Made by a program: the position numbers and the translations under genes
Shown here: positions 1-64,000 of the stretch, piece by piece
Position numbering within the stretch: position 1 is the stretch's first letter
How the letters are laid out: each line of letters starts with the position of its first letter
The notes under the pieces: model-generated
The model's input: the letters and a program-made list of their open reading frames with translations, nothing else
Database searches by the model: none
What the model was told of the DNA's origin: nothing
DNA from: Antedon mediterranea
Lineage: Eukaryota; Animalia; Echinodermata
Length of the DNA: 64,000 nt
Direction of reading: 5' to 3'
Assembly (NCBI RefSeq): GCF_964355755.1
Contig: NC_092672.1
Location: 17,125,237-17,189,236, forward strand

Positions 1-1
1 C

Positions 2-1240
2 GGCAAAACGGAACATCCAAGAAAACAACACGCTCTCGTTAAACTCATACGAGGCAGATTACTGAACGATTCGGAAATGCTGTACAGAATTGCGTTTGTA
101 CGTCTCTCCTCCATCAATCAACTGGTTCAAGATTTGAGACATTATGTAAAACAAGTGTTTCATCATCATCGATTGAACGAGCAATCGGCGTTGGGTGTTC
201 GTCACAGTCATCGACAAATTGCCACTTTCGGAACAACAACGCCACCTCCACCACCATCAATACCACAACAGCAGCTGGAAGAATACGTACACGTTACCGC
301 TTCGTTCATGACGGCACCGTTCTATCGAACTACCGTAGTTCGGAATCTGGCGTACACAGTATCTCCAGCAGACGAGGAGAACGCGACGATGCGTCTTCAT
401 CGATACAATGCCATCGTTGGAACGTTCGTAAGATTGCAAAACTCTACAACGAAGCGTACAGACGAATCGGTATGCCTGACGAGAATGAACGAAGATTTGT
501 TGATACTAAGCGGTGGTGGAGCTAAAGAATTTGAAACGTTCGATTTGGATAGTGGTGCGTGGAGCGTGGAACAGTCATTGGATACGGGCGTCGGCGGTGA
601 ATTGTACACGTCGCACGCAACGTGTCAACACGGCCGCGACCTATGCGCATGGTACGTGGATCAAGCGGGTGATCATCTTCTGGTGATGTTGCGACGTACC
701 CGAACAACGTGGAACGTCCTACTCAGACATCCAATTTCCATGGACGAAAACGAAAAGCAAAAGAATGTGAAACGTACCAGTGTGCATTCGTTCTTTGACG
801 CAAACACGATTGTAGCGTTCCACGGCAACACCGTCATCACTGTACACGTACCGTCGGGAAGGTTCGTGAAAACAACGGCACCATTGCATCCTACGCCCGG
901 TGAATGGATAGGCGAGGTGAAACACGAAAACACTGTTCAACGCATCGGCTGTAACGGCATTGTAGACACTTTTGTTTTCCAACAGTCTGTTGCTGCTGCT
1001 GCTGCTTCTTCTGCTGCTGTCGACGAATTTCGAATACAGATTGTCAACAGAAAAATAAAACTCGAGCACGGTACTATTGTTGCGTGCGCACCGCTTCTCT
1101 TTCCCGATGGTACAGTGCGACCGACAGTGCTGCATGCATCCGTTTTGAATTCCACAAAGAAACAACACAGATTCTCTCTCTTTCGACGATCAAGAAGAAG
1201 AAGTAGTAGTAGTAGTAGTAGTAGTAAGCTGAAAAGTTGA
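2..1240 (+). CDS. Kelch/beta-propeller-like protein, 5' partial
   Basis: Frame is open from position 2, upstream of the ATG at 77. Kelch-like segment LLILSGGG..FETFDLDSGAWS; beta-rich C-terminal half. Confidence 0.5.
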   Translation, partial: GKTEHPRKQHALVKLIRGRLLNDSEMLYRIAFVRLSSINQLVQDLRHYVKQVFHHHRLNEQSALGVRHSHRQIATFGTTTPPPPPSIPQQQLEEYVHVTASFMTAPFYRTTVVRNLAYTVSPADEENATMRLHRYNAIVGTFVRLQNSTTKRTDESVCLTRMNEDLLILSGGGAKEFETFDLDSGAWSVEQSLDTGVGGELYTSHATCQHGRDLCAWYVDQAGDHLLVMLRRTRTTWNVLLRHPISMDENEKQKNVKRTSVHSFFDANTIVAFHGNTVITVHVPSGRFVKTTAPLHPTPGEWIGEVKHENTVQRIGCNGIVDTFVFQQSVAAAAASSAAVDEFRIQIVNRKIKLEHGTIVACAPLLFPDGTVRPTVLHASVLNSTKKQHRFSLFRRSRRRSSSSSSSSKLKS

Positions 1241-2710
1241 CGTGAAATCATGTTCAGAAACGTCGAGCATTTCGGCGAGCATACGCCGTCCACAGCCTGA
1301 TCGAAAGTAGGGCAGAAGGGGCATCATCATTTCAATGTCCTCAAACGCTCTCTTTGTCCACGGTTTCAGCGGTACGCCGTATTCTTTCATCCAATCGTCG
1401 AGCAGTGAACTGACGATGAAATCTTGCCACGATGCCGAACAATCGCTGACAATCTGCTGTAACATTTTCGCTGGAAGCGCAGACGTTGTTCCGTGGCGTG
1501 CAACGTTGCCGGCGCCTCCCCCTGACACCGGTATTGATCCCAATAGAACGTTTCTGACGAGAACATCGAGAGAGGCGGATGCCTGTTCGAGTCCCGATTG
1601 AGTTTTTACATCCAATCTGGACGCCAACATACTTCTCTCGTCACCAACATCCTCGGTCGTCATAACCGGTAACAAGTGTCGTTCACGTCTTTTATCGAAA
1701 AGAAAACTCTTTCTCAACTTTTCCTTCTCCTTTCTGCATCTGACTAGATCGCCGATAAGTTTCTCTTTTTCGTCTACTGTGCTCGTTTTGTTAACGTCGT
1801 CCAGTAGAGAAGTTGCCATTGGAACGCCCATGGTTCTGGCTTTGATCAGATTCGCTACGGCTGCTCCGGTAACCAAGTCTTCTGTGTTGTTGTTGTTGTT
1901 GTTGTCATCTTCGCCATCATTCATGCCGTTAGATTTTGATTGAATTTTAGGACCGGTCACAATAATGTTCGTGGCCGAATTGCGCACGGCCGCCAAATGA
2001 TATTCGGTCAAGAGACGTACGTTTTCACAGCTGGCGAGCAGATTTTATAGAGCGCTGTGCATTCTACCGTCAACGCCTGGCCGATGAACGACAACGACAC
2101 GCAAACGAGATTGGCTTTTAATCGATCTAGCATACAGATCACCTTCGTCGTCTCTGAATACTAAACATTCGTCCATGTCGACGGCAACCGGACGACCATC
2201 GACACACGTCGTCACCACAAATCCATAGATCCATATACATCGAATGGTGTCGCGTATGAAACGTTCGATGGATTCCTTGTACGTTTGACAAAAGACGGCA
2301 ACTGTACATGAAGTCGGCGATGGTATTTCGACGGTTGTGCACTGCGTTCTAACGATCGCTTCGGCACTAGCACGCATTCCATGTTCAAACATTGATTTTA
2401 CCGAGATGGATGCACACAGTCTATTGAGTATACACATGCACATTGGCAACTGATCGAACGTTCGACGCAATAGTTTGGCGTGCTCTTCGTCGAGTAGATA
2501 AAACGTTTTGTTCTTAAACTCTTCATTGACGGCCGTCATGCATGTTTTGCGTTTTTCAAACACATGTTGTGCATAGTCTTTTGCGTCGAGGAACATGTTA
2601 GCGTCTCGAGTCTCTGAATCAATGGATGCTCTAATGCTGTCAACTGTCTTTTTGGTCACGTTACTATCGACCGTAGTCAGGGGCATTACTTTCCCGCCCA
2701 GAAGATTCAT
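1190..2710 (-). pseudogene. Single ORF of about 506 codons broken by one in-frame TAA (2045-2047); candidate portal protein
   Basis: ORFs 2045-2737 and 1190-2011 share a frame and read ...MHSAL*NLLASCENVRLLTEYHLAAVRNS. The pattern FIRDTIRCIWIYGFVV..DGRPVAV...RDDEGDLY...HSAL resembles the HK97-type portal wing/stem by eye. Disruption is directly seen; the portal call is inference. Confidence 0.5.
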
Positions 2711-2841
2711 TTTGGCCAGAGGTGATGTGATTTCCACCGATTCGATTCACTTTCAAACAATTGACTACTTTGAGTATTCGTTGCCGATAACCACACATTT
2801 CAGAAGCAGCAGCAGCAGCAGCAGCAGCAGCGGTCACAAAA

Positions 2842-3504
2842 ATGTTGATTGATGCTTGGAAAAGATTTACGGATAGTCTGCCTAGTGGACTTGTCGAAAA
2901 GTCAAAGCCTATCTTGATAACGGACGACTTGTGGGGTGCAACGCTGACGGGTGACGGTCGAACAGAGATCGATCTCACGCAATTGTATGCCGTCACCAAA
3001 TCGGCTGGAATTTCAATTAACGTATCCATGCCAAAAAGTACAAACAAGAAAATCAAATATATTTTATATATCGAACCTTCAAAAGAAGAAGAAGAAGAAG
3101 AAGACGATGACGACGATGAGGAGGAGGAGGAGGAGGAGGAAGAGGAGGCGGTGATGGGTGTGAACGGTACTAAAGAATTAGAGATGGCCGAGTGTACGTA
3201 CGAAACGCCAGAAACTATACATTATAAATTCTATGTTCACACTTCTTTCTGGTTACCAGCCATAATCTCAAAGTTACGTAAAAAGTTTGGCGTCAACTTT
3301 CAAAAGTTGATTATTGCACCAAGATTAACGGAGAAAGGTATTGAGCTGTTTGTTGCAGTAAATGTGCGCGAACGACGAACGTCCTCCACCTCCTCCTCCT
3401 CGTCGTCCTTCTCCTCAGCACGACGAGTACGATCGAAATTGATGATTAAGATGATGATAATTGTGTTTGTGGCTGGAATCGGCTTCTTGAAATATCGAAC
3501 ATAG
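2842..3504 (+). CDS. Tail-anchored membrane protein with an acidic tract, function unknown
   Basis: 220 aa; C-terminal hydrophobic helix MMIIVFVAGIGFL followed by KYRT; poly-E/D and poly-S tracts. Confidence 0.6.
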   Translation: MLIDAWKRFTDSLPSGLVEKSKPILITDDLWGATLTGDGRTEIDLTQLYAVTKSAGISINVSMPKSTNKKIKYILYIEPSKEEEEEEDDDDDEEEEEEEEEEAVMGVNGTKELEMAECTYETPETIHYKFYVHTSFWLPAIISKLRKKFGVNFQKLIIAPRLTEKGIELFVAVNVRERRTSSTSSSSSSFSSARRVRSKLMIKMMIIVFVAGIGFLKYRT

Positions 3505-3590
3505 ACATGTATCGATTTTAAAAGCAAATAGACTCGAGAAGTAGACAAAAGAAAGGAAGTTGAAACTGTTTTTTTTATTTTTTTTTTTTT

Positions 3591-4124
3591 TTATTGATAA
3601 ACTTTATTAGAAAGAAAGCAAGTCCACGCCAACCACAGAATAAACGTCATGGCAAGATCATCACGAACACCAGCCGTCTTTCCACTTATCGTGATTTTAC
3701 CGTCGGATTTTACGAGTCTTCTGAAGTTACACAGTTGATCCTGTAAAATGCTCATCTGTCCGTCATCGATGTCTTGTGCAAACACGACTCGATCGTTCTC
3801 CAGCAACATTTGTGACAAATGTACCAGATTTCCTTTGTCTCTTGTCCAAATTCCGACACACCTACGCCCGTCCGTTCGACGTCTCTCCTTTTCGAAAGAT
3901 ATGTCTACTGACGTACCGGCAAAACGATCCGTTACTTGCTTGGCCATGCGAGCGGCGTGTGCGTGCGATGTATTACGTTCTACGTACACACGAACTGGCA
4001 TGAATGTCAACTGATTGTACGTAGCCAAGGTCCTGTTCACCGTGTCTATTATTAGTTGGGCGTGCATGTCCAGTAAAGAATCCATACGATCCATATGTGC
4101 AACGTGGTGTTTCAAAGCAAGTAT
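3591..4124 (-). CDS. TRM3: DNA-packaging terminase ATPase/nuclease subunit, exon 3 (RNase H-like nuclease)
   Basis: Acceptor ttactacgcag|ATA; reads ILALKHH...VRVYVERNTS...ISGKTAGVRDDLAM, matching the herpes UL15C motifs (EH, VEGN, SGK..DDL). Confidence 0.88.
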   Translation of the reverse strand: MLALKHHVAHMDRMDSLLDMHAQLIIDTVNRTLATYNQLTFMPVRVYVERNTSHAHAARMAKQVTDRFAGTSVDISFEKERRRTDGRRCVGIWTRDKGNLVHLSQMLLENDRVVFAQDIDDGQMSILQDQLCNFRRLVKSDGKITISGKTAGVRDDLAMTFILWLAWTCFLSNKVYQ

Positions 4125-4233
4125 CTGCGTAGTAAAATAAAGGTTATTACGATTAATAAATGCTTTTCTTTTCTTTTGTTCGTCTCAACGTATAGTAGGG
4201 AGAGAGAGAGAGAGTGAGAGAGAGAAACTGTAT

Positions 4234-4279
<46 letters not shown>

Positions 4280-4315
4280 AAAAGAAAAGGAAAAAGAGAA
4301 TCAATTGGTAGCGTA

Positions 4316-5209
4316 ATGTTGACGAATGCATTTCATCCCGTGTATTGCAATCTGGAATTTCTACAAGAACGACAAAGAATGTTTTTCGAATGGAAGAGCG
4401 CTATAGACAAGGCGGCTATAACGGACGAGATTAACGCATCCGCATTACCTATTGTCGAAAAGATTGTGAGAACGTGTGGTAGAGAGACAGTGTTGTTGGT
4501 GGAAATGAATGATGCAACCGTACAAGATATGGTCGAACAACGACAAAAACAATCGATTCTGGCTTACACAAGAACGGCAATGATGGCCGCCACGCAATTT
4601 GAATTGGGTCGACAACGAGAGATATCGCAATTGAACACGTTTCTCTTACAGGCAATAGAAATGTTCAATTTGACATTTTTACCAGATGTAGAACGTGAGT
4701 ACAGAGCATCAACGCCAACCGATAAACATTGGATAATAGATAGCATTCGCAATATCATCGTACAGCTGTTGACCAACACGTACGATCAACCAATGTGGCA
4801 TTCCGTCGGATGCGGATCACCGTTGGCCGTGGCCGTTGCAACGATTCGAAATCGAGTACAGAATACCAGTTGTTGTGGTGGTCTGTCTACGATTCGGGCC
4901 GGGCTCCCAGGGCACGCTACGTACGCGCTTCGAAGAATTATGGAGAGCAGAGGCGCCGCGTGCAAAATACCATCCGTTCGACTTACCTGCCTAACGTCCG
5001 ACGTCGTTAACACACCGGCAACCAATCCAATGCCGGACACGTCCGACGGAGTTGGATCGACGCCAATCAACAGACCCGATGAGAAGCCAGATCTTGTGGT
5101 GGATCTTCTTTCGTCTGAAAACAGTTTGGTTAGCAATTTACCGGAAAAAAGTCGCTCGGCGAGTGAAGACGGTGAACAGACGGGAATGCCCATACACTCT
5201 AGTTCATAG
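4316..5209 (+). CDS. Viral protein in terminase intron 2, overlapping exon 2 in antisense; positional analogue of alloherpesvirus ORF70
   Basis: 297 aa from ATG 4316 (the upstream extension in the ORF track is a microsatellite). Position between terminase exons 2 and 3 on the opposite strand. Confidence 0.6.
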   Translation: MLTNAFHPVYCNLEFLQERQRMFFEWKSAIDKAAITDEINASALPIVEKIVRTCGRETVLLVEMNDATVQDMVEQRQKQSILAYTRTAMMAATQFELGRQREISQLNTFLLQAIEMFNLTFLPDVEREYRASTPTDKHWIIDSIRNIIVQLLTNTYDQPMWHSVGCGSPLAVAVATIRNRVQNTSCCGGLSTIRAGLPGHATYALRRIMESRGAACKIPSVRLTCLTSDVVNTPATNPMPDTSDGVGSTPINRPDEKPDLVVDLLSSENSLVSNLPEKSRSASEDGEQTGMPIHSSS

Positions 5210-5553
5210 CTTCCGGTGGCTATGAGGTTCATCATCTGCTGAACGACATTACCGTCGTTTCCATCAATGTGTTCCGGTACCAAATGTCGCCTGTGAGCGC
5301 ACACTGTTCGCGTTCCTTTCTCGAAGCACGCATCGCACAGGTACGACTGAGTAATGTATTTAACCAGTGCACGTCCATCGTGTTTAATATTCACAAACTC
5401 TTGCGACCAGTGATCACTCGAAGTCATCGACGATGTTAAAAGAACCGACACGTTCTTAGGTTGAAAGATTGGCAGAGTTGATAGCATAGCCGTTTGCTTT
5501 ATCCACGGATACTCGTCCATCCATCCCATATCACAACCGGTTCCTCTTGAAGC
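4987..5553 (-). CDS. TRM3: Terminase exon 2 (Walker B, coupling motif, zinc site, first nuclease Asp)
   Basis: Acceptor tttgttttcag|GCT gives ASRGTGCDMGWMDE (Walker B); LLTSS; CDAC..CAH; LLIGVDP; donor CAG|gtaagt at 4986. Confidence 0.9.
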
Positions 5554-5571
5554 CTGAAAACAAAAATAAAG

Positions 5572-6468
5572 ATGACAACAGCTGCTCTGAACGCGTATCT
5601 ACAAGCAAATCGTTTCGACATATATCACGTGGACGAACTTCACGAATGTGTACCGAATAGATGTACGTTCGTGCAACCCATGCAAGACGGTGAGAATTTC
5701 GTGTGCATGTCGTCGCTACGCACGCACACCTGTTCATTGTCGGCAGACTGCGTCATGGAAAATTTAGATCACAACACTCGAAGATGCGCATTGACTGGTA
5801 AAGAATTCTATACAGACGAATATGAACCGATTGTCGTTGGACTCGATACGCCGCTATACGACAACATGCAAGAGGTTAGAAAGATGACAACGACGCGAAA
5901 TAAACACGAAAAAATGTTTCGTTTCGGCACAACCGTACGTCAGGTTCTGGAACGATTGTACGATCGAAAGAAACGATGCAAGTACAACAACGTAAATTTC
6001 TTTGAACACAAGGCCTGTGAAATGATTTTGGAGAACATGGGCAAACAGAACATCGTGTCCGTAATCAGATACACCTTTCTAAAATACGTATCAGCAAACA
6101 GATTACCGGATACAGCGCTTCCAGAGGAAAACATGCTGGACGACGTGGTAGACTTTATTTTCGACGTTATGTCTGTGTTTATGTACTACTCGACGTTACA
6201 ATATTCCAAGAAAGACTTTCTACTCAGCAACGGTCACGAAACGGTCGTGTACTTACTAAAGAGCACGTTGAATGGTATTCGTTCGGCGGAAAGCGTCATT
6301 CTAAAACCACGCTTTCCTCAACTGAAACCCATGCCAGGTGATCGGTTGATGTTTCCGATATTTCAGGTGTCGACCTCTCAACTGACAGCGTGCTCGAGGT
6401 TGTTACAGAGCATGGCGAATGAAAAGATTTGTCGTTATCATTTGGCAAAATTAAATCGAGAATCTTAG
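5572..6468 (+). CDS. UL92/ORF31/VLTF3-like late transcription factor candidate
   Basis: N-terminal HEC..C..FVC....THTC....DC........CALTG resembles the UL92-family C..C..HVC....C....VCALTG motif; helical C-terminus. Confidence 0.6.
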   Translation: MTTAALNAYLQANRFDIYHVDELHECVPNRCTFVQPMQDGENFVCMSSLRTHTCSLSADCVMENLDHNTRRCALTGKEFYTDEYEPIVVGLDTPLYDNMQEVRKMTTTRNKHEKMFRFGTTVRQVLERLYDRKKRCKYNNVNFFEHKACEMILENMGKQNIVSVIRYTFLKYVSANRLPDTALPEENMLDDVVDFIFDVMSVFMYYSTLQYSKKDFLLSNGHETVVYLLKSTLNGIRSAESVILKPRFPQLKPMPGDRLMFPIFQVSTSQLTACSRLLQSMANEKICRYHLAKLNRES

Positions 6469-6736
6469 TACGTTTTCGTTTGTGTTTTTTCTTCTTGATT
6501 ACGTTTTCTTTCTTCAACAACGATTTTGATGATGATGATGATTGTGTCGTTGTTGTTGTTGTTGTTGTTGGTGGTGGTGTTGATGATGATGAATTTACAG
6601 TTGATGTGGTCATGTACCAGAAATTACGTTGAATTAGTTCATCGGCCGATCGACGCCATGACATTTTCTCGTTCTTCTTCTTCTTCTTCTTCTTCACACG
6701 ACGTACGTATATGCGCAACATGTCATTAATGACATA

Positions 6737-9700
6737 ATGGTAAATTCGAAGACAATCATCATCATCATCATGTATACATCATCACAGACCGAAACGTTGA
6801 TGGACACGACGGCTGTTAGACAGAGGCCGACAAAGAGAAAAGGACGGGACGATAATAAAGAGGTTGGCAAACAGTCGAAAAAAATGACGCCGTATCTTGG
6901 ACGAGTTCTCGACGAACTCGCAGACCCGACGCTCACAACAACGACGCTCATGAGAATGGTATCGACTGCTTACAGATCCGGCTACCCTCCAGATGGATCC
7001 ATGCTGGGTCTAAAAGCGCAGCTACTTCGAATGGACGGCTTTTCAAAACAGTTTTCAAACGCGTTCGTTTCTGGTCGCATAGTTGTTGTCGACGCAAAGA
7101 ATCTTAAAAGCTTGTACGAAAGTCTGTGTGAAATAATCAAAATGATTGAAATCATCACAGAAATCAACAAACATGCTGACATGAAAGAGAGAACGCGTAA
7201 ATTGTGCGACAGTTTGTTTCTCGGCGGTAGCTTTCTAAATTCGAAACAAGTTCGGGTCTCAATCGTCATCAAAGACGGTAATCTAATACAACAAAAGATA
7301 CACTTTGCAAAACATCTCAAGACAATGACTGCCGTTCCAGGTATACATTCACAGTCGCCTGTAATAGGCGGTGGCGGCGCAGGAAAAGAGAAATCGTTTC
7401 TACAGCTGGGAAAGTTTCAGGCCGGCAATAGACTGACAATGAAAGATTTTTTTCTGAAACACTACACATCTACGCAAGGTAACAATTCCAGCGATCGTGA
7501 TGCTCTCTTCAACGAAACCGGATTAAGTAAAGATGATTTCGAGAGATTGTTGAAAGCGTGTACGCACATTCAAAACGTGGAAATCGGAACCACGTTTCGA
7601 TTGATGAAATACGTGTGCGCGCTGTTCGACAAAAGACCGAATCTGTACATGATTTTCGCTTGCCTCGTACTACATCGCATAGTTCATCACATCGGCGATG
7701 CTACACTGCTCGCCAGAGCCGACATGTGGAATCTCGTGTTGGGACAGAGTGAAGAGATCACAAACAGTTGGAACTTTGAAAGAATCGACGCGGAAATCAC
7801 GGCAGCTGAGAGTAAATGGAACGCGGCACATGCTCCGTGGTTGACCGTTGACTCGGCGGAACGTCCCACCGTCGAATGGATCAGAAAGTTGGCAAAAAAG
7901 ATACAAGAGGACTTTGCGCCATACGAAAGAAATGCTTTGGACATTGACTTTGACCATTTGTTTGGTGCGCTCGTGTCGTACATTAAAAAACACGAATTTC
8001 TCAAGATTCGTCTAAGAGATCATGCACTCGTTACTGGAACGATCGACGAACTTAAACCGTTTCAATGTGAACGACCTCCGTTCGGAACGCCCACTGCACA
8101 AGATGACATGCCATGGAGAGACTGTTGCCATTACGAGGCGAACGTATGTGCTATTCTACTCAACGCTCTTTGCAATATACCGGTTAGATCTCCTGAATCA
8201 ACGCGCAAGATTTCACTCGACACGGCCACCGAAGGCATGGCAATGGTCGAACAAAGTCGGTTCGAAATAACGCAACTCAGTTACCAACATCTGCTAAGTT
8301 TGGAGGCTAAAGCGCGTGAACGTGCCGCCAACATCACTACTACCGATTCTGAATCTCGTATGCCGGTGATGAACACAGAATCTGCTGATAATATGTCGGT
8401 GGTGCAGCAGCAGGTGAACACCGAAACTGTTGACGACGACGACGAGGCGCGTACTACAAACGCATCAGATACGCTTTCTGTTCTCGAACCTCTGGTCATC
8501 ATGGAAGGTATGCCGGCAAATACCACCCAAGACACACTACTTTCTGTGCTTGAATCTGGTACGACGCCGGCGGTGATGAACACCGAAACTGCTGACGCGC
8601 TTACTACTCACACCGATGATGCAATTTCTGTGCTCGAATCTATTGACATAGCAAGCATGCCGGCAAACACCACCCAAGACACACTTTCTGTGCTCGAATC
8701 GGGTACGACGCCGGCGGTGATGAACACCGAAACGCGTACACACACCGATGATACAATTTCTGTGCTCGAATCTATTGCCATAGCAAGCATGCCGGTGAAC
8801 ACCGCAATTGTACACGAAGAAGAAGAAGAAGAAGAAGAAGAAGAAGAAAAAGAAGGTGACGGTGATGATGATTTACCTAGCATCGGTCAACTGCTCGCTC
8901 CTTACGTGAACACGGCCAACAGCATCTTACCTTCAACAAACGACGATTTGCCCATCTTGGACGAAGACACCGTTCAAAGATTGCGTGAAATCTCGGACGA
9001 TGTGAACGCTCACAATAGTACAATGCACGTAAAACTCTACGATATTGAAGATTGGATATCATCTCAGCCCGATTCTAATGCCGAATCCCAATCGCAGATT
9101 GAAGTCATGCAATGGACAAAGGCAAAAGCCGAAGAAGAACGACGGACGGCTTTGAACACGCTCGAGACTCAACGAGTAGAACACGAAGAGTTCAAGAAGA
9201 CCATGGCCACCAGGAATGCAGAGTCGACGAGAGAAAATGAAAAAAAGACGCGAGTGAGCGACGCAAAAATTAAAGAGTTGGAAACGAAACTGGACAAGAC
9301 CGAAGGCGAACTGCGAAACAGTAAACGTTTGGTGGACGAAATGAAGCAACAACTTCACGACACCGAAATGCAAAATGTCGACGAGTCAGACACTCTAAAA
9401 GCCTTGCTTAACAAAAAGACGGACGAAGCACGTGCACATGAATTGATTTTGAAGCGCAAGCAATCCGAATTGATATCGTCAAAAGAACACGTTGACGAGC
9501 AGACGAGTCGTCGCATCGAAGCGCTCACAAACGAAGTTGGTGAATTGCGCGTGCTGAACAGAAGATTGGACACGGCCAACACGCTTTCGGAGACAACGTA
9601 CAGGCAGCGAATTCAACAGTTGGAAACTGATTTGCAAACGTACGAAGAAAAGAGCAGATTGTATCAGTCGAGCGTACAAAAAAATGAACAGTTGATGAGC

Positions 9701-11803
9701 CGACATGTTGACGATTTGGCGTCGCAACTTGATGCCGAAAAAATAAACTCTGCTTCGTTAAAACATGATGCAGAGAACATGTTAAAATCTCGAGAGCAGG
9801 CGTATTTGACCGATCTGAGAAAATTGAACAATGAGCTGCAAAACGAGAAGAAAAACGTACAGAAACTCGGTCGTGACTTGCAACAGACCACCGATTCGGC
9901 GCATCTGCAAAGAGAACAACTCAACAATAAACTGATGAACGCAAACACGACGTTCACCATCAAGCTGGACGAAATGAGAAGGGAGATTGAAGAACAGGAC
10001 AAGAGGCAAAACTCGGTTCAACACGAAAAGAATCTAGATACGGTTCAACACGAAAAGAATCTAGATGATTTGAAACAAACTCTTGTCGAGACCGAACAGA
10101 AGGTAGCGCAACTGAAACGAGATGGCGACGAAAAAATAGATGAATGGAAGAAACGTGTTGAAGAAGTGAAGATGGAGCGTGACAAAGCAGCTCAACATCG
10201 TGTCCTGTTGGAAAGACAGGTTCGAGAGTTGACGAGCAAAGCTGCAGAGGACAATTTCACTCGAAAACGTTTAGAAGAGCGACTGAAAAAGTCAATCGAG
10301 ACACACGCCGAGTACGTGTCGGAAGCTAAACAGAGCACGAAGAAAGAGACTGAAAAGAAGATGCTCGACATGTTGACACAGGCCGAGAAACAGCACACGC
10401 GGGAACGTGACGAGGAACGTGATCGACTCGAAAAACAACTGAAATCTGAAGTAACTAAACTAGGACAAAAACACGACGCAGAGATGAAACGTGTCGCGAA
10501 AGAACACAGCACTGCTATACAGCGACAGTTGACGTCGGCAGCGAACGCGTCGAGCAATCACAAAACAGAATTGAAGTCGACAATACGTGATCTAGAAGAA
10601 GCGCGAAAAGCTCGTGACTCGTTGTGTACGCAAAACGCTAAACTTCAAGAGAAGTTTACTGCCAAGGAAAAAAGTTTAGCTGAAACACATCGGTTATCCG
10701 ACGACAAGAATAAAGAAATATCCTCTCTTGCCGCTCAGGTAATTATTTTAAAAAATCACAGCTTGACTGCACAAAAGCGCATCGAAAGTCTCGAAAAGGA
10801 ATTGGAACATTCGCAGCGAAAAGTATCCGAATCCTATCTGAAACTGTCTGAATTCATAAAGAATCAAAGCGACGGAGGCGGTGGAGGAGGAGGAGATGGT
10901 GGATCTGATGTGTTACATGAAAGAATGAAAGATATCGAAGCGTCATTGGAGCAAGAAAAGCGCCAAAATCTATATAAAGATGGACAGATTGCACATTTGA
11001 AGTCTGATGTTAAATTTTTAACTAGTAAAGTTGAAACTGCAAACAGCGAACGAGAACGACAGGTTGCAAACTTACAACGGAAACTTTTCAATAAAAAACG
11101 TACGTCGCATTCGTTATATACGTTACATCATGATGAAGATGAAGAGGATAAAGTGGAGGAGGAAGAGATATACGATGAAGCTGAGTACAATCATGACTAT
11201 TACGGTGATGAACATGATGATGATAATGAGCATAATGGTGGCAATGAGGATGATGATGAATACAAAATACAATTTGTTGTCGATTACAGTCCAAGTAATA
11301 CGTCCTATCATCAGTTATTCGGAACCGGAGAGTTTACTTTCAACGAAGTGATTAATCAAGCAAGACATTACATCAATTCCACCGATGATGAAGATGTATC
11401 AACAGTAGAAGCAGCAGCAAAATTGACCGACAGATGTGGCTCGACATATTTTGCGCCTATGGTCGTACGCAAAGGCAATGTAACCGAAGGCGATAGAACT
11501 GTAATGAAAGTGATTTCGTTCATGGGAAAAATACCGGGCGTGACATTGGTAAAACCGAGTCAAAGTAGCGTTCCTATTTGTTTTCTTGCGTCAGACAATT
11601 CGTGCAAGTATCGCCGTAGAGGTGATGCACGATACGTAATTTTTGGCAAGGATATGCGTATAGATTGGTCGGAGAAAGATTGGTATGTACAATTGGTCGG
11701 ACGTATTCTCGAAAACAATCTTAGACACAATCCAAAGGTAATCACTGCAGCACCATGTTTGACCCAACAGACGATCCAGTTACCAGCTCCGATAACTTTC
11801 TAA
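6737..11803 (+). CDS. Large coiled-coil protein (tegument-like), 1688 aa
   Basis: Long intact ORF; E/K/Q/L-rich heptad region at about aa 790-1450; internal repeats; acidic tracts; inside terminase intron 1. Confidence 0.75.
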   Translation: MVNSKTIIIIIMYTSSQTETLMDTTAVRQRPTKRKGRDDNKEVGKQSKKMTPYLGRVLDELADPTLTTTTLMRMVSTAYRSGYPPDGSMLGLKAQLLRMDGFSKQFSNAFVSGRIVVVDAKNLKSLYESLCEIIKMIEIITEINKHADMKERTRKLCDSLFLGGSFLNSKQVRVSIVIKDGNLIQQKIHFAKHLKTMTAVPGIHSQSPVIGGGGAGKEKSFLQLGKFQAGNRLTMKDFFLKHYTSTQGNNSSDRDALFNETGLSKDDFERLLKACTHIQNVEIGTTFRLMKYVCALFDKRPNLYMIFACLVLHRIVHHIGDATLLARADMWNLVLGQSEEITNSWNFERIDAEITAAESKWNAAHAPWLTVDSAERPTVEWIRKLAKKIQEDFAPYERNALDIDFDHLFGALVSYIKKHEFLKIRLRDHALVTGTIDELKPFQCERPPFGTPTAQDDMPWRDCCHYEANVCAILLNALCNIPVRSPESTRKISLDTATEGMAMVEQSRFEITQLSYQHLLSLEAKARERAANITTTDSESRMPVMNTESADNMSVVQQQVNTETVDDDDEARTTNASDTLSVLEPLVIMEGMPANTTQDTLLSVLESGTTPAVMNTETADALTTHTDDAISVLESIDIASMPANTTQDTLSVLESGTTPAVMNTETRTHTDDTISVLESIAIASMPVNTAIVHEEEEEEEEEEEKEGDGDDDLPSIGQLLAPYVNTANSILPSTNDDLPILDEDTVQRLREISDDVNAHNSTMHVKLYDIEDWISSQPDSNAESQSQIEVMQWTKAKAEEERRTALNTLETQRVEHEEFKKTMATRNAESTRENEKKTRVSDAKIKELETKLDKTEGELRNSKRLVDEMKQQLHDTEMQNVDESDTLKALLNKKTDEARAHELILKRKQSELISSKEHVDEQTSRRIEALTNEVGELRVLNRRLDTANTLSETTYRQRIQQLETDLQTYEEKSRLYQSSVQKNEQLMSRHVDDLASQLDAEKINSASLKHDAENMLKSREQAYLTDLRKLNNELQNEKKNVQKLGRDLQQTTDSAHLQREQLNNKLMNANTTFTIKLDEMRREIEEQDKRQNSVQHEKNLDTVQHEKNLDDLKQTLVETEQKVAQLKRDGDEKIDEWKKRVEEVKMERDKAAQHRVLLERQVRELTSKAAEDNFTRKRLEERLKKSIETHAEYVSEAKQSTKKETEKKMLDMLTQAEKQHTRERDEERDRLEKQLKSEVTKLGQKHDAEMKRVAKEHSTAIQRQLTSAANASSNHKTELKSTIRDLEEARKARDSLCTQNAKLQEKFTAKEKSLAETHRLSDDKNKEISSLAAQVIILKNHSLTAQKRIESLEKELEHSQRKVSESYLKLSEFIKNQSDGGGGGGGDGGSDVLHERMKDIEASLEQEKRQNLYKDGQIAHLKSDVKFLTSKVETANSERERQVANLQRKLFNKKRTSHSLYTLHHDEDEEDKVEEEEIYDEAEYNHDYYGDEHDDDNEHNGGNEDDDEYKIQFVVDYSPSNTSYHQLFGTGEFTFNEVINQARHYINSTDDEDVSTVEAAAKLTDRCGSTYFAPMVVRKGNVTEGDRTVMKVISFMGKIPGVTLVKPSQSSVPICFLASDNSCKYRRRGDARYVIFGKDMRIDWSEKDWYVQLVGRILENNLRHNPKVITAAPCLTQQTIQLPAPITF
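8368..8810 (+). repeat. In-frame internal repeats in the 1688-aa protein
   Basis: MPANTTQDTL(L)SVLESGTTPAVMNTET occurs twice, and SVLE(S/P) five times. Confidence 0.85.
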
Positions 11804-11913
11804 TCCTAATCAATCTTCTCTTGACCAATCTAATAGCGAATACTCGTCGACATGAGCAGAAGAAGGAGAAGAAGGAAGAGGAGAGACAACTGATTACCTC
11901 CATATTTTAGATT

Positions 11914-12506
11914 ATGTCGTTTGATTTATGGAAAAGTTTAGAGTCACGCGTTGAACGTAGATGGATAGAATGGTCTCATCATCATCATCATCATCATCAC
12001 GACGACGACGACGAAGAAGAAGAAGAAGACAACGCTTACTTGAAAGAATTGTTGAAGGAATTCAAAGGAAATTTGGAGAGTATATGTACCAAAAAAGGCG
12101 ATGAACAAGATGTTCTCTATTACGCACGATGCATTGCGCTCATCGAACGTCTCTTGTTCGACACAACCACGATAACGTCCGAGTGTTGTACAATGGCCGA
12201 CATGGACAGTATATTGAAACGCAATGTTCTCTTTGCCTGGACCAATGTGCACTCTTTCAAAATTCTCGAAAGATTATCAACAATTTGGAGATTTGTGACT
12301 GTAATGGGAACCGTACCGGCAATGCCGATCGGATGCTGTCCCATTGTCGGCTACAAATGTTTTTGGTGTAGAATTAAAGATGAAAACCTTACAGATGAGT
12401 GTCATCATCTTGTCACTACCGTATTCAGCGAAACAACAGAACAAACAGCAAAAAAAGAAGAGACATCACTCGTTGTATTTCCACTTCCAGCATCATCATC
12501 ACCGCC

Positions 12507-12559
<53 letters not shown>

Positions 12560-13401
12560 TATCAACATCAAATTATTACGATGAGTTTGGTTTTGCCAAA
12601 CGCATCGATAAACGAGTCAAGAATGCCGTTGAAAAACTTAGAATTGAAATCGAGAAAGAAATTCGATATGTAGAATCGTGCGTTAGCTATACGTTGTTGC
12701 CAAAAACAATTAGTCTCGAGTGTACGGCATCGATTGCAAAACTGTTGTGTTTTGCCGAACGCCGTCGGTGCATGGCGTCCAAGCAGTACGCGTGTTTCGA
12801 GCATTGTAATCTTGATGTTTGGAGTAGAAACCTGCTCGAGTGTATGTTGGCGAATCCGGACAGACACGATGAACGCAGAGCGGCAACGTGTACATTTTTT
12901 CGTCTCGTTGTCGATCCAAGTACGGTGGTCGATCCGGCAATCATTGGACACGAAACGGCGTTCAGGAAATGGATGGAGGCGTGTGACGTGGACGTGGAAA
13001 GAGTCTGTGACTACGTGAATGGATTGAAAAAAATGACACCGACAACAGAAATAAATAAAAATGATCAAGTTACAAGCATGTACAAATGTTTATTAATTTG
13101 GCACATGTTCTCGTCCATGCCCGTATCGGGAGGTGGTCCGTTAACGATCCATCGATGCGATCTTGACGGAATGCCAAGCGCAGACGGACTTTGTTTTCTT
13201 TACGATGACAGACGTTTTCTTGTTAAACGCGCTGATCGTGTACTCAATTTCACCTATGAACGTGCTGTAGAGTCATGCGTGGCCTGGATACGGTACGGTA
13301 CGCTATCGATGAATTCACCCACTGTGAGGCGTGTACTGTTCCATACTGGCTTCGATGACGATCGACATGATATCCCCAAACATGATGGCCAGACGCGATG
13401 A
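11914..13401 (+). CDS. Hypothetical Cys-rich viral protein, 495 aa
   Basis: Long intact ORF with the same codon style as its neighbours; in-frame poly-H/D/E/P/S tracts. Confidence 0.65.
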
Positions 13402-13716
13402 CATTTGCGACACGATAATGTTCTGCACTCTGTAATCGATTCCCATCATTACCGTCATGCGAAGTAAAGTCTCTGTCATGAACATGAGTCTACCCCGGCC
13501 ACCGCCGTAGTAACTCGAATAGTATCTGATGAGAGGATATTTCAGTCCACTGTAGAACGTTATGGCAAACAGAATTATATTGGACGTCAACAGTTGCTTG
13601 TAGCTTATCTTCTCCTTATCGTACGTATTCCCTTGCCAGTTGTATTTCGACGTAAGACTGTACAGAACAACGACGAATATCGTAAAAGTCACTATTAACG
13701 GCGCAAATGGTTTCAT
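13315..13716 (-). CDS. Small membrane protein
   Basis: 133 aa from an ATG; two or three hydrophobic segments; divergent from the Snf7-like gene. Confidence 0.45.
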   Translation of the reverse strand: MKPFAPLIVTFTIFVVVLYSLTSKYNWQGNTYDKEKISYKQLLTSNIILFAITFYSGLKYPLIRYYSSYYGGGRGRLMFMTETLLRMTVMMGIDYRVQNIIVSQMSSRLAIMFGDIMSIVIEASMEQYTPHSG

Positions 13717-13753
13717 TGTGCGCTATACTGCCTTATTGCATCAGCACGCAAAC

Positions 13754-14326
13754 ATGTTTGGTAAAAGAAAAAGAAGAGGCGAAGCCATTGAACAAAAACG
13801 AGTAGAATCTATGCGCAACATTGCCGCCATGCAACACACATTCGACGAAAAGACGATGCAAATGCAAGAAAGTATACAGTCAGGTTTGAAGAATGGAATT
13901 GATGCGAAAATGCTGTCGTCGTTGATCAGACGAAAGTCGAATTATGAACGAATGTTGACCACGTCTCAGAACGCCATGTTAAAGTTGGAGAAAGATGCAC
14001 TTTCGTCTAAATTACGAACGTTTGACAGGCTGCAATACGATCGACTCAAGGAGGAAGATTACTCTCTCAGAAAATCAGAGAAGAGCATGAATCCCAATAG
14101 GATATGTTCACTTTTAGGAAGCGTTAACAACAGACGACTTAGACACAATACTGCAATGGATTCAATTCGAGGATTGTTGGACGATGATGATGATGATGAT
14201 AGCAGCGATGAGGACGAATTGAATGATGATGACAATACATTGGCACGTGAGCTCGTCGACCGAGAGATTTGTAATAAACTTGTCAACTTGCCCGAACCAC
14301 CTAATCGCTCAAAAGTACCTTCTTGA
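13754..14326 (+). CDS. Snf7/CHMP4-like ESCRT-III protein
   Basis: 190 aa; basic N-half and acidic C-half; MFGKRK start, LIRRKSNYERML...LKLE, SMNPNRICSLL, DEDEL..LAREL and a C-terminal LPEPP, colinear with the Snf7 family pattern. Confidence 0.65.
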   Translation: MFGKRKRRGEAIEQKRVESMRNIAAMQHTFDEKTMQMQESIQSGLKNGIDAKMLSSLIRRKSNYERMLTTSQNAMLKLEKDALSSKLRTFDRLQYDRLKEEDYSLRKSEKSMNPNRICSLLGSVNNRRLRHNTAMDSIRGLLDDDDDDDSSDEDELNDDDNTLARELVDREICNKLVNLPEPPNRSKVPS

Positions 14327-14347
14327 TAATAATAAAAAAAAAAATAT

Positions 14348-15451
14348 CTAAAGAACAAATTTGTCTTCTTCTTCTTCTTCTTCTTCTTCTTCTTGTATAC
14401 GTTTACACGTTACGCACATTGTTCGAGAAGTTATCTCACTGCAAGTAGGGCACGAACGCATCATTGCCAAATCGGGCTGTTTAACTGTCAATCGTACACC
14501 GGCACCGTCCAACGACAGAGAAGCCAATCTTCTCGAATGACAGTTGTAACAGGTGGGTAAGAGAGAATTCTCGTCGATATACATCCCTTTTGTCGGTGGC
14601 CTGTTCTTCAGATCTACGTAAGTTAAAATTATATAACAGTAGCGACAAAAAACAATCGATTCTGATCCAAATGCCGCTGGATTGTGATCGTAAAAGAATT
14701 CTATCTGAGAGCATCGTTTCTGAACAAACATTATGCTCTTCATCTCGGATAGTTCATCTTTGCTTAATAACGACAGCGCTTGAGTTATGAGCGAAACAGA
14801 GTATTTCTCATTGCGCGTTTTGTTTAAAAGTAGAACGCATTCTACCAGTGCATTTGATCGATTCGGTATGGCAAACATTAGATTGAACGGCCAACTGGAC
14901 TTTGTAAACTCCAAAATTGTTTTCATCATCGGATGCAACGGTTTTCTTTTCACATGATTCAATTGGAACAGAATGCATTTGAGAATGGCCGAATCGTGTA
15001 TTCTGTCGGTTAAGGGCACCACAAATGATGACCGTTTTCGCGTCTGGTGGTGGTGGTGGTGGTGGTGGTGGTTGTTGCGTCGGCGACGACGATCAGCTTG
15101 CATCCATTGCATTAACTCATCAAAATTTGTTATGTAGGCAGCAATGTGTCTGTGATACGGCCGAGCGAGTGTATCGAGAAAATAGTAGACGAACGCCGTT
15201 TTGGGCGTCATGCTATCATCATCATCATCACCACCACCACCACCGATAGATACGGCCGCATCGAAATGACGTCGCTGTTGCTCGTTGCATCGTTCCAGTT
15301 TATTTTTGTACGATGTTTTCGATGCTGTGCCAATGCAGGCGCCTATCAAATTGACAAGTTTCACGTGATGGCTGGTGGTGATGATGGACGTGTTTTTGAA
15401 AATGTACGTTAAACCGGCAAGGAACGTTGGATAGGCCTCGGAGCGACTCAT
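14348..15451 (-). CDS. Zinc-binding protein, UL49/ORF66/VLTF2-like candidate
   Basis: 367 aa; four C-terminal CxxC pairs (CRYC, CYNCHS..L..L.L, CPTC, CVTC); sits in terminase intron 1 on the same strand. Family call is tentative. Confidence 0.5.
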   Translation of the reverse strand: MSRSEAYPTFLAGLTYIFKNTSIITTSHHVKLVNLIGACIGTASKTSYKNKLERCNEQQRRHFDAAVSIGGGGGDDDDDSMTPKTAFVYYFLDTLARPYHRHIAAYITNFDELMQWMQADRRRRRNNHHHHHHHHQTRKRSSFVVPLTDRIHDSAILKCILFQLNHVKRKPLHPMMKTILEFTKSSWPFNLMFAIPNRSNALVECVLLLNKTRNEKYSVSLITQALSLLSKDELSEMKSIMFVQKRCSQIEFFYDHNPAAFGSESIVFCRYCYIILTYVDLKNRPPTKGMYIDENSLLPTCYNCHSRRLASLSLDGAGVRLTVKQPDLAMMRSCPTCSEITSRTMCVTCKRIQEEEEEEEEEDKFVL

Positions 15452-15483
15452 GATGCAAAAAAAATAAAAACAACAATACTCAC

Positions 15484-16179
15484 GTTTGCCGTGTTTGCTT
15501 TGCTTCTAAAGTTTGCCGTCGTGCCCGTAGACTGCAACACTTGTACTCCATCCGGAACACCTTTGAACGTGAACGCGTATCGTCGTTGAGCCATCTCCAA
15601 TAGACGAATGACGTCTTCTCGATTGGTACGCGCGCAGTTCAAATCCTGAGCCCAGTTAACGACGGATATACTATTTTCGTGTACAAGAAGAGATGCCACC
15701 ACAAGTTGACCGGCGCGATTCTTGCCGCTACGTCGAGGCACTCTGACAACCGTAAACTTTCTATTGAATTCGTCTATCTTTCTAGCGGCAGAATGTCGTA
15801 CGGCCGGATGCCATCGAGCCGGTTCGGTCATCGACTGTGCCTCCTCGTCGGACAGTACGCCGAGTATGCAAAGTGATGGAATTCTCAGCTTCGACGCTCG
15901 ATCTCCAAACACTTTGTTGAATCGTCCAGCTATGACAGCGTTACACATTTCCTTCTGAAACGGCTCTAATCGTATGTTACTTTGGCGACACAGAAACTCT
16001 AGAGTTGACTTGACGTTGCTTACGAACGTTAGACATTTTTTGTCCATGTCCGCCGTTGCTGCATTATTGTCGGCAACGCATTCACTCAACGGTTTCAGGA
16101 CGCATAATCCAAACGAATGGCGCTTTCGTTCTTCTATTCTATTGCATATGGTACGCATTTGTCGCTGGTGGGAAATCAT
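15484..16179 (-). CDS. TRM3: Terminase exon 1 (adenine-binding Q motif, Walker A)
   Basis: RLEPFQKE and VVRVPRRSGKN (herpes PRRHGKT); ends ANTAN|gtgagt, a phase-0 donor at 15483. Spliced product is 598 aa from ATG 16179. Confidence 0.9.
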
Positions 16180-16280
16180 CTTCTCTTCCTCTTTTTTTTT
16201 TTCCACGTGGATCACGTCAATGCACGAAAAGAAAAAAGTTATTAACGTTTAAACGACATGTCTTTAACAATTAACAAACG

Positions 16281-17586
16281 ATGATGATGATGTTGTTGTT
16301 TATGTTTCTATTTTTTTTAAATTGCGATGGCAAGGTGATACGTCACGGAAAGCCATACGGTCAACTTGCGAACGGTAACAGAACGCTGATATGTTCAAGC
16401 GAGAGTATGTTTAACATAGAACGAAACGGAGAGTTTGCGTGTCCAAACTCGGAGGGAGAATACGAGGTGCTGGACATGATAACAACCGACAGACAAAGTA
16501 ACGTTACCGTTTTATTTGACGATGAGTCGACGTTCAACGTGGACCTTAACACTAGACTGGAATTTGATTTGTCTGCAAACAAAAGCAAGGTCGACTATCG
16601 ACAGCAGATGTCTGCGTCGTTTTACATTAAATTGAACGAATCGAGAGATGGGCAAATTCTGTACAGCAACAGTGACAAAGATTACATGTTTATACGAATT
16701 TTGGACAGTCGACTGGCTGCCACATTTGATCTTGGCTCGAAACCGTTGACGGTGGTGAGTCGAGAGAACGTTTTAGTTGGAAAATGGTATCATTTCACCG
16801 TTAAACGAGTTGGATCGTGGGCCAGAATCGTAACAAACGGTCTGTTCGGACCTTGGTCGAGTGTACACGGAAACTACACTCGCCTCGACACAAACAATCT
16901 GTACGGCATAGGTGCGTCCGACACGTTCCCATCGGTGAGCGCGTGTCTCGCTTTGTTCCAGTTCAACGGTAAACGCCTCTTACCGCAGAATCTGAAGACG
17001 TGCAAAGTAACTGAGCATCAGCAGCAGCAACGAGAACGTGGCGCTACTGCAACGCAATCTGTTAGCAGGGCAAATTTACTAAAGGGTGAACGTGCATTTC
17101 ACTTATCTTACGCCGTTTCTACTACTTTTCAATGGCCTAGTGACGTCGACTATCAGGACAGAGTGTTCTTATCGTTTTACATAAAACTAAACAAAGACGC
17201 CGATGGACAGATTCTGTACAGCAGTGGCAACGAGGATTATATGTTTTTGGGTATCGTCGACGGTCGATTGAACGCTACATTTAACATGGGTTCTGGATCG
17301 CTGACAGTTGTCAGCGATCATGTGCTCGTTGTCGAAAATTGGTATCATTTCGACGTTTCCAGAATCGGTAATCAGGCTAGAATTGATTCGGATTTCAACG
17401 TCGGTGGCTGGACAAAGCTGAACGATACGATGGGCGGTACCAGCCTCGATTTGAACGGTACATTTCATTTGGGCAGTACCAATAGAACACAGTCGATAAC
17501 CGGTTGCATAGCATCCTTTCAGTTTAATGGATGGTTACTGCAACCCAACACGGTTACAGACTGCACATTCAACAAAAATGATGATG

Positions 17587-17617
<31 letters not shown>

Positions 17618-19481
17618 AAACGCACGGGCAACGACAGCAGATCATACGGTTTCATTGATCGGCGATTGGAAGATGAAGTTGACGAACGATTCTTGTTATG
17701 CATTCGATATCGATCCGTACGACCTGTACACGTTCAATGAAACGGTGAACGTAAAATTCTTGTTGAAACTCACGAAAAAAGAAGACGGACAAATCATGTA
17801 TTCCAACGTGGTGAACAACGCCGAAGCGTTCGGACCGTCCGTCTTGATAGAAGACGGCCATTTAGTCGTAGAGTTGCGTAGCCGCGGCTCTTCGGCAACA
17901 GCAAAGTCGAAAACGGCTCGACTTAGCAGCATCGAAAAACTTGCGATACGAGAATGGTACCAGGTGTTGATAAAACGGAAAGGAAATCAAGTGTACTTGT
18001 CGTTGAATACGGCCTTTGACGAATGGGCACAAGTGACGAAAAGGTTTACGCCCAACGATGTGGTGACAACGCTTAAGGTGGGCGCAAGTGATACTTTAAA
18101 GTCGATTGTAGGTACAGTGACAATGTTGAAAGTAAACAATCTTCAATTACAACCGAGTATAGCCGAAACGTGTACACACGATGATGATGTCGTCGACGAG
18201 GATACGTTCATGACGACACCGTCTGCACCGCCACTCGAGTCTGCATTCAGAATTGACTTGAAAAAGAAATCTTGTCGTTCCTTCACCGTTCCCACTTTGA
18301 ATCGTATAGAAAACACAATGGTCATCGAATTCTACATTAAACTGGATACGGTGGACGAAAAACGACAAATACTACTGTATGAATACAGTGCCGACGTACG
18401 AATGTCAATTGTTGTCGTACCGGGAGGACGATTGAAGTTCAGTTTTGTGTCTTTGTCGCGTATGACTGTCATCAAAAACATCGGACGAATGACGCAGGGT
18501 ACTTGGTATCAATACACTCTCGAATTGGTCATGGGGTTTGTACGCTTGTCTTCAAACTCGAAGGTGGTTAGTCGATGGCAACGGCTACCGTCTGAATTTA
18601 AGTCCCCTTACCGACAGGATGGTGTGTTTATAATTGGCGCAAACAATCGTTTACCGTCGATCGATGGAACTATCGCCGATTTCACCATCAACGGATGGAC
18701 GATGGATTCTTTGAATCTTCGCACTGATTGCAACGACGGCCCGGCCGTCGTTGACAAAATTGAGCCAGAGAATATGATTTTACGCGACGTAGACACCAGG
18801 ATAGACTATCAATTATGGTACGAACCGTCGTCATTGAAAAGTTTCTTTTTGAATCAAACAGACTGCGTCAAGCTTACAACACCGCCGTTGATGATCGATA
18901 AAGCGTCAGTCTCTTTTTACTTTATATCGCTAAGAAATTCCGGCAACATTTTAAGCTATCAGAGTGATACGACAAATTTTAACGCGCGACTCGTTGACAA
19001 TTATCTACACGTTATATTCAAATCACCTTCCGGCCTTCGTGTTCAGATTATAAGCACGCAACAGTACATCACGAATACATGGGCGTATGTTGAAGTTTAC
19101 AGAAATAGACTGTACGTTCGATGTAAGTTCTCCGGTTACATACAAGAAGAAAAGTTACCCACCGACGAGTTCAACACCGTTTCAACTACAAAGAATGCGA
19201 CTACAGTGATTGTCGGAAAGGTAGACGAAGAAAGTAATTCTATAACCGGTGTCATAGCCGCTCTGTACATAAACAAGGCATTATACAAAGTGCAGGATGC
19301 TTATTCGTGCATCATCGACATACCTACCACCACCACCACCACTACAGCAGCAGCAGCAACGAATACCTCTATACACTCGTCTGACCAACTGCGTGGTGCG
19401 TCATCCACCTCCTCCTCCGGTTATAACATTTCATCGAAAATATTATGTTTATCTCTGTTGTTGTTGTTCATATTTCAATAA
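16281..19481 (+). CDS. Secreted, probably GPI-anchored protein with about five laminin-G domains
   Basis: Signal peptide; repeated SFYIKL..DGQILYS..DYMF..I.DGRL.ATF..GS...WYHF...R.G..A...G.S....GC motifs; Thr/Ser stalk and a hydrophobic C-terminal tail with no cytoplasmic domain; intronless. Confidence 0.85.
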
Positions 19482-19582
19482 TAAATATTATGTACAATAT
19501 AATATCTCTCATCGTCGTCGTCATTACTTGCAATGATAACATAGAAACACCAATTTTTTAAACTTTTTTTTTTATTACTATA

Positions 19583-20268
19583 CTACCAACATCGTGATCC
19601 GCCATAGGCAATAATGGCGATAGTTATATACATATCGTTCAACAAATCTCCAATTGAGCCTATCAAATTTACGTTATTTTCTGATATGAAATCTAGATGT
19701 TCCAACTCGATAAAGAGCTCAAACGAATTGTTTATCCGTTTTATGTGTTTTCTTGGCATGTAGCTTTTCAGAAGATTCTTCAATTCATTCACTTGCTCTT
19801 TATCAATATTTGAAGCAATATCAACAAGCATACGTCTAGATGAAAATAGATAAAATAATAATAATAAGATTCTGCTGACCATATTAAAAAAACAAACAAA
19901 AAACAAAAGAAAAAAAAAACCAAATATCAATATTAAACTTACCTATACCGTGAGATGATAGGCATCGCTTTTTTCTGCAAGTATCGTTCTACTCTACACG
20001 CCATTTCAATCTCGCCTATATTACCCAGCAGTTCTTCGAGTAAGTTTAAGTTCATTTTTGATACTTTCTTCATGCCTTCAAGACGAGAAACTAATTCAAT
20101 GAATGAAGAGATTTCATCAAATTCTTCATAGCGAAGACCGATCGTTTTATCGAGACATAAGTATTTGAGTTTACAGACATCAGTTTTTGTCAGTGCACTG
20201 TCTAGTTCGACAATCAATTTGCTATAGGTTGCGTCAGTAAATGTCTTGCTATCGTTACCTGCACCCAT
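19583..20268 (-). CDS. vFLIP: vFLIP-like tandem death-effector-domain protein, two exons (20268-19943, 19835-19583), 192 aa
   Basis: DED1 YSKLIVELDSALTKTDVCKLKYLCLD...LLEELL; donor AG|gtaagt and acceptor catctag|A join ISRYR-RMLVDIAS in frame; DED2 ELKNLL..FELFIELEHLDFISENNV; no caspase domain. Confidence 0.85.
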
Positions 20269-20465
20269 GGTGAACAAATATAAACTGACTGATTTTCTCT
20301 CTCTCTCTTAAGTAGTCGAAAGTGGCCATAGCAGCTGCAGTTGTCATTGTTTTCGTTTGTATACTGTTTGTGATGACGAAAGTTATGACAAAACGGTTGT
20401 GATCGATGACGAAAGTTATGACAAAACGGTTGTATTCGATGTATTAGTTCTGAAAAGAACTGTTG

Positions 20466-20516
20466 AGTTTCTCGACGTTTCGATCAATATGCTTTGATCG
20501 TCTTCAGGAGTGAGAA
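20466..20516 (-). ncRNA. Minimal hammerhead-ribozyme-like motif of the Penelope type
   Basis: Minus strand reads ctc-CTGAAGA-c-GATCAA agcata TTGATC-GAAAC-GTC-gag: conserved core, a 6-bp stem II and a short stem I. Confidence 0.6.
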
Positions 20517-20769
20517 TGCAGAAAGTCGAGGAAACTTGGAATATAAGTGGAAAGGGTGGGACTGGTGTGAAAGCCAGAAACAATGGCAAGTTCACACAAT
20601 GGGAGGGATTGAAACTGGCTGTTTCTCATGAACAATAGTGAAGTGTTTCTGATAGGTGTGAAAAGCAAGATGAGACAAGCTAAAAACAATAGCATTGTCT
20701 CAAAGTTGGGTGTAGACTGGCCAAAACATAGACCATGTGACAAAGTTCGTCTAAACCCGGTCACTGCTG

Positions 20770-21235
20770 ATATTATATGATAATTGTTTTATTCCTTTCC
20801 AATTTTTTCGAGAAAAGATGTATCCCATTTTCTCCATCACACTAAACAGCTCAATTGAATTCTCAAAAAAATTCTGCTGTTGGTAATTCGCCTTTTAGAA
20901 ACCGCTTTAAAATATTCATGTCACTCTCTCCCATTTCAGATGCAATATGAATTGTCATACGTCTGTGGGGTAAACGAGAAAGATTTTTTTTTTGTAAGGT
21001 GAGACGTAATCTGTTGTTGTTGCATACTGTTTTATTTTAGCAGCCATACACCCATGTCCTATCAACTCAAATAGTTCTATAAGCAATCCTAGCTTCTTTT
21101 TTTTTGTTACAACAAATCTCGTTTCTAAAGTCTGTAAAATATATCGTTTGCCTTTTTCATATTCTCCAATTCTCCACGATGTAGACCGATATCTGGACAT
21201 ACAAGAATCATTGCTGAACTTGAGCGGATGCAAAC
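20770..21235 (-). pseudogene. Degenerate second vFLIP/tandem-DED paralogue
   Basis: LETRFVVTKKKKLGLLIELFELIGHGCMAAKIKQY...VSPY, then acceptor cacag|A and RMTIHIASEMGESDMNILKRFLKG..NSIELFSVMEKMGYI; frameshifted and the donor is lost. Confidence 0.7.
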
Positions 21236-21264
21236 AGAGAAACGAAAAAAAAAAAAAAAGAAAT

Positions 21265-21588
21265 CAATGCTGCTGTTCTTAGTTTGGCAACAGATTTGGG
21301 AAAGACATGCGAATTGAATTGACTAAACACAATAACAGACTTGATAAAATAATTGGTCAATATCAAGAGACGTATGCGTCACTTGAACAATCTTATAATC
21401 TTCTAATACTCCCGATAATCCTGAATTAGTTTTTGATGATTATGCAGCTGTAGAAGACGGTAAGTAATTTGGATGAATTATTACAATGTCTTCGTTGTCT
21501 GAAAGAGTTTAATTTCATAGAACATGTTCAGTTAGTTGATCACTTAGATACATGTGATGTTGATGAATACAATAATCCTATCTTATAA
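21265..21588 (+). pseudogene. Remnant with a C-terminal CCHC zinc finger of the NEMO/ABIN2/CEP55 type
   Basis: 21469-21588 reads LDELLQCLRCLKEFNFIEHVQLVDHLDTCDVDEYNNPIL*; upstream helical fragments are frameshifted; orphan gtaagt donor near 21460. Confidence 0.5.
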
Positions 21589-21699
21589 AATCTGTGCTGT
21601 TTTTGTTTTTTGTTTTGTTTCTTGCTAACAATCATTAATCAATAATAAAAGAAATTAACAGAATCTATAGTACGATCTATTCGATAACAATAAAGTGCA

Positions 21700-22420
21700 T
21701 TTGGTAATCTAAACGGGTATGTATGCTTTTAATATAAACGACGGCGTGTTGTTCTCTAACACGATGTTCTCGATAAAGGGATAATGAATTGATAATAAAA
21801 TGTGTAATTTGTAAACTAAACAGTATACAGAATTAAAAGTGTATTCGAAGTTTTACTAAACGTAGAAGACGGCGTGTTTGTTCTCGATAAAGGGATAATG
21901 AATTAAACGCCGTGTAGTACTAATTGTAGTCCTGATAACGAAAGAAATAAGTATTGCGCCCTCTATTGACAGATAATATGACTGTATTATGATATTAAAC
22001 GTCGTGACAGAAAATATATACTGTATTTACTAACTTATAGTTGTTCTCTAACACGATGTATTCGATAATGAACCCTGATTAAAAAAACTAACAAAAGTGT
22101 ATTCGAAGTTATACTAAACGGTATATTAATAGAAGACAAAGTGTTTGTTATCGATTGAAGGGCCGGGATAATGAATTGATATTATTATAATTTAAACGGC
22201 TTGTATAGTATTTTGTAGTCCTGATAACAAATACAATAAGTAGTGCGCCCTCTATTGGCATATAATATACCTGCGTTACACGCCGCGTGACAGACAATAA
22301 CTATACTTTGTTTCTAAATGGGTATATTTTAGTTTTATTATAGAAGTTCTGTAACGCGATGTTGTCGATAAAGGGATAATGAATTGATAAAGGGCGGATA
22401 AAGGGATAATGAATTGATAA
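21700..22420. repeat. Degenerate AT-rich local repeats
   Basis: Recurrent cgataaagggataatgaatt, tgtagtcctgataac, gtgtattcgaagtt and gcgccctctattg. Confidence 0.75.
22245..22258 (-). promoter_or_regulatory. CTCF-like motif (second, weaker copy at about 21956-21969)
   Basis: CCAATAGAGGGCGC fits the CCANNAGRKGGCRS core consensus. Confidence 0.3.
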
Positions 22421-22953
22421 TATTGAGTGAGAAGTACCGTATAAGGAATGATCTAGAAGGTTATGAACATATTTTGTATAAGGGGATGTATGTTCTCTCT
22501 TGTGTGTAAACTGAATGCTTAAACATTGACGCACACTGTCATTGAGGTCGAAGTAATCGTTTGTATTATAGCATGCCAGACAATGATGCACGTTGTTATA
22601 TCGTTGGATTGAATGAATATGTTTTTTTTTTCTTTAAATAAATAATATGTCCAGTTTAAATATATATACTTTTTATTTCTCTCATTTTGTATGACCCGGT
22701 GTTTTAAACACGCATTGTGATTGATTTTTCTAAAACATTATCGAACGAACGTTATGCGTAACACCACATGTTGAATACTTTAACAATAAACGTGTACTGC
22801 CCTTGGTGAAGAAAGTCTTGAAGATGAGTTTTGCATAAATGTTTAATGTTCCAATGCATTATGTACATCGAACGAATACCCATTGAAAAGTTAAACAATC
22901 AAATGCTTTGACTTCTTACCGAAGTAAAAAAAGATTTTAATTGATTTACTCAT

Positions 22954-23017
22954 CATACAACATGCGACGAATGCACGACATGTTATGCCTCTTCATTTGA
23001 TTGCGTGCCCGGATCAG
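22954..23017 (-). repeat. Solo, inverted, diverged copy of the 43-56 kb array core
   Basis: atacaacatgcgacgaatgcacgacatgttatgcctctt..tgattgc is the reverse complement of gcaatcaataagaggcataacatgccgtgcattcgtcgcctgttgtat, with a few changes. Confidence 0.8.
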
Positions 23018-23372
23018 CCTAATCATGATCTAGAGTAGAAGTGAATTATGTTAACAGATTGTGTGCTCAAAATAATCCATTAATCAACATAATTATGCAA
23101 TTTTTTAATTGTTGTATTTTATATATGAAAATGATAATAAAATTGAAAGAAATTAAAGCGTAATCTTTATTCGTATTCATTGTTTAAGTGTGTACATAAT
23201 AACTAATGGTATCTTGAACTTTAAAGGCTGTTTTCTAATTGTTGATAATCTATTGAATTCGGAAGTAATCTATTGAATTTGGAAGTGCTTTGTTGAAATC
23301 GGGTCATATCTTAATTGTCTTGAAAGAAATTATAAAGCAAGTTAAATATTTTTTTGGAAAGTTTTAAAGAAT
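23017..23372 (+). repeat. Left arm of a ~350-bp dispersed inverted repeat
   Basis: Reverse complement of 36901-37327, for example gcctaatcatgatctagagtagaagtg versus cacttctactctagatcatgattaggc. Confidence 0.9.
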
Positions 23373-23851
23373 ACAGAATACATACAGAATACAGAAATTT
23401 ATTGGTCCAAAAGGAAATTCGTTTCGTTGTTAACAAGCTCTCAAACAATTAATTGAAAATATATAAAAAGTCATGAATACAAAAATACAAGATCTTATAA
23501 AAATACGAATAAACATCAAAAAGACAAGAATATAAAAGATATATATCGTAACATATAAGATGTATAAAAATATATATATATATATATTAACAGTATTATA
23601 TACAGATATTATATAGATTAATGTAGATTAATATTATTATAATAATACATTTTTTTTTTTTTTAAATTTCAACTCCTTTTGTAGGTGACACGACCCATAT
23701 GTACTTGAGTTTACAAACGTCGTAATTATTCAATTGATTGCTGCAATTCATTAAACATCTGAATGTAGCTTTAATTTGTAAGTGGTGTCATCATGCCAAT
23801 GTCAATAATGCAATTTTAAACATTTGGACGCACATAATATTATATACTCGT

Positions 23852-24829
23852 TTATGCCATCGACGAAGGCGACCACTTCTTCTTTCCTCCTAGATACATC
23901 AAAAACACTGTATCGTTCACGTTGTTTCTATCGAGATGTTTATAGTTGCGCATCACCGCTTCCAGTTCCTCGACTCGTTCGCTACGAATTGTAAGCAGAA
24001 TGCCGATAACGTGAGAAATAATCCAAGCTACGATGGTCGTCCACCACCAGCCGGTGAACGGTAACAGAAAGATGAACGCGTGCAAAGGAGCCACGTGAAA
24101 GAGAATTCCGGCAACGCCAACGCAAATTCGATGTTCGATCGAAATGTTTGGTGTCACAGCGGCGGGTACTACTATCGAACAGAAAACCACGATAATTCTC
24201 ACGGCCAGCTTAACTCTATGCAATCTTGATCGTGCGACGACGTACGAAGATGACGTCCATTCAAGGTAGATAGAGGCGAGCTGACACGTTAAAACTCTTC
24301 GCCAGTAAACTTCACGCTCGACTACGTTGCGAACAAAAACTTGTCCAGACAATCTGCCCGTGTATCCTAATTGTCGAACGTAAAACGCGTAGAAATTCTT
24401 TCCTCGTGTACCATCATCACCACCACCACCACCACCACCACCACTACTACCCATAATACGGTCGTAATGATGTTTTAGGTCACAGGCTATAACATCAGCC
24501 ATTCGTCTGGCTCCAAACAACCATTCCAAGACGATTAACGGCAAGAACGAGAGAGAAAACAACAGCGTTCCAACGACGCGCAACGTCACCATCAGACCGT
24601 CTGAACCGCTTCGTTGTTGAATGGTGCATTCTTGCTGACCGACCGAGTAGCGTTTGTGACAGCCGTACAACTGGTACCGTTCGACCGCGAACGTTTCGTA
24701 CAACAACAGAACGAATGCAGCAGACGCGATCAACGATACGCTGCCTCGTCGAGCATACTTTGACCGTATCACCCATACAGTGGACGCAGAAGTGATGCGT
24801 TGAATTGTACGTAGTCGGATAAGATTCAT
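23852..24829 (-). CDS. Multi-pass membrane protein, 325 aa
   Basis: Several hydrophobic helices; ATGA overlap with the upstream ORF. Confidence 0.65.
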   Translation of the reverse strand: MNLIRLRTIQRITSASTVWVIRSKYARRGSVSLIASAAFVLLLYETFAVERYQLYGCHKRYSVGQQECTIQQRSGSDGLMVTLRVVGTLLFSLSFLPLIVLEWLFGARRMADVIACDLKHHYDRIMGSSGGGGGGGGDDGTRGKNFYAFYVRQLGYTGRLSGQVFVRNVVEREVYWRRVLTCQLASIYLEWTSSSYVVARSRLHRVKLAVRIIVVFCSIVVPAAVTPNISIEHRICVGVAGILFHVAPLHAFIFLLPFTGWWWTTIVAWIISHVIGILLTIRSERVEELEAVMRNYKHLDRNNVNDTVFLMYLGGKKKWSPSSMA

Positions 24830-25317
24830 ATTGATCTAAACATCAAGTCTCCGTCTCTGTTATTTAATACTTTTTCCTCCACCGTGCCGTTGCTCGTAGC
24901 GTACGCAAACCTGTTGTTAACCGTTCTGAAGAGAGGAGATATGGGATACCTCGACAAAAGTGGTGGCTTTTTCGTTAACACTAGTGAACCGTATACAAAC
25001 CTTCCATCATCGTCGTAACACCGTACGTACACGTACTCTCCGACCACGCCACACAAACTACACTCGCCTTGGACGCTGCTGCACACAACCGATGCCAATA
25101 TAGAAAAAGTGTCGGTGACGTGCATGCTGCACGAAAGATTCGCGTTCGTGAGAGTGGCACTTAAACAGTCTCCGCTCAACTGTAATGTGTCGGTGGTTCG
25201 AGATTTTCCAAAATGACGTGTTTTCGGTAGCAGATCGGGCGTGTAAGCACAGAGTATGACGAGGAAAGTGACGGACGAGATTGCTACAAACGATGAAGAG
25301 AAAACTAAGGAAACCAT
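24826..25317 (-). CDS. N-terminally anchored or secreted Cys-containing protein, 163 aa
   Basis: Hydrophobic N-terminus; its stop overlaps the next start. Confidence 0.6.
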   Translation of the reverse strand: MVSLVFSSSFVAISSVTFLVILCAYTPDLLPKTRHFGKSRTTDTLQLSGDCLSATLTNANLSCSMHVTDTFSILASVVCSSVQGECSLCGVVGEYVYVRCYDDDGRFVYGSLVLTKKPPLLSRYPISPLFRTVNNRFAYATSNGTVEEKVLNNRDGDLMFRSI

Positions 25318-25421
25318 AACGTGTGTGTGTGTGTGTGTGTGCGCGCGTCGTCGTCGTCGTCGTCGTCAGAAGTCCTTAAATACGGCCGATTTTGTTTTTA
25401 TTCGCAACATCAGTGTTCATC

Positions 25422-27008
25422 ATGTCAGGGCAATTGCAATTACGATTCTCGTTGTCTGCCGAAGAAGTAGCTCTAGAAGAGTATCTAAACGATAAACTTT
25501 CTTTCGAAAAACTTTCTGCCGACTATCTGAGATGGGTTATGAACAAGGGAAAGAATTGGAAGTCGCCGTTGGATCCTCGAACATTGAATTGTACCGATGA
25601 GATGGTCATGGATTCCACTCTGTTTCCCGGATTCGAAAAGATCGAATGGAACGAGAGTAAGATACGTGACTTTGATACGTTTTTCGAAAACTTGAAAAAA
25701 ACGCCACTCTTTGTGAAAATTCTCTACTCGATGCTAGAGTGTGCCGCCAAGAAACACGAGTCTTTGGACGACAGTGGCAAAAGAGTGCTCGAATCGGTCG
25801 AGAAATGGGACTGCGGGCAAAAATTTGACGTTCTCTCAATCAAGTCGATACGTCTCGAAGCCGTCAAAAAGGAGCAATTGCGCTCGAAATTTAACATCAT
25901 GTTTGTTGATCGTGACGGCAACGAGAGCAAAACGATGAGCACCGGATCGCTCGCCATTACCGAATCTGGTCTGAGTGAACTGGGCAATTATCTCACGGCC
26001 GAACTGCTACAGAAGAAGATACAAGTCAACAAAGACAAACAGTTGAGAGAGGAGCAACTCGGCACCACCGACCTAAACAACGCAGCGTACGTGCTAACCG
26101 TGAACGGACATCAAAATCCGTTGAACGGATGTGTGCGATTCTGTAAACTGAACATTATACTCATGATGGTACAGTTGAAATATTGTTTCGAGGCGCATGT
26201 GAACTGCAAGTCACACGCCTCCTACAAAGATTGTCACAGCGTCGACAAAGTGGACGCGAAACGATGCATCACCAGCATCATGAAGAAATTCAGGGGTCAA
26301 CATGGATCGAAAGATGTGGCTAACAATGCAGGCGTGTATCAAAAAGTCAAGATGCCCTTTGATGGATCTCCAAAGAATCCATACGTGAAGATGAAGACGA
26401 ACGTAAGCTATAGACAAGCACGCGATTGCACGCGACAAGAGCTCGAAGACAACAATCCATCGTTAAAGTTCGTTTCCGACATGTCCAAGAAACTGTTTCT
26501 CGACAACGCCACAAACCGAAGATACAAGAACCTAAACGTGGCCAGATTCGTACCCGGTAAACAACTTCAGCCGATGAGTTCCGAACAGCGCTTGGCCATC
26601 GGTACTGGTGATCTGGCGCGTGCCGATCTGAGTATCGTATGCTATTCGGACAAAAATGCATCGCCTGCTAATCGATTTCTTACTCTCATCAACCTCGAGA
26701 AAGGAGTTGACATTACGCCAAGATATCTGTTTGGAAGCAAGATATCGCAAAACGACACGGCGTACCAAGAGTTTTATGCGCGTCAGAACGAAGACTGTCC
26801 CGAAACTATATTGGCCGTCGTAAAGGGCATAATCGGACGAGAAGCCGTTTCTGAAGAGCAGGCGTGTGAAATGTCCGGCTACACACTGGAAGAGTATCAT
26901 AGTGCGATCGAAGTAACTGAAACTCGTCGTCGTGATGCCATCAAGTTAGAAAAGGATGAGGATGAGGAGGAGGAGGAAGAGGAAGAGGAGGAGAAAAAAA
27001 AAAGATAA
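25422..27008 (+). CDS. Viral protein with an acidic C-terminal tail and NLS-like end; possible ssDNA-binding/OB-fold protein
   Basis: 528 aa from ATG 25422; beta-rich IGTGDLARADLSIVCY segment; ends EDEDEEEEEEEEEEKKKR. Function is a guess. Confidence 0.65.
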   Translation: MSGQLQLRFSLSAEEVALEEYLNDKLSFEKLSADYLRWVMNKGKNWKSPLDPRTLNCTDEMVMDSTLFPGFEKIEWNESKIRDFDTFFENLKKTPLFVKILYSMLECAAKKHESLDDSGKRVLESVEKWDCGQKFDVLSIKSIRLEAVKKEQLRSKFNIMFVDRDGNESKTMSTGSLAITESGLSELGNYLTAELLQKKIQVNKDKQLREEQLGTTDLNNAAYVLTVNGHQNPLNGCVRFCKLNIILMMVQLKYCFEAHVNCKSHASYKDCHSVDKVDAKRCITSIMKKFRGQHGSKDVANNAGVYQKVKMPFDGSPKNPYVKMKTNVSYRQARDCTRQELEDNNPSLKFVSDMSKKLFLDNATNRRYKNLNVARFVPGKQLQPMSSEQRLAIGTGDLARADLSIVCYSDKNASPANRFLTLINLEKGVDITPRYLFGSKISQNDTAYQEFYARQNEDCPETILAVVKGIIGREAVSEEQACEMSGYTLEEYHSAIEVTETRRRDAIKLEKDEDEEEEEEEEEEKKKR

Positions 27009-27318
27009 GGAAGCGGAAGATGCTGCTTCTGCTGTTGTTCCTAATGAACCAAAAAAGAGAAAGAAAAGCATTCACAACGTAGACAGTAAACGTCAGAAGA
27101 AATGTTAAACTTACCACCAACAACAAAAAAAACCATTTAGAATAAGAAAATGTTTACAAATAAGGTTCTTGGAAATGAAATAAAGTTACACTACAATCAT
27201 TTCTTTCGTCGTCGTTGTTTATGTGACTGAAATTAAGACACACAAAAAAAAAACTGTTTCTTCTTTTCTCTCTTTTATTTCTATAATACTAATGATTAAA
27301 ATACATATTTTTTTTTTT

Positions 27319-27988
27319 TTACACGATGGCAGTTTCTGCCAACACATCATCGTAAGAAGGCGGAGCCGTCGATGTAAGTTCGATAGACTGTGGTTCACTT
27401 AAATCATTAGAAATATTTTTACATAGACGGACGGCTGACAGTACAGACGATGTATTGTACACGACTATCAAAATGAGCAGTGTACAGAAAATTACGTAAC
27501 CTTCTGTGGAAAGTTCAGTGAACGTGTTTCGGTGCCTATGTAAAACCAGAGAAAAAAAGCAGAGTATTGGAAACATCAAATTAAAGAGTAAAGTAAGTAC
27601 TGTATGTATGCAGACGGTCACTTGATATTGTGTCTTTCTCGGCCTCTCACGTTTCCAATACACTTCCATCAAGTGTAGCAGTCGAAGCGTAGCCTTGTTA
27701 CCTTGAGATGTTAAAAATAGTATACTCATCGAATAATCCTTTTTCATACCGACTGATATGAATAATGAAAAAATGGCCGTAAAATAAAAGTGTAATTGAC
27801 CTATTCTTCGTCTAGAGCCGAACATAAAAGTCTCCACAAACATAAAGGAAAACATTCCTGTTGCAATAGCAAATGTAACGTATACTTCTTGTTCACTACT
27901 CGTCAATTGATCGTACATCACACCCGATTTCATGCTCAATGCAACAGCGGTCAATGGCAACGTTAAGCTTACGCACATCTGAATGCAC
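27319..27988 (-). CDS. Multi-pass membrane protein (TLC-domain-like) with a C-terminal PPxY motif; possibly the last exon of a spliced gene
   Basis: About five TM helices; STAPPSYDDV; strong acceptor ctattttag| just upstream of the ATG. No upstream exon found. Confidence 0.55.
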
Positions 27989-28901
27989 CTAAAATAGACG
28001 AGAATTATACACGTTAGTCGATCACTATAATAATAAAAAAAATGTGGCAGCAGTTTTTGTCCAAAGTTTTACTGTAAATTCAATTTTGTATATTATGCCC
28101 CTCTTATGTAATAAACTGTTATAAAGCATGCTTTTTATGGCGAAATGCTTTATTTTAAAGAACCAATAGTTGCAACGGTGGTTTCGAATAATAGTAACTA
28201 TGGACATAAAGTGTGTTTTCAACGCGCTTTTATTTTTTACGCTAACCAAAGCCTTTGTTGTTAAGGTTTTGCACGCTTGACTGAACGCGAGAGCCCAGCG
28301 AACATCGCAGAGATAGCGATAATTACTAAGCTAGTAAATTAAACGTTACAATCATAATATAAAATATTAACAACAAATAATAATATTTACAAGTAAATAT
28401 ATTAGTTTTACAACAAGCAATGAAGTAATACTTCAAATTATGCAATATTAATTCAGTTATTAGTAAAAATAGTACGACTGTTTTAACGACCGCCGTACTC
28501 GATAGAATTGTAAATAAATAGCGCCCTCAATAAAAAGCGCAAAGTACAGTAGTAGTCACTTCACCGAAAAACTGACTGTTCAACGATCATTTTCAATATT
28601 TATTCTTTCACCGTTTAAGTTTTCGTTTTGACGTAAAAAACTGGTTAGAGGCTCTACACACCTGGTAAATAAGACTACTTTTTTTTAAACTCTAATGACA
28701 ATTGATGTGGGTATTTTGGCATATTAAGATGCCTAGCCAGAGAGAGAGAGAAACACTGAACTATACCTGTACTGTTCATAAAACTTTATTTACATTATCA
28801 TTTTACTGTATTTCATTGTATTATTTGTGTTGTGTAAATAAATTGCTGATTACAAAAATTACATAATTAATTAGGCCTAGGGCCTACAAATAATACTAAT
28901 T

Positions 28902-31900
28902 ATGGATTTCCATTCTGAATCTTTATTAAATATTTGTAGAATTTGTGGAATAAAATTCAAAATTTCTGACTGAAAATATGAACTTAAAAGCATCAAAACA
29001 CAAACTTTAAATTTTCTAAACATTAAAATTGTTGAAGAAGATAAAAATGTTCATCCATCATATGTTTGTCATACTTGTCAATCAGCTGCATACAAACAAA
29101 CGACATTAATTACACCTTACATCTGGAGACAACATGATGATTTACAGTGCACAGCTTGTTATCTTTATGAAAATCAACAGAAACAAGGTCACAGGATAAA
29201 ATTCAATAAAAAAACTTTCATGCAAGATTTAAAATTCAATTCATTAACTGAGCAATTCACCCTTTATGACCAATCAGCACTGTCTTTGTTTCAATGTTCT
29301 ATTTGTAAACATATTCTGTCGCTTGATAATGCAGAAACTCAGTGTTCCCACCATTTTTGTATGTACTGTCTCTGTCAATTGTTCTGTACTCTTCGACTAC
29401 ATACATTCCCCATGTTTTGCCTGTGCGTCACCGATAACATTTGAACGTGACATGAAAAAAACCATCATTACTGGTACAACAATCTTTGCAAACGGTTGAA
29501 TTGCAATGTCGGTTGTGTGGGAAATGTCTGAAGTATAACTAGTGCAGTCAGCATAAATGCACAACAGAGGCTGAGCAACGGTATAATGCTGTAACCAATG
29601 CAATTAAGACCATAAACAAAGAAATTGTTGGCGAGAAGATACCCGAACCTGTCCAGCAATTTGCAAGGAAGTTGGTATCCAAATCACTAAAAAAAAAAAA
29701 AAAAATTGAGTTACCAACAAATAGAAGGGTGAGTTATTTTTTTTTAGAAAGCCAACATTTTTCACAAAACCACTGTACCAAAGTACAGAGATTTTATTGA
29801 ATAATGGGCAAATCAAATGAACCTAAAAATTATATATAATAGTATATATATTTTAGACATATTTTTAAAAACTGACTATCAATGCAGGGTGTTTTGTTAC
29901 CGAATTTATTGGAATAAACTACCCTACCACACAATATTGTATTAAAACACATTCCCTGAACATGAATAAATAAGGTATTAAACTTTGACAATAAATCTTG
30001 TAAATATAAAACATATAAGAATGTTTTACTTACAGCCAATGACAATTACTACTATGACAAAAAGCTACAAAATCCAGCAGTTGTGTTGGCAAAAGAACCC
30101 TCAGTTGACGCACCCATGAATTATCAACCATACGAAATTCAATATCGCATGATTCAGCTCAACTTCAATTTAATCATAAAATGCAATCTAACTTGCCACC
30201 AATTGGTATCATTGATGATGTTGACAGGTCACTGGCCATCAAAGCTGACTGCGATCTTACTTGGCAACAAATTCTGAAACTAAGAAGGCAAGTATGAAAA
30301 TTAAGAAAATAGTGGTGCATAAAATAATATATCAACATTTTAATTAGCTGTATTTTAAAATGTCATTTTACAATTGTTATTCTAAATTCTATTCAAGATA
30401 TGTGAAACCAGGTGTTATAGCATCAGAAGGCAAAATGCGAGATCACCAATTGGATATTGTAGATGGATACTTACATGGTTCCATGGATGAATTCATCTTA
30501 AAAAGCGATGCAGCAAATGCTGAGAATGCATTTGTAATATTTTCTGGCCCCTGTTTTGCCAGTGATTAATATTGAGAGGTTGATGTTTTCCTACTTGGAC
30601 CACCATCATGAGTAAATAACATGCTTATTTTACATTTTGTAACTCCAAATTTATGCAAACAATAAAATACAATATTGTATATTTCACTTACAGATTAAAC
30701 AATCTAAAGTTCTACAACAAAGAAGTATGGATCAAATTTTTGGAGGTGACAAAGGAGGTGGCAGTAGGAAATTTGAACTGCAAATTTGCAGTCTAGAGAA
30801 ACCAAATGCCCTTCGCAACATTATTGTTATTCTAATGTTTGAGTCAGCAGATTATACCATCAACATCAGCAGGGTATTTCCGGATGTATGCGAAGAAACT
30901 GAATGGAGGTATGTCTTCAACATTAAAATCATTTTAATTTTTAAAAAACAATCTTTTTTTGTGTGCTGTATTAATTTTAATTTTTTTTTTCCTTTAAGGG
31001 GCCACAAAATTCGTCTCTTTTTCTTTGGAGACTAGGAGTTTTTGTCAGGGATGTATGGCCTCAATGGACCAAATGGTAAGACACAGTATCTTATTTAATA
31101 TGCATTTAATGTGAATTATAATTTATTGTATACAAACCTTAATTGTTATTTCAAATCTTTCATTAGGAAGGTACTGCAGTCTCTTTTGCCATCATACCAA
31201 ACATCAGATATGCAGAGGTGATGTTCCAAAAGACCACAGGTCTATTATAAAGACATTGAATGAAGACTATCAATTATTTGAAGATCATGGAATGGTAAAC
31301 TCCAAGGAGGTATACAGGAGTGTAATCAGAAAAACAATGGTGCCTATTGACATCAACCATGTAGGAAATATCGCACTTATCAATTGTGTGACTTACCATA
31401 TGACCCCCGGTAGAAGTGCATCATTTGTCCAATGTGCATCCTTTAGGTGACCATGACACACATTATGGAGAATGATAAAATGAAACACCATTGTTCATTG
31501 ATGTCTACTATCATCCTTTCTACTACAACACCATGATGATGCTGCTCACCAATTTGTATCATAATACAGTCCGACACTTGTACAAGTACTGAAATAATAA
31601 AGTAATAGTACTAATATAAAATCTTGAGGTTACATTTGAAAATGTGTTATTATTGCAGGTATCTGTACCAAGCCTCCATATTTCTTTAGGAGTGTTTAAG
31701 AAATTATATGACCTGTTAGAAAATGAAATGCACACATTGGATTCAGAGATCTTCAGGTTAAGGCAAAAAAAATTCCGATGGAGGTGTCAATAATTTCGAC
31801 AAAATTACTGTAGAGCAGGCTGCAACAAATTCAGCATTGATGAAGCACATCTCAGATATGCAAGCACAAATTTCCCACCTAGAAGATGAAATTCCGCTTG

Positions 31901-32990
31901 TATTTTTAAACTGCAAATCAGAAGCATCAGCATCTGATTCTGTAAAGACACAAATTATGAGTATTGCTGAAAAGCAACAAGAAATCAAAGACATGGCATG
32001 TTAAGTACGAATAGTATTACACATACATATACTGCATTCTGAATGCATAATTAATTATTCAAAAGTAGTTTACACAGATTATGTATTTTTTTTAGGAAAC
32101 AAAATTGAACAAAGGTTTGAAATAGGGCACTGGGCCAATTGTTTGTGCAATGGAGGAAGTTCTCCAAACAAAACAAGGTTCCTAGTCAAGCCTATCATGG
32201 GAAGGCCTTTGTAGGCAATCATGTACACAAGTGTTGCCAGGTGATTATAAAAATAAACAATACACCATCTACTTAAGATAGTATACAGTTTAAATTTAAT
32301 GACAATACTATTATTAAAAAACTAAGTGTTGTATGTTGCAATGTTTGAATATTTACCCAATTGACAATATTGTTCACAGGTTGATATTATTCACCAGCTA
32401 ACATCTGCATCAAACCAGGTTCTAGAGGAACAAAGCTCAGATATCCCAATTGGATTTCTTGAAAAATTGCAATCACAATTGATTTATACACCTATCTTCC
32501 ACCAATTTTCAGACATACACAAGGCAATCAACCATACCAATGCAATGACTGAGAATGAAATTGATATTGTTGGTAAGAAAAAAAAAAAAAAATCTGAATT
32601 GAGTTTCTATCACTCAGCTGCTTATTAAAGAATTAATTAAATTTATATATTAATTTACTTACAGCTTCAAATATATCAGACTTCATGTCCAACTGCAGAA
32701 AATTGGAGATCAACATATCTCCAAAATTGCACATGCTCGAATTTCATGTTGTGGAATTTTTAAAGTGATGGCATGTTGGAATCAGCTTGTTAAATGAGCA
32801 GGTGGGTGAACTTATTCACTGGTCATTTAACCAAAAAAAAAAAAGAAGTCTGTATGGTGTAAAGTCAGTTCTGGCAAAAACAATGTCAGTGATGAAGAAT
32901 CACTTAATCTTCACACAACCTGAAGTACAAGCAAAAATAAAACATGCTGTGAAAAGGAAGCACAGTATGCATTTTAAATACCATCAGTAA
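28902..32990 (+). pseudogene. Chapaev-like transposase with RAG1-type N-terminal zinc domain and RING finger; multi-exon, with stops and frameshifts
   Basis: MDFHSESLLNICRICG..DKNVHPSYVCHTC..WRQH..CTAC; RING FQCSICKHIL..CSHHFC; core GGDKGGGS, FFFGD, VPSLHISLG, YHGKAFVGNHVHK, SPKLHMLEFHV, NEQVGELIH. Confidence 0.85.
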
Positions 32991-33224
32991 ACCTTTGATG
33001 ATTTTGTAGAAATAATAGTATTATCAACATATTTGTTTTTGTTTGCAGATGCAGAACAGTAGATGGTTGAAGTGCTGCTATGTCAACAAACTGTTGCAAT
33101 ATTGGAAATATCTGTATAAACAAAATTTAGTTAGGTGTGCTTGCATACATTTATGCAGAGCAGTAGATGATTGAAGTGCTGCTATGTCAACTAACTGTAG
33201 ACAACATCCTACATTTCTTTTTTC

Positions 33225-34065
33225 TTCACTTAATTAGTGTTTAATATAAATATTCAAACAAATGTTAGTTTATATACATACCATTTAAACAGTATATGAA
33301 TATTGATTGCAGCTGATCCATGTGTTCTGAAAAAAAATATTATATGTTATTTGTTAAAATGTCAAGACATGTTTGGTTCAGTAAATATTAATTTAACTGC
33401 AGCATTGTCAACTGAAGTATTAATTTAAATAGAGGGACTATGCTTACAAAACAAAGGTAACTAAAGTAAAAAGTACATATTTTTTCCTCACTTACTTAAA
33501 AAAAAACTGTTTAATACTATAAGAATTAATACAAATGGTTATAGGTTAAATAATATACATACCATTTAAACAGTATCTGTTATATTACTGAATTCATTCC
33601 TGTTATTGTGGATGTATAGTAGGAGAACTGTCATTTGATATTCTTATACATTCTGTGCCAAAACCATGGCATCCTTTGTAATACACCTGAATAGTTCTAT
33701 GCAAATTACCCTTTTCATTTAACTTCAATGCCCATCACTTTTGACTGTGACAATATTGATTGGAGCACATCCATGTGTTCTGAAAAAAAAATATTATATG
33801 TTATTTGTTTAAATGCCAAGACATGTTTGGATCAGTAAATATTAATTTAACTGCAGTGTTGTCAACTCAAGTATTTATTTAAATAGAGGGACTAGGCCTA
33901 TGCCTACAAACATTTTGACAAAGCTGACTAAAGTAAAAAGTACATATTTTTTCCTCATTACCCTTTAAAAAAAACTGTTTAATACTATAAATATTAAAAC
34001 AAACGGTTTTAGGTTAAATAATATACATACCATTTAAACAGTATCTTTTATATTACTGAATTCAT
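33225..34065. repeat. Local direct duplication inside the transposon
   Basis: The block starting atccatgtgttctgaaaaaaaatattatatgttatttg (about 33317-33595) recurs at about 33770-34065. Confidence 0.8.
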
Positions 34066-35158
34066 TAATTAATGGGTGGATATACTAGCCTAGTAGGCCT
34101 ACTAACTACTACTACTACTACTACTAGGCCTAGGCTAGCTAGTATACTGGACATCATCGCTGATTTAATCATTATTATTACCCAGTCCACCCCATCCAGA
34201 TATCCATCCTACCTAGGCTAGCCTATGTTAAGTTTTAAAATTTTACATTAATATTATCACCTAAACTAAGCCTAGGCTAATGTATTTTTTTTTAAATCAA
34301 AAATAATCATTATCTTTATATACAAGCCAAGCCAAGTCGCGTCAACCTGGTAAGTGGACCTGACTACCCACGTCGTGGGGGTAGCCTAGGCCTACTAGAT
34401 GGGGCGATCTTGGCCATGCTGTATACAATTCAAATACGGTTCACGTCAAGCTGAAACCTTATATTAACAATTCTCGTAACAATTGCCTACGAAATAAAAT
34501 AAATCTCAGTTCCTAAAGTGACTAACAACTAATTATATATAAATATCCAAATTTAACCATATTTTTACATTGAATAATTACTAATTTTAAGCATATTTAC
34601 ACTCTAAATTTCAACTACTCACCAGGCTTCGAAGAAACACGCTTTTTTTCTCGCCATCCCATAGTAAGATAAAATAACCGCTCATTTAACATTTTCTCAT
34701 GAATATTCATATTTTCGAGTCAAATTTTATGTCATTATCTCAAATATGTTTTATTTTCGTTTCAGTTTTTATTTTTAATGTTGTGATTGGTATGGACGCA
34801 CCATCTACGCATGTGTGCCACTGTTAAAAAAGTGTTGTTCCAAATAAATATTATTATTATTATTATAGTGCGCCCTCTCTGGTTAGGTTATGGAAATATT
34901 AAGATTAAAACTATAGAGGGGGTATGACTTTTTGTCAATAACGAAACCACCGTAGAAACATACAATGTATTTCAAAATTATAACTTTTCTATATCAATGT
35001 AAACACATTACCAGCAACAACACAGTGGATTATACAAAACATAACTCACTAAGTCCATAGGCATACTACATGCAACACTTTATATATTGACTGTATATGT
35101 ACAGGTATTCCAAAAGCAGTAAAAATAAAATACATTTTGGGGGACAGGCCTACCTGGC

Positions 35159-35988
35159 TGCGATTTTGTTTTTCGTACATAAGTTGGGGACCCCTCATGA
35201 AACGTCACAAAATAAACATGAATAATTCATCAGTTAATAAAAATGTTCTTGTTCCGTTTGCACCCGAAGCGTATAGCAACAAGAAGTGATTACACAAGTG
35301 CGCGCGCGGTACGATTCTAGGCCTATCTACGCTGTGGTTGCGGCGTGCAATTTCATAAAAGAATAACGGCGTTTTGTGTGGATTGTCAAAATAATCAGCC
35401 TTTAGTTTATGGTGTTTTTAATATAATTTATTACTAAAGAATTACGTGTTAAAAAATGATAGTTTCTATTAATACTACATGTATTAGGCCTAATGTTAGT
35501 CTCTAAACCCACGGTCTATTCAAGTAGTAGCTGTGTGTGTGTGTGTGTGTGTGTTAGGTATGACACAGTCCGAGTAATACTAATATAAGTCAGCAAAATT
35601 AAACAATAAACATTACACAAAAATACATTTTTTATTCTCGTGGGTCTAATCTTTCCCATCTCATGTGTTCATATACGCGCATTTTTCTTTGAGTACATAT
35701 TGTTTGATAATAAAATAGCAGAATTACGATTAGCCTTGACACATTATGCATGCCAGTGGTGTGTGTGTGAAGAAGAGGGCGCGAAGGCAATCACGTGAAT
35801 TGACCTAGAATCCCAGGCCGCGTAATTTTTTCTACTGTAGAAAGAATCGTATCGCTTTAGTTTAATCACTTCTTGTTGCTATACGCTTGGGTGCACACGG
35901 AAAAACAAATTTAACTGATGAATTATTCATGTTTATTTTGTGACGTTTCATGAGGGGTCCCCAAATTATGTACGAAAAAAAAAATCGC
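35159..35988. mobile_element. MITE / non-autonomous DNA transposon with ~130-bp TIRs
   Basis: 35160-35292 is the inverted copy of 35863-35988; flanked by the direct repeat TACCTGGC (35151-35158 and 35989-35996). Confidence 0.85.
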
Positions 35989-36110
35989 TACCTGGCTAGC
36001 AACTTGCAATACATGCAATTTAGGCCTACCTAGCCTAGACGTGACCTATGCATAAGTAACTAGAAAAGTAATAGAAGAAGATGAAGCAGAAAAACAATTT
36101 TTTTTTTTAC

Positions 36111-36656
36111 TTACATCATCCAAATGTCTCGTGAGTTTTGATTGTAAAACTCCCGGTGATAATCAGACATTGATAACCTATGTTGAGCAGCCGAAAACGT
36201 ACCGTACAATATGGACATTGCATTGGTCGTCGAGAGCACAAACACCGTAAAATCGTAAAACTGTACAATTACGCCTTTGATGTATTGCAACCGAATTCTT
36301 TGCAGATACTCGTCCAATTCCTCAATGAAATACGTAGGCCTACGTCGACCAGTGTATGCGAATTCTATATTCGCTCCCTGGAGTAGATATGCGATCATCA
36401 TTTTCAATATCGGTTTTCCTAACAAGTCCGTGTGTGCTATCGTTGGATGAAAGTCCATACTTTTCGAAATCCGGACATCCGCTTCCCCCGGAATGTACCA
36501 TTGATGGTCATAATAAATTTCGTGAGTGGTATGGTCTGTGTAAACGTCTCGATGTACATCGTAGCCTTTGATCAACAGAATTCGTTTAAATCTCTCTTCA
36601 AAGTATTCTGTTCTTTGAATTCTCAGCTTTTCAGTTACTGATCTTCGCAGCATCAT
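36111..36656 (-). CDS. Hypothetical protein, 181 aa
   Basis: Intact ORF from an ATG, with the CpG-rich composition of the viral genes. Confidence 0.55.
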   Translation of the reverse strand: MMLRRSVTEKLRIQRTEYFEERFKRILLIKGYDVHRDVYTDHTTHEIYYDHQWYIPGEADVRISKSMDFHPTIAHTDLLGKPILKMMIAYLLQGANIEFAYTGRRRPTYFIEELDEYLQRIRLQYIKGVIVQFYDFTVFVLSTTNAMSILYGTFSAAQHRLSMSDYHREFYNQNSRDIWMM

Positions 36657-36900
36657 TTCCCGTTTTGTTGTGCTTTTTTTTCTGTTAAAATTTCTCTTTT
36701 TATATCTACCATTTCCCTCGCCCCCCCCCCCCCCCCCATAATAGCCTAATGTGTGTGTGAGTGTGAGTGTCCAAAGACGCGCGGCGACGTTTAGTTTGTA
36801 TCCTATTTTACAAAAGAGATATGTGTCGTGTCACCACAAAAGGAGCTTTGGGTTGAAATTATTTTTTTTTTTTTAAATTATTATTATAATATTAATCTCC

Positions 36901-37327
36901 ATTCTTTAAGCTTTCTAAAAAAAAATAATGTAACTTGCTTTATAATTTATTTCAAGGCAATTAAGATATGACCCTATTTCAACCAAGAACTTCCGAATTC
37001 AATAGATTACTTCCGAATTCAATAGATTATCAACAATTAGAAAACAGCCTTTTAAGTTCAGTGGACAATTACATTGGTTTTATTCAATAACCACAACACA
37101 TTCGCCTTGGATACCATTAGTTATTATTACTGAATCTACATGAAATTTTTAACACTTAAACAATGAATACGAGTATAGATTACACTTTAATTTCTTTCAA
37201 TTTTATTATCATCTTCATATATAAAATACAACAATTAAAAATTACATAATTATGTTGATTAATGGATTATTTTGAGCACACACAATCTGTTAACATAACT
37301 CACTTCTACTCTAGATCATGATTAGGC
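36901..37327 (-). repeat. Right arm of the dispersed inverted repeat
   Basis: Reverse complement of 23017-23372, with a small extra insertion near 37060-37110. Confidence 0.9.
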
Positions 37328-38725
37328 CTATACAAATTCTTACACATTCTTCTTCGTTTTCAATAACTATCCTCGCCGTCAGAATCTTCGTCTATCCCCA
37401 TCATCCAGGCTTTAGCATTAGCAAGAAGGCTAGCATTTAAAGCGTCAGCTATGACTTTTTCTGATCGTTCATTATCAGAATTTCTGACATTTCTATTAAT
37501 TATATCAAACTATTAATTTGAATGATGCAAAAGAATTATAGTATAGTTTATTAAAAGATTGTAAATTATAACACTAAAGTAGGACAATAATGTAGTAGCA
37601 CACTGTAAACCTCGTGCGAACAGCTTACCAAGGTAGTAAACAATACGTCTACGCACGTTCACAAGTGATTGACCAATCAGAGGACGCGATTAGTCCCTTT
37701 TGTTTGGCTGTATTTAAGGCCGAAGCCTTTATAAAAGTGATTGTGATTGGACTATGATTGCATATTTAAATGTTTATTCATGATATTCTGAAAGATGACG
37801 TTACAAGCTTTAAAACCATACCAGTTGTGACAATGTTTGGAAAGGCGGGAACATTCGATTGAAAAATAAGGTAGATGATTTTTGGCCGGCCGTTTACGGC
37901 TGAAATAGTCAGAATTCCACACAAAACCTTACAATATTGTCTATAAAAAAACGTCAAAATGTATGTATTTTGGAACAAAATTAAGTTTTAAGGACAAGTA
38001 AACTATAATAGTTGAATATGTCGAATATGTAAGAAAAAAAAAATTATTTTAAATTGACTATTCCAACATTCAAAGCTAATTATAGCAATATTATAGCTTT
38101 TGCGACACAAGGCCGGCGGCTCTTTTAGTTGTGACGCGACCCATATAGACGCGCGCGCGGGGGGGGGGGGGGAGATGTGGAAAACGCATTAGTAATGCTT
38201 AACATCAGTTTCTATAAGAGCGAGATGAGTGAGAGAGAGAGATAGAGAGAGAGAAAAACAAAAACAAAAAAATGTGCTGTATCAAATTTATTTTCTTTTA
38301 TTAATCCATAAGAAAGTGACAACATTAAAATAAAAGTGAATTACATACAAAAAGTTTTGCATTTATTTATTTGGAATTACACCTTTAGATCTTTAGCACA
38401 CTTAGCACAAAGGTGCATCCTTCACAATATAAAATATAACAATTAACAGAAAAGTAAAAAAAGGCAAAAGCAACTATCCTACCCCTCCCCCCCCCCCTCA
38501 ATTTACATCGATACATACAGTAGATCATTACTTTACACAAATGAATACAAAACAAGATATAGTAAAAGTGTACAAAATAAAATCAACTGATAAACACAGC
38601 TTATTACGTAAAAACCCCCAACCTCTCCTCCCCCCCCCCCTTTTTTTTTTCAATTTACTTAATGTAGCAATGTAGATAACATAGTTGCATTGCAGTTAAA
38701 GTTTGGTGCTGTATATATACAATTT

Positions 38726-39241
38726 TTAAATGTCGCATACGCACAAGATTTCTATCGACATCGGCTCATATACTGCCGCGTCTACATTACATCGTTGAAA
38801 GCACTCATCCGATACGGGAATAGTTTCTGGATAACCAAACAGAGCGGGAACGCACCTTCCCACGTTTTCACCTAATGGAAAAAAGCAATGAGAACCAAAC
38901 AGATCGCATCCATCATTGTCCGGTACGAGAAGCCATTGATCATCAGCCGATCGGTTTAGGCTACACGTTTCTAAAGAATATTTCATACCGTCCCATCGAT
39001 CGCATTCATCACAACACGTAACAATATGAGTACCGTCTTCGATGATGTCAATGCACGCATATTTTTCGCTCTCTCTAATGCATGCGTCGTGATATAGAAA
39101 CGGCGATACTCCGTCAACGTACACCGATCCAATTAACAAGTCCGGACGTTCATCGATGCACATTACACAACGATGGTGGTAAAGTAGTAGTAGTAGTATG
39201 AGTAGTAGTAGTAAAATGTGTTTCAACGCCTCTGTATCCAT
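38726..39241 (-). CDS. Secreted or membrane-anchored Cys-rich protein, 171 aa
   Basis: N-terminal Leu-rich hydrophobic stretch followed by many Cys. Confidence 0.6.
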   Translation of the reverse strand: MDTEALKHILLLLLILLLLLYHHRCVMCIDERPDLLIGSVYVDGVSPFLYHDACIRESEKYACIDIIEDGTHIVTCCDECDRWDGMKYSLETCSLNRSADDQWLLVPDNDGCDLFGSHCFFPLGENVGRCVPALFGYPETIPVSDECFQRCNVDAAVYEPMSIEILCVCDI

Positions 39242-41376
39242 GCGTCACAATTGGTTCTGATGTAAAGCGATACCAACGAAAACAAAGGCCAATGTCTTGT
39301 CTCATTATGTTCTGTAACGGGCATGCAAACGTGATGAAAATGTTTTGAGAATCCACTTCGTATAGACGCTGATATGACGTGTGACGGAGGACGAGGTCCG
39401 GCGTTTTCAAATTTTACGAACCTGTTCAATTTGGTTGGAGCCATAGAATGCCAAGACCTTGTTGCCGGGTTGTAACCGCCAATCATGCGTGGTATTCCGT
39501 CTAATACGTCGTAAATAAAAGGAAACTTTACGGTTGATCTGACTTTTTGCCTGAACCACGGGCCGTGTTTTTCATTACGTTTAAAAACATGTTCATTGTT
39601 GACAACAAAAATGTGTCCACTGTCGTGTATAAGCGACGTGTTTTTGTCCAAGTGTCGAATGTATGATTTGGCAAAATTATCAACGAAACGAGACGGAAGT
39701 ATTCTGTTCGGAATGTCAACGTCGGCCATCAATTGGCTCGAGATTATTGAAAGCTTAGAAACAACCGTTTTAGGCTCAGCTCTAGTGCACATGACGTTGC
39801 CGATAGTGAACAGTTCGATTTCACCGTTTGACTCGTTTCCTTTGCACCATTTACTCGAGTAATAACGATACGTCGTATTGAAAGCAAACCACTCTTTTCG
39901 TATCGTGTCATACACGAATCCATATTTTTCAGTATCGCATCTACTCATGTCGGTTCCTAGAAAGTCTAACATGTCAGTCGGTGCGCCGGTTTCGAATCTA
40001 CCACCAACAAACACTAGCAATCTATCCAGAAAACAAAACATTTGCATTCCACAACGATGCCGGCAAACGACAGGCATTTCGCCAATTTTAGTCCATTCTG
40101 CTATACCGCCCTTGTTCAGGGTTTCTCTGGTGCACTCGTACACTTGAAAATCTGTTTCAAAGACGGCGTACAGTGTGTTCTTGTTACTCGTGCAACTTAA
40201 AACGCCCTTTATTGTTACGTCATGAAACAATGGTCGAATGACAAGTATGGTTGTACCTGTGAACGCATGATTCATGTACACGTCACCGGAAGAAAGAACG
40301 GTAAAAACAGATGCGTTCGGTGTGTCCTGACAGGCAAGTTGACGTTCCGGTGGTCGAGCAGACATTTTCAAGAGCGTCTTGATTCTGTCGGTGGTTCGTA
40401 AATCATCGACGACGACGTTGTTGTTGTGTTCGTTCATTCTATACGGCGAGAATACGGACGAGTCGAGAAGAATGCCCATGCTTGTCGCGTTGATCTTGTT
40501 GTCGGGCAATGATGCAACCCATACGGTCACTAACCGATTCACGTCTGCATTGTAACCGCTTTTGCGAGCGTTTCGACTCAGTAATTTGTCAAAGAAACAT
40601 GGCGGAATCTGAGACATCCACATGGAAATCAAATCTGGTTTCTTAACAAACAAATCGTGAATGAGCGGTGCCCAGAAAATCAACGAATCGGCAATGACAC
40701 TCGATATTGCGTATGCTTTTTCCCGTTGGATTGTCGCGTGAATCAATTGGAGTACAACTGCAGTTCTAATCGGATCAAAAAACATTACTGTCGCTTCTTT
40801 CGAAATTGTTTCAATTGTATCCGTTGAGATTTTTGGGAATACAATGCCTGTGTTTATGAGCATTTGCTTGATTTTATCCAGAGCAATTGTATTGTTCAAG
40901 TACACAGACAGTTTTGTAAACGAAACGATGTTTTCAATTGTAGACGGTTCATTTCTTTTGGTAAAGTTGTTTACGGCGTTTGCGTCCAACCATTTCGGTA
41001 CTTTATACCAAATGTTGCCGCTTACTTTATCTTTTACAAAATGAAGATTTCTTATCTTATTTTTTGAGTCGTCGTGTTGTACTCTGTACGACGAATCGGT
41101 ATCACGTTCCAAAAACCCGTCGTCGTATACATCACCTGCATGCTGCTGCTGCTCCGGTTGAACTTCAGTCTCCGAATCAATTTCGGGCACGTTATTCGGC
41201 GGCCGTTGAAATATTTCATAATTTAAAGGTGTTACGGTAGCAGATTTTGCTAACGTTGAAGGTCCATCATCATCATCATCTTCATCATCAGATGATATCC
41301 ACACAGTATCAAGTTTTCTTACTTTCTTACTGTCTTCGTGACGTTCATTAGAACCGTGCCTGCGTCTGGACGCCAT
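39223..41376 (-). CDS. Kelch-repeat-like protein with a helical N-terminal region
   Basis: 717 aa from ATG 41376; WTKIGEMP, LLVFVGGRF, VYDTIRKEW and MIGGYN..WHSMAP are Kelch-type motifs. Confidence 0.7.
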   Translation of the reverse strand: MASRRRHGSNERHEDSKKVRKLDTVWISSDDEDDDDDGPSTLAKSATVTPLNYEIFQRPPNNVPEIDSETEVQPEQQQHAGDVYDDGFLERDTDSSYRVQHDDSKNKIRNLHFVKDKVSGNIWYKVPKWLDANAVNNFTKRNEPSTIENIVSFTKLSVYLNNTIALDKIKQMLINTGIVFPKISTDTIETISKEATVMFFDPIRTAVVLQLIHATIQREKAYAISSVIADSLIFWAPLIHDLFVKKPDLISMWMSQIPPCFFDKLLSRNARKSGYNADVNRLVTVWVASLPDNKINATSMGILLDSSVFSPYRMNEHNNNVVVDDLRTTDRIKTLLKMSARPPERQLACQDTPNASVFTVLSSGDVYMNHAFTGTTILVIRPLFHDVTIKGVLSCTSNKNTLYAVFETDFQVYECTRETLNKGGIAEWTKIGEMPVVCRHRCGMQMFCFLDRLLVFVGGRFETGAPTDMLDFLGTDMSRCDTEKYGFVYDTIRKEWFAFNTTYRYYSSKWCKGNESNGEIELFTIGNVMCTRAEPKTVVSKLSIISSQLMADVDIPNRILPSRFVDNFAKSYIRHLDKNTSLIHDSGHIFVVNNEHVFKRNEKHGPWFRQKVRSTVKFPFIYDVLDGIPRMIGGYNPATRSWHSMAPTKLNRFVKFENAGPRPPSHVISASIRSGFSKHFHHVCMPVTEHNETRHWPLFSLVSLYIRTNCDAWIQRR

Positions 41377-41429
41377 CGCAATACTACAGCAACACGCACG
41401 CACACACACAATATGATCGCTAATATTAC

Positions 41430-41813
41430 TCACTTCAATAACTGCTTAAGAAATGTGGTTAACGTTTCAGAATATTCCTCCTTGTTTTTACTGGAACTAG
41501 CAAATTCACGTGCAACGTGAAGTGTGACAATAATGCGGCCCTCATTCACGTGGCCGTCTTCAAACATGCCCACGAGCAGATTGTGTAATGACTTGGCGCT
41601 GCGACATTTCACCTTATCAACTTGATTCTTGATTTCAGTTTTCAATTCTGCGTTGCTAAATGTTTCCGGATATTCACGTTCAACTTTTTCCTCGTTTTCC
41701 AAATAATTTTTGGCCAAAACGATCAATTTATCAACATCAAAACCACCGTTTCTCTTTAACATCTTGTTCAACAATATTTCTTTTTTTGAAGTGACTTTCT
41801 CGTTTATACGCAC
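41430..41813 (-). CDS. Viral Bcl-2-like protein (BH1 present, no clear BH2 or TM)
   Basis: MFEDGHVNEGRIIVTLHVA matches BH1 (LF.DG.NWGRIV) with a W-to-E change; upstream EKVEREYPETF is BH3-like. First ATG is at 41762. Confidence 0.65.
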   Translation of the reverse strand: MRINEKVTSKKEILLNKMLKRNGGFDVDKLIVLAKNYLENEEKVEREYPETFSNAELKTEIKNQVDKVKCRSAKSLHNLLVGMFEDGHVNEGRIIVTLHVAREFASSSKNKEEYSETLTTFLKQLLK

Positions 41814-41940
41814 ATCAATTTATAGTACCGGAATGATTCTCTGTCAACAATCCCGTTTGTACGGTTCCGGTCTAGGATTTGCGTTTGTGATGACCGCTAT
41901 GTTATGTAAATGAGCCTGTGCAGCTGGTGTATTATTAATT

Positions 41941-41977
<37 letters not shown>

Positions 41978-42000
41978 ACACACGTTTCATAAGTTTGGTT

Positions 42001-42624
42001 ATGGATTCAGAACAGGGCTTAATTGGAGACCAGGGGTATGCTACGTCTAAAGCCAAAAACTTGTACATTAACCAGGTATCTGATGGTTTTGATGCCAAGT
42101 TGAACAATTTTAAAAGGCATGTTGCCGAGGAGTCATATTCAGCATTGAAACGTGCTCGGTCAGCGCATTTCAACGATGAATTAAAGATAGTGTATGAAAA
42201 CAACGATCAGAGTGAAACGCTCACCGAAGGTATTATGATTCTTGAGAAATGACAAAAATTAAAAAATTTAAAAAAATAAATAAATAAAAAATTTATAATA
42301 GCTTATTTTTTTTAATTTTTTTTTGTGTGTGTTTCAGGTGAAGACTTTGGACCACTCACAGATCTGCGTATTTCCGAGTTGGCAAGAGAGCTGGGCAATG
42401 ATTGGTCAATGATAGCAACATATTTAGGAATTTCACTCGCTCAACAACAAGATTTACGTCAGGCTCATTACATTTGTAGTCGGGAACGTAATCAAGAAAT
42501 GCTTGTTATATGGCGCAAGAGAGATTCATGCTGCCAAAAATCAGACAAACTACAATCATTAATGAATGCATTGGAAAAAAGTGGAAGAATCGACTTAAAA
42601 AACAAAATCAGTCTATGGCAATGA
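42001..42624 (+). CDS. Death-domain protein, two exons (42001-42229, 42338-42624), 171 aa
   Basis: G|gtatta and tttcag|GT join in frame; LTDLRISELARELGNDWSMIATYLGIS...EMLVIWR...LMNALEKSGRIDL is a canonical death domain; aataaa downstream. Confidence 0.85.
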
Positions 42625-45600
42625 AAGTCAAAACTATAGCATTCGTATTTATAAAAGGTGTACGGTAGAGTACGTTTCTTCAATAATAAATCATAGCATT
42701 CGACGATCTATATTAGTTTTGTTTTGAAAAGAGTTTATTAAAAAAAGAAAACAACTTTAACCGAGAACACCGTGTACTGTTATTGTAAAAAAATTTCGTT
42801 TCTAAAAGTTCACGTTCACAACAAGAAGGATAGCGCGCAAGCAACTTGGCCATCTAGAATTCGTTCGATAATGTTTTAGAAAAAAATAAAAGCTTTACTT
42901 CGACGCCTAATGACAGCGTGCGTCAATGTTTTCAAAAAGAGAGAACATATTTCCCCCTTATATACAATAACGTTTATAACTTTCCAGATCATACTTCTTT
43001 TTCTATTCGATTACAGTTTCTAATGATAGCATACTTCAGGAATGATCCTGATTGTTCTTATATTAATTATTATACATGGTTTCTTAAATCCAAACACACT
43101 CTTATTCTAGAATGTTCATGTAAATACATACACCGTCTCTTTACCGAATGAACTGATAAGGTCGTGCAATCAATAAGAGGCATAACATGCCGTGCATTCG
43201 TCGTGCGTTGTATATCGAGAGAACAAATGAAAATATTGTTTACTTCGAGAATAAGCAATACACCGTCTCTTTACCGAATGAGCTGATAAGGTCGTGCAAT
43301 CAGTAACAGGCATAACATGCCGTGCATTCGTCGTGTGTTGTATATCGAGAGAACAAATGAAAATATTGTTTACTTCGAGAATAAGCAATACACCGTCTCT
43401 TTACCGATCGAGTTGATACGGTCGCGCAATCAGTAACAGGCATAACATGCCGTGCATTCATCGCGTGTTGTATAATTATTATACATGGTTTCTTAAATCC
43501 AAACACACTCTTATTCTAGAATGTTCATGTAGATACATACACCGTCTCTTTACCGAACTAACTGATAAGGTCGTGCAATCAATAAGAGGCATAACATGCC
43601 GTGCATTTGTCGTGGGTTGTATATCGAGAGAACGGATGAAAATCTTTTTTTTTTTTTTTTTACTTCTAGAAGAAGCAATACACCGTCTCCTTACCAATCG
43701 AGCTGATAAGGCCGCGCAATCAGTAACAGGCATAACATGCCGTGCATTCATCGCGTGTTGTATAATTATTATACATGGTTTCTTAAATCCAAACACACTC
43801 TTATTCTAGAATGTTCATGTAGATACATACACCGTCTCTTTACCGAATGAACTGATAAGGTCGTGCAATCAATAAGAGGCATAACATGCCGTGCATTCGT
43901 CGCCTGTTGTATATCGAGAGAACAAATGAAAATCTTTTTTTTTTTTTTTACTTCGAGAAGAAGCAATACACCGTCTCCTTACCAATGGAGCTGAAAAGGA
44001 AGGCCGCGCAATCAGTAACATGCATAACATGCCGTGCATTCATCGCGTGTTGTATAATTATTATACATGGTTTCTTAAATCCAAACACACTCTTATTCTA
44101 GAATGTTCATGTAGATACATACACCGTCTCTTTACCGAATGAACTGATAAGGTCGTGTAATCAATAAGAGGCATAACATGCCGTGCATTTGTCGTGGGTT
44201 GTATATCGAGAGAACGGATGAAAATCTTTTTTTTTTTTTTTTACTTCGAGAAGAAGCAATACACCGTCTCCTTACCAATGGAGCTGTAAGGAAGGCCGCG
44301 CAATCAGTAACATGCATAACATGCCGTGCATTCATCGCGTGTTGTATAATTATTATACATGGTTTCTTAAATCCAAACACACTCTTATTCTAGAATGTTC
44401 ATGTAGATACATACACCGTCTCTTTACCGAATGAACTGATAAGGTCGTGCAATCAATAAGAGGCATAACATGCCGTGCATTCGTCGCCTGTTGTATATAT
44501 ACAATAATGTTTACAACTTTCCAGATCATACTTCTTATTCTATTCGATTACAGTTTCTAATGATAGCATACTTCAGGAATGGTCCTGATTGTTCTTATAT
44601 TAATTATTATAGGCCTACATGGTTTCTTAAATCCAAACACACTCTTATTCTAGAATGTTCATGTAGATACATACACCGTCTCTTTACCGATCGAGTTGAT
44701 ACGGTCGTGCAATCAATAAGAGGCATAACATGCCGTGCATTCATCGCGTGTTGTATACCGAGAGAACAAATGAAAATATTGTTTACTTCGAGAATAAGCA
44801 ATACACCGTCTCTTTACCGATCGAGTTGATAAGGCCGTGCAATCAGTAACAGGCATAACATGCCGTGCATTCATCGCGTGTTGTATAATTATTAGGCCTA
44901 TACATGGTTTCTTAAATCCAAACACACTCTTATTCTATAATGTTCATGTAGATACATACACCGTCTCTTTACCGAACTAACTGATAAGGTCGTGCAATCA
45001 ATAAGAGGCATAACATGCCGTGCATACGTCGTGTGTTGTATATCGAGAGAACGGATGAAAATATTTTTTATTTTTTTTTTTTTACTTCGAGAAGAAGCAA
45101 TACACCGTCTCCTTACCAATGGAGCTGATAAGGAAGGCCGCGCAATCAGTAACATGCATAACATGCCATGCATTCATCGCGTGTTGTATAATTATTATAC
45201 ATGGTTTCTTAAATCCAAACACACTCTTATTCTAGAATGTTCATGTAGATACATACACCGTCTCTTTACCGATCGAGTTGATACGGTTGTGCAATCAATA
45301 AGAGGCATAACATGCCGTGCATTCGTCGCCTGTTGTATATATACAATAATGTTTATAACTTTCCAGATCATACTTCTTATTCTATTCGATTACAGTTTCT
45401 AATGATAGCATACTTCAGGAATGGTCCTGATTGTTCTTATATTAATTATTATAGGCCTACATGGTTTCTTAAATCCAAACACACTCTTATTCTAGAATGT
45501 TCATGTAGATACATACACCGTCTCTTTACCGATCGAGTTGATACGGTCGTGCAATCAATAAGAGGCATAACATGCCGTGCATTCGTCGCCTGTTGTATAT

Positions 45601-48522
45601 CAAGAGAACAAATGAAAATATTGTTTACTTCGAGAATAAGCAATACACCGTCTCTTTACCGAATGAGCTGATAAGGCCGTGCAATCAGTAACAGGCATAA
45701 CATGGCGTGCATTCATCGCGTGTTGTATAATTATTATACATGGTTTCTTAAATCCAAACACACTCTTATTCTAGAATGTTCATGTAGATACATACACCGT
45801 CTCTTTACCGAATGAACTGATAAGGTCGTGCAATCAATAAGAGGCATAACATGCCGTGCATTTGTCGTGGGTTGTATATCGAGAGAACGGATGAAAATCT
45901 TTTTTTTTTTTTTTTACTTCGAGAAGAAGCAATACACCGTCTCCTTACCAATGGAGCTGTAAGGAAGGCCGCGCAATCAGTAACATGCATAACATGCCGT
46001 GCATTCATCGCGTGTTGTATAATTATTATACATGGTTTCTTAAATCCAAACACACTCTTATTCTAGAATGTTCATGTAGATACATACACCGTCTCTTTAC
46101 CGAATGAACTGATAAGGTCGTACAATCAATAAGAGGCATAACATGCCGTGCATTCGTCGCCTGTTGTATATATACAATAATGTTTATAACTTTCCAGATC
46201 ATACTTCTTATTCTATTCGATTACAGTTTCTAATGATAGCATACTTCAGGAATGGTCCTGATTGTTCTTATATTAATTATTATAGGCCTACATGGTTTCT
46301 TAAATCCAAACACACTCTTATTCTAGAATGTTCATGTAGATACATACACCGTCTCTTTACCGATCGAGTTGATACGGTCGTGCAATCAATAAGAGGCATA
46401 ACATGCCGTGCATTCATCGCGTGTTGTATACCGAGAGAACAAATGAAAATATTGTTTACTTCGAGAATAAGCAATACACCGTCTCTTTACCGATCGAGTT
46501 GATAAGGTCGTGCAATCAGTAACAGGCATAACATGCCGTGCATTCGTCGTGTGTTGTATATCGAGAGAACAAATGAAAATATTGTTTACTTCGAGAATAA
46601 GCAATACACCGTCTCTTTACCGATCGAGTTGATACGGTCGCGCAATCAGTAACAGGCATAACATGCCGTGCATTCATCGCGTGTTGTATAATTATTATAC
46701 ATGGTTTCTTAAATCCAAACACACTCTTATTCTAGAATGTTCATGTAGATACATACACCGTCTCTTTACCGAACTAACTGATAAGGTCGTGCAATCAATA
46801 AGAGGCATAACATGCCGTGCATTTGTCGTGGGTTGTATATCGAGAGAACGGATGAAAATCTTTTTTTTTTTTTTTTTACTTCTAGAAGAAGCAATACACC
46901 GTCTCCTTACCAATCGAGCTGATAAGGCCGCGCAATCAGTAACAGGCATAACATGCCGTGCATTCATCGCGTGTTGTATAATTATTATACATGGTTTCTT
47001 AAATCCAAACACACTCTTATTCTAGAATGTTCATGTAGATACATACACCGTCTCTTTACCGAATGAACTGATAAGGTCGTGCAATCAATAAGAGGCATAA
47101 CATGCCGTGCATTCGTCGCCTGTTGTATATCGAGAGAACAAATGAAAATCTTTTTTTTTTTTTTTACTTCGAGAAGAAGCAATACACCGTCTCCTTACCA
47201 ATGGAGCTGATAAGGAAGGCCGCGCAATCAGTAACATGCATAACATGCCGTGCATTCATCGCGTGTTGTATAATTATTATACATGGTTTCTTAAATCCAA
47301 ACACACTCTTATTCTAGAATGTTCATGTAGATACATACACCGTCTCTTTACCGAATGAACTGATAAGGTCGTGTAATCAATAAGAGGCATAACATGCCGT
47401 GCATTTGTCGTGGGTTGTATATCGAGAGAACGGATGAAAATCTTTTTTTTTTTTTTTTACTTCGAGAAGAAGCAATACACCGTCTCCTTACCAATGGAGC
47501 TGTAAGGAAGGCCGCGCAATCAGTAACATGCATAACATGCCGTGCATTCATCGCGTGTTGTATAATTATTATACATGGTTTCTTAAATCCAAACACACTC
47601 TTATTCTAGAATGTTCATGTAGATACATACACCGTCTCTTTACCGAATGAACTGATAAGGTCGTGCAATCAATAAGAGGCATAACATGCCGTGCATTCGT
47701 CGCCTGTTGTATATATACAATAATGTTTATAACTTTCCAGATCATACTTCTTCTTCTATTCGATTACAGTTTCTAATGATAGCATACTTCAGGAATGGTC
47801 CTGATTGTTCTTATATTAATTATTATAGGCCTACATGGTTTCTTAAATCCAAACACACTCTTATTCTAGAATGTTCATGTAGATACATACACCGTCTCTT
47901 TACCGATCGAGTTGATACGGTCGTGCAATCAATAAGAGGCATAACATGCCGTGCATTCATCGCGTGTTGTATACCGAGAGAACAAATGAAAATATTGTTT
48001 ACTTCGAGAATAAGCAATACACCGTCTCTTTACCGATCGAGTTGATAAGGCCGTGCAATCAGTAACAGGCATAACATGCCGTGCATTCATCGCGTGTTGT
48101 ATAATTATTAGGCCTATACATGGTTTCTTAAATCCAAACACACTCTTATTCTATAATGTTCATGTAGATACATACACCGTCTCTTTACCGAACTAACTGA
48201 TAAGGTCGTGCAATCAATAAGAGGCATAACATGCCGTGCATACGTCGTGTGTTGTATATCGAGAGAACGGATGAAAATATTTTTTATTTTTTTTTTTTAC
48301 TTCGAGAAGAAGCAATACACCGTCTCCTTACCAATGGAGCTGATAAGGAAGGCCGCGCAATCAGTAACATGCATAACATGCCGTGCATTCATCGCGTGTT
48401 GTATAATTATTATACATGGTTTCTTAAATCCAAACACACTCTTATTCTAGAATGTTCATGTAGATACATACACCGTCTCTTTACCGATCGAGTTGATACG
48501 GTTGTGCAATCAATAAGAGGCA

Positions 48523-51500
48523 TAGCAGGGTTGCTAACTTCCATTTTTTATGAAGATTGTGCATTTTGTGACAAAAGCACCAAATTTGGCACAAACCTTC
48601 TTTAGGGTATATCTAACCATCCTAGAAGGGGTGCCCGAAAATCGGAACAATTTAACGACGTCATTTGGACCACGCCCTTTTTTTAGTATTACGTAATTAG
48701 GTGAAAACTTAAATCTTTGTATATACATACCAAGTTTGGTATCAAATTAAAACTCATGACATGTACATTGCAATACACACATAACAAATATATGATTTCT
48801 CTTCAGACGGAATATATAGGTCAAATAATGTAATTTTCTGTCATATTGAAGGGGATTTCAATCAAAACGCGCCAATATTGGGCTATGTTATGAACATTGT
48901 AGTTATAAGAACAACAACATTCATTTTTGTAATAGAACTACAGTACTAATATATATTTATCCTGTATCAGTTACTTTCCTTTAACATAATATTAGGAACC
49001 ACTGAAAAAAAGTATATAAACATATACTGTATCAAACTTGGCTCAATAATCACTGGACTAAGTAAACAGACAAAAGACCATTTGACTGACAATTATGGCG
49101 TTAGCATCCATAACAATACATGGAGGTGATTATCAACTTTACTTTATGAAATTATTTATCTGGAAACAAACACTTATAATGAACAAGTTCCACGGCATGG
49201 GTAACAAAGACCAGTGCAAAAAAGACCTGCTGAACGGCACTTGCAGTTCCTTGAGCAATGCAGGCAACCCATTCCTCGATAATTGTTCAGAACTTCTGGT
49301 CTTGGATGCTCGAGATTGTGCCAATGAAAGTGCAGTAGTGACAGTTCGTACAATTCAGGATGTAGGTACTACCCAGTACCAAAAATATTTCAAGGAAGTT
49401 ATTCTCGACAAGCCATCAAACAGAATAAGCTGCCGTTGTTCAACACACCATGGTCAAAATCAGTGTCCAAAACAAAGCAACAAGTTAAGAGTTTAAAAAG
49501 TGACTGCAGCCTATTCAGTCAACTGTATATTGCAAGTCAATCTAGTGATGGAGATTTGGAAGACTTCTTCATGCATGAAAACCAGCCATGGCAACCCTCT
49601 TTGGCAGTAAATGGAAAGCTTCGACTACCAACTAAGAAGTCTGAGTTGCTACAGCATTTTGAGACTGAGGCCAGCCTGAACCTCCTACATATTTTGACGT
49701 AAAGGTGTTTGACAGAGCTGCTATTGTCCATGCCCTTTCCAGCAACCATGCATTTACATTTGATGACTACGGTGATAAGGTGAGTACATTTCTTTGCATT
49801 CAGGATTGTATCTATTGTTTAACCACCACATAATTGGTCACTTCTATATGCGGATCGTTATTCTTGTATCATTTGTATGACAGGTCTTTCTACCGTGGAC
49901 CAGACAGCAGCTGCAGAATAGTAACAGAATTGATATAGTGTGGGACACTTACAGAACAGATAGTCTTAAGCAGTCTACAGGAGAAAAAAGAGGAAAAGGG
50001 GTCAAGAGGAAAGTTGGGGGACAAACAAAGATTCCAGGGAATTTTCCAGACTTTCTGAAAGATCCAGTAAATAAAGAGGAGTTATTTAACTTTTTAACTA
50101 CAAAGGTGTCTACCCATGATTACTCTGACTGCAAAGAAGTTTACATTACATCAGGTAAGTTTTATTATGATACATACTAATTTATTTTGTTTGTAACCAA
50201 ACGATTAATTTACTTATACAGTTTCATACCAATAATTAATTAAAAAGGCATATTAAATTAGTAAGTAATTCTTGATATATGTCCTGTAGGCAAGTCTGTT
50301 GTATGTTGACATCTACTCAACCTATGTCAATCTGCGACCATGAAGAGGCCGACTCCAGGATGTGCATTCACATTGATGATGCCTTAAAGAAAGGTAGCAG
50401 GGTTATTTTGGTGCGTACAGTTGATACTGATGTCGTTGTTATCCTGGTTGGTATTTTCTGCAATCTAATAGCCTGTTATCTTGGTACGTGTATCTGGGTC
50501 GCATTTGGCATGCGTAAGCACTTCCAATATTTTAATATAAATACCATCTGCCATAACCTAGGAGAGGATAAGTCAAGAGGGCTGCCAGTTTTTCATGCAT
50601 TTACTGGGTCCGATACTACATCCCAGTTCTTCGGAAAATCAAAACACTCCGCATGGGAGACGTGGAACTCATTTCCAGCAGTCACAGAAGCCTTTCTTTT
50701 CATGGCACACCTTTCAAATTTCTAGGAGTCAACTCATCTCAATTCCAGTTGCTAGAGGAGTTTACATGTCATCTATACGACAAGACAAGTACTTTAAGAA
50801 GTGTTACTAAGCTAAGACAAGATCTTTTTTCAAGAAAGGCACGGACAATGGACAACATTCCTCCTACACAGGTAAGGGGAGCTTCCATATAATTGTCAAT
50901 TGTCGTTTAATAATTTATTATCAGATTCATGTTTTTCTTTCATTAAAAGGTAACACCAATCTTTAAATTGTTTATTGCAGGATGCACTTTTACAGCATTC
51001 CAACAGATCCATATACCAAGCAAGCATTTGGACCACCAGTCTACAGCCACAGCAGAATGCTCCATCACCAGAAGACTTTGGTTGGACTAAAACCGGCAGT
51101 ACATGAACACCAGTCTGGACAATACTACCTGAAGCATCCAAGGCATGTAGGGAATTGCTAAAGTGTGGCTGCAAAAAGTTGCCTTTTTGCTCAGGGAACT
51201 GCAAGTGTCGTTCAGCAGTGCACTGGTCTTGTTACCCATGCCGTAGAACTTGTTCGTCATCTAGCAACTCTGTACCATTATAAGCGTTTGTTTCCAGATA
51301 AATAATTTCATAAAAGTAAAGTTGATAATCACCTCCATGTATTGTTATGGATGCTAACGCCATAATTGTCAGTCAAATGGTCTTTTGTCGGTTTATTAAT
51401 AGTCCAGTGGTTATTGAGCCAAGTTTGATACAGTATATGTTTTAAATACTTTTTTTCAGTGGTTCCTAATATTATGTTAAAGGAAAGTAACTGGTACAGG

Positions 51501-51920
51501 ATAAATATATATTAGTACTATTACAAAAATGAATGTTGTTGTTCTTATAACTACAATGTTCATAACATAGCACAATATTGGCACGTTTTGATTGAAATAC
51601 CCTTCAATATGACAGAAAATTACATTATTTGACCTATATATTCCGTCTGAAGAGAAATCATATATTTTTTATGTGTGTATTGCAATGTACATGTCATGAG
51701 TTTTTATTTGATACCAAACTTGGTATGTATATACGAAGATTTAAGTTTTCACCTAATTACGTAATACTAAAAAAAGGGCGTGGTCCAAATGACGTCGTTA
51801 AATTGTTCCGATTTTTGGGCACCCCTTCTAGGATTGTTAGATATACCCTAAAGAAGGTTTGTGCCAAATTTGGTGCTTTTGTCACAAAGTGCACAAAAAA
51901 AGTGCTAAGTTACCCTGCTA
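48523..51920 (+). mobile_element. Academ-type DNA transposon, internally deleted, inserted in the array
   Basis: TAGCAGGG...CCCTGCTA termini; TIRs of about 650 bp (48523-~49181 and ~51276-51920); 3-bp TSD GCA within the array core gagGCAtaacatg. Confidence 0.9.
49180..51280 (+). pseudogene. C-terminal part of an Academ transposase (XPG/PIN-like nuclease plus Cys-rich end), spliced and degenerate
   Basis: FFMHENQPWQPSL, WDTYRTDSLK, CDHEEADSRMCIH, VRTVDTDVVV, FHAFTGSDTTSQFFGKSK, IPPTQ|DALLQH, CGCKK..C..NCKC. Confidence 0.85.
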
Positions 51921-54900
51921 GCATAACATGCCGTGCATTCGTCGCCTGTTGTATATATACAATAATGTTTATAACTTTCCAGATCATACTTCTTATTCTA
52001 TTCGATTACAGTTTCTAATGATAGCATACTTCAGGAATGGTCCTGATTGTTCTTATATTAATTATTATAGGCCTACATGGTTTCTTAAATCCAAACACAC
52101 TCTTATTCTAGAATGTTCATGTAGATACATACACCGTCTCTTTACCGATCGAGTTGATACGGTCGTGCAATCAATAAGAGGCATAACATGCCGTGCATTC
52201 GTCGCCTGTTGTATATCAAGAGAACAAATGAAAATATTGTTTACTTCGAGAATAAGCAATACACCGTCTCTTTACCGAATGAGCTGATAAGGCCGTGCAA
52301 TCAGTAACAGGCATAACATGGCGTGCATTCATCGCGTGTTGTATAATTATTATACATGGTTTCTTAAATCCAAACACACTCTTATTCTAGAATGTTCATG
52401 TAGATACATACACCGTCTCTTTACCGAATGAACTGATAAGGTCGTGCAATCAATAAGAGGCATAACATGCCGTGCATTTGTCGTGGGTTGTATATCGAGA
52501 GAACGGATGAAAATCTTTTTTTTTTTTTTTTACTTCGAGAAGAAGCAATACACCGTCTCCTTACCAATGGAGCTGTAAGGAAGGCCGCGCAATCAGTAAC
52601 ATGCATAACATGCCGTGCATTCATCGCGTGTTGTATAATTATTATACATGGTTTCTTAAATCCAAACACACTCTTATTCTAGAATGTTCATGTAGATACA
52701 TACACCGTCTCTTTACCGAATGAACTGATAAGGTCGTACAATCAATAAGAGGCATAACATGCCGTGCATTCGTCGCCTGTTGTATATATACAATAATGTT
52801 TATAACTTTCCAGATCATACTTCTTATTCTATTCGATTACAGTTTCTAATGATAGCATACTTCAGGAATGGTCCTGATTGTTCTTATATTAATTATTATA
52901 GGCCTACATGGTTTCTTAAATCCAAACACACTCTTATTCTAGAATGTTCATGTAGATACATACACCGTCTCTTTACCGATCGAGTTGATACGGTCGTGCA
53001 ATCAATAAGAGGCATAACATGCCGTGCATTCATCGCGTGTTGTATACCGAGAGAACAAATGAAAATATTGTTTACTTCGAGAATAAGCAATACACCGTCT
53101 CTTTACCGATCGAGTTGATAAGGCCGTGCAATCAGTAACAGGCATAACATGCCGTGCATTCATCGCGTGTTGTATAATTATTAGGCCTATACATGGTTTC
53201 TTAAATCCAAACACACTCTTATTCTATAATGTTCATGTAGATACATACACCGTCTCTTTACCGAACTAACTGATAAGGTCGTGCAATCAATAAGAGGCAT
53301 AACATGCCGTGCATACGTCGTGTGTTGTATATCGAGAGAACGGATGAAAATATTTTTTTTTTTTTTTTTTACTTCGAGAAGAAGCAATACACCGTCTCCT
53401 TACCAATGGAGCTGATAAGGAAGGCCGCGCAATCAGTAACATGCATAACATGCCGTGCATTCATCGCGTGTTGTATAATTATTATACATGGTTTCTTAAA
53501 TCCAAACACACTCTTATTCTAGAATGTTCATGTAGATACATACACCGTCTCTTTACCGATCGAGTTGATACGGTTGTGCAATCAATAAGAGGCATAACAT
53601 GCCGTGCATTCGTCGCCTGTTGTATATATACAATAATGTTTATAACTTTCCAGATCATACTTCTTATTCTATTCGATTACAGTTTCTAATGATAGCATAC
53701 TTCAGGAATGGTCCTGATTGTTCTTATATTAATTATTATAGGCCTACATGGTTTCTTAAATCCAAACACACTCTTATTCTAGAATGTTCATGTAGATACA
53801 TACACCGTCTCTTTACCGATCGAGTTGATACGGTCGTGCAATCAATAAGAGGCATAACATGCCGTGCATTCGTCGCCTGTTGTATATCAAGAGAACAAAT
53901 GAAAATATTGTTTACTTCGAGAATAAGCAATACACCGTCTCTTTACCGAATGAGCTGATAAGGCCGTGCAATCAGTAACAGGCATAACATGGCGTGCATT
54001 CATCGCGTGTTGTATAATTATTATACATGGTTTCTTAAATCCAAACACACTCTTATTCTAGAATGTTCATGTAGATACATACACCGTCTCTTTACCGAAC
54101 TAACTGATAAGGTCGTGCAATCAATAAGAGGCATAACATGCCGTGCATTTGTCGTGGGTTGTATATCGAGAGAACAAATGAACATTTTTTTTTTTTTACT
54201 TCGAGAATAAGCAATACACCGTCTCTTTACCGATCGAGTTGATACGGTCGCGCAATGAATAACAGGCATAACATGCCGTGCATTCATCGCGTGTTGTATA
54301 ATTATTATACATGGTTTCTTAAATCCAAACACACTCTTATTCTAGAATGTTCATGTAGATACATACACCGTCTCTTTACCGATCGAGTTGATACGGTTGT
54401 GCAATCAATAAGAGGCATAACATGCCGTGCATTCGTCGCCTGTTGTATATATACAATAATGTTTATAACTTTCCAGATCATACTTCTTATTCTATTCGAT
54501 TACAGTTTCTAATGATAGCATACTTCAGGAATGGTCCTGATTGTTCTTATATTAATTATTATAGGCCTACATGGTTTCTTAAATCCAAACACACTCTTAT
54601 TCTAGAATGTTCATGTAGATACATACACCGTCTCTTTACCGATCGAGTTGATACGGTCGTGCAATCAATAAGAGGCATAACATGCCGTGCATTCGTCGCC
54701 TGTTGTATATCAAGAGAACAAATGAAAATATTGTTTACTTCGAGAATAAGCAATACACCGTCTCTTTACCGAATGAGCTGATAAGGCCGTGCAATCAGTA
54801 TCAGGCATAACATGGCGTGCATTCATCGCGTGTTGTATAATTATTATACATGGTTTCTTAAATCCAAACACACTCTTATTCTAGAATGTTCATGTAGATA

Positions 54901-56549
54901 CATACACCGTCTCTTTACCGAACTAACTGATAAGGTCGTGCAATCAATAAGAGGCATAACATGCCGTGCATTTGTCGTGGGTTGTATATCGAGAGAACAA
55001 ATGAACATTTTTTTTTTTTTACTTCGAGAATAAGCAATACACCGTCTCTTTACCGATCGAGTTGATACGGTCGCGCAATGAATAACAGGCATAACATGCC
55101 GTGCATTCATCGCGTGTTGTATAATTATTATACATGGTTTCTTAAATCCAAACACACTCTTATTCTAGAATGTTCATGTAGATACATACACCGTCTCTTT
55201 ACCGAACTAACTGATACGGTCGTGCAATCAATAAGAGGCATAACATGCCGTGCATTCATCGCGTGTTGTATACCGAGAGAACAAATGAAAATATTTTTTT
55301 TTTTACTTCGAGAATAAGCAATACATCGTCTCTTTTCCGATCGAGTTGATACGGTCGCGCAATGAATAACAGGCATAACATGCCGTGCATTCATCGCGTG
55401 TTGTATAATTATTATACATGGTTTCTTAAATCCAAACACACTCTTATTCTAGAATGTTCATGTAGATACATACACCGTCTCTTTACCGAATGAACTGATA
55501 AGGTCGATCGTGCAATCAATAAGAGGCATAACATGCCGTGCATTCGTCGTGTGTTGTATATCGAGAGAACAAATGAAAATATTTTTTTTTTTTTTTACTT
55601 CGAGAAGAAGCAATACACCGTCTCTTTACCGAATGAGCTGATAAGGCCGCGCAATCAGTAACAGGCATAACATGCCGTGCATTCATCGCGTGTTGTATAA
55701 TTATTATACATGGTTTCTTAAATCCAAAAACACTCTTATTCTAGAATGTTCATGTAGATACATACACCGTCTCTTTACCGAACTAACTGATAAGGTCGTG
55801 CAATCAATAAGAGGCATAACATGCCGTGCATTTGTCGTGGGTTGTATATCGAGAGAACGGATGAAAATCTTTTTTTTTTTTTTACTTCGAGAAGAAGCAA
55901 TACACCGTCTCCTTACCAATCGAGCTGAAAAGGAAGGCCGCGCAATCAGTAACATGCATAACATGCCGTGCTTTCATCGCGCGTTGTATAATTATTATAC
56001 ATGGTTTCTTAAATCCAAACACACTCTTATTCTAGAATGTTCATGTAGATACATACACCGTCTCTTTACCGATCGAGTTGATACGGTCGTGCAATCAATA
56101 AGAGGCATAACATGCCGTGCATTCGTCGCCTGTTGTATATATACAATAATGTTTATAACTTTCCAGATCATACTTCTTATTCTATTCGATTACAGTTTCT
56201 AATGATAGCATACTTTAGGAAACAGCGCGAGTCAATGTTTTCAAGCATTCAGTTCACCCAAACGGAGAGAGAACACTACCCGTTCCCTCTTCTTCCTTGT
56301 ATACGATATGTTCGTAACCTTCTAGATGATACTTCTTACTCTATTGGTATTACAGTTTCTAATCATACTTTTGGAATGTTTCTGATTGTTCTTATAATAA
56401 TTATTATACACGGTTTCTTAAAATCTAAACACATTCTAGAATGTCCATGTACATGTTACTGTATAATGTTGGAAAATTTTATGATGACGGTTAAACATAT
56501 TCAATACCGAGTGGCAGAGGCACGCATTATAGGCGAGATATATTATCTA

Positions 56550-57490
56550 ACTTGCCGTTTAAGACAATTGCATTGGTTCGATGTATGAAATGACCCTTTA
56601 ACAGTTGTATGACAAAACCATTCTTCAATACTCCCGCACCAATGGACAATGCATGTCTCTTATTGTAAACGCTTTCAACTTGGTCATCTGTCATCATTGT
56701 TTAGAACAAAAAAGAGACAGAAAACTGGTACCCGTTTGCATTCATTGGATGTATGAAATGACCCTTTTAACAGTTTTATGAGAAAATTATTCTTCAATAC
56801 ACGCGCACCAAAGAGGACAGTGCGTGGCTGTTATTGTAAACGCATTCAACTTGGTCATCTGTCATCGATAATTCTTTAGAACAAAAAAGAGACAGAAAAC
56901 TGGTACCCGTTTGCATTTGGTCGATATATGAAATGACCCTTTAACCGTTTTATGAGAAAATTATTCTTCAATACACCCAGCACAAAGGAGGACAGTGTCA
57001 TGGTCATTGGTCATCATCAATCATTCGTTCGATAATTCTTTAGAACAAAAATAATAGATACTTTTGGAATGTTTTTATAATAATTATTATACACGGTTTC
57101 TTAAAATCTAAACACATTCTAGAATGTTCATTTAGATGTTACAGTATATAAAATTAGGAAATAGTAATTCATTACCTCTACCGCTCTCAATCACATGATA
57201 ATCTTTTAACGAAGGAGGGTGAGTTGAAATTGGTTTAGAACTTGATACCAAGGTTCATTATACGATGGCAAACGATGCCAAAACATTTTCAATACCGATA
57301 CAGTTGCCAAAGGTGCGCATTATAGGAGGCGCGTTATAATATCTAACTTGCCGTTTAAGACAATTGCATTCATTCGATGTATGAAATGATCTTTAACAGT
57401 TTTATGACAAAACTATTCTTCAATACCCACGCACCAAGGACAGTGCATGTATTTTATTGTAAACGCATTAAACTTGGTCATTTAGCATTC
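56550..57490. repeat. Second, more diverged repeat family with units of about 165-175 bp
   Basis: tgcatt..ttcgatgtatgaaatgaccc..taacagtt...attcttcaatac...ttgtaaacgc.ttcaacttggtcat occurs four times here and again at 61.5-61.8 and 63.5-63.95 kb. Confidence 0.85.
57185..57285 (-). pseudogene. Degenerate duplicate of the 3' end of the CD225 gene
   Basis: aatcacatgataatcttttaacgaaggagggtgagt..aaggttcat..gcaaacga parallels 57699-57780. Confidence 0.6.
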
Positions 57491-57700
57491 GTTCGATAAT
57501 TCTTTAGAAAAAAAAAAACTACCACAACAAAATCATTACATTATTACAATGCGTGTACCAAAATGCAAGACAGAAAAAAATTATTTATATGCACATATTA
57601 TTTATTTTTGAAAAAAAAAAAAACATAATCATTCAACAACAACAACGCTGTTATATATGTATTATCAAATACAAATGTTTTCAACTGCCTCTCGCTTGAA

Positions 57701-58104
57701 TCACATGATATCTTGTAACGAAGGAGGGTGAGTGGAATGATTAGGTAGACTTGAGTTCAAGGTCCATATGATGCAAACGACGACGATGATGATGATTCCA
57801 AACAGCAATCCTGCAATAGACCATCTCTTTGCCGATCGTGCTGATCTGGCTGCACCCTCACCGTCACCGTAGTCGAACTTTCTCGAACTCTGTAAAAGTA
57901 AAAGAATAGAAACTAAAATAGATTAAAAAAAATTTAAAAAAACGTGGTGATGGGATGAGGTTGTAGAGGAAATAGATTACTTACATCTACGCTGTACACG
58001 ATTCCTATAATACCGAATGGAATACAGCATAATAAAGTCACGAGTATAGCTGAAATCAGGTAATTGTTAGGTCTTCTCGCCACTATACGGGAAACAGATT
58101 GCAT
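57701..58104 (-). CDS. CD225/dispanin (IFITM/PRRT-like) membrane protein, two exons (58104-57985, 57889-57701), 102 aa
   Basis: PNNYLISAILVTLLCCIPFGIIGIVYSVD|SSRKFDYGDGEGAARSARSAKRWSIAGLLFGII; donor GAT|gtaagt and acceptor ttttacag|AGT, phase 0. Confidence 0.9.
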
Positions 58105-58328
58105 GACAAAAGCATTCTCTTTCTCTCCAATGTACACGTACACAAATACACTCTAATCGATACTCTTATTGCATTACGAAAAACAGCAGCGTGAACAAAA
58201 AAAAAACAAAAAAACAACGAATCATCTTCAAATGGTAGTCAACACCGCTTATTCAAGCTGGACGTTGATTGGCTGTTTGGGTCTATATATACGTTAACTC
58301 GCTCACCGTGCATTCGTCAGTAGTCATC

Positions 58329-59466
58329 ATGGATCATTGCGATATGGACATGTTTTTAGAAAACCTATTAGCGTTCAATTCAACAGACGACGACATATTA
58401 AAGAGGGCAATGTTGGAATTGAAAACTGGTTCGACCGGGTCGAACCAGTTTTCATGGAGTACCAACAAGAAGATGATATAGCATAAGAACAACAACCACA
58501 CCCATCACCACCACCACCACCGACGCCGCAAGAATCAACAAAGGCAAACACGATGATAAATGTTCGAGGCAGTCTCGGTAAACTAATTGCTTTCTGCGAT
58601 GGATCTGAACATACACTAACGCAATCATACGGTCGCCATCATGCCGATAACTGTAAAACGACGCATGCGACTAGAGTTGACTAGAGTTGACCCTGGAAAA
58701 CGAATTGGACAACGGTAAACTGGAAGAGTTGCAAATTACGGTGACCAACAACAACCGTATATTGTTATTGCATAAACAAGAAAAAAGAACCTATCACTGC
58801 GGTGCGGACATGAAGTATCCCATAACTTTGCACGGTGCCTTTTCCACACCGTGCGCATCGGAGAAAAAGAATGGTGTTGCCACCGCCATTGCGAATATTG
58901 CCAAAACCAATTCAATCAACAAAACACTATTTGCTAGATTTGTTGGACGAGCGATGGAATCACATGCAAGCAGTGATTGGACTGCCATAATAAACATTCT
59001 TCAGATATCAGATCAAATGACGGTATTAAAAGAAAAATGTGAGTACAAACGAAAACGAATCTTAAAAGATTCTCTAATGGACAAGTATCCATCAACGAGA
59101 AGTTTTATTAGTGATGTAAATAATCTACCCTCATCTAACATTGGCATTCAACAACTCGTAAGCCTATTGGAGCAGGCACGCCAAGATTTACGTGAAACAG
59201 AAACCAAATTGAGTACTTTACAAACACAATTCAATACCATGTTGATAGAATTCCAAAATCACATCACCAAATCGGAAGAAAGAGAAATCAAATATCAACA
59301 AGTAATAGAAAATATGCAAAAACGAGAAACCGATATGGTTTCTACGTTTCAAGACAGTTTGCTTTCGATGGCCGATACTTTGCGTGATGAGATGCGCCAA
59401 CAACTGACAAAACGAAAGCGTCTTCCTCAATGCGCCAATATTAAGAAAAAACAACGAATCCATTGA
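58329..59466 (+). pseudogene. Coiled-coil protein with NLS-like end; 5' part disrupted
   Basis: 259-aa open frame at 58687-59466 starting at a non-ATG codon; an upstream ATG fragment at 58329 follows CCAAT- and TATA-like motifs; tandem ctagagttga duplication at 58671-58690. Confidence 0.45.
58420..58454. other. Perfect 35-bp palindrome (17-bp arms, 1-nt centre)
   Basis: TGAAAACTGGTTCGACC-G-GGTCGAACCAGTTTTCA. Confidence 0.95.
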
Positions 59467-59717
59467 CTTTAAAAAAAAACAAACATTGTTGTTGTTTTTG
59501 TAGTAATTTTGTTGTTGTTAGTAATTTTTTATTGTACAAATCAATGCCGTAATTGTAGTAGTAGTAATAGTAGTAGTGATAATAATAATAATTAAACGTT
59601 TCATTATTTCTATTTATAATTTATTGTACAAATCAATGCAATTTTAACGTTGCGTCTACCTCAATATAATAGTAACAACGAATTCATTAAGAAAACTAAA
59701 AATTGTAGTGTAGTAAT

Positions 59718-62700
59718 AATCAATTCAATGCCGCAATAAACATTGTAGTAATAGTAGTGATAATACAATTAAACGTTTGAAAGAAAAAAAAAATATTGTG
59801 TTTTTTCTCTCTTCCAACGCGATGACGACGACGACGACAGAATTTTATGTGATTGTGAGAATGTTGATGAAGAAATAAAGAGAGAGAGAGAGAGACATGG
59901 ATACGGTTTGCTTAGACACCCATGGATATTGACACCGTCAGTCCAGTCAAAAAATCACCCTCACCATGGTATAAGAACGTACCCTAATAAAATTTCATCC
60001 GTAGGTTCTATGTATATAGGTAATAACATTTCTTGATGGTTGCGTCTTGCAAAACTTGGGATTTTACGAGAAAATTAGACTTTTTATACCCAATTTATAA
60101 CCGCCTCATGTCGTATTATTGTGTACAGCGAATGCGACGAAGCGTGACTGAAATTACGAGACGCCGTTAGCGCCCGTTGAAAAATGCATTAACAAAGCTA
60201 AAAACGTACAAAATTAATAGTTTATACAAAAATTTAAATATAGTTTACAATAAATTGTATAATAAAATACATAACATTATAAACAAAACCCAATTATAAA
60301 CTAAAATATTTACAGATATGTGTTTAAAAATGTACAAATCAAAATGGCCTTTCATAGAATAAAGTGCGCCCTCACGCGTCATACTTTTATCGGACTTGTA
60401 TGAATGATTATAATATACGAAACCCGATGCGGTTTGTTAGTTATTGCCTCTGCAAGAGGCAGAATATTATTATTATATTTTCACAAATATATTTCTAGTT
60501 TTTATTATGGAAAAAAAAAAGGATTGTATATATTTAAACACATTAAAACCTCCAGTCTACCATCATGATGGATTAAGTGAAGCGCCGTATTGTATCTGCT
60601 AAACGGTAATGATCTCCTAGTTATCTGGTTAGCCTATATTCTTGACATTCTTTTTCTAACAGCATTACTTGCGCGGATATCACAATGCATTGTTTATTCG
60701 CGATTATAGTCAATGTTAAGTTGAGTAAGCCGCGCAATCAGTAACATGCATAACATGCCGTGCATTCATCGCGCGTTGTATAATTATTATACATGGTTTC
60801 TTAAATCCAAACACACTCTTATTCTAGAATGTTCATGTAGATACATACACCGTCTGTTTACCGATCGAGTTGATACGGTCGTGCAATCAGTAAGAGGCAT
60901 AACATGCCGTGCATTCATCGCGTGTTGTATACCGAGAGAACCAATTTAAAATATTGTTTACTTCGAGAAGAAGCAATACACCGTCTCTTTTTACCGATCG
61001 AGTTGATACGGTCGCGCAATCAGTAACAGGCATAACATGCCGTGCATTCATCGCGTGTTGTATATATACAATAATGTTTATAACTTTCCAGATCATACTT
61101 CTTATTCTATTCGATTACAGTTTCTAATGATAGCATACTTCAGGAAACAGCGCGAGTCAATGTTTTCAAGCATTCAGTTCACCCAAACGGAGAGAGAACA
61201 CTACCCGTTCCCTCTTCTTGTATACGATATGTTCGTAACCTTCTAGATGATACTTCTTACTCTATTGGTATTACAGTTTCTAATCATACTTTTGGAATGT
61301 TTCTGATTGTTCTTATAATAATTATTATACACGGTTTCTTAAAATCTAAACACATTCTAGAATGTCCATGTACATGTTACTGTATAATGTTGGAAAATTT
61401 TATGATGACGGTTAAACATATTCAATACCGAGTGGCAGAGGCACGCATTATAGGCGAGATATAATATTATCTAACTTGCCGTTTAAGACAATTGCATTGG
61501 TTCGATGTATGAAATGACCCTTTAACAGTTGTATGACAAAACCATTCTTCAATACTCCCGCACCAATGGACAATGCATGTCTCTTATTGTAAACGCTTTC
61601 AACTTGGTCATCTGTCATCATTGTTTAGAACAAAAAAGAGACAGAAAACTGGTACCCGTTTGCATTCATTGGATGTATGAAATGACCCTTTTAACAGTTT
61701 TATGAGAAAATTATTCTTCAATACACGCGCACCAAAGAGGACAGTGCGTGTCTGTTATTGTAAACGCATTCGACTTGGTCATCTGTCATCGATAATTCTT
61801 TAGAACAAAAAAGAGACAGAAAACTGGTACCCGTTTGCATTCGTTTAATCAATTCAATGCCGCAATTTGTAGTAATAGTAGTGATAATACAATTAAACGT
61901 TTGAAAGAAAAAAAAAATATTGTGTTTTTTCTCTCTTCCAACGCGATGACGACGACGACAGAATGTTATGTGATTGTGAGAATGTTGATAAAGAGAGAGA
62001 GAGAGAGAGAGAGACATGGATACGGTTTGCTTAGACACCCATGGATATTGAATGTTGAGTCCAGTCAAAAAATCACCCTCACCATGGTATAAGAACGTAC
62101 CCTAATAAAATTTCATCCGTAGGTTCTATGTATATAGGTAATAACATTTCTTGATGTTGCGTCTTGCAAAACTTGGGATTTTACGAGAAAATTAGACTTT
62201 TTATACCCAATTTATAACCGTCTCATGTCGTATTATTGTGTACAGCGAATGCGACGAAGCGTGACTGAAATTACGAGACGCCGTTAGCGCCCGTTGAAAA
62301 ATGCATTAACAAAGCTAAAAACCTACAAAATTAATAGTTTATACAAAAATTTAAATATAGTTTACAATAAATTGTATAATAAAATACATAAAATTATAAA
62401 GAAAACCCAATTATAAACTAAAATATTTACAGATATGTGTTTAAAAATGTACAAATCAAAATGGCCTTTCATAGAATAAAGTGCGCCCTCACGCGTCATA
62501 CTTTTATCGGACTTGTATGAATGATTATAATATACAAGGCATTAATATACGAAACCCGATGCGGTTTGTTAGTTTATTGCCTCTGCAAGAGGCAGAATTT
62601 TATTATTATATTTTCACAAATGTATTTCTAGTTTTTATCATGGAAAAAAAAAAGGATTGTATATATTTAAACACATTACAACCTCCAGTCTACCATCATG

Positions 62701-64000
62701 ATGGATTAAGTGAAGCGCCGTATTGTATCTGCTAAAGCGTAATGATCTCCTAGTTGTTTGGTTAGCCTATATTCTGGACATTCTTTTTTTAACAGCATTA
62801 CTTGCGCGGATATCACAATGCATTGTTTATTCGCGATTATAGTCAATGTTAAGTTGAGTAAGCCGCGCAATCAGTAACATGCATAACATGCCGTGCATTC
62901 ATCGCGCGTTGTATAATTATTATACATGGTTTCTTAAATCCAAACACACTCTTATTCTAGAATGTTCATGTAGATACATACACCGTCTCTTTACCGATCG
63001 AGTTGATACGGTCGTGCAATCAATAAGAGGCATAACATGCCGTGCATTCGTCGCCTGTTGTATATATACAATAATGTTTATAACTTTCCAGATCATACTT
63101 CTTATTCTATTCGATTACAGTTTCTAATGATAGCATACTTTAGGAAACAGCGCGAGTCAATGTTTTCAAGCATTCAGTTCACCCAAACGGAGAGAGAACA
63201 CTACCCGTTCCCTCTTCTTCCTTGTATACGATATGTTCGTAACCTTCTAGATGATACTTCTTACTCTATTGGTATTACAGTTTCTAATCATACTTTTGGA
63301 ATGTTTCTGATTGTTCTTATAATAATTATTATACACGGTTTCTTAAAATCTAAACACATTCTAGAATGTCCATGTACATGTTACTGTATAATGTTGGAAA
63401 ATTTTATGATGACGGTTAAACATATTCAATACCGAGTGGCAGAGGCACGCATTATAGGCGAGATATATTATCTAACTTGCCGTTTAAGACAATTGCATTG
63501 GTTCGATGTATGAAATGACCCTTTAACAGTTGTATGACAAAACCATTCTTCAATACTCCCGCACCAATGGACAATGCATGTCTCTTATTGTAAACGCTTT
63601 CAACTTGGTCATCTGTCATCATTGTTTAGAACAAAAAAGAGACAGAAAACTGGTACCCGTTTGCATTCATTGGATGTATGAAATGACCCTTTTAACAGTT
63701 TTATGAGAAAATTATTCTTCAATACACGCGCACCAAAGAGGACAGTGCGTGGCTGTTATTGTAAACGCATTCAACTTGGTCATCTGTCATCGATAATTCT
63801 TTAGAACAAAAAAGAGACAGAAAACTGGTACCCGTTTGCATTTGGTCGATATATGAAATGACCCTTTAACCGTTTTATGAGAAAATTATTCTTCAATACA
63901 CCCAGCACAAAGGAGGACAGTGTCATGGTCATTGGTCATCATCAATCATTCGTTCGATAATTCTTTAGAACAAAAATAATAGATACTTTTGGAATGTTTT
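59718..64000. repeat. Tandem segmental duplication with a ~2.13-kb unit; 62860-64000 also copies 55935-57075
   Basis: Units start at about 59718 and 61847; matching ORFs at 60746/62879 (offset 2133) and 56112/63037 (offset 6925). Confidence 0.9.

Follow-up and report, generated by a model that had tools for sequence, protein, structure and literature searches.

The stretch of DNA analyzed here, 64,000 nucleotides long and called the window below, carries near its left end a predicted terminase gene in three minus-strand exons, with other genes nested in both introns and a likely portal gene beyond its last exon:

2..1240 (+): 412-aa ORF, open at the left window end
1190..2710 (-): likely capsid portal gene, with an in-frame stop near 2045 in the window copy; true start uncertain
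3591..4124 (-): terminase exon 3, 177 aa, with nuclease Glu and Asp
4316..5209 (+): conserved gene of 297 aa inside intron 2 of the terminase, antisense, with a 223-nt overlap with exon 2
4987..5553 (-): terminase exon 2, 189 aa, with putative Walker B, coupling motif and first nuclease Asp
5572..6468 (+): Cys/His-rich protein resembling UL92, encoded first within intron 1 and predicted to be a late-transcription factor
6737..11803 (+): 1688-aa coiled-coil protein, intron 1
11914..13401 (+): 495-aa protein, intron 1
13754..14326 (+): 190-aa helical protein, Snf7/ESCRT-III-like by eye
14348..15451 (-): 367-aa Cys-rich ORF, adjoining terminase exon 1
15484..16179 (-): terminase exon 1, 232 aa, N part of the ATPase, carrying Walker A; a non-canonical residue follows GK

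The terminase exons have canonical GT/AG borders, are all in phase 0 and lack internal stops (232 + 189 + 177 = 598 aa), and they are separated by introns of 9.9 kb (intron 1) and 0.86 kb (intron 2). The tested splice sites of both introns recur in L001 and L002, two of three relatives from metagenomes (L001–L003), with the exon 2 acceptor and donor at the same positions in both. Nine homologues of exon 2 were found at 46–81% identity, one of them above the Pfam DNA_pack_C cut-off, while exon 3 matched DNA_pack_C below the cut-off in the window (E 0.0016) and above it in the relatives. A 14-sequence profile of exon 3 searched against the PDB returned HSV UL15 (best E 1.7e-9) and HCMV UL89 as its top five matches, and no phage terminase was among the PDB matches listed for the exon-3 profiles; PDB searches with single terminase exons gave no match. 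Exon 1 matched DNA_pack_N below the cut-off (E 0.012) and nothing in the PDB, and the comparison with the relatives covers exons 2 and 3. Judged from sequence, this is a herpes-type terminase ATPase/nuclease subunit, a trait of Herpesvirales, and the spliced herpes-type terminase of a preliminary description of this DNA is thus confirmed by its three exons and its profile matches to UL15 and UL89.

Both pieces of the interrupted portal gene match one 495-aa ORF of L002 (E 7e-27 and 3e-12) and four further homologues. The L002 protein scored 0.95 in the ESM Atlas, where its ten best family-bearing matches belong to a portal family or clan; against Pfam, the portal protein had no match to herpes UL6, its look-alikes being phage portal families. 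The AlphaFold model of the portal is of low confidence (pLDDT 37.8), and the other model obtained (pLDDT 33.6) is too low for fold comparison. We describe 1190..2710 as likely encoding a capsid portal, a trait common to all duplodnaviruses. Against contigs from sequencing runs, the stop near 2045 appears private to the window copy.

Homologues of the intron-2 gene lie in the same place in L001, L002 and L003 (27–28% in alignment). The UL92-like gene matched Pfam Herpes_UL92 below the cut-off (E 4.8e-4), its L001 homologue above it (E 3.7e-8) and its L002 homologue had no Pfam match. The 1688-aa protein has no family match and a syntenic 1636-aa ORF in L002 (E 1.5e-5, within the coiled-coil stretch). 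The 495-aa protein of intron 1, with a syntenic 503-aa ORF in L002 (E 0.002), is by size and place a candidate for terminase subunit 2; its PDB profile search found no UL28, and the matches returned were His-tag artefacts. The 190-aa protein has a positional partner in L002, yet BLAST found no match between the two, nor did Pfam or the PDB match it as Snf7, and the 367-aa ORF matched nothing in Pfam or the ESM Atlas. Of the 24 ORF pieces examined in the window, 10 have matches at E<0.01 among the ORFs of L001 and L002, involving 25 of these and mostly in L002 order; the gene order is common to the window and a 20-kb relative, and terminase identity to the relatives is about 50%. Across 38 window ORFs, DNA_pack_N, DNA_pack_C and UL92 were the only orthoherpes families that Pfam matched, all below cut-off, and no herpes-type capsid protein, triplex, polymerase or helicase was recognized by Pfam in the window or in L001–L003. 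PDB searches with alignment profiles A1, A3, A4, A5 and A9 gave no useful match, nor did PHROGs (21 proteins) or NCBIfam (18 proteins); the A1 profile search for longer proteins returned 0 of 7991, and scans of viral contigs for further relatives yielded 0 of 13, 25, 50, 15 and 2 candidate stretches. A scan of genome contigs returned 3 of 40 stretches, including bacterial loci L004 and L005, with 54-residue matches at E 1e-4 that we put down to chance.

Rightward of the terminase, the window continues with further ORF blocks, some with metazoan-type genes:

16281..19481 (+): 1066-aa protein with laminin-G repeats, its ends signal-like and hydrophobic
19583..21585: DED cluster, made up of two decayed DED-like pieces and two ORFs with intact death-effector domains (19583-19942 and 19939-20307, minus)
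23852..27978: second ORF block, a 325-aa membrane protein, 163 aa, 528 aa and a 219-aa membrane protein
36111..42624: third block, a 181-aa ORF, a 171-aa secreted Cys-rich ORF and a 717-aa ORF, kelch-like by eye
41430-41762: Bcl-2-like ORF, third block
42338-42624: death-domain exon, third block
57704..59466: spliced CD225/IFITM-like gene (minus) and 218-aa ORF (plus), within virus-style DNA

The laminin-G protein, likely a surface protein, matched Pfam Laminin_G_2 over four stretches (E 2.5e-33). Pfam likewise matched the two intact DED ORFs (E 2e-13 and 1e-12), the death-domain exon (Death, E 2.5e-10), the two exons of the CD225/IFITM-like gene (CD225, E 6e-11 and 3e-7) and, below its cut-off, the Bcl-2-like ORF (E 1.2e-4); the decayed DED-like pieces at 20.9–21.6 kb were read by eye and had no Pfam match. 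In the second block, the 325-aa protein matches L002 (E 2e-14) and the 528-aa protein L001 (E 3e-5). Coding density reaches 93% over 1–19481 and 90% over 23852–27978, which bears out the dense viral-style ORFs described earlier, and the few inactivating mutations reported there are found again as the portal stop and the two DED-like pieces read by eye.

Interspersed with these genes are mobile elements and repeats:

20474..20507 (-): single, weak hammerhead-like core
28023..34870 (+): decayed Chapaev/RAG1-like transposon of the host, with introns; its ends are placed tentatively by a 12-bp inverted match
35160..35988: MITE, 90% inverted arms, 9-bp target-site duplication
42860..56140 (+): tandem arrays, 130–149-bp monomer, 284–292-bp higher order, in inverted relation to 22448-23016
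48523..51920 (+): decayed host transposon of Academ type, bounded by TAG...CTA, with long inverted arms and a target-site duplication of 3 bp

Three of the host elements that the preliminary description placed in positions 1–42,624 exist. The Chapaev-type remains, so named from their motifs, match Pfam DUF1280 at about 28.9–33.0 kb (E 1.3e-7), with no target-site duplication at the tentative ends; the MITE, presumably Mutator-like, is established by its arms and duplication; and the Academ-type element, assigned by its features, has no Pfam match and sits inside the tandem array, outside the span to which it had been assigned. The fourth, a Penelope-type motif, comes down to the hammerhead-like core, which 8 of 100 shuffles also yield, whose fold has z = -1.5 and for which Rfam gave no match in 19.5–43.5 kb; the call is weak. 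CpG ratios are 0.25 in the Chapaev-type and 0.46 in the Academ-type element versus 1.44 in the viral core and 1.2–1.4 in viral DNA. The tandem arrays likely belong to the viral element, although they may be host satellite, as the repeat unit bears the host-type TAGGCCTA motif. The reported excess of TAGGCCTA holds (21 occurrences versus 0.14 expected), but a single motif, amplified within the unit of the tandem repeat, accounts for 11 of them. Segmental duplications lie at 56–64 kb.

The right end of the element had been set at 42,624, which we reject as a virus–host boundary because the DNA to its right is as CpG-rich as the viral core, has sequence in common with 22448-23016 in inverted orientation and carries more virus-style genes. 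On the left, a contig from run X1 extends 1,006 bases beyond the window start; virus-like DNA seems to run off both ends. Within the 64-kb window there is no host junction, no intact transposase and no tandem TTAGGG or TTAGG of the kind that marks telomere-type integration (0 found), and of the Teratorn hallmarks neither a fused, intact piggyBac transposase nor terminal repeats with a target-site duplication were detected in it, the element ends falling outside the window. The Chapaev element was considered as the integration engine and rejected, being decayed, CpG-poor and internal. We infer integration into a host chromosome because two transposons in the viral DNA carry target-site duplications, and transposon insertions and breaks inside viral DNA are a trait of endogenous elements. 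Of the earlier claim of a largely intact, endogenized genome, the largely intact state and the host transposons stand as observed, with integration itself an indirect conclusion in a window that holds no junction.

Near-identical copies were detected in two other organisms, B and C, with mostly 90–99% identity across the three. Reads were compared over positions 1–20000. In organism B about half of the sampled words were found, in two samples of one study (a possible source study being left out). Run X6, in which several variants overlap, covered 29 of 30 bins, X8 covered 27 of 30 at low depth, and X1 had even depth over 1–20 kb, contig depth not being equal to copy number. Variant sites in ORFs fall at third codon positions in 14 of 22 cases for X6 (p 0.0035), 9 of 14 for X1 (p 0.017) and 7 of 11 for sites unique to X6 (p 0.039), in a test that drew on 40 of 509 variant rows, with 11 sites common to X1 and X6; among the indels listed, 7 of 12 are multiples of three. 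The near identity of the copies, together with the bias of their differences toward third codon positions, points to a working virus that integrated recently and repeatedly.

Evolutionarily, a tree of the terminase and 27 homologues, all without a named herpes- or mirusvirus reference, places it in a clade of its own of six rows (support 97/92, starred). The join of this clade with the next group, which has the same exon-3 start, is unstarred (93/88), and long branches meet there; motif searches of published supplements put no name on this second group of terminases. The divergence and separate clade agree with the earlier proposal of a different lineage. The lineage likely lies outside the three named herpesvirus families, and its host is probably an invertebrate, as the transposon set and TAGGCCTA may suggest.

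Taken together, we posit, with a probability of about 0.62, that the window is an internal segment of a multi-copy herpesvirus genome that integrated recently, probably in an invertebrate, from a lineage likely outside the three families and built like an alloherpesvirus. New beyond the preliminary description are the portal, the UL92-like gene and the gene within intron 2, along with the layout of alloherpes type and the signal of several copies. Functionally, such a virus would replicate in the nucleus, where host splicing would join the terminase exons in cis across the two introns, and the terminase and portal would fill an HK97-type capsid encoded beyond the window. The UL92-like protein would act in late transcription, the DED, Bcl-2-like, death-domain and CD225 genes could blunt apoptosis and innate defence, and the laminin-G protein may work at the cell surface. 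A working virus would repeatedly seed the germ line, its copies then acquiring scattered breaks and, in their non-coding parts, host transposons; the activity that drives integration would be encoded beyond the window, with Chapaev a decayed passenger. More speculatively, and with considerable doubt, these viruses might form a fourth, family-level invertebrate branch of herpesviruses that retains an ancestral packaging locus and a UL92-type late factor and, as a multi-copy mobile element, still integrates into germ lines. That locus, comprising the split terminase, a fixed nuclease-intron gene, a phage-like portal and possibly an ESCRT-III copy, would be common to alloherpesviruses and nuclear mirusviruses, and the intron-2 gene, MING-1 and the Teratorn intron gene would be one ancient family.

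A highly divergent alloherpesvirus, that is, a Teratorn-like endogenous virus in a fish, an amphibian or an unexpected host, would share the three exons with matching borders, the single intron-2 gene, the Cys/His gene beside exon 2, the exon-3 start found also in the next tree group, and Teratorn's multi-copy state with intact genes. We consider this unlikely, however: the 277-aa Teratorn exon-3 protein is, by eye, very unlike the 177-aa window exon, the window lacks a piggyBac transposase, no named alloherpes sequence was among the 20 of 27 tree homologues looked up, and the transposons and TAGGCCTA presumably indicate an invertebrate. Improbable, too, is a mirusvirus that infects animals, or a lineage intermediate between mirus- and herpesviruses. 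Its introns would be equally explained by the alloherpes layout, its Snf7, a mirus core gene that the 190-aa ORF resembles by eye, lacks Pfam and PDB support, and the UL92-like gene and metazoan-type genes (DED, laminin G, Bcl-2, CD225) argue against it, as does the report of mirusviruses mainly from unicellular hosts (one survey excluded animals); in its favor are the short 598-aa terminase, the phage-like portal look-alikes, the Snf7 resemblance seen by eye and, according to PMC12768974, mirus terminases that are split near Walker B and have MING-1 at a constant position in a nuclease intron.

The decayed, CpG-poor transposons, about 11 kb in all, and a portal stop that appears private to the window copy are ill-suited to a packaged genome, which makes it improbable that the DNA is a free viral genome, latent or replicating, that was co-assembled with the host after acquiring host transposons in the nucleus, even though the missing host junction, the even X1 depth, the purifying-selection signal and the metagenomic origin of L001–L003 would all suit it. 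A single old insertion, already in place before organisms A, B and C diverged and afterwards copied by host processes, is very improbable: the same element in three organisms at mostly 90–99% identity and the segmental duplications accord with it, but most ORFs are open, and the bias to third positions and in-frame indels is not expected from neutral decay.

To our knowledge, the invertebrate herpesviruses on record are malacoherpes-like. If the favored reading of an integrated invertebrate herpesvirus is true, an invertebrate lineage with an alloherpes-type three-exon terminase would make that layout older than the fish and amphibian family, and would broaden what is known of the hosts and ancestry of herpesviruses. 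It would also fill a gap in the taxa with which Herpesvirales can be rooted against mirusviruses. Sequences alone could then show whether the nuclease-intron genes of mirusviruses, alloherpesviruses and these viruses form a single family, and whether late transcription of the UL92 type is an ancestral trait. The presence in several organisms of copies under purifying selection points to an unrecognized virus that still circulates.

Among known systems, Orthoherpesviridae have two terminase exons, whereas the window has three; the terminase nuclease is similar to that of beta- and gammaherpesviruses, whose terminase has an intron of ~3.5 kb. This intron contains a UL92 gene in antisense, as intron 1 of the window contains the UL92-like gene. 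Malacoherpesviridae and an amphioxus-associated virus, probably integrated, are likewise invertebrate herpesviruses, but their terminases are intron-less according to PMC2994540, in contrast to the two introns here; this supports the preliminary description in calling the locus not malacoherpes-like and the OsHV-1-type terminase unspliced. The closest build is that of Alloherpesviridae, a family with 13 conserved core genes, with a three-exon terminase, one intron-2 ORF and several intron-1 genes: SalHV-1 has three exons (ORF72/80/82) and one ORF in intron 2 (PMC13030845), and Teratorn (PMC5601938) carries one antisense gene between exons 2 and 3 and, next to exon 2, a gene for a Cys/His-rich protein, with terminase pieces that end and begin, by eye, at places matching the window exons. 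In having three terminase exons and a single ORF within intron 2 the window shows an alloherpes trait, with borders compared by eye, and the multi-copy endogenous state with intact genes is a further likeness to Teratorn. Yet the window terminase is much shorter and highly divergent, the host is probably not a fish, and the first Teratorn terminase piece lies downstream of the other two (PMC5601938), whereas the window exons are collinear in cis. Mirusviricota (Okeanovirales and Styxvirales) share the split near Walker B and a gene-bearing nuclease intron (PMC12768974), but unlike the window their terminases are mostly trans-spliced and intron-rich and their hosts unicellular; the MING-1 sequence was not found in the published supplements searched. 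Since the Walker B split and the nuclease-intron gene are shared by mirus- and alloherpesviruses, they are not diagnostic. Finally, Herpesvirales-related DNA published from invertebrate assemblies also falls outside known clades; in the published text available, those elements were placed by polymerase, without terminase, portal or copy analysis, and they may be of the same lineage as the virus described here.

The herpes-type observation is real. ORFs are tightly packed, mostly without introns and on both strands, at 1-19.5, 23.9-28.0 and 38.7-41.8 kb (ORF listing), with coding densities of 93% and 90% in the first two blocks, as the preliminary description had it in noting dense viral-style ORFs, and the spliced 598-aa terminase that it proposed was recovered as three exons.

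Genes and transposons of the window
Minus strand: terminase, three exons (232 + 189 + 177 codons), terminase motifs, canonical borders, all phase 0
Terminase intron 1, first gene: UL92-like gene (Pfam, relatives, alignment)
Terminase intron 2, opposite strand to terminase: nested 297-aa gene, also present in the metagenomic loci L001, L002 and L003
2710-1190, minus strand: candidate portal gene, two ORFs, both matching a single 495-aa ORF of L002
28.9-33.6 kb: Chapaev/RAG1-like transposon (DUF1280), decayed, intron-bearing, ends tentative
35160-35988: MITE, 9-bp duplication
48.5-51.9 kb: second CpG-poor transposon, TAG...CTA ends, 3-bp duplication

Analysed exon by exon, the terminase gave weak, herpes-specific Pfam matches (DNA_pack_N, E 0.012; DNA_pack_C, E 0.0016), and relatives passed the DNA_pack_C cut-off (3 of the 32 proteins scanned). 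When a three-sequence exon-3 profile was searched against PDB, the five best of 14 matches were HSV UL15 and HCMV UL89, and a 14-sequence profile again placed UL15/UL89 on top (E 1.7e-9). The Walker A motif of exon 1 has a non-canonical residue after GK, and no exon 1 homologue was obtained. Exon 2 had 9 homologues among 344 candidates (46-81% identity), all starting and stopping at the window's exon borders. Exon 2 also overlaps the intron-2 gene by 223 nt (4987-5209) on opposite strands with third codon positions aligned, an arrangement present in L002 and L003 and absent from L001.

The metagenome scan yielded related loci in 3 of 36 stretches. Both splice sites of exon 2 and the acceptor of exon 3 fall at the window's codon positions in L001 and L002, and 10 of 24 window ORF pieces match the 25 ORFs taken from these two loci at E<0.01. 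The 20-kb L002 keeps the gene order 495 aa, 1688 aa, UL92-like, exon 2, nested gene, exon 3 and portal, with an OTU-like protease, an Ig membrane protein and a kinase as extra genes between the syntenic ones, while a 325-aa gene is relocated relative to L002 and a 528-aa gene relative to L001. The protease (L002 8226-8978; Peptidase_C65, E 8.5e-4) and the kinase (17442-19223; E 3.3e-10) have no counterpart at those places in the window. Two paralogous 580-605-aa ORFs at L001 6427-10025 look BTB/kelch-derived by eye; Pfam found nothing in them, and BLAST did not pair them with the 717-aa ORF of the window. Within the 1688-aa gene of the window lies a 162-bp internal repeat (8415-8803, 77%).

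Because Pfam, PDB and a predicted fold gave no support for the portal candidate, its putative identity comes from one tool, the ESM Atlas, which grouped the L002 protein with phage portal families (0.95), and from its position. Besides L002, 4 of 7994 proteins are homologous (44-47% identity to the L002 ORF). An in-frame stop near 2045 separates the window's two portal ORFs and appears private to this copy. Host-type accessory genes comprise laminin G, two DED, Bcl-2-like, death-domain and CD225 genes (Pfam).

CpG depletion is confined to two segments, 28.9-33.6 kb (0.25) and 48.5-51.9 kb (0.46); values elsewhere are 1.0-1.44. All three host transposons lie outside ORFs. The Chapaev element and the MITE were as previously described; the second CpG-poor transposon, which we take to be Academ, exists and lies beyond the 1..42624 claimed for the integrated genome, and the Penelope-type motif is weak. 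A 78% inverted repeat (23017-23380 / 36893-37327) flanks the 23.9-36.8 kb block, a possible trace of an inversion or of a small non-autonomous element.

Nor does the element seem to end at 42,624. The DNA right of 42.7 kb, which contains a spliced CD225 gene and shares inverted sequence with 22448-23016, probably belongs to it; the tandem arrays and 56-64 kb have dinucleotide profiles 111-122 from the viral core versus 144-230 from either transposon. The array repeat unit could instead be a host satellite, in favour of which it carries TAGGCCTA (11 of this sequence's 21 matches in the window). Fragmented virus-style ORFs (58269-58681) lie upstream of a 218-aa ORF, and duplications at 55937-57075 = 62862-64000 (99.9% identity) and 59717-60931 = 61846-63064 (95.6%) reflect either recent tandem duplication or an assembly artefact. 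GCGCCCTCT, presumably resembling a CTCF site, recurs in non-coding DNA at 21952, 22241 and 34866. On the left, a contig of run X1 extends 1,006 bases beyond the window start; of the proposed integrated genome, the divergent herpes-type terminase and genes stand, and no host junction was seen within the 64 kb.

Seven of 13 listed runs each contained at least half of the sampled words; they come from two studies, one of organism A (possibly the source) and one of organism B. Over window 1-20000, contigs covered 30/30 bins in run X1, 29/30 in X6 (several variants) and 27/30 in X8 (organism C, low depth), contig depth not equating to copy number; a more distant terminase variant is present in both X1 and X6. 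Among 40 of 509 variant rows, ORF variants were at third positions in 14/22 (X6), 9/14 (X1) and 7/11 (X6 only), counts that leave out the stop-codon site, nine distant-variant sites (eight in overlapping genes) and five DED side-contig sites (3/5 third position); 7 of the 12 indels listed, out of 48, keep frame. In this small, partly overlapping sample, neutral decay fits the variants less well than a working virus that diverged and was then recently inserted.

Our main reading, at roughly 60%, is a nuclear herpesvirus with an HK97-type capsid, whose terminase the host would splice in cis, which would carry an anti-apoptotic and surface-protein cassette and invade the germ line time and again; the activity that integrates it would lie outside the window.

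Searching 1.84 billion representatives with the exon-3 profile gave 27 matches, five at E<=1e-41 (including L001 and L002) and the next only at E 3e-17. A 28-row tree groups the window with its five closest matches in a starred clade (97/92), which joins eight further sequences, several with the same exon-3 start, at 93/88, unstarred and on long branches. Twenty of the 27 matches were looked up and none had a useful name, so the tree holds no named reference; in it, the proposed different lineage appears as a clade of its own, and its terminase layout is not malacoherpes-like. A second group of exon-3 proteins (P0019-P0024, P0038), several with the same exon start, may represent another integrated lineage, since one member of P0024's cluster sits on a 1.49-Mb contig.

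The available PMC12031113 supplements gave no match. In the literature searched, a single preprint (bioRxiv 10.1101/2025.04.19.649669) deals with comparable elements; its accessible part places starfish and ribbon-worm regions by polymerase, and it may already include the present element. Related work, likewise available in part, includes PMC10827195, PMC12096621, PMC5822658 and the main text of PMC5601938. In the portions available, malacoherpes and amphioxus terminases are intron-less (PMC2994540), whereas the window's has two introns, and the orthoherpes terminase has two exons (PMC13595911) against three here; the exon/intron layout therefore excludes Malacoherpesviridae and Orthoherpesviridae, leaving allo-like and mirus-like affinities unseparated. 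Nuclear mirusviruses, in the accessible part of PMC12768974, resemble the window in splitting the terminase near Walker B and in keeping a gene in a nuclease intron, theirs being MING-1. Among alloherpesviruses, SalHV-1 likewise has three terminase exons (ORF72/80/82; PMC13030845, in part), and Teratorn, judged by eye from part of PMC5601938 supplement 2, looks distant in terminase sequence yet shares the borders of the terminase pieces; there too a single gene on the opposite strand separates exons 2 and 3, and exon 2 has a Cys/His-rich gene next to it.

Follow-up and report, generated by a model that had tools for sequence, protein, structure and literature searches.

A predicted three-exon herpes-type terminase gene with gene-filled introns in the genome assembly of Antedon mediterranea

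Background

In orthoherpesviruses, the ATPase/nuclease of the DNA-packaging motor (UL15/UL89/ORF29) is encoded by a gene with a single intron of 3.0-4.7 kb, in which other genes are nested antisense. In beta- and gammaherpesviruses this intron contains UL91-UL94, and UL92 lies next to exon 2; in the loci listed here, the UL92 homologues are antisense and at most 1.4 kb from exon 2. A passage of PMC3079670 on RCMV R91-R94 supports this layout. Why a gene-filled intron persists in the packaging-motor gene of every orthoherpesvirus has long been asked.

Among the Alloherpesviridae, a family with twelve conserved core genes, IcHV1 (channel catfish virus, ORF62/69/71) and the ranid herpesviruses have a three-exon terminase, as stated in the available text of PMC3230846. 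In these, a large, gene-filled intron 1 is followed by a small intron 2 with one antisense gene. Mirusviruses, which infect protists, have a split terminase with a break near Walker B, often joined in trans, and in the nuclease region the MING-1 intron, which carries a gene and has a single fixed position; that the intron-1 site is shared by herpesviruses and mirusviruses is already in print (both from the available text of PMC12768974). The herpes-type terminases of the Malacoherpesviridae (OsHV-1 ORF109) and of an amphioxus virus are unspliced according to the available text of PMC2994540; an invertebrate host is probably common to these viruses and the lineage described here. Deep-branching, integrated herpes-like elements of invertebrates have also been placed by their DNA polymerase in the sources available, and these may represent the lineage described here.

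The window analysed is a 64,000-nt stretch of Antedon mediterranea (GCF_964355755.1, contig NC_092672.1, 17,125,237-17,189,236); all coordinates are relative to it. Its terminase gene has an architecture that is already known, in a lineage that is deep and poorly described. A literature search, largely of openly accessible papers, returned no report on the terminase structure of this lineage.

Results

Terminase exons and splice junctions

Three exons on the minus strand (Table 1) are predicted to encode, once joined, a 598-aa terminase ATPase/nuclease of the herpes type (UL15 family). Colinearity of the joined protein with terminases, a check proposed in the initial annotation, holds: every ATPase and nuclease motif is present and in the correct order across the three exons. 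The RNase H-like D-E-D triad (IGVDP/VERN/RDDLA) aligns with the corresponding residues of HSV/CMV-type and alloherpesvirus terminases, and exon 1 can be aligned end to end with 12 orthoherpesvirus exon-1 ends. Matches to Pfam remain under the cut-off for exon 1 (DNA_pack_N, E 0.01) and exon 3 (DNA_pack_C, E 0.0012), while exon 3 of two related loci, L040 and L041, scores above it; for exon 2, the closest named family in the ESM Atlas is Terminase_6N (0.96). Neither the individual exons nor alignment A1 matched a terminase in PDB sequence searches, and searches of viral contigs with exon 2 and A1 gave no match. Compared with alloherpesvirus terminases, the lineage has an unusual Walker A (GKN) and an unusual Walker B (GWMDE). 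GKN in place of GK[T/S] is also present in P0012, a 72% relative of exon 1, and is thus probably a trait of the lineage.

Table 1. Terminase exons, predicted introns and nested open reading frames in the window
Feature	Position	Strand	Description
Terminase exon 1	15484..16179	-	696 nt, 232 aa; adenine-binding Q motif LEPFQ, then Walker A VPRRSGKN; C-terminal end ANTAN
Predicted intron 1	5554..15483	-	9,930 bp, GT-AG, phase 0; contains seven ORFs ≥100 aa
Terminase exon 2	4987..5553	-	567 nt, 189 aa; ASRGTGCDMGWMDE...SDVRQ; Walker B GWMDE, coupling motif LLTSS, Cys/His motif, first nuclease Asp (IGVDP)
Predicted intron 2	4125..4986	-	862 bp, GT-AG, phase 0; contains most of the antisense gene
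Terminase exon 3	3591..4124	-	177 aa + stop; N-terminal start ILALKHH; nuclease Glu (VERN), last Asp (RDDLA)
Intron-2 antisense gene	4316..5209	+	297 aa; 223-nt overlap with exon 2
Putative UL92-like gene	5572..6468	+	298 aa, N-terminal Cys/His motif; antisense, start 19 nt from exon-2 acceptor
Low-complexity ORF	6296..6721	-	141 aa, intron 1; without support
Coiled-coil protein gene	6737..11803	+	1,688 aa, intron 1; weak L041 homologue at equivalent place
ORF	11914..13401	+	495 aa, intron 1; L041 counterpart (blastp E 2e-4)
ORF	13315..13716	-	133 aa, intron 1; without support
ORF	13754..14326	+	190 aa, intron 1; positional counterpart only
ORF	14348..15451	-	367 aa, terminase strand, begins 32 nt inside intron 1; C-terminus rich in Cys

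Splicing of these exons is predicted from the junction signals and their conservation. The GT-AG, phase-0 junctions at 15484/5553 and 4987/4124 are exactly as initially annotated. Intron 1 has the donor AAC/gtgagt and the acceptor tttttgttttcag/GCT; intron 2, positioned behind the third strand of the RNase H fold, has the donor CAG/gtaagt and the acceptor ttttactacgcag/ATA. In-frame stops lie immediately outside every exon. The minus strand of 3591-16179 contains just 5 GTRAGT sites and 13 strong acceptors; since two of each lie exactly at the homology boundaries, the junctions are not due to chance. Three AATAAA sequences are present around the end of exon 3 (3608-3579). Another three occur on the terminase strand of intron 1, one of them ~220 nt behind same-strand ORFs, and synthesis of the full pre-mRNA would therefore require read-through. 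Run X8, presumed to be RNA, contains short, low-depth pieces without a spliced joint; its even cover of non-coding repeats suggests that it is probably DNA and hence carries no evidence about expression.

Genes within the introns

The introns were initially annotated as holding at least seven ORFs on both strands. Indeed, intron 1 contains, on both strands, seven ORFs that begin with ATG and reach 100 aa or more, and a single antisense ORF begins within intron 2. Sequence support from relatives is available for four of the eight, those starting at 4316, 5572, 6737 (tblastn) and 11914 (blastp). A Pfam scan of the window ORFs detected no UL91, UL16 or UL17 homologue and no match for 14348..15451. 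Teratorn-like elements combine a piggyBac transposase with an alloherpesvirus genome; the 36 window ORFs scanned gave no match to a transposase family. By eye, the product of 13754..14326 presumably resembles ESCRT-III/Snf7; this reading was dropped because searches gave it no significant support.

A new detail is a putative UL92-like gene (late-transcription-factor type), antisense beside exon 2. Its product matches Pfam Herpes_UL92 with E 4.8e-4, and the L040 homologue does so above cut-off (E 3.7e-8). Comparison with beta/gamma UL92s by hhalign gives a probability of 84% (E 7.7e-6) over 45 columns, a match confined to the N-terminal Cys/His region. Both L040 and L041 have the gene at the equivalent place. 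The alloherpesvirus ORF68-type gene beside exon 2 was considered as a UL92 homologue, but the hhalign comparison is not significant; reciprocal HMM searches give a top rank among 505 (E 0.053) and among 333 (E 0.27), which is suggestive only. The literature search, within the scope given above, found nothing combining UL92, VLTF3 and herpesvirus.

The intron-2 antisense gene also has homologues at the equivalent place in L040 and L041 (24-27% identity, E 1e-11 and 2e-10). The first ~215 aa of its product are predicted, at low confidence, to be all-helical; two structure models are poor (pLDDT 38 and 42), and Foldseek and Atlas searches returned no match. By position it is the counterpart of the alloherpesvirus ORF70-type genes, and profile comparison with four alloherpesvirus intron-2 ORFs detects no homology. 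It is possibly also the positional counterpart of mirusvirus MING-1: one row of the mirusvirus supplementary material available lists a 441-nt gene, presumably MING-1, antisense inside the terminase span. That nested gene encodes ~147 aa, compared with 209-297 aa in the present lineage.

Relatives and genomic setting

The lineage comprises nine exon-2 sequences, to which at least two sister groups can be added. L040 and L041 (~50% protein identity) keep the exon-2 acceptor, both intron-2 splice sites and the antisense gene, with an intron 2 of 676 and 634 bp, respectively. P0012 keeps the exon-1 donor, reading TAN/VS, and similarity stops at N/VS. Five exon-2 relatives (48-76%) have the same exon end, with protein similarity stopping at xVS; in the three that reach the exon-2 start, similarity begins at the same place (Q/ASRG). 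A weak search found no exon-2 relatives of greater length. In none of the relatives found do exons 1 and 2 share a contig; both L040 and L041 are without exon 1, and the L041 contig passes into AT-rich, non-coding DNA within intron 1.

The herpes-like virus is likely integrated in the animal genome, judging from the surrounding DNA. High-copy repeats lie at ~34.7-36.5 kb and satellite arrays extend across 43-64 kb; in run X7, one contig leaves out 27994-35021. For two other samples, DNA runs with ~98% identity extend over much of the region. The window contains part of the element only.

Intron positions across virus families

Alignment of intron positions, as the initial annotation had advised, shows that both sites of the window match those of IcHV1 and the ranid herpesviruses to codon and phase. 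Orthoherpesviruses and all ten alloherpesvirus loci have an intron at the codon of intron 1, so the proposal that this site is shared by very distant lineages stands. The alloherpesvirus acceptors, located with a pattern that does not contain the acceptor, lie two codons ahead of RGQ in 10/10 loci. A matching donor is present in 36 of 39 orthoherpesvirus loci, while the 39/39 acceptors are an uninformative count because the search pattern included AG. A Walker A pattern did not find alloherpesvirus exon 1 within 10 kb.

Intron 2 shares its codon with three of the ten alloherpesvirus loci and is absent from three cyprinid-type loci; in L047 the break is at a different site. In the window, L040, L041, L042, L043 and L046, exon 3 starts three residues ahead of L-[D/E/K], also when aligned without a junction marker. 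Among 63 truncated terminase ORFs, mostly mirusvirus-like, 41 break at D+23 to D+29 with V-S/R/C, as expected from read-through of a GT donor; the window donor is at D+24. This analysis covered 108 of 116 matches (two with a wrongly picked motif), takes the site from protein ends rather than DNA, and has an imperfect control, since 9 of 45 long matches fit the pattern too. The oyster-virus terminase (OsHV-1 ORF109) is a single 874-aa ORF that spans both sites.

Terminase phylogeny

In quick, single-gene trees with long branches, the window terminase groups with herpesviruses (SH-aLRT 97-98), apart from mirusvirus-like rows. It does not nest in Alloherpesviridae, Orthoherpesviridae or Malacoherpesviridae; the lineage falls outside all three (SH-aLRT 91), and AU tests argue against grouping it with alloherpesviruses (p=0.0275) or malacoherpesviruses (p=0.00094). 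Identity over exons 2-3 is 17-20% to alloherpesviruses and 18-20% to orthoherpesviruses.

Discussion

The best explanation, to which we assign a probability of about three in four, is that the locus is the three-part terminase gene of a deep-branching herpes-like virus, probably integrated, whose exons are spliced and whose intron sites are both ancestral. The host spliceosome would join the three exons by removing the 9.9-kb and 0.86-kb introns from a ~12.6-kb pre-mRNA, yielding one packaging motor. Both introns probably arose before the three herpesvirus families: the sites would derive from an ancestor that predates the split of ortho-, allo- and malacoherpesviruses, with later loss of intron 2 from the orthoherpesviruses and the cyprinid-type alloherpesviruses and of both introns from the oyster virus. 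Their retention is likely due to the needed genes nested inside them, which clean intron loss would delete: the UL92-like gene and others in intron 1 and the conserved antisense gene in intron 2. An intronless UL15 cDNA can reportedly stand in for the HSV-1 gene in cultured cells; this speaks against an essential regulatory function of splicing, yet fits such locking.

Joining might instead occur in trans, with exon 1 and exons 2-3 transcribed apart, as in mirusviruses, for which trans-splicing near Walker B is confirmed in the available text of PMC12768974, and as supposed in frog herpesviruses, for which the available text of PMC3230846 gives exon 1 on the opposite strand. The same-strand ORFs and AATAAA within intron 1, which is 2-3 times the length of the orthoherpesvirus intron, are compatible with this. 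However, the exons are colinear, on a single strand and in order, and no AATAAA outside coding sequence directly follows the exon-1 donor; we regard trans-splicing as rather unlikely. That the intron sites are convergent, whether through independent gain at favoured sites that separate structural elements or through homing or recombination among co-infecting nuclear viruses, is unlikely. The break of L047 lies elsewhere, nested genes mostly differ between families, and the available text of PMC12768974 describes homing introns as well as trans-splicing sites that vary by mirusvirus clade, only some of them matching alloherpesviruses. Against this, the two sites agree to codon and phase, and the UL92-like gene is placed and oriented like its beta/gammaherpesvirus counterparts.

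The second intron had also been proposed to link the virus to alloherpesviruses. The shared codon is upheld in three loci; kinship is not, given a break site that recurs in many unrelated eukaryotic-virus terminases, the cyprinid-type absence and the trees. Were the virus a divergent alloherpesvirus relative, with intron 2 and its antisense gene as a shared derived trait, one could account for the identical codon, the similar intron length (681-729 bp in three alloherpesvirus loci vs 634-862 bp in this lineage), the presence of an antisense gene in every such intron 2, overlapping exon 2 in L043 and L046 too, and the Cys/His gene that adjoins exon 2 in five alloherpesvirus loci. However, the site is widespread outside herpesviruses, the AU test disfavours such a clade, identity is no higher than to orthoherpesviruses, and the intron-2 ORFs show no detectable homology, which makes this reading quite unlikely. 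Decay or misassembly of an endogenous copy whose pieces are never spliced is a highly improbable explanation. Splicing is predicted from sequence signals, and a 7-kb insertion and host repeats lie further right in the element; yet the three exons are open and retain catalytic residues, independent relatives share their boundaries, and the DNA of two other samples extends over much of the region.

A more far-reaching possibility, less likely than not, is that the lineage is a fourth, earliest-branching animal herpesvirus family whose terminase locus is still in its ancestral state, with an intron-2 gene ancestral to ORF70 and MING-1 and a UL92-type gene beside exon 2 in intron 1.

Implications

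Intron positions are rare characters that can outlast sequence similarity, which is here below 20% identity. The locus has both alloherpesvirus sites in a lineage outside the three families, and the comparison finds the second site across many mirusvirus-like terminases. If the preferred reading is true, the ancestral herpesvirus terminase had two introns, and both the one-intron gene of human herpesviruses and the oyster-virus gene without introns represent derived states; UL92-type late transcription would predate the beta/gammaherpesviruses. If the fourth-family reading is also true, both gene-locked introns would be older than the divergence between herpesviruses and nuclear mirusviruses, and so would late transcription driven by UL92.

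Terminase exons and predicted splicing

The initial annotation described a terminase with three exons and exact GT-AG, phase-0 junctions, whose introns of 9930 and 862 bp hold at least seven ORFs. Both the junctions and the gene-filled introns are borne out: intron 1 contains seven ORFs of >=100 aa, and intron 2 the start of one antisense ORF. Pyrimidine tracts are present at both acceptors, in-frame stops directly flank every exon, and the joined exons give a predicted protein of 598 aa. The minus strand of 3591-16179 contains 5 GTRAGT sequences and 13 strong acceptors; two of each are the homology boundaries.

Terminase exons, introns, and adjoining gene
Feature	Position	Strand	Description
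Terminase exon 1	15484-16179	-	696 nt; phase-0 donor GTGAGT
Intron 1	5554-15483	-	9,930 bp; GT-AG, phase 0
UL92-like gene	5572-6468	+	antisense to terminase; adjoins exon 2; weak Pfam UL92 match
Terminase exon 2	4987-5553	-	567 nt; phase-0 donor GTAAGT
Intron 2	4125-4986	-	862 bp; GT-AG, phase 0
Terminase exon 3	3591-4124	-	534 nt

Exons 1 and 3 match Pfam DNA_pack_N and DNA_pack_C, respectively, weakly; in two relatives, exon 3 scores above the cut-off. In language-model features, exon 2 is similar to T4-type terminases (0.96), and an exon-2 profile search returned 116 representatives, among them named terminases of cyprinid, sturgeon, and tiger-shark herpesviruses. Aligned to ortho- and alloherpesvirus proteins, the exons show all terminase motifs in order. 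Judged from sequence, the three-exon gene is a terminase.

In five exon-2 relatives (48-76% identity) similarity stops at xVS, and in the three that reach the start it begins at Q/ASRG (slash, junction); these are the translations obtained by reading across a GTRAGT donor and a CAG acceptor. The DNA of two metagenome loci from relatives, L040 and L041, has the same exon-2 acceptor as the window, an intron-2 donor GTAAGT, an intron 2 of 676 and 634 bp, and intron-2 acceptors AG/ILALD and AG/VLAMD, respectively. We infer that the window exons are spliced; RNA junctions were looked for and none was seen. An exon-1 relative (72%) terminates at TAN/VS, and exon 1 is absent from both the L040 and L041 loci. 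Exon 1 might instead be added by trans-splicing, which we consider improbable; cis removal of both introns by the host spliceosome is the main reading (probability about 0.75). The introns probably persist because the genes inside them cannot be lost.

Intron positions in other families

In 36 of 39 orthoherpesvirus loci, found with a search pattern that itself included the acceptor, a donor follows [HYF]N[TK][NH], 3.0-4.7 kb ahead of the acceptor. All ten alloherpesvirus loci (L042-L051), located by a pattern without the acceptor, show YAG with a pyrimidine tract, two codons ahead of RGQ. The window acceptor is in the same register as in the other families, with the Walker B Glu 14 residues further on, and its exon-1 end lines up with orthoherpesvirus exon-1 ends. 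The earlier suggestion that very distant lineages have this intron position in common thus holds for ortho- and alloherpesviruses; it is true, and largely known already. The oyster-virus terminase is a single 874-aa ORF, and unspliced terminases are also reported from abalone and amphioxus viruses (PMC2994540). Mirusvirus terminases are broken close to Walker B, in some cases at the alloherpesvirus site (PMC12768974).

The intron-2 site is matched in three of the ten alloherpesvirus loci. Phase-0 introns of 729 bp (L042, catfish virus), 725 bp (L043), and 681 bp (L046) each contain one antisense ORF and are followed by exon-3 starts VVALE, VVCLD, and VFGLD, in register with the window ILALK; L043 and L046 are presumably frog viruses. 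L045, L049, and L051 are continuous through the site, with no intron; L047 breaks earlier; L044 and L050 are cut short; and in L048 the reading stops at the site, but the pattern search found no acceptor. The first nuclease Asp could be recognised in 108 exon-2 profile hits. Of these, 63 stop within 130 aa, 45 showing the GT-donor read-through pattern hh/V[SRC]; 41 of these 45 do so 23 to 29 residues after the Asp (D+23 to D+29), the window donor being at D+24. As a control, the pattern also occurs in 9 of 45 long hits, several being visible read-throughs. With 41 short hits breaking at D+23 to D+29, this site is not peculiar to alloherpesviruses. By tree position and PMC12768974, these mostly unnamed hits would be mirusviruses.

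Placement of the lineage

An exon-2-region tree of 119 rows (quick search; excluding one repeat protein and hits that span <120 profile positions) placed nine sequences, the window terminase and relatives, in one clade (99) outside ortho- plus alloherpesviruses (95), and within a 43-row group (97) separate from the remaining hits. A 49-row tree built on exons 2-3, with the oyster virus among its rows, puts the clade (100) outside allo- plus ortho- plus malacoherpesviruses (91) and inside a group at 98. AU tests rejected grouping with alloherpesviruses (p=0.0275) and malacoherpesviruses (p=0.00094). There is moderate evidence that the lineage lies outside these three families, moderate because it comes from one gene with long branches. 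The proposed link to alloherpesviruses through intron 2 is not supported: the same codon is interrupted in three alloherpesvirus loci, but the site is widespread and the AU test rejects the grouping.

Further unnamed groups in the herpes-side branch (P0015-P0023, P0030, P0032) have an identical exon-2 end, and one of them lies on a contig of 197 kb; these are more undescribed lineages.

Nested and neighbouring genes

UL92 is a late transcription factor. The L040 homologue of the UL92-like gene passes the Pfam UL92 cut-off, and a three-sequence profile matched eight UL92s of beta- and gammaherpesviruses in the Cys/His region (probability 84%, E 7.7e-6). As in the window, UL92 runs antisense in the beta- and gammaherpesvirus loci listed, with its start no more than 1.4 kb from exon 2, a position and orientation supported by PMC3079670; in the two alpha loci this place is taken by different genes. 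Five alloherpesvirus loci have a Cys/His gene at this place, and reciprocal searches with the UL92-like gene gave top ranks that were not significant, so homology is only suggestive. At L042:9056-10012 and in four other alloherpesvirus loci, the gene adjoining exon 2 has a UL92-like C-C-C-H-H-C-C pattern.

The intron-2 antisense gene is kept at 24-27% identity in both L040 and L041, and by this conservation it is real; profile, structure-model, and Atlas comparisons gave no identifying match. A supplementary row of PMC12768974 has a 441-nt antisense gene within a mirusvirus terminase span. (TA)n and (TC)n microsatellites at 4190-4290, inside intron 2, lie just upstream of the antisense gene start.

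The ORF at 13754-14326 (+; 190 aa, basic then acidic, helical, ending LPEPP) has a positional counterpart at L041:916-1533 (-). By eye we took it to resemble ESCRT-III/Snf7, for which Pfam, PDB, and blastp gave no support. The ORF at 14348-15451 (-) has a Cys-rich C-terminus with CxxC repeats and no match in a Pfam scan; the C-terminus recalls, to our eye, UL49/VLTF2-type late factors; if it is one, intron 1 would carry two genes for late transcription. Intron 1 of L041 contains an otubain-like peptidase ORF (8226-8978, +; E 8.5e-4). Two ORFs at 1190-2710 (-; 244 and 221 aa) match halves of a single 495-aa ORF in L041 and are probably another spliced or split gene.

Genomic setting

Divergent from exon 1, 16281-19481 (+) encodes a 1,066-aa protein that carries several laminin G domains (E 2.5e-33) as well as a signal peptide, and has a hydrophobic end. 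ORFs in 19583-20268, 20955-21200, and 41430-41762 (all -) are likely anti-apoptotic cargo: two have death effector domains scoring above the Pfam cut-off, a third such fragment is possible, and one ORF is weakly Bcl-2-like. Together with the laminin G gene, these death effector and Bcl-2-like genes suggest that the host is an animal.

The window is AT-rich right of 28 kb, with very-high-depth repeats at about 34.7-36.5 kb and satellites at 43-64 kb. The arrays at 43128-56140 (143-297-bp units, many repeated 119-aa ORFs) are likely host DNA. A contig from another sample (run X7) skips 27994-35021 (~7 kb), likely an insertion into the window copy. Over 2000-19900, runs X5 and X7 contain a ~98% copy and a second, more divergent relative matching in patches. 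At L041:1-915, viral-like DNA gives out into AT-rich non-coding sequence. The herpes-like element is likely integrated in the host genome.

The window terminase has the same layout as that of catfish virus, and since a gene-filled, three-exon terminase has been known from that virus onward (PMC3230846 and PMC13595911), the layout is already a known kind. New here are a lineage, apparently outside the three families, with both intron sites; the wide spread of the site-2 break among terminases; and the UL92 synteny beside exon 2 that this locus adds.

Follow-up and report, generated by a model that had tools for sequence, protein, structure and literature searches.

The window, by which we mean the whole stretch of 64,000 nucleotides that was analysed, carries an intact 190-codon open reading frame (ORF) within a long intron of a herpesvirus terminase gene. 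The ORF and its surroundings contain the following features.

5554..15483, minus strand: first intron of a herpesvirus terminase ATPase gene, about 9.9 kb, holding the 190-aa ORF (in-frame GT..AG sites; exon frames match orthoherpesvirus profiles)
15448..16179, minus strand: terminase exon 1 frame (PF02500, E 0.012; orthoherpesvirus terminase profile)
4786..5553, minus strand: terminase exon 2 frame (orthoherpesvirus terminase profile, E 2.7e-7)
5572..6468, plus strand: UL92-like gene adjoining exon 2 (PF03048, E 4.8e-4)
13754..14326, plus strand: 190-aa ORF, likely a Snf7-type ESCRT-III protein (ORF call, AF2 model, language-model neighbours, Foldseek, glocal profile score)
13760..13894, plus strand: predicted helix 1 (residues 3-47), with a basic N-terminus (pLDDT 82-87 over residues 11-50; aligns to helix 1 of the Snf7 profile)
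13904..14083, plus strand: predicted continuous helix 2/3 (residues 51-110), an open ESCRT-III-like hairpin past the Gly48 turn
14093..14179, plus strand: predicted helix 4 (residues 114-142), basic unlike that of Snf7
14180..14230, plus strand: acidic linker (residues 143-159), partly a triplet repeat and not diagnostic
14231..14284, plus strand: predicted helix 5 (residues 160-177), low confidence (pLDDT ~60)
14279..14302, plus strand: MIM2-like motif LVNLPEPP (residues 176-183), candidate VPS4 MIT-binding site (motif pattern, profile alignment)
14331..14336, plus strand: AATAAA polyadenylation-like signal downstream of the ORF

Profiles that we constructed from the terminase exons of orthoherpesviruses matched three minus-strand frames (E 1.5e-3, 2.7e-7 and 1.1e-5 among 124 window frames), and Pfam assigned PF02500 (E 0.012) and PF02499 (E 0.0016) to terminase frames. 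Splicing from the GT donor at 15483 to the AG acceptor at 5554 fuses the first two exons without a frame shift, immediately ahead of a Walker B-like motif, which places the 190-aa ORF inside the 9.9-kb intron. The orthoherpesvirus terminase gene is spliced at the same point. A further part of the terminase, which is in three parts, lies at 3591-4094, and the UL92-like gene beside exon 2 corresponds to the beta- and gammaherpesvirus arrangement. The spliced terminase ATPase gene with genes in its intron qualifies the element for Herpesvirales. Searches of this 64-kb window returned no capsid or polymerase genes, and profiles for UL16, UL17, UL93, ORF32, UL95, kinase, nuclease, capsid and triplex proteins found no convincing partner among the 124 window frames. 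Database searches gave no relative for terminase exon 2 and a single one, an ENA protein at 48%, for the UL92-like protein, for which no loci were found. Our data suggest that the element represents a deep lineage that has some of its late-transcription genes in common with beta- and gammaherpesviruses.

The gene-dense DNA around the ORF has about 44% GC and a CpG o/e of 1.4; both values are lower, 32% and 0.54, in the spacer at 28-36 kb. This composition suggests that viral blocks are embedded within animal DNA. AT-rich spacers divide the viral genes into blocks at 1-20.3, 23.9-28 and 36-41.8 kb, and long tandem-repeat arrays with units of 149/292 bp and 175 bp occupy 43128-63928. The terminase intron also encodes a Cys-rich 495-aa protein (11914-13401, plus strand) and a protein of 367 aa whose C-terminal part holds four CxxC pairs (14348-15451, minus strand); neither matched the UL16/UL94 or UL95 profiles, and the homologue search found 0 loci for the 367-aa protein. 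A 1688-aa protein (6737-11803, plus strand) with about 700 residues of coiled coil had no family match. Two neighbouring vFLIP-like death-effector-domain (DED) ORFs (19583-20268, minus strand), a Bcl-2-like ORF (41430-41762, minus strand) and a secreted or anchored multi-laminin-G protein (16281-19481, plus strand) are likely captured host genes. The original prediction had suggested that a PPxY membrane protein at 27.3 kb could be part of the same budding module as the ORF. This 219-aa multi-pass protein (27319-27978, minus strand) does carry a C-terminal PPSY at residues 206-209, the sole PPxY among 50 window ORFs, but nothing links it to the ORF 13 kb away.

The 190-aa ORF is a real gene and its genomic context is confirmed: as originally proposed, it is intronless and runs uninterrupted between terminase exons 1 and 2. 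The stretch, whole or in part, was present in 12 runs from 5 studies. Comparison of four runs revealed a close copy in a second organism (organism B) with at least seven codon changes in the ORF among the differences listed, with 17 differences standing outside that list; the listed changes are five replacements and two silent changes, and none creates a stop. This comparison also showed, across 13333-14749, two or more herpes-like copies that are syntenic but more diverged, in the same runs (X1, X5 and X12). One X5 contig has a spacing across the ORF that is off by 38 nt; as three does not divide this length, the copy in question may be disrupted. The protein search gave no homologue at E 0.01 among 177 candidates, none was found in the viral contigs, metagenome contigs or phages searched, and phmmer against the PDB returned noise only.

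A single-sequence AF2 model (pLDDT 75) predicts four helices in ESCRT-III register, at residues 3-47, 51-110, 114-142 and 160-177, with the open ESCRT-III layout. A 190-aa coiled-coil segment of the neighbouring 1688-aa protein, a weak control, was modelled as one unbroken helix and gave 0 Foldseek hits. With the ORF model, 16 of the first 22 Foldseek rows in the PDB belonged to the ESCRT-III superfamily (CdvB, Asgard ESCRT-III, CHMP, PspA, Vipp1), none of them significant; the best row was 9ftl (TM 0.52/0.59, prob 0.99). In the language-model Atlas, 11 of 30 hits were Snf7 clusters (0.90, 175 shared features), and after removal of the PF03357 clusters the top named match was still an archaeal SNF7-named cluster (0.88); these two pointers to Snf7 count as one source.

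Pfam gave no row for PF03357 (Snf7) even at E 10, and no match to PspA/Vipp1 (PF04012) or UL51 (PF04540). True divergent ESCRT-III members also fall under the Pfam cut-off (21.7 and 26.3 bits), and thus the Pfam result lowers the chance of membership without excluding it. A family of 185-200-aa ESCRT-III-like proteins below the Pfam Snf7 cut-off (L149, L154, L162-L167) occurs in six of 401 genomes in the phylum of G283, with an hhalign match to Snf7 of 90%.

We then used a profile of 35 archaeal Snf7-family proteins (loci L168-L197; four were checked with Pfam, all above the cut-off). In a local hmmsearch, ORF residues 2-119 were colinear with profile positions 11-127. With composition correction the local score was noise, equalled by 472 of 1000 shuffles; without correction it exceeded all 1000 shuffles, but 14 of 19 coiled-coil windows scored higher. 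Because the claim was one of end-to-end colinearity, we wrote a glocal scorer. On this scorer and the 35-protein profile the ORF reached -1.8, corresponding to z 6.0 against residue shuffles and 5.2 against shuffles of 7-residue blocks (0 of 200 each), and in a larger run with the archaeal Snf7 profile none of 2000 shuffles reached its score. Eleven coiled-coil controls scored -14.8 to -41.7 (z at most 3.3), and three divergent archaeal ESCRT-III-like positives outside the profile scored 1.8-14.5 (z 6.4-9.0). Among 1728 windows from 633 proteins, all 48 that outscored the ORF were Snf7, PspA or archaeal ESCRT-III-like. The best background window scored -3.8 (n=1354, with 373 windows from family loci excluded) and came from loci pre-selected for weak Snf7 matches, which leaves the ORF a margin of 2 bits over the best coiled-coil negative.

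The alignment stays colinear between residues 1 and ~182; in it the Gly48 turn, LPEP and the onset of helix 4 coincide with their counterparts in the Snf7 profile. Core residues 1-145 alone gave z 5.3 (0 of 500 shuffles), so the signal survives without the tail, and it recurred in six of six random 12-sequence sub-profiles (z 3.2-4.7). Its source was the 25 non-CdvB sequences (z 4.3-6.1), not the 10 CdvB-like ones. A profile of five PspA sequences gave z 0.1 or less. A match of 6.7 bits to an archaeal profile of six sequences was rejected since it was not colinear (glocal z 1.2), and pairwise scores against eight archaeal proteins were noise.

LVNLPEPP was the sole match to a MIM2-like pattern among the 50 window ORFs, and a match within the last 30 residues arose in 0.012% of 200,000 shuffles; the pattern was chosen after seeing the sequence. 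In the profile alignment LPEPP comes to lie at the MIM2 position, and LPEP falls on the conserved LP motif of the Snf7 profile. The motif matches four of the five set positions of the vMIM2 consensus, the last hydrophobic position being Lys (PMC11218997), and shares the LPxPP core of CdvB (PMC5840170); scans for the CdvB motif returned chance loci only. The original prediction had described size, charge polarity and motifs as colinear with Snf7. Size, helix layout and the profile alignment bore this out, and charge did so in part: residues 1-142 carry +13 and residues 143-190 carry -13, but the negative charge stems wholly from one D/E run (143-159) of a kind found in 8 of 50 window ORFs, and helix 4 has a net charge of +4 where the Snf7 profile is acidic. 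Cys residues occur only at 118 and 173, with none before 118. The AF2 model has no helix after the motif, and the tail stops 7 residues past it; a helix after the motif is the usual CHMP4 handle for ALIX. Without an early Cys (the UL51-type palmitoylation site) or a terminal helix, the ORF product would have to be recruited by another viral protein.

Taken together, convergent but individually sub-threshold lines (model, Foldseek, language-model neighbours and glocal profile) support ancestry in ESCRT-III/Snf7, the family whose polymers cells use to sever membranes, and we regard ESCRT-III ancestry as likely. The Snf7-like identity first proposed is thus supported in part: several weak lines lead to ESCRT-III, but Pfam, the PDB sequence search and the homologue searches all miss the ORF; the matches obtained were not confined to generic coiled coils. 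We give about an even chance to the ORF being a distant, virus-supplied Snf7-type subunit that would polymerise at envelopment necks and recruit VPS4. From what is known of the family, the basic helices 1-4 would bind acidic lipids, subunits would assemble into filaments by themselves or together with CHMPs of the host, and LPEPP would dock in the MIM2 groove of the host VPS4 MIT domain. Such a subunit, polymerising on membranes at virus budding necks, could act in cytoplasmic envelopment as has been proposed for pUL51/pUL71, wrapping new particles.

Snf7 ancestry would also be compatible with a decoy that would cap host CHMP filaments, join in their assembly or sequester VPS4, redirecting endosome sorting or membrane repair. 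Extreme divergence from Snf7, the basic helix 4 and the absence of a terminal recruitment helix from the model would suit such a role, as would the DED and Bcl-2-like host-modulating genes on the same element and the precedent of HCMV vMIM2, which recruits VPS4A though it is dispensable for envelopment (PMC11218997). We nevertheless consider a decoy unlikely, given that full length, all predicted helices and the VPS4 motif are retained, that the gene lies in the terminase-intron block beside the UL92-like gene, and that Snf7 is a core function in mirusviruses in the portion of PMC12768974 available.

A minor possibility is that the protein lies outside ESCRT-III, as a helical hairpin or three-helix protein of generic type (bMERB-like, perhaps Rab-binding or a tegument adaptor) whose Snf7 likeness would reflect a coiled-coil pattern, an acidic repeat of the common kind noted above and a chance proline motif. 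The top VIA matches were MICAL bMERB domains over residues 2-150, but their identity was 5-9% and Pfam gave no bMERB match. No sequence match was significant and the Snf7 score barely exceeded that of hard coiled-coil negatives, yet the colinear register extends across some 180 residues, the turn, the LP motif and the beginning of helix 4 all occupy their expected places, the Snf7 signal persists without the tail, and the Atlas pointed twice toward Snf7 (one source). We hold it very improbable that the ORF is orthologous, after extensive divergence, to the hairpin tegument proteins of orthoherpesviruses, UL14/UL96/ORF35 or UL51/UL71. With profiles whose family identity had been verified, glocal z was 1.6 for UL14, 2.3 for ORF35, 1.5 for UL96 and at most 1.3 for UL51 (14 alpha-type sequences), whereas Snf7 gave about 5; hhalign gave 0.3% or less for UL14/UL96/ORF35; the gene lies inside the intron, not beyond exon 1; and the N-terminal cysteine of UL51 is lacking. 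In the reverse test on the Snf7 profile, sampled UL14-family and UL51 proteins reached z 2.6 at most, apart from one UL51 at 3.7; over the same range, 13 of 14 UL51 proteins gave z 1.5 or less and one 3.7, compared with 4.7 for the ORF.

We favour a Snf7-type subunit, which is apparently independent of UL51 and not its orthologue. A herpesvirus protein colinear with the whole of Snf7, motif included, would make it possible to test directly whether herpesviruses supply their own membrane-scission polymer: the likeness of pUL51 is to the CHMP4B hairpin alone, and no role is known for the MIM2 of pUL71. Such a protein would also be informative about the origin of UL51, because Snf7 is core in mirusviruses and a structure survey of one alloherpesvirus, SalHV-1, reports no orthoherpesvirus tegument homologues, with no mention of ESCRT, Snf7 or CHMP in the accessible part of the paper (PMC13030845). 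A rather improbable scenario is that a Snf7 core gene of a mirusvirus-like ancestor was kept in this deep-branching lineage, and that true Snf7 was later eroded into, or replaced by, UL51/UL14 hairpins. If so, the ORF would be a missing link, and herpesviruses would have started with a true Snf7 for envelopment.

Our literature search, which covered few subscription papers, found no report of a full-length Snf7-type gene in a herpesvirus; PMC10132985 does not mention Snf7 or ESCRT, and PMC11188069 contains nothing on viral ESCRT-III. Virus-encoded ESCRT-III is already an established theme (pUL51, pUL71, mirusviruses, an iridovirus), and what is probably new is a full-length Snf7-type copy with a MIM2-like motif in a deep herpesvirus lineage. 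The earlier statement that no herpesvirus encodes its own ESCRT-III subunit was wrong: pUL51 (PMC7289601) and pUL71 (PMC11218997) are published ESCRT-III-like proteins. HSV pUL51 resembles CHMP4B, forms filaments and has an N-terminal palmitoylated cysteine (PMC7289601), and HCMV pUL71 binds VPS4A via a viral MIM2 (PMC11218997). The ORF, in its predicted form, is a herpesvirus-encoded ESCRT-III-like hairpin like HSV-1 pUL51, HCMV pUL71 and EBV BSRF1 (PF04540), but differs from the UL51 family in lacking profile similarity and the N-terminal palmitoylation cysteine and in its gene position. It resembles the UL14/UL96/ORF35 tegument proteins in its predicted long helical hairpin, a weak Foldseek likeness and proximity to the terminase gene, but their profiles do not fit, and MIM2 is not described for them in the partial sources at hand.

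Compared with eukaryotic Snf7/CHMP4, CHMP6 and Asgard ESCRT-IIIB (PF03357), which are of the B-type ESCRT-III class defined in PMC11804906, the ORF is alike in length and in the predicted layout of helices 1-5 with fused helices 2/3. Its basic core, its acidic tail, which comes from the one D/E run, and its candidate MIM2-like motif after predicted helix 5 recall these proteins, and it differs in being below Pfam detection, in its basic helix 4, in having no helix past the motif and in being a viral gene. Some Borg elements carry ESCRT-III-like proteins, according to the part available of 10.1101/2024.11.05.622173. According to the accessible portions of PMC12768974, most mirusvirus genomes have Snf7 among their core functions; supplement 10 includes two intronless genes of 612 nt with Pfam E values of 4.5e-17 and 2.7e-13. 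By description rather than by sequence, these genes parallel the ORF, which is likewise intronless and likely of Snf7 type, and mirusviruses have a herpes-related morphogenesis module, but the mirusvirus proteins are Pfam-detectable and belong to viruses of protists. Bivalve iridovirus 1 of cockles is likewise an animal DNA virus with its own CHMP4, ORF 058L, proposed in the available part of PMC12452177 to aid budding; 058L is described there as a homologue of host CHMP4 in an iridovirus, whereas the ORF has diverged much further and is part of the core block of a herpesvirus.

Follow-up and report, generated by a model that had tools for sequence, protein, structure and literature searches.

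A gene on the reverse strand at positions 19583–20268 of the window (here the whole 64,000-nt stretch of Antedon mediterranea DNA that was analysed) encodes a 192-aa protein of two tandem DEDs without a protease. The explanation we favour, with a probability of about 0.62, is that it is a two-DED protein of a viral element, captured as DNA from crinoid caspase-8 and serving as a caspase-8 decoy. The gene would have been taken up as genomic DNA from the crinoid caspase-8 gene and would thereby have kept the intron at the border between DED1 and DED2. Its product, a DED pair lacking the protease, would join the FADD/caspase-8 DED assemblies of the host in place of procaspase-8, and such a decoy would block caspase-8 activation and cell suicide in the manner of c-FLIP(S), MC159 and E8. 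As the architecture is that of a vFLIP, the RxDL motif is missing and the best trees lend no support to common descent with vertebrate vFLIPs, we use the name "independent vFLIP analogue". On balance we lean towards regarding it as the first non-vertebrate vFLIP, made by a crinoid herpes-like virus that trimmed a host caspase-8 down to the exons for the DEDs, the animals concerned being without c-FLIP, alongside intron-bearing Bcl-2, death-domain and dispanin captures. Each ingredient has a precedent, and it is the combination and the host that are new.

Exon 1 (19943–20268, reverse strand; 326 nt, 3' end TAT AG) begins with an ATG at 20268 and covers DED1, the linker and the first two bases of Arg109. 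It is followed by a phase-2 GT-AG intron of 107 nt (19836–19942, reverse strand) with a GTAAGT donor, a T-rich body and the acceptor TTTTCATCTAG at 19836. Exon 2 (19583–19835, reverse strand; 253 nt including the stop) carries DED2 with modelled helices H107–188 and a short tail, and a match to the AATAAA polyadenylation signal is located 7 nt past the stop (19571–19576, reverse strand). The intron length is no multiple of 3, so that DED1 and DED2 share a frame only after its removal, and the split codon is AG|A for Arg109 with the peptide ISRYR|RML across the joint. The two DEDs and the 107-nt intron splitting this Arg had been claimed in the first-pass annotation; the coordinates are exact, and both exons are recognized by Pfam as DED (E 9.8e-13 and 5.5e-13), each alone above the curated cut-off (48.6 and 49.4 bits vs 35.9), while the spliced 192-aa product shows two Pfam DED stretches with E 1.8e-26. 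NCBI has the identical spliced protein under the accession XP_071959865.1 with the name "caspase-8-like [Antedon mediterranea]", encoded on a contig of 26 Mb; this is a gene model, which does not prove a transcript. A joint across the intron is absent from the 15 listed of 26 contig joints, and run X9, which is RNA by guess only, leaves the bin 19614–20014 uncovered and counts neither way. Judging from the sequence, the DED gene is almost certainly a real spliced gene, and it should be spliced in vivo.

A caspase exon further downstream would have pointed to a host gene, as the same annotation remarked, and within the window there is none: the stop codon is followed by AATAAA and then by a converging laminin-G gene. 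Six full caspase-8-like proteins match DED and death-domain stretches only, no caspase motif is found in a coding frame in a six-frame motif scan of the window, and the DED gene lacks the peptidase C14 domain with QACxG that is the hallmark of caspase-8. The product has the vFLIP architecture of two tandem DEDs with no caspase or caspase-like domain. An AlphaFold2 model built on a 35-sequence alignment has a pLDDT of 93.9 and two complete helical DED bundles (from the single sequence the pLDDT is only 38.7). With this model the top Foldseek matches are caspase-8/c-FLIP DED assemblies (TM 0.80, 21–24% identity), followed by the vFLIPs of KSHV, molluscum, BoHV-4 and EHV-2 (TM 0.62–0.72, 14–18% identity), and the ESM Atlas assignment is consistent with the reading as a DED pair. 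The E/D-RxDL charge triad is not found in DED1, which has E86-I-E-M89 vs RIDL in the host DED1, and certain canonical DED contacts may therefore be missing. DED2 is likewise without RxDL, as is the DED2 of host caspase-8; that of human caspase-8 carries E-NxSL according to the parts of PMC6233201 available. The hydrophobic pair Y36-L37 is retained in DED1. The residue that aligns with Phe122 of caspase-8 is Asn129, which was considered as a viral filament-terminating change and rejected; the host DED2 already has Pro there and Asn129 is thus no evidence of a viral cap, and in the F122 data of PMC6233201 filaments still form with F122A by itself.

Compared with 1.84 billion proteins, the 192-aa protein has 65 matches with E<=0.001. 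Apart from itself, the best of them is the A. mediterranea caspase-8-like protein XP_071942201.1 (36–38% identity, E 3.4e-27, 36% over 196 columns), which has 617 aa in the order DED-DED-DD-caspase and is encoded on a 40.9-Mb contig, not on the 26-Mb contig of the DED gene. Next come proteins of Anneissia japonica, and the named matches below these are vertebrate caspase-10-like or uncharacterised. No relatives are found in viral or metagenome contigs or in phages, and word-index protein searches return only the 192-aa protein itself or nothing. In a tree of 59 of 75 proteins, those matching over 130 profile columns, the protein groups with the crinoid sequences with support 99/96, and trees of 30 rows chosen from the 59 give this crinoid group 99/97 and 97/96; an insertion after LKYLC is common to the 192-aa protein and the crinoid rows. 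The protein is a long branch and vFLIP sequences were left out of all trees, and an AU test of its placement with a six-row clade holding two named c-FLIPs does not reject that grouping (p 0.055 and 0.072). The comparison with host phylogeny that had been proposed thus nests the protein with crinoid caspase-8s (97–99/96–97). Of the suggested caspase-8/cFLIP donor the caspase-8 part is supported, as closest relative and in the best trees, and the c-FLIP part is the less likely one, with AU values that leave it unrejected; the suggested independent capture, convergent with vertebrate viruses, agrees with the best trees and is qualified by the c-FLIP grouping that the AU test leaves unrejected. 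The accessible text of PMC5668880 describes c-FLIP as vertebrate-specific, and the likely donor in a crinoid is therefore caspase-8 itself; the sequence comparisons likewise make a crinoid caspase-8-type gene, rather than c-FLIP, the likely donor.

The intron of the DED gene is placed as in caspase-8. The first-pass annotation put an intron of caspase-8 at ISAYR|VML, and this is borne out in medaka, where intron 3 of casp8 interrupts Ser-Asp-Tyr-Ar|g-Val-Met-Leu within the codon AG|A in phase 2 (PMC1903365 supplement 3), the identical residue and phase. With medaka as the reference, the gene therefore shows the caspase-8-type structure, in which the Arg that opens DED2 is split by an intron in phase 2, and PMC1903365 calls the sites of human and chicken "mostly coincident" with those of medaka. 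The split Arg is invariant in 35/35 aligned proteins; in human caspase-8 it corresponds to the Arg of ISAYR, and in c-FLIP to that of VSDYR. Resting on the match to medaka, it is highly probable that the intron was inherited from the host gene, and the crinoid caspase-8 gene should then have an intron at this site. Capture as DNA is indicated because the mRNA route would have removed the intron, and the IL-10 genes of OvHV-1 and OvGHV2 keep the five-exon pattern of sheep IL-10 in the sections seen of 10.1101/2025.09.04.674317. PMC8756742 and PMC3196919 yielded nothing on introns.

A second, decayed tandem-DED copy, which the first-pass annotation does not mention, is located directly upstream at 20760–21205 on the same (reverse) strand, with frameshifts and stops over three frames. 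A profile made from six host proteins, with the query left out, detects it in pieces (E 1.7e-6, 3.1e-5 and 0.021), and tblastn matches it with E 4e-5; Pfam recognizes 0/4 of the pieces, which are detectable only with the custom host profile. The copy is about 40% identical in protein to the intact one and retains a phase-2 acceptor (AG ending at 20963) ahead of the R-M start of DED2, with no donor visible. Between the two copies is a high-copy host-type repeat (20440–20725, CpG o/e 0.48), where the bin 20416–20816 reaches a depth of 258,093 in run X1 and 66,969 in X5 with loose contig ends at 20440–20445 and 20725, and the decayed copy ends near this repeat. The DED gene would have been duplicated in tandem after the capture, with subsequent decay of one copy.

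The element around the gene looks like a herpes-like virus of crinoids that has yet to be described, and at least two organisms, perhaps three, carry it. An intronless gene for a laminin-G repeat protein (16281–19481, forward strand, 1066 aa) converges on it 101 nt away; the protein has a signal-peptide-like start and a hydrophobic C-terminus, and is likely a captured adhesion-type surface protein. Further to the left, a terminase ATPase gene on the reverse strand is split into three pieces with GT-AG edges, separated by introns of about 10 kb and 0.9 kb. Exon 1 (15484–16179) has a GTGAGT donor and a Pfam DNA_pack_N match with E 0.12, below the cut-off, and contains VPRRSGK, which we take to be a Walker-A-like motif; the middle exon (4987–5553) has the acceptor TTTTCAG and the donor GTAAGT, and is assigned to terminase clusters in the ESM Atlas (0.96) with no Pfam match; the nuclease exon (3591–4124) has an acceptor and a DNA_pack_C match with E 0.0011, also below the cut-off. 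A UL92-family gene (5572–6468, forward strand; Pfam Herpes_UL92 22.8 bits, cut-off 21) is located inside the first intron on the opposite strand, so that the Herpesvirales feature of a spliced terminase ATPase gene with genes inside its intron is present. The same intron also holds a 1688-aa coiled-coil protein and a Cys-rich 367-aa ORF. UL92 is the only virus-class marker above its curated cut-off and all class markers are weak; PDB sequence searches with the three terminase pieces were blank and the Pfam terminase matches are weak, and the level supported is thus "herpes-like". No HK97 major capsid protein, portal, triplex or family-B polymerase was recognized among 35 ORFs scanned, and a mirusvirus-like placement of the element would be admissible. 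PHROG gave one weak match in 22 proteins, none useful, Rfam gave no match, no telomere repeats are found in the window, and nine other ORFs of the element have no exact sequence in the protein collection.

The coding density is 94% over positions 1–19481, and the CpG o/e ratio is 1.38–1.49 in the gene blocks at 1–19.5, 23.9–27.0, 36.1–36.7 and 38.7–41.4 kb, and 0.27 in a transposon-like stretch at 28.9–33 kb. The DED exons have a ratio of 1.23 (23 CpG seen, 18.7 expected), with a Poisson P of 4.5e-9 against 0.27, 0.0013 against 0.6 and 0.26 against 1.44, and the GC content of the gene is 34–38% vs 41–48% in the core block. The region is present in nine public runs of three organisms, and contigs were compared from 4/9 of them. 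Contig depth, which is no copy number and was compared without a single-copy host control, is for exon 1 and the genes on both sides 817 vs 725–844 in X1 (organism A) and 33 vs 28–42 in X5 (organism B); X8 (organism C), with a depth of 2–5 and 24/30 bins covered, has none over the DED gene and counts neither way. Over 20046–20468 the organism B contig has 19 differing letters and 17 gap letters, and over laminin-G organisms A and B differ in 65 of 1862 letters, the element being a few percent apart. On these data the element looks integrated, common to two organisms and invaded by host repeats. The herpes-like genes are on one side (left) of the DED gene, and viral-type, CpG-rich dense genes on both sides. 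It is very likely that the DED gene is a viral gene, in an element whose ends are not reached by the window, and the viral context claimed for it in the first-pass annotation agrees with its herpes-like neighbours and with the matching CpG and depth. The Bcl-2-like and death-domain genes of the window also speak for a viral gene.

Other origins of the gene were weighed against capture as DNA by the virus. The DED gene could have been captured from mRNA without an intron, and the intron later gained by chance at the same AG|R site. The virus bears introns of its own, the terminase gene holding spliceosomal ones, and parallel intron gain is therefore possible; the junction AG|A is a proto-splice-type site, and two introns of medaka casp8, those at 36/37 and 129/130, are without a counterpart in the DED gene (PMC1903365 supplement 3), extra exons in the first DED being reported for medaka (PMC1903365). 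Yet its sole intron sits on the deeply conserved DED1/DED2 site, a coincidence expected in about 4 in 578 cases with uniform placement (medaka has 4 introns in residues 1–175) and in about 1 in 20 per gained intron if gain is restricted to AG|R sites (20 in 578 positions), and the intron is older than the duplication, its acceptor being shared by the diverged copy upstream, so that a late gain is quite improbable. Somewhat more weight, though still little, is given to a host derivation, either by the first coding exons of a crinoid caspase-8 paralogue brought in after integration, for example by a transposon, or as a short DED-only regulator of the host that is placed here by chance. Host DNA does enter the element (host-type repeats at 20440–20725 and 21.3–23.6 kb, the transposon-like 28.9–33 kb), the GC content of the gene is below that of the core genes, the NCBI name of the protein is caspase-8-like, several paralogues with a DED pair occur in crinoids, among them one that lacks the caspase domain, and the ESM Atlas has an 87-member, 199-aa, mostly echinoderm DED cluster. 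However, the gene shares only 36–38% identity with its nearest host relative and forms a long branch, whereas the element is only a few percent apart between organisms A and B; the CpG ratio of its exons departs from both 0.27 and 0.6 as given above, and it is packed tightly, convergent with the laminin-G gene and with its own AATAAA. Least probable, and very much so, is a silent relic of an endogenised virus with two ORFs that are not spliced together, to which the decay of the neighbouring copy and the host repeat some 170 nt ahead of the ATG, at the expected place of the promoter, would lend themselves. Both exons are open with canonical splice sites and a product model of pLDDT 94, unlike the decayed copy, and silence today would leave the origin of the DED gene unchanged.

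With the captured viral gene as the preferred reading, analogy makes caspase-8 inhibition the probable main role of the 192-aa protein. The portions consulted of PMC11074299 describe c-FLIP entering FADD/caspase-8 DED assemblies in the place of procaspase-8, and those of PMC13233873 the binding of MC159 to FADD and caspase-8. A protein of the same origin might instead have another job, in NF-kB or innate signalling as KSHV K13 via NEMO, or in blocking inflammatory death, and this we hold to be unlikely. MC159 and E8 block Fas apoptosis, whereas K13 leaves it unblocked and activates NF-kB (PMC13233873, in the same portions), RxDL is missing from both DEDs of the 192-aa protein, and its model also matches the vFLIP-IKKgamma structure 3cl3 with TM 0.62. 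But the protein is nearer caspase-8 than K13 in fold and sequence (22% vs 14%), the likely donor is caspase-8, and in amphioxus the prodomain of caspase-8 co-localises with FADD on its own (PMC3196919), and the PYQLT TRAF motif was not found in its sequence, which argues against a signalling role.

The DED gene resembles the vFLIPs (KSHV K13/ORF71, EHV-2 E8, BoHV-4 E2, HVS 71, MC159 and MC160) as virus-associated tandem DEDs with the same fold (TM 0.58–0.72), no caspase domain and a length of about 170–240 aa. It differs from them in the invertebrate host, the identity of only 11–18%, the closest relationship to crinoid caspase-8, the coding intron at the caspase-8 position and the lack of RxDL in either DED; the known vFLIP ORFs are to our knowledge without introns. 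In the passages at hand of PMC13233873 the vFLIPs known so far belong to poxviruses and gammaherpesviruses of vertebrates, and those of KSHV, EHV-2 and SaGHV2 are, like the DED gene, accompanied by a Bcl-2-like gene (10.1101/2025.09.04.674317, parts seen). XP_071942201.1 shares the crinoid insertion and the YR-R-M at the DED1/DED2 border, but has death and caspase domains, keeps RIDL in DED1 and is on another contig. The vertebrate c-FLIP(S) and c-FLIP(R) also consist of two DEDs only and likely follow the same decoy logic, but are splice forms of CFLAR (both from the accessible text of PMC5668880), and c-FLIP is apart from the 192-aa protein in the best trees, with the AU values given above. 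The macavirus IL-10 genes (OvHV-1 Ov1_2.5 and OvGHV2) have the splice pattern of the host and are read as captures from the host genome in the sections seen of 10.1101/2025.09.04.674317; unlike the DED gene they encode a cytokine in five exons, in a mammalian host and with 50–84% to the host protein. Herpes-like DNA in animal chromosomes is described, in the parts consulted of the respective papers, for starfish and ribbon-worm elements (bioRxiv 2025.04.19.649669), BelcheriHV-1 (PMC12373286) and Teratorn; like the Antedon element these have repeat-rich, gene-sparse blocks, and Teratorn carries an Mcl1-like apoptosis inhibitor. No FLIP or crinoid element appears in the passages and term counts of 2025.04.19.649669, PMC12373286 and the Teratorn papers, nor does a FLIP term in what was searched of the Teratorn and AciHV-3 papers (PMC5601938, PMC5822658, PMC12031113). 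Searches of the open-access literature found neither a paper on a herpesvirus of Antedon nor one on a vFLIP that is spliced or comes from an invertebrate, and the supplementary tables of 10.1101/2025.04.19.649669 may list Antedon. In a structure search of BFVD the DED pair also matches U15 of HHV-7 (prob 1.00, TM 0.52, E 0.048), a hint that a roseolovirus has a protein with the death fold.

Viral inhibitors reveal which host pathways are antiviral. A crinoid caspase-8-derived DED decoy, if true, would clearly exemplify convergent evolution and would argue indirectly that signalling by FADD/caspase-8 restricts viruses in echinoderms, with DED-based extrinsic death as an antiviral defence in these animals. 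Chromosomal integration would be a route for gene capture at the DNA level, of which the retained intron would be an invertebrate case beside ovine vIL-10.

Further candidates for anti-death and immune genes are found at the other end of the window. A short Bcl-2-like ORF (41430–41762, reverse strand; Pfam Bcl-2 E 1.2e-4, below the cut-off; CpG o/e 1.25) likely belongs to the same anti-death gene set as the DED gene. Head to head with it is a death-domain gene, the exon of which (42338–42621, forward strand; Pfam Death E 2.5e-10) has an acceptor at 42337 and may be joined to a candidate upstream exon (42001–42229, forward strand) with a donor near 42229, giving a two-exon gene at 42001–42624. 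This death domain shows 29% identity to its counterpart in the caspase-8 of the host (E 2e-5) and 32% identity to a caspase of Asterias, and is possibly a dominant-negative FADD-like decoy. A CD225/dispanin (IFITM-like) gene (57701–58100, reverse strand) has two exons, both above the Pfam cut-off, around a phase-0 GT-AG intron (57984–57890) at YSVD|SSRK. IFITM genes have an intron at the matching site, and if this holds the CD225 intron would be a second retained host intron. Together the Bcl-2-like, death-domain and CD225 genes point to the capture of a larger group of genes against cell death and for immune functions; the death-domain and CD225 genes may lie outside the element.

Some repeats and insertions were also observed. 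Host-type repeats recur at 21.3–23.6 kb, and 28900–33000 is a CpG-depleted, multi-exon transposon-like insert in the element with DUF1280 and a RING-like piece. Two inverted pairs, 23017–23380 / 36893–37327 (78% over 437 nt) and 35160–35295 / 35860–35988 (90% over 136 nt), are possibly the ends of inserted elements. Long arrays of 130–297-nt tandem units and 175-nt units occupy 43100–56600 and 60700–64000, with a CpG o/e of 1.15 over 43.1–56 kb and related sequence inverted at 22.4–23.0 kb, and may be internal or terminal repeats of the virus.
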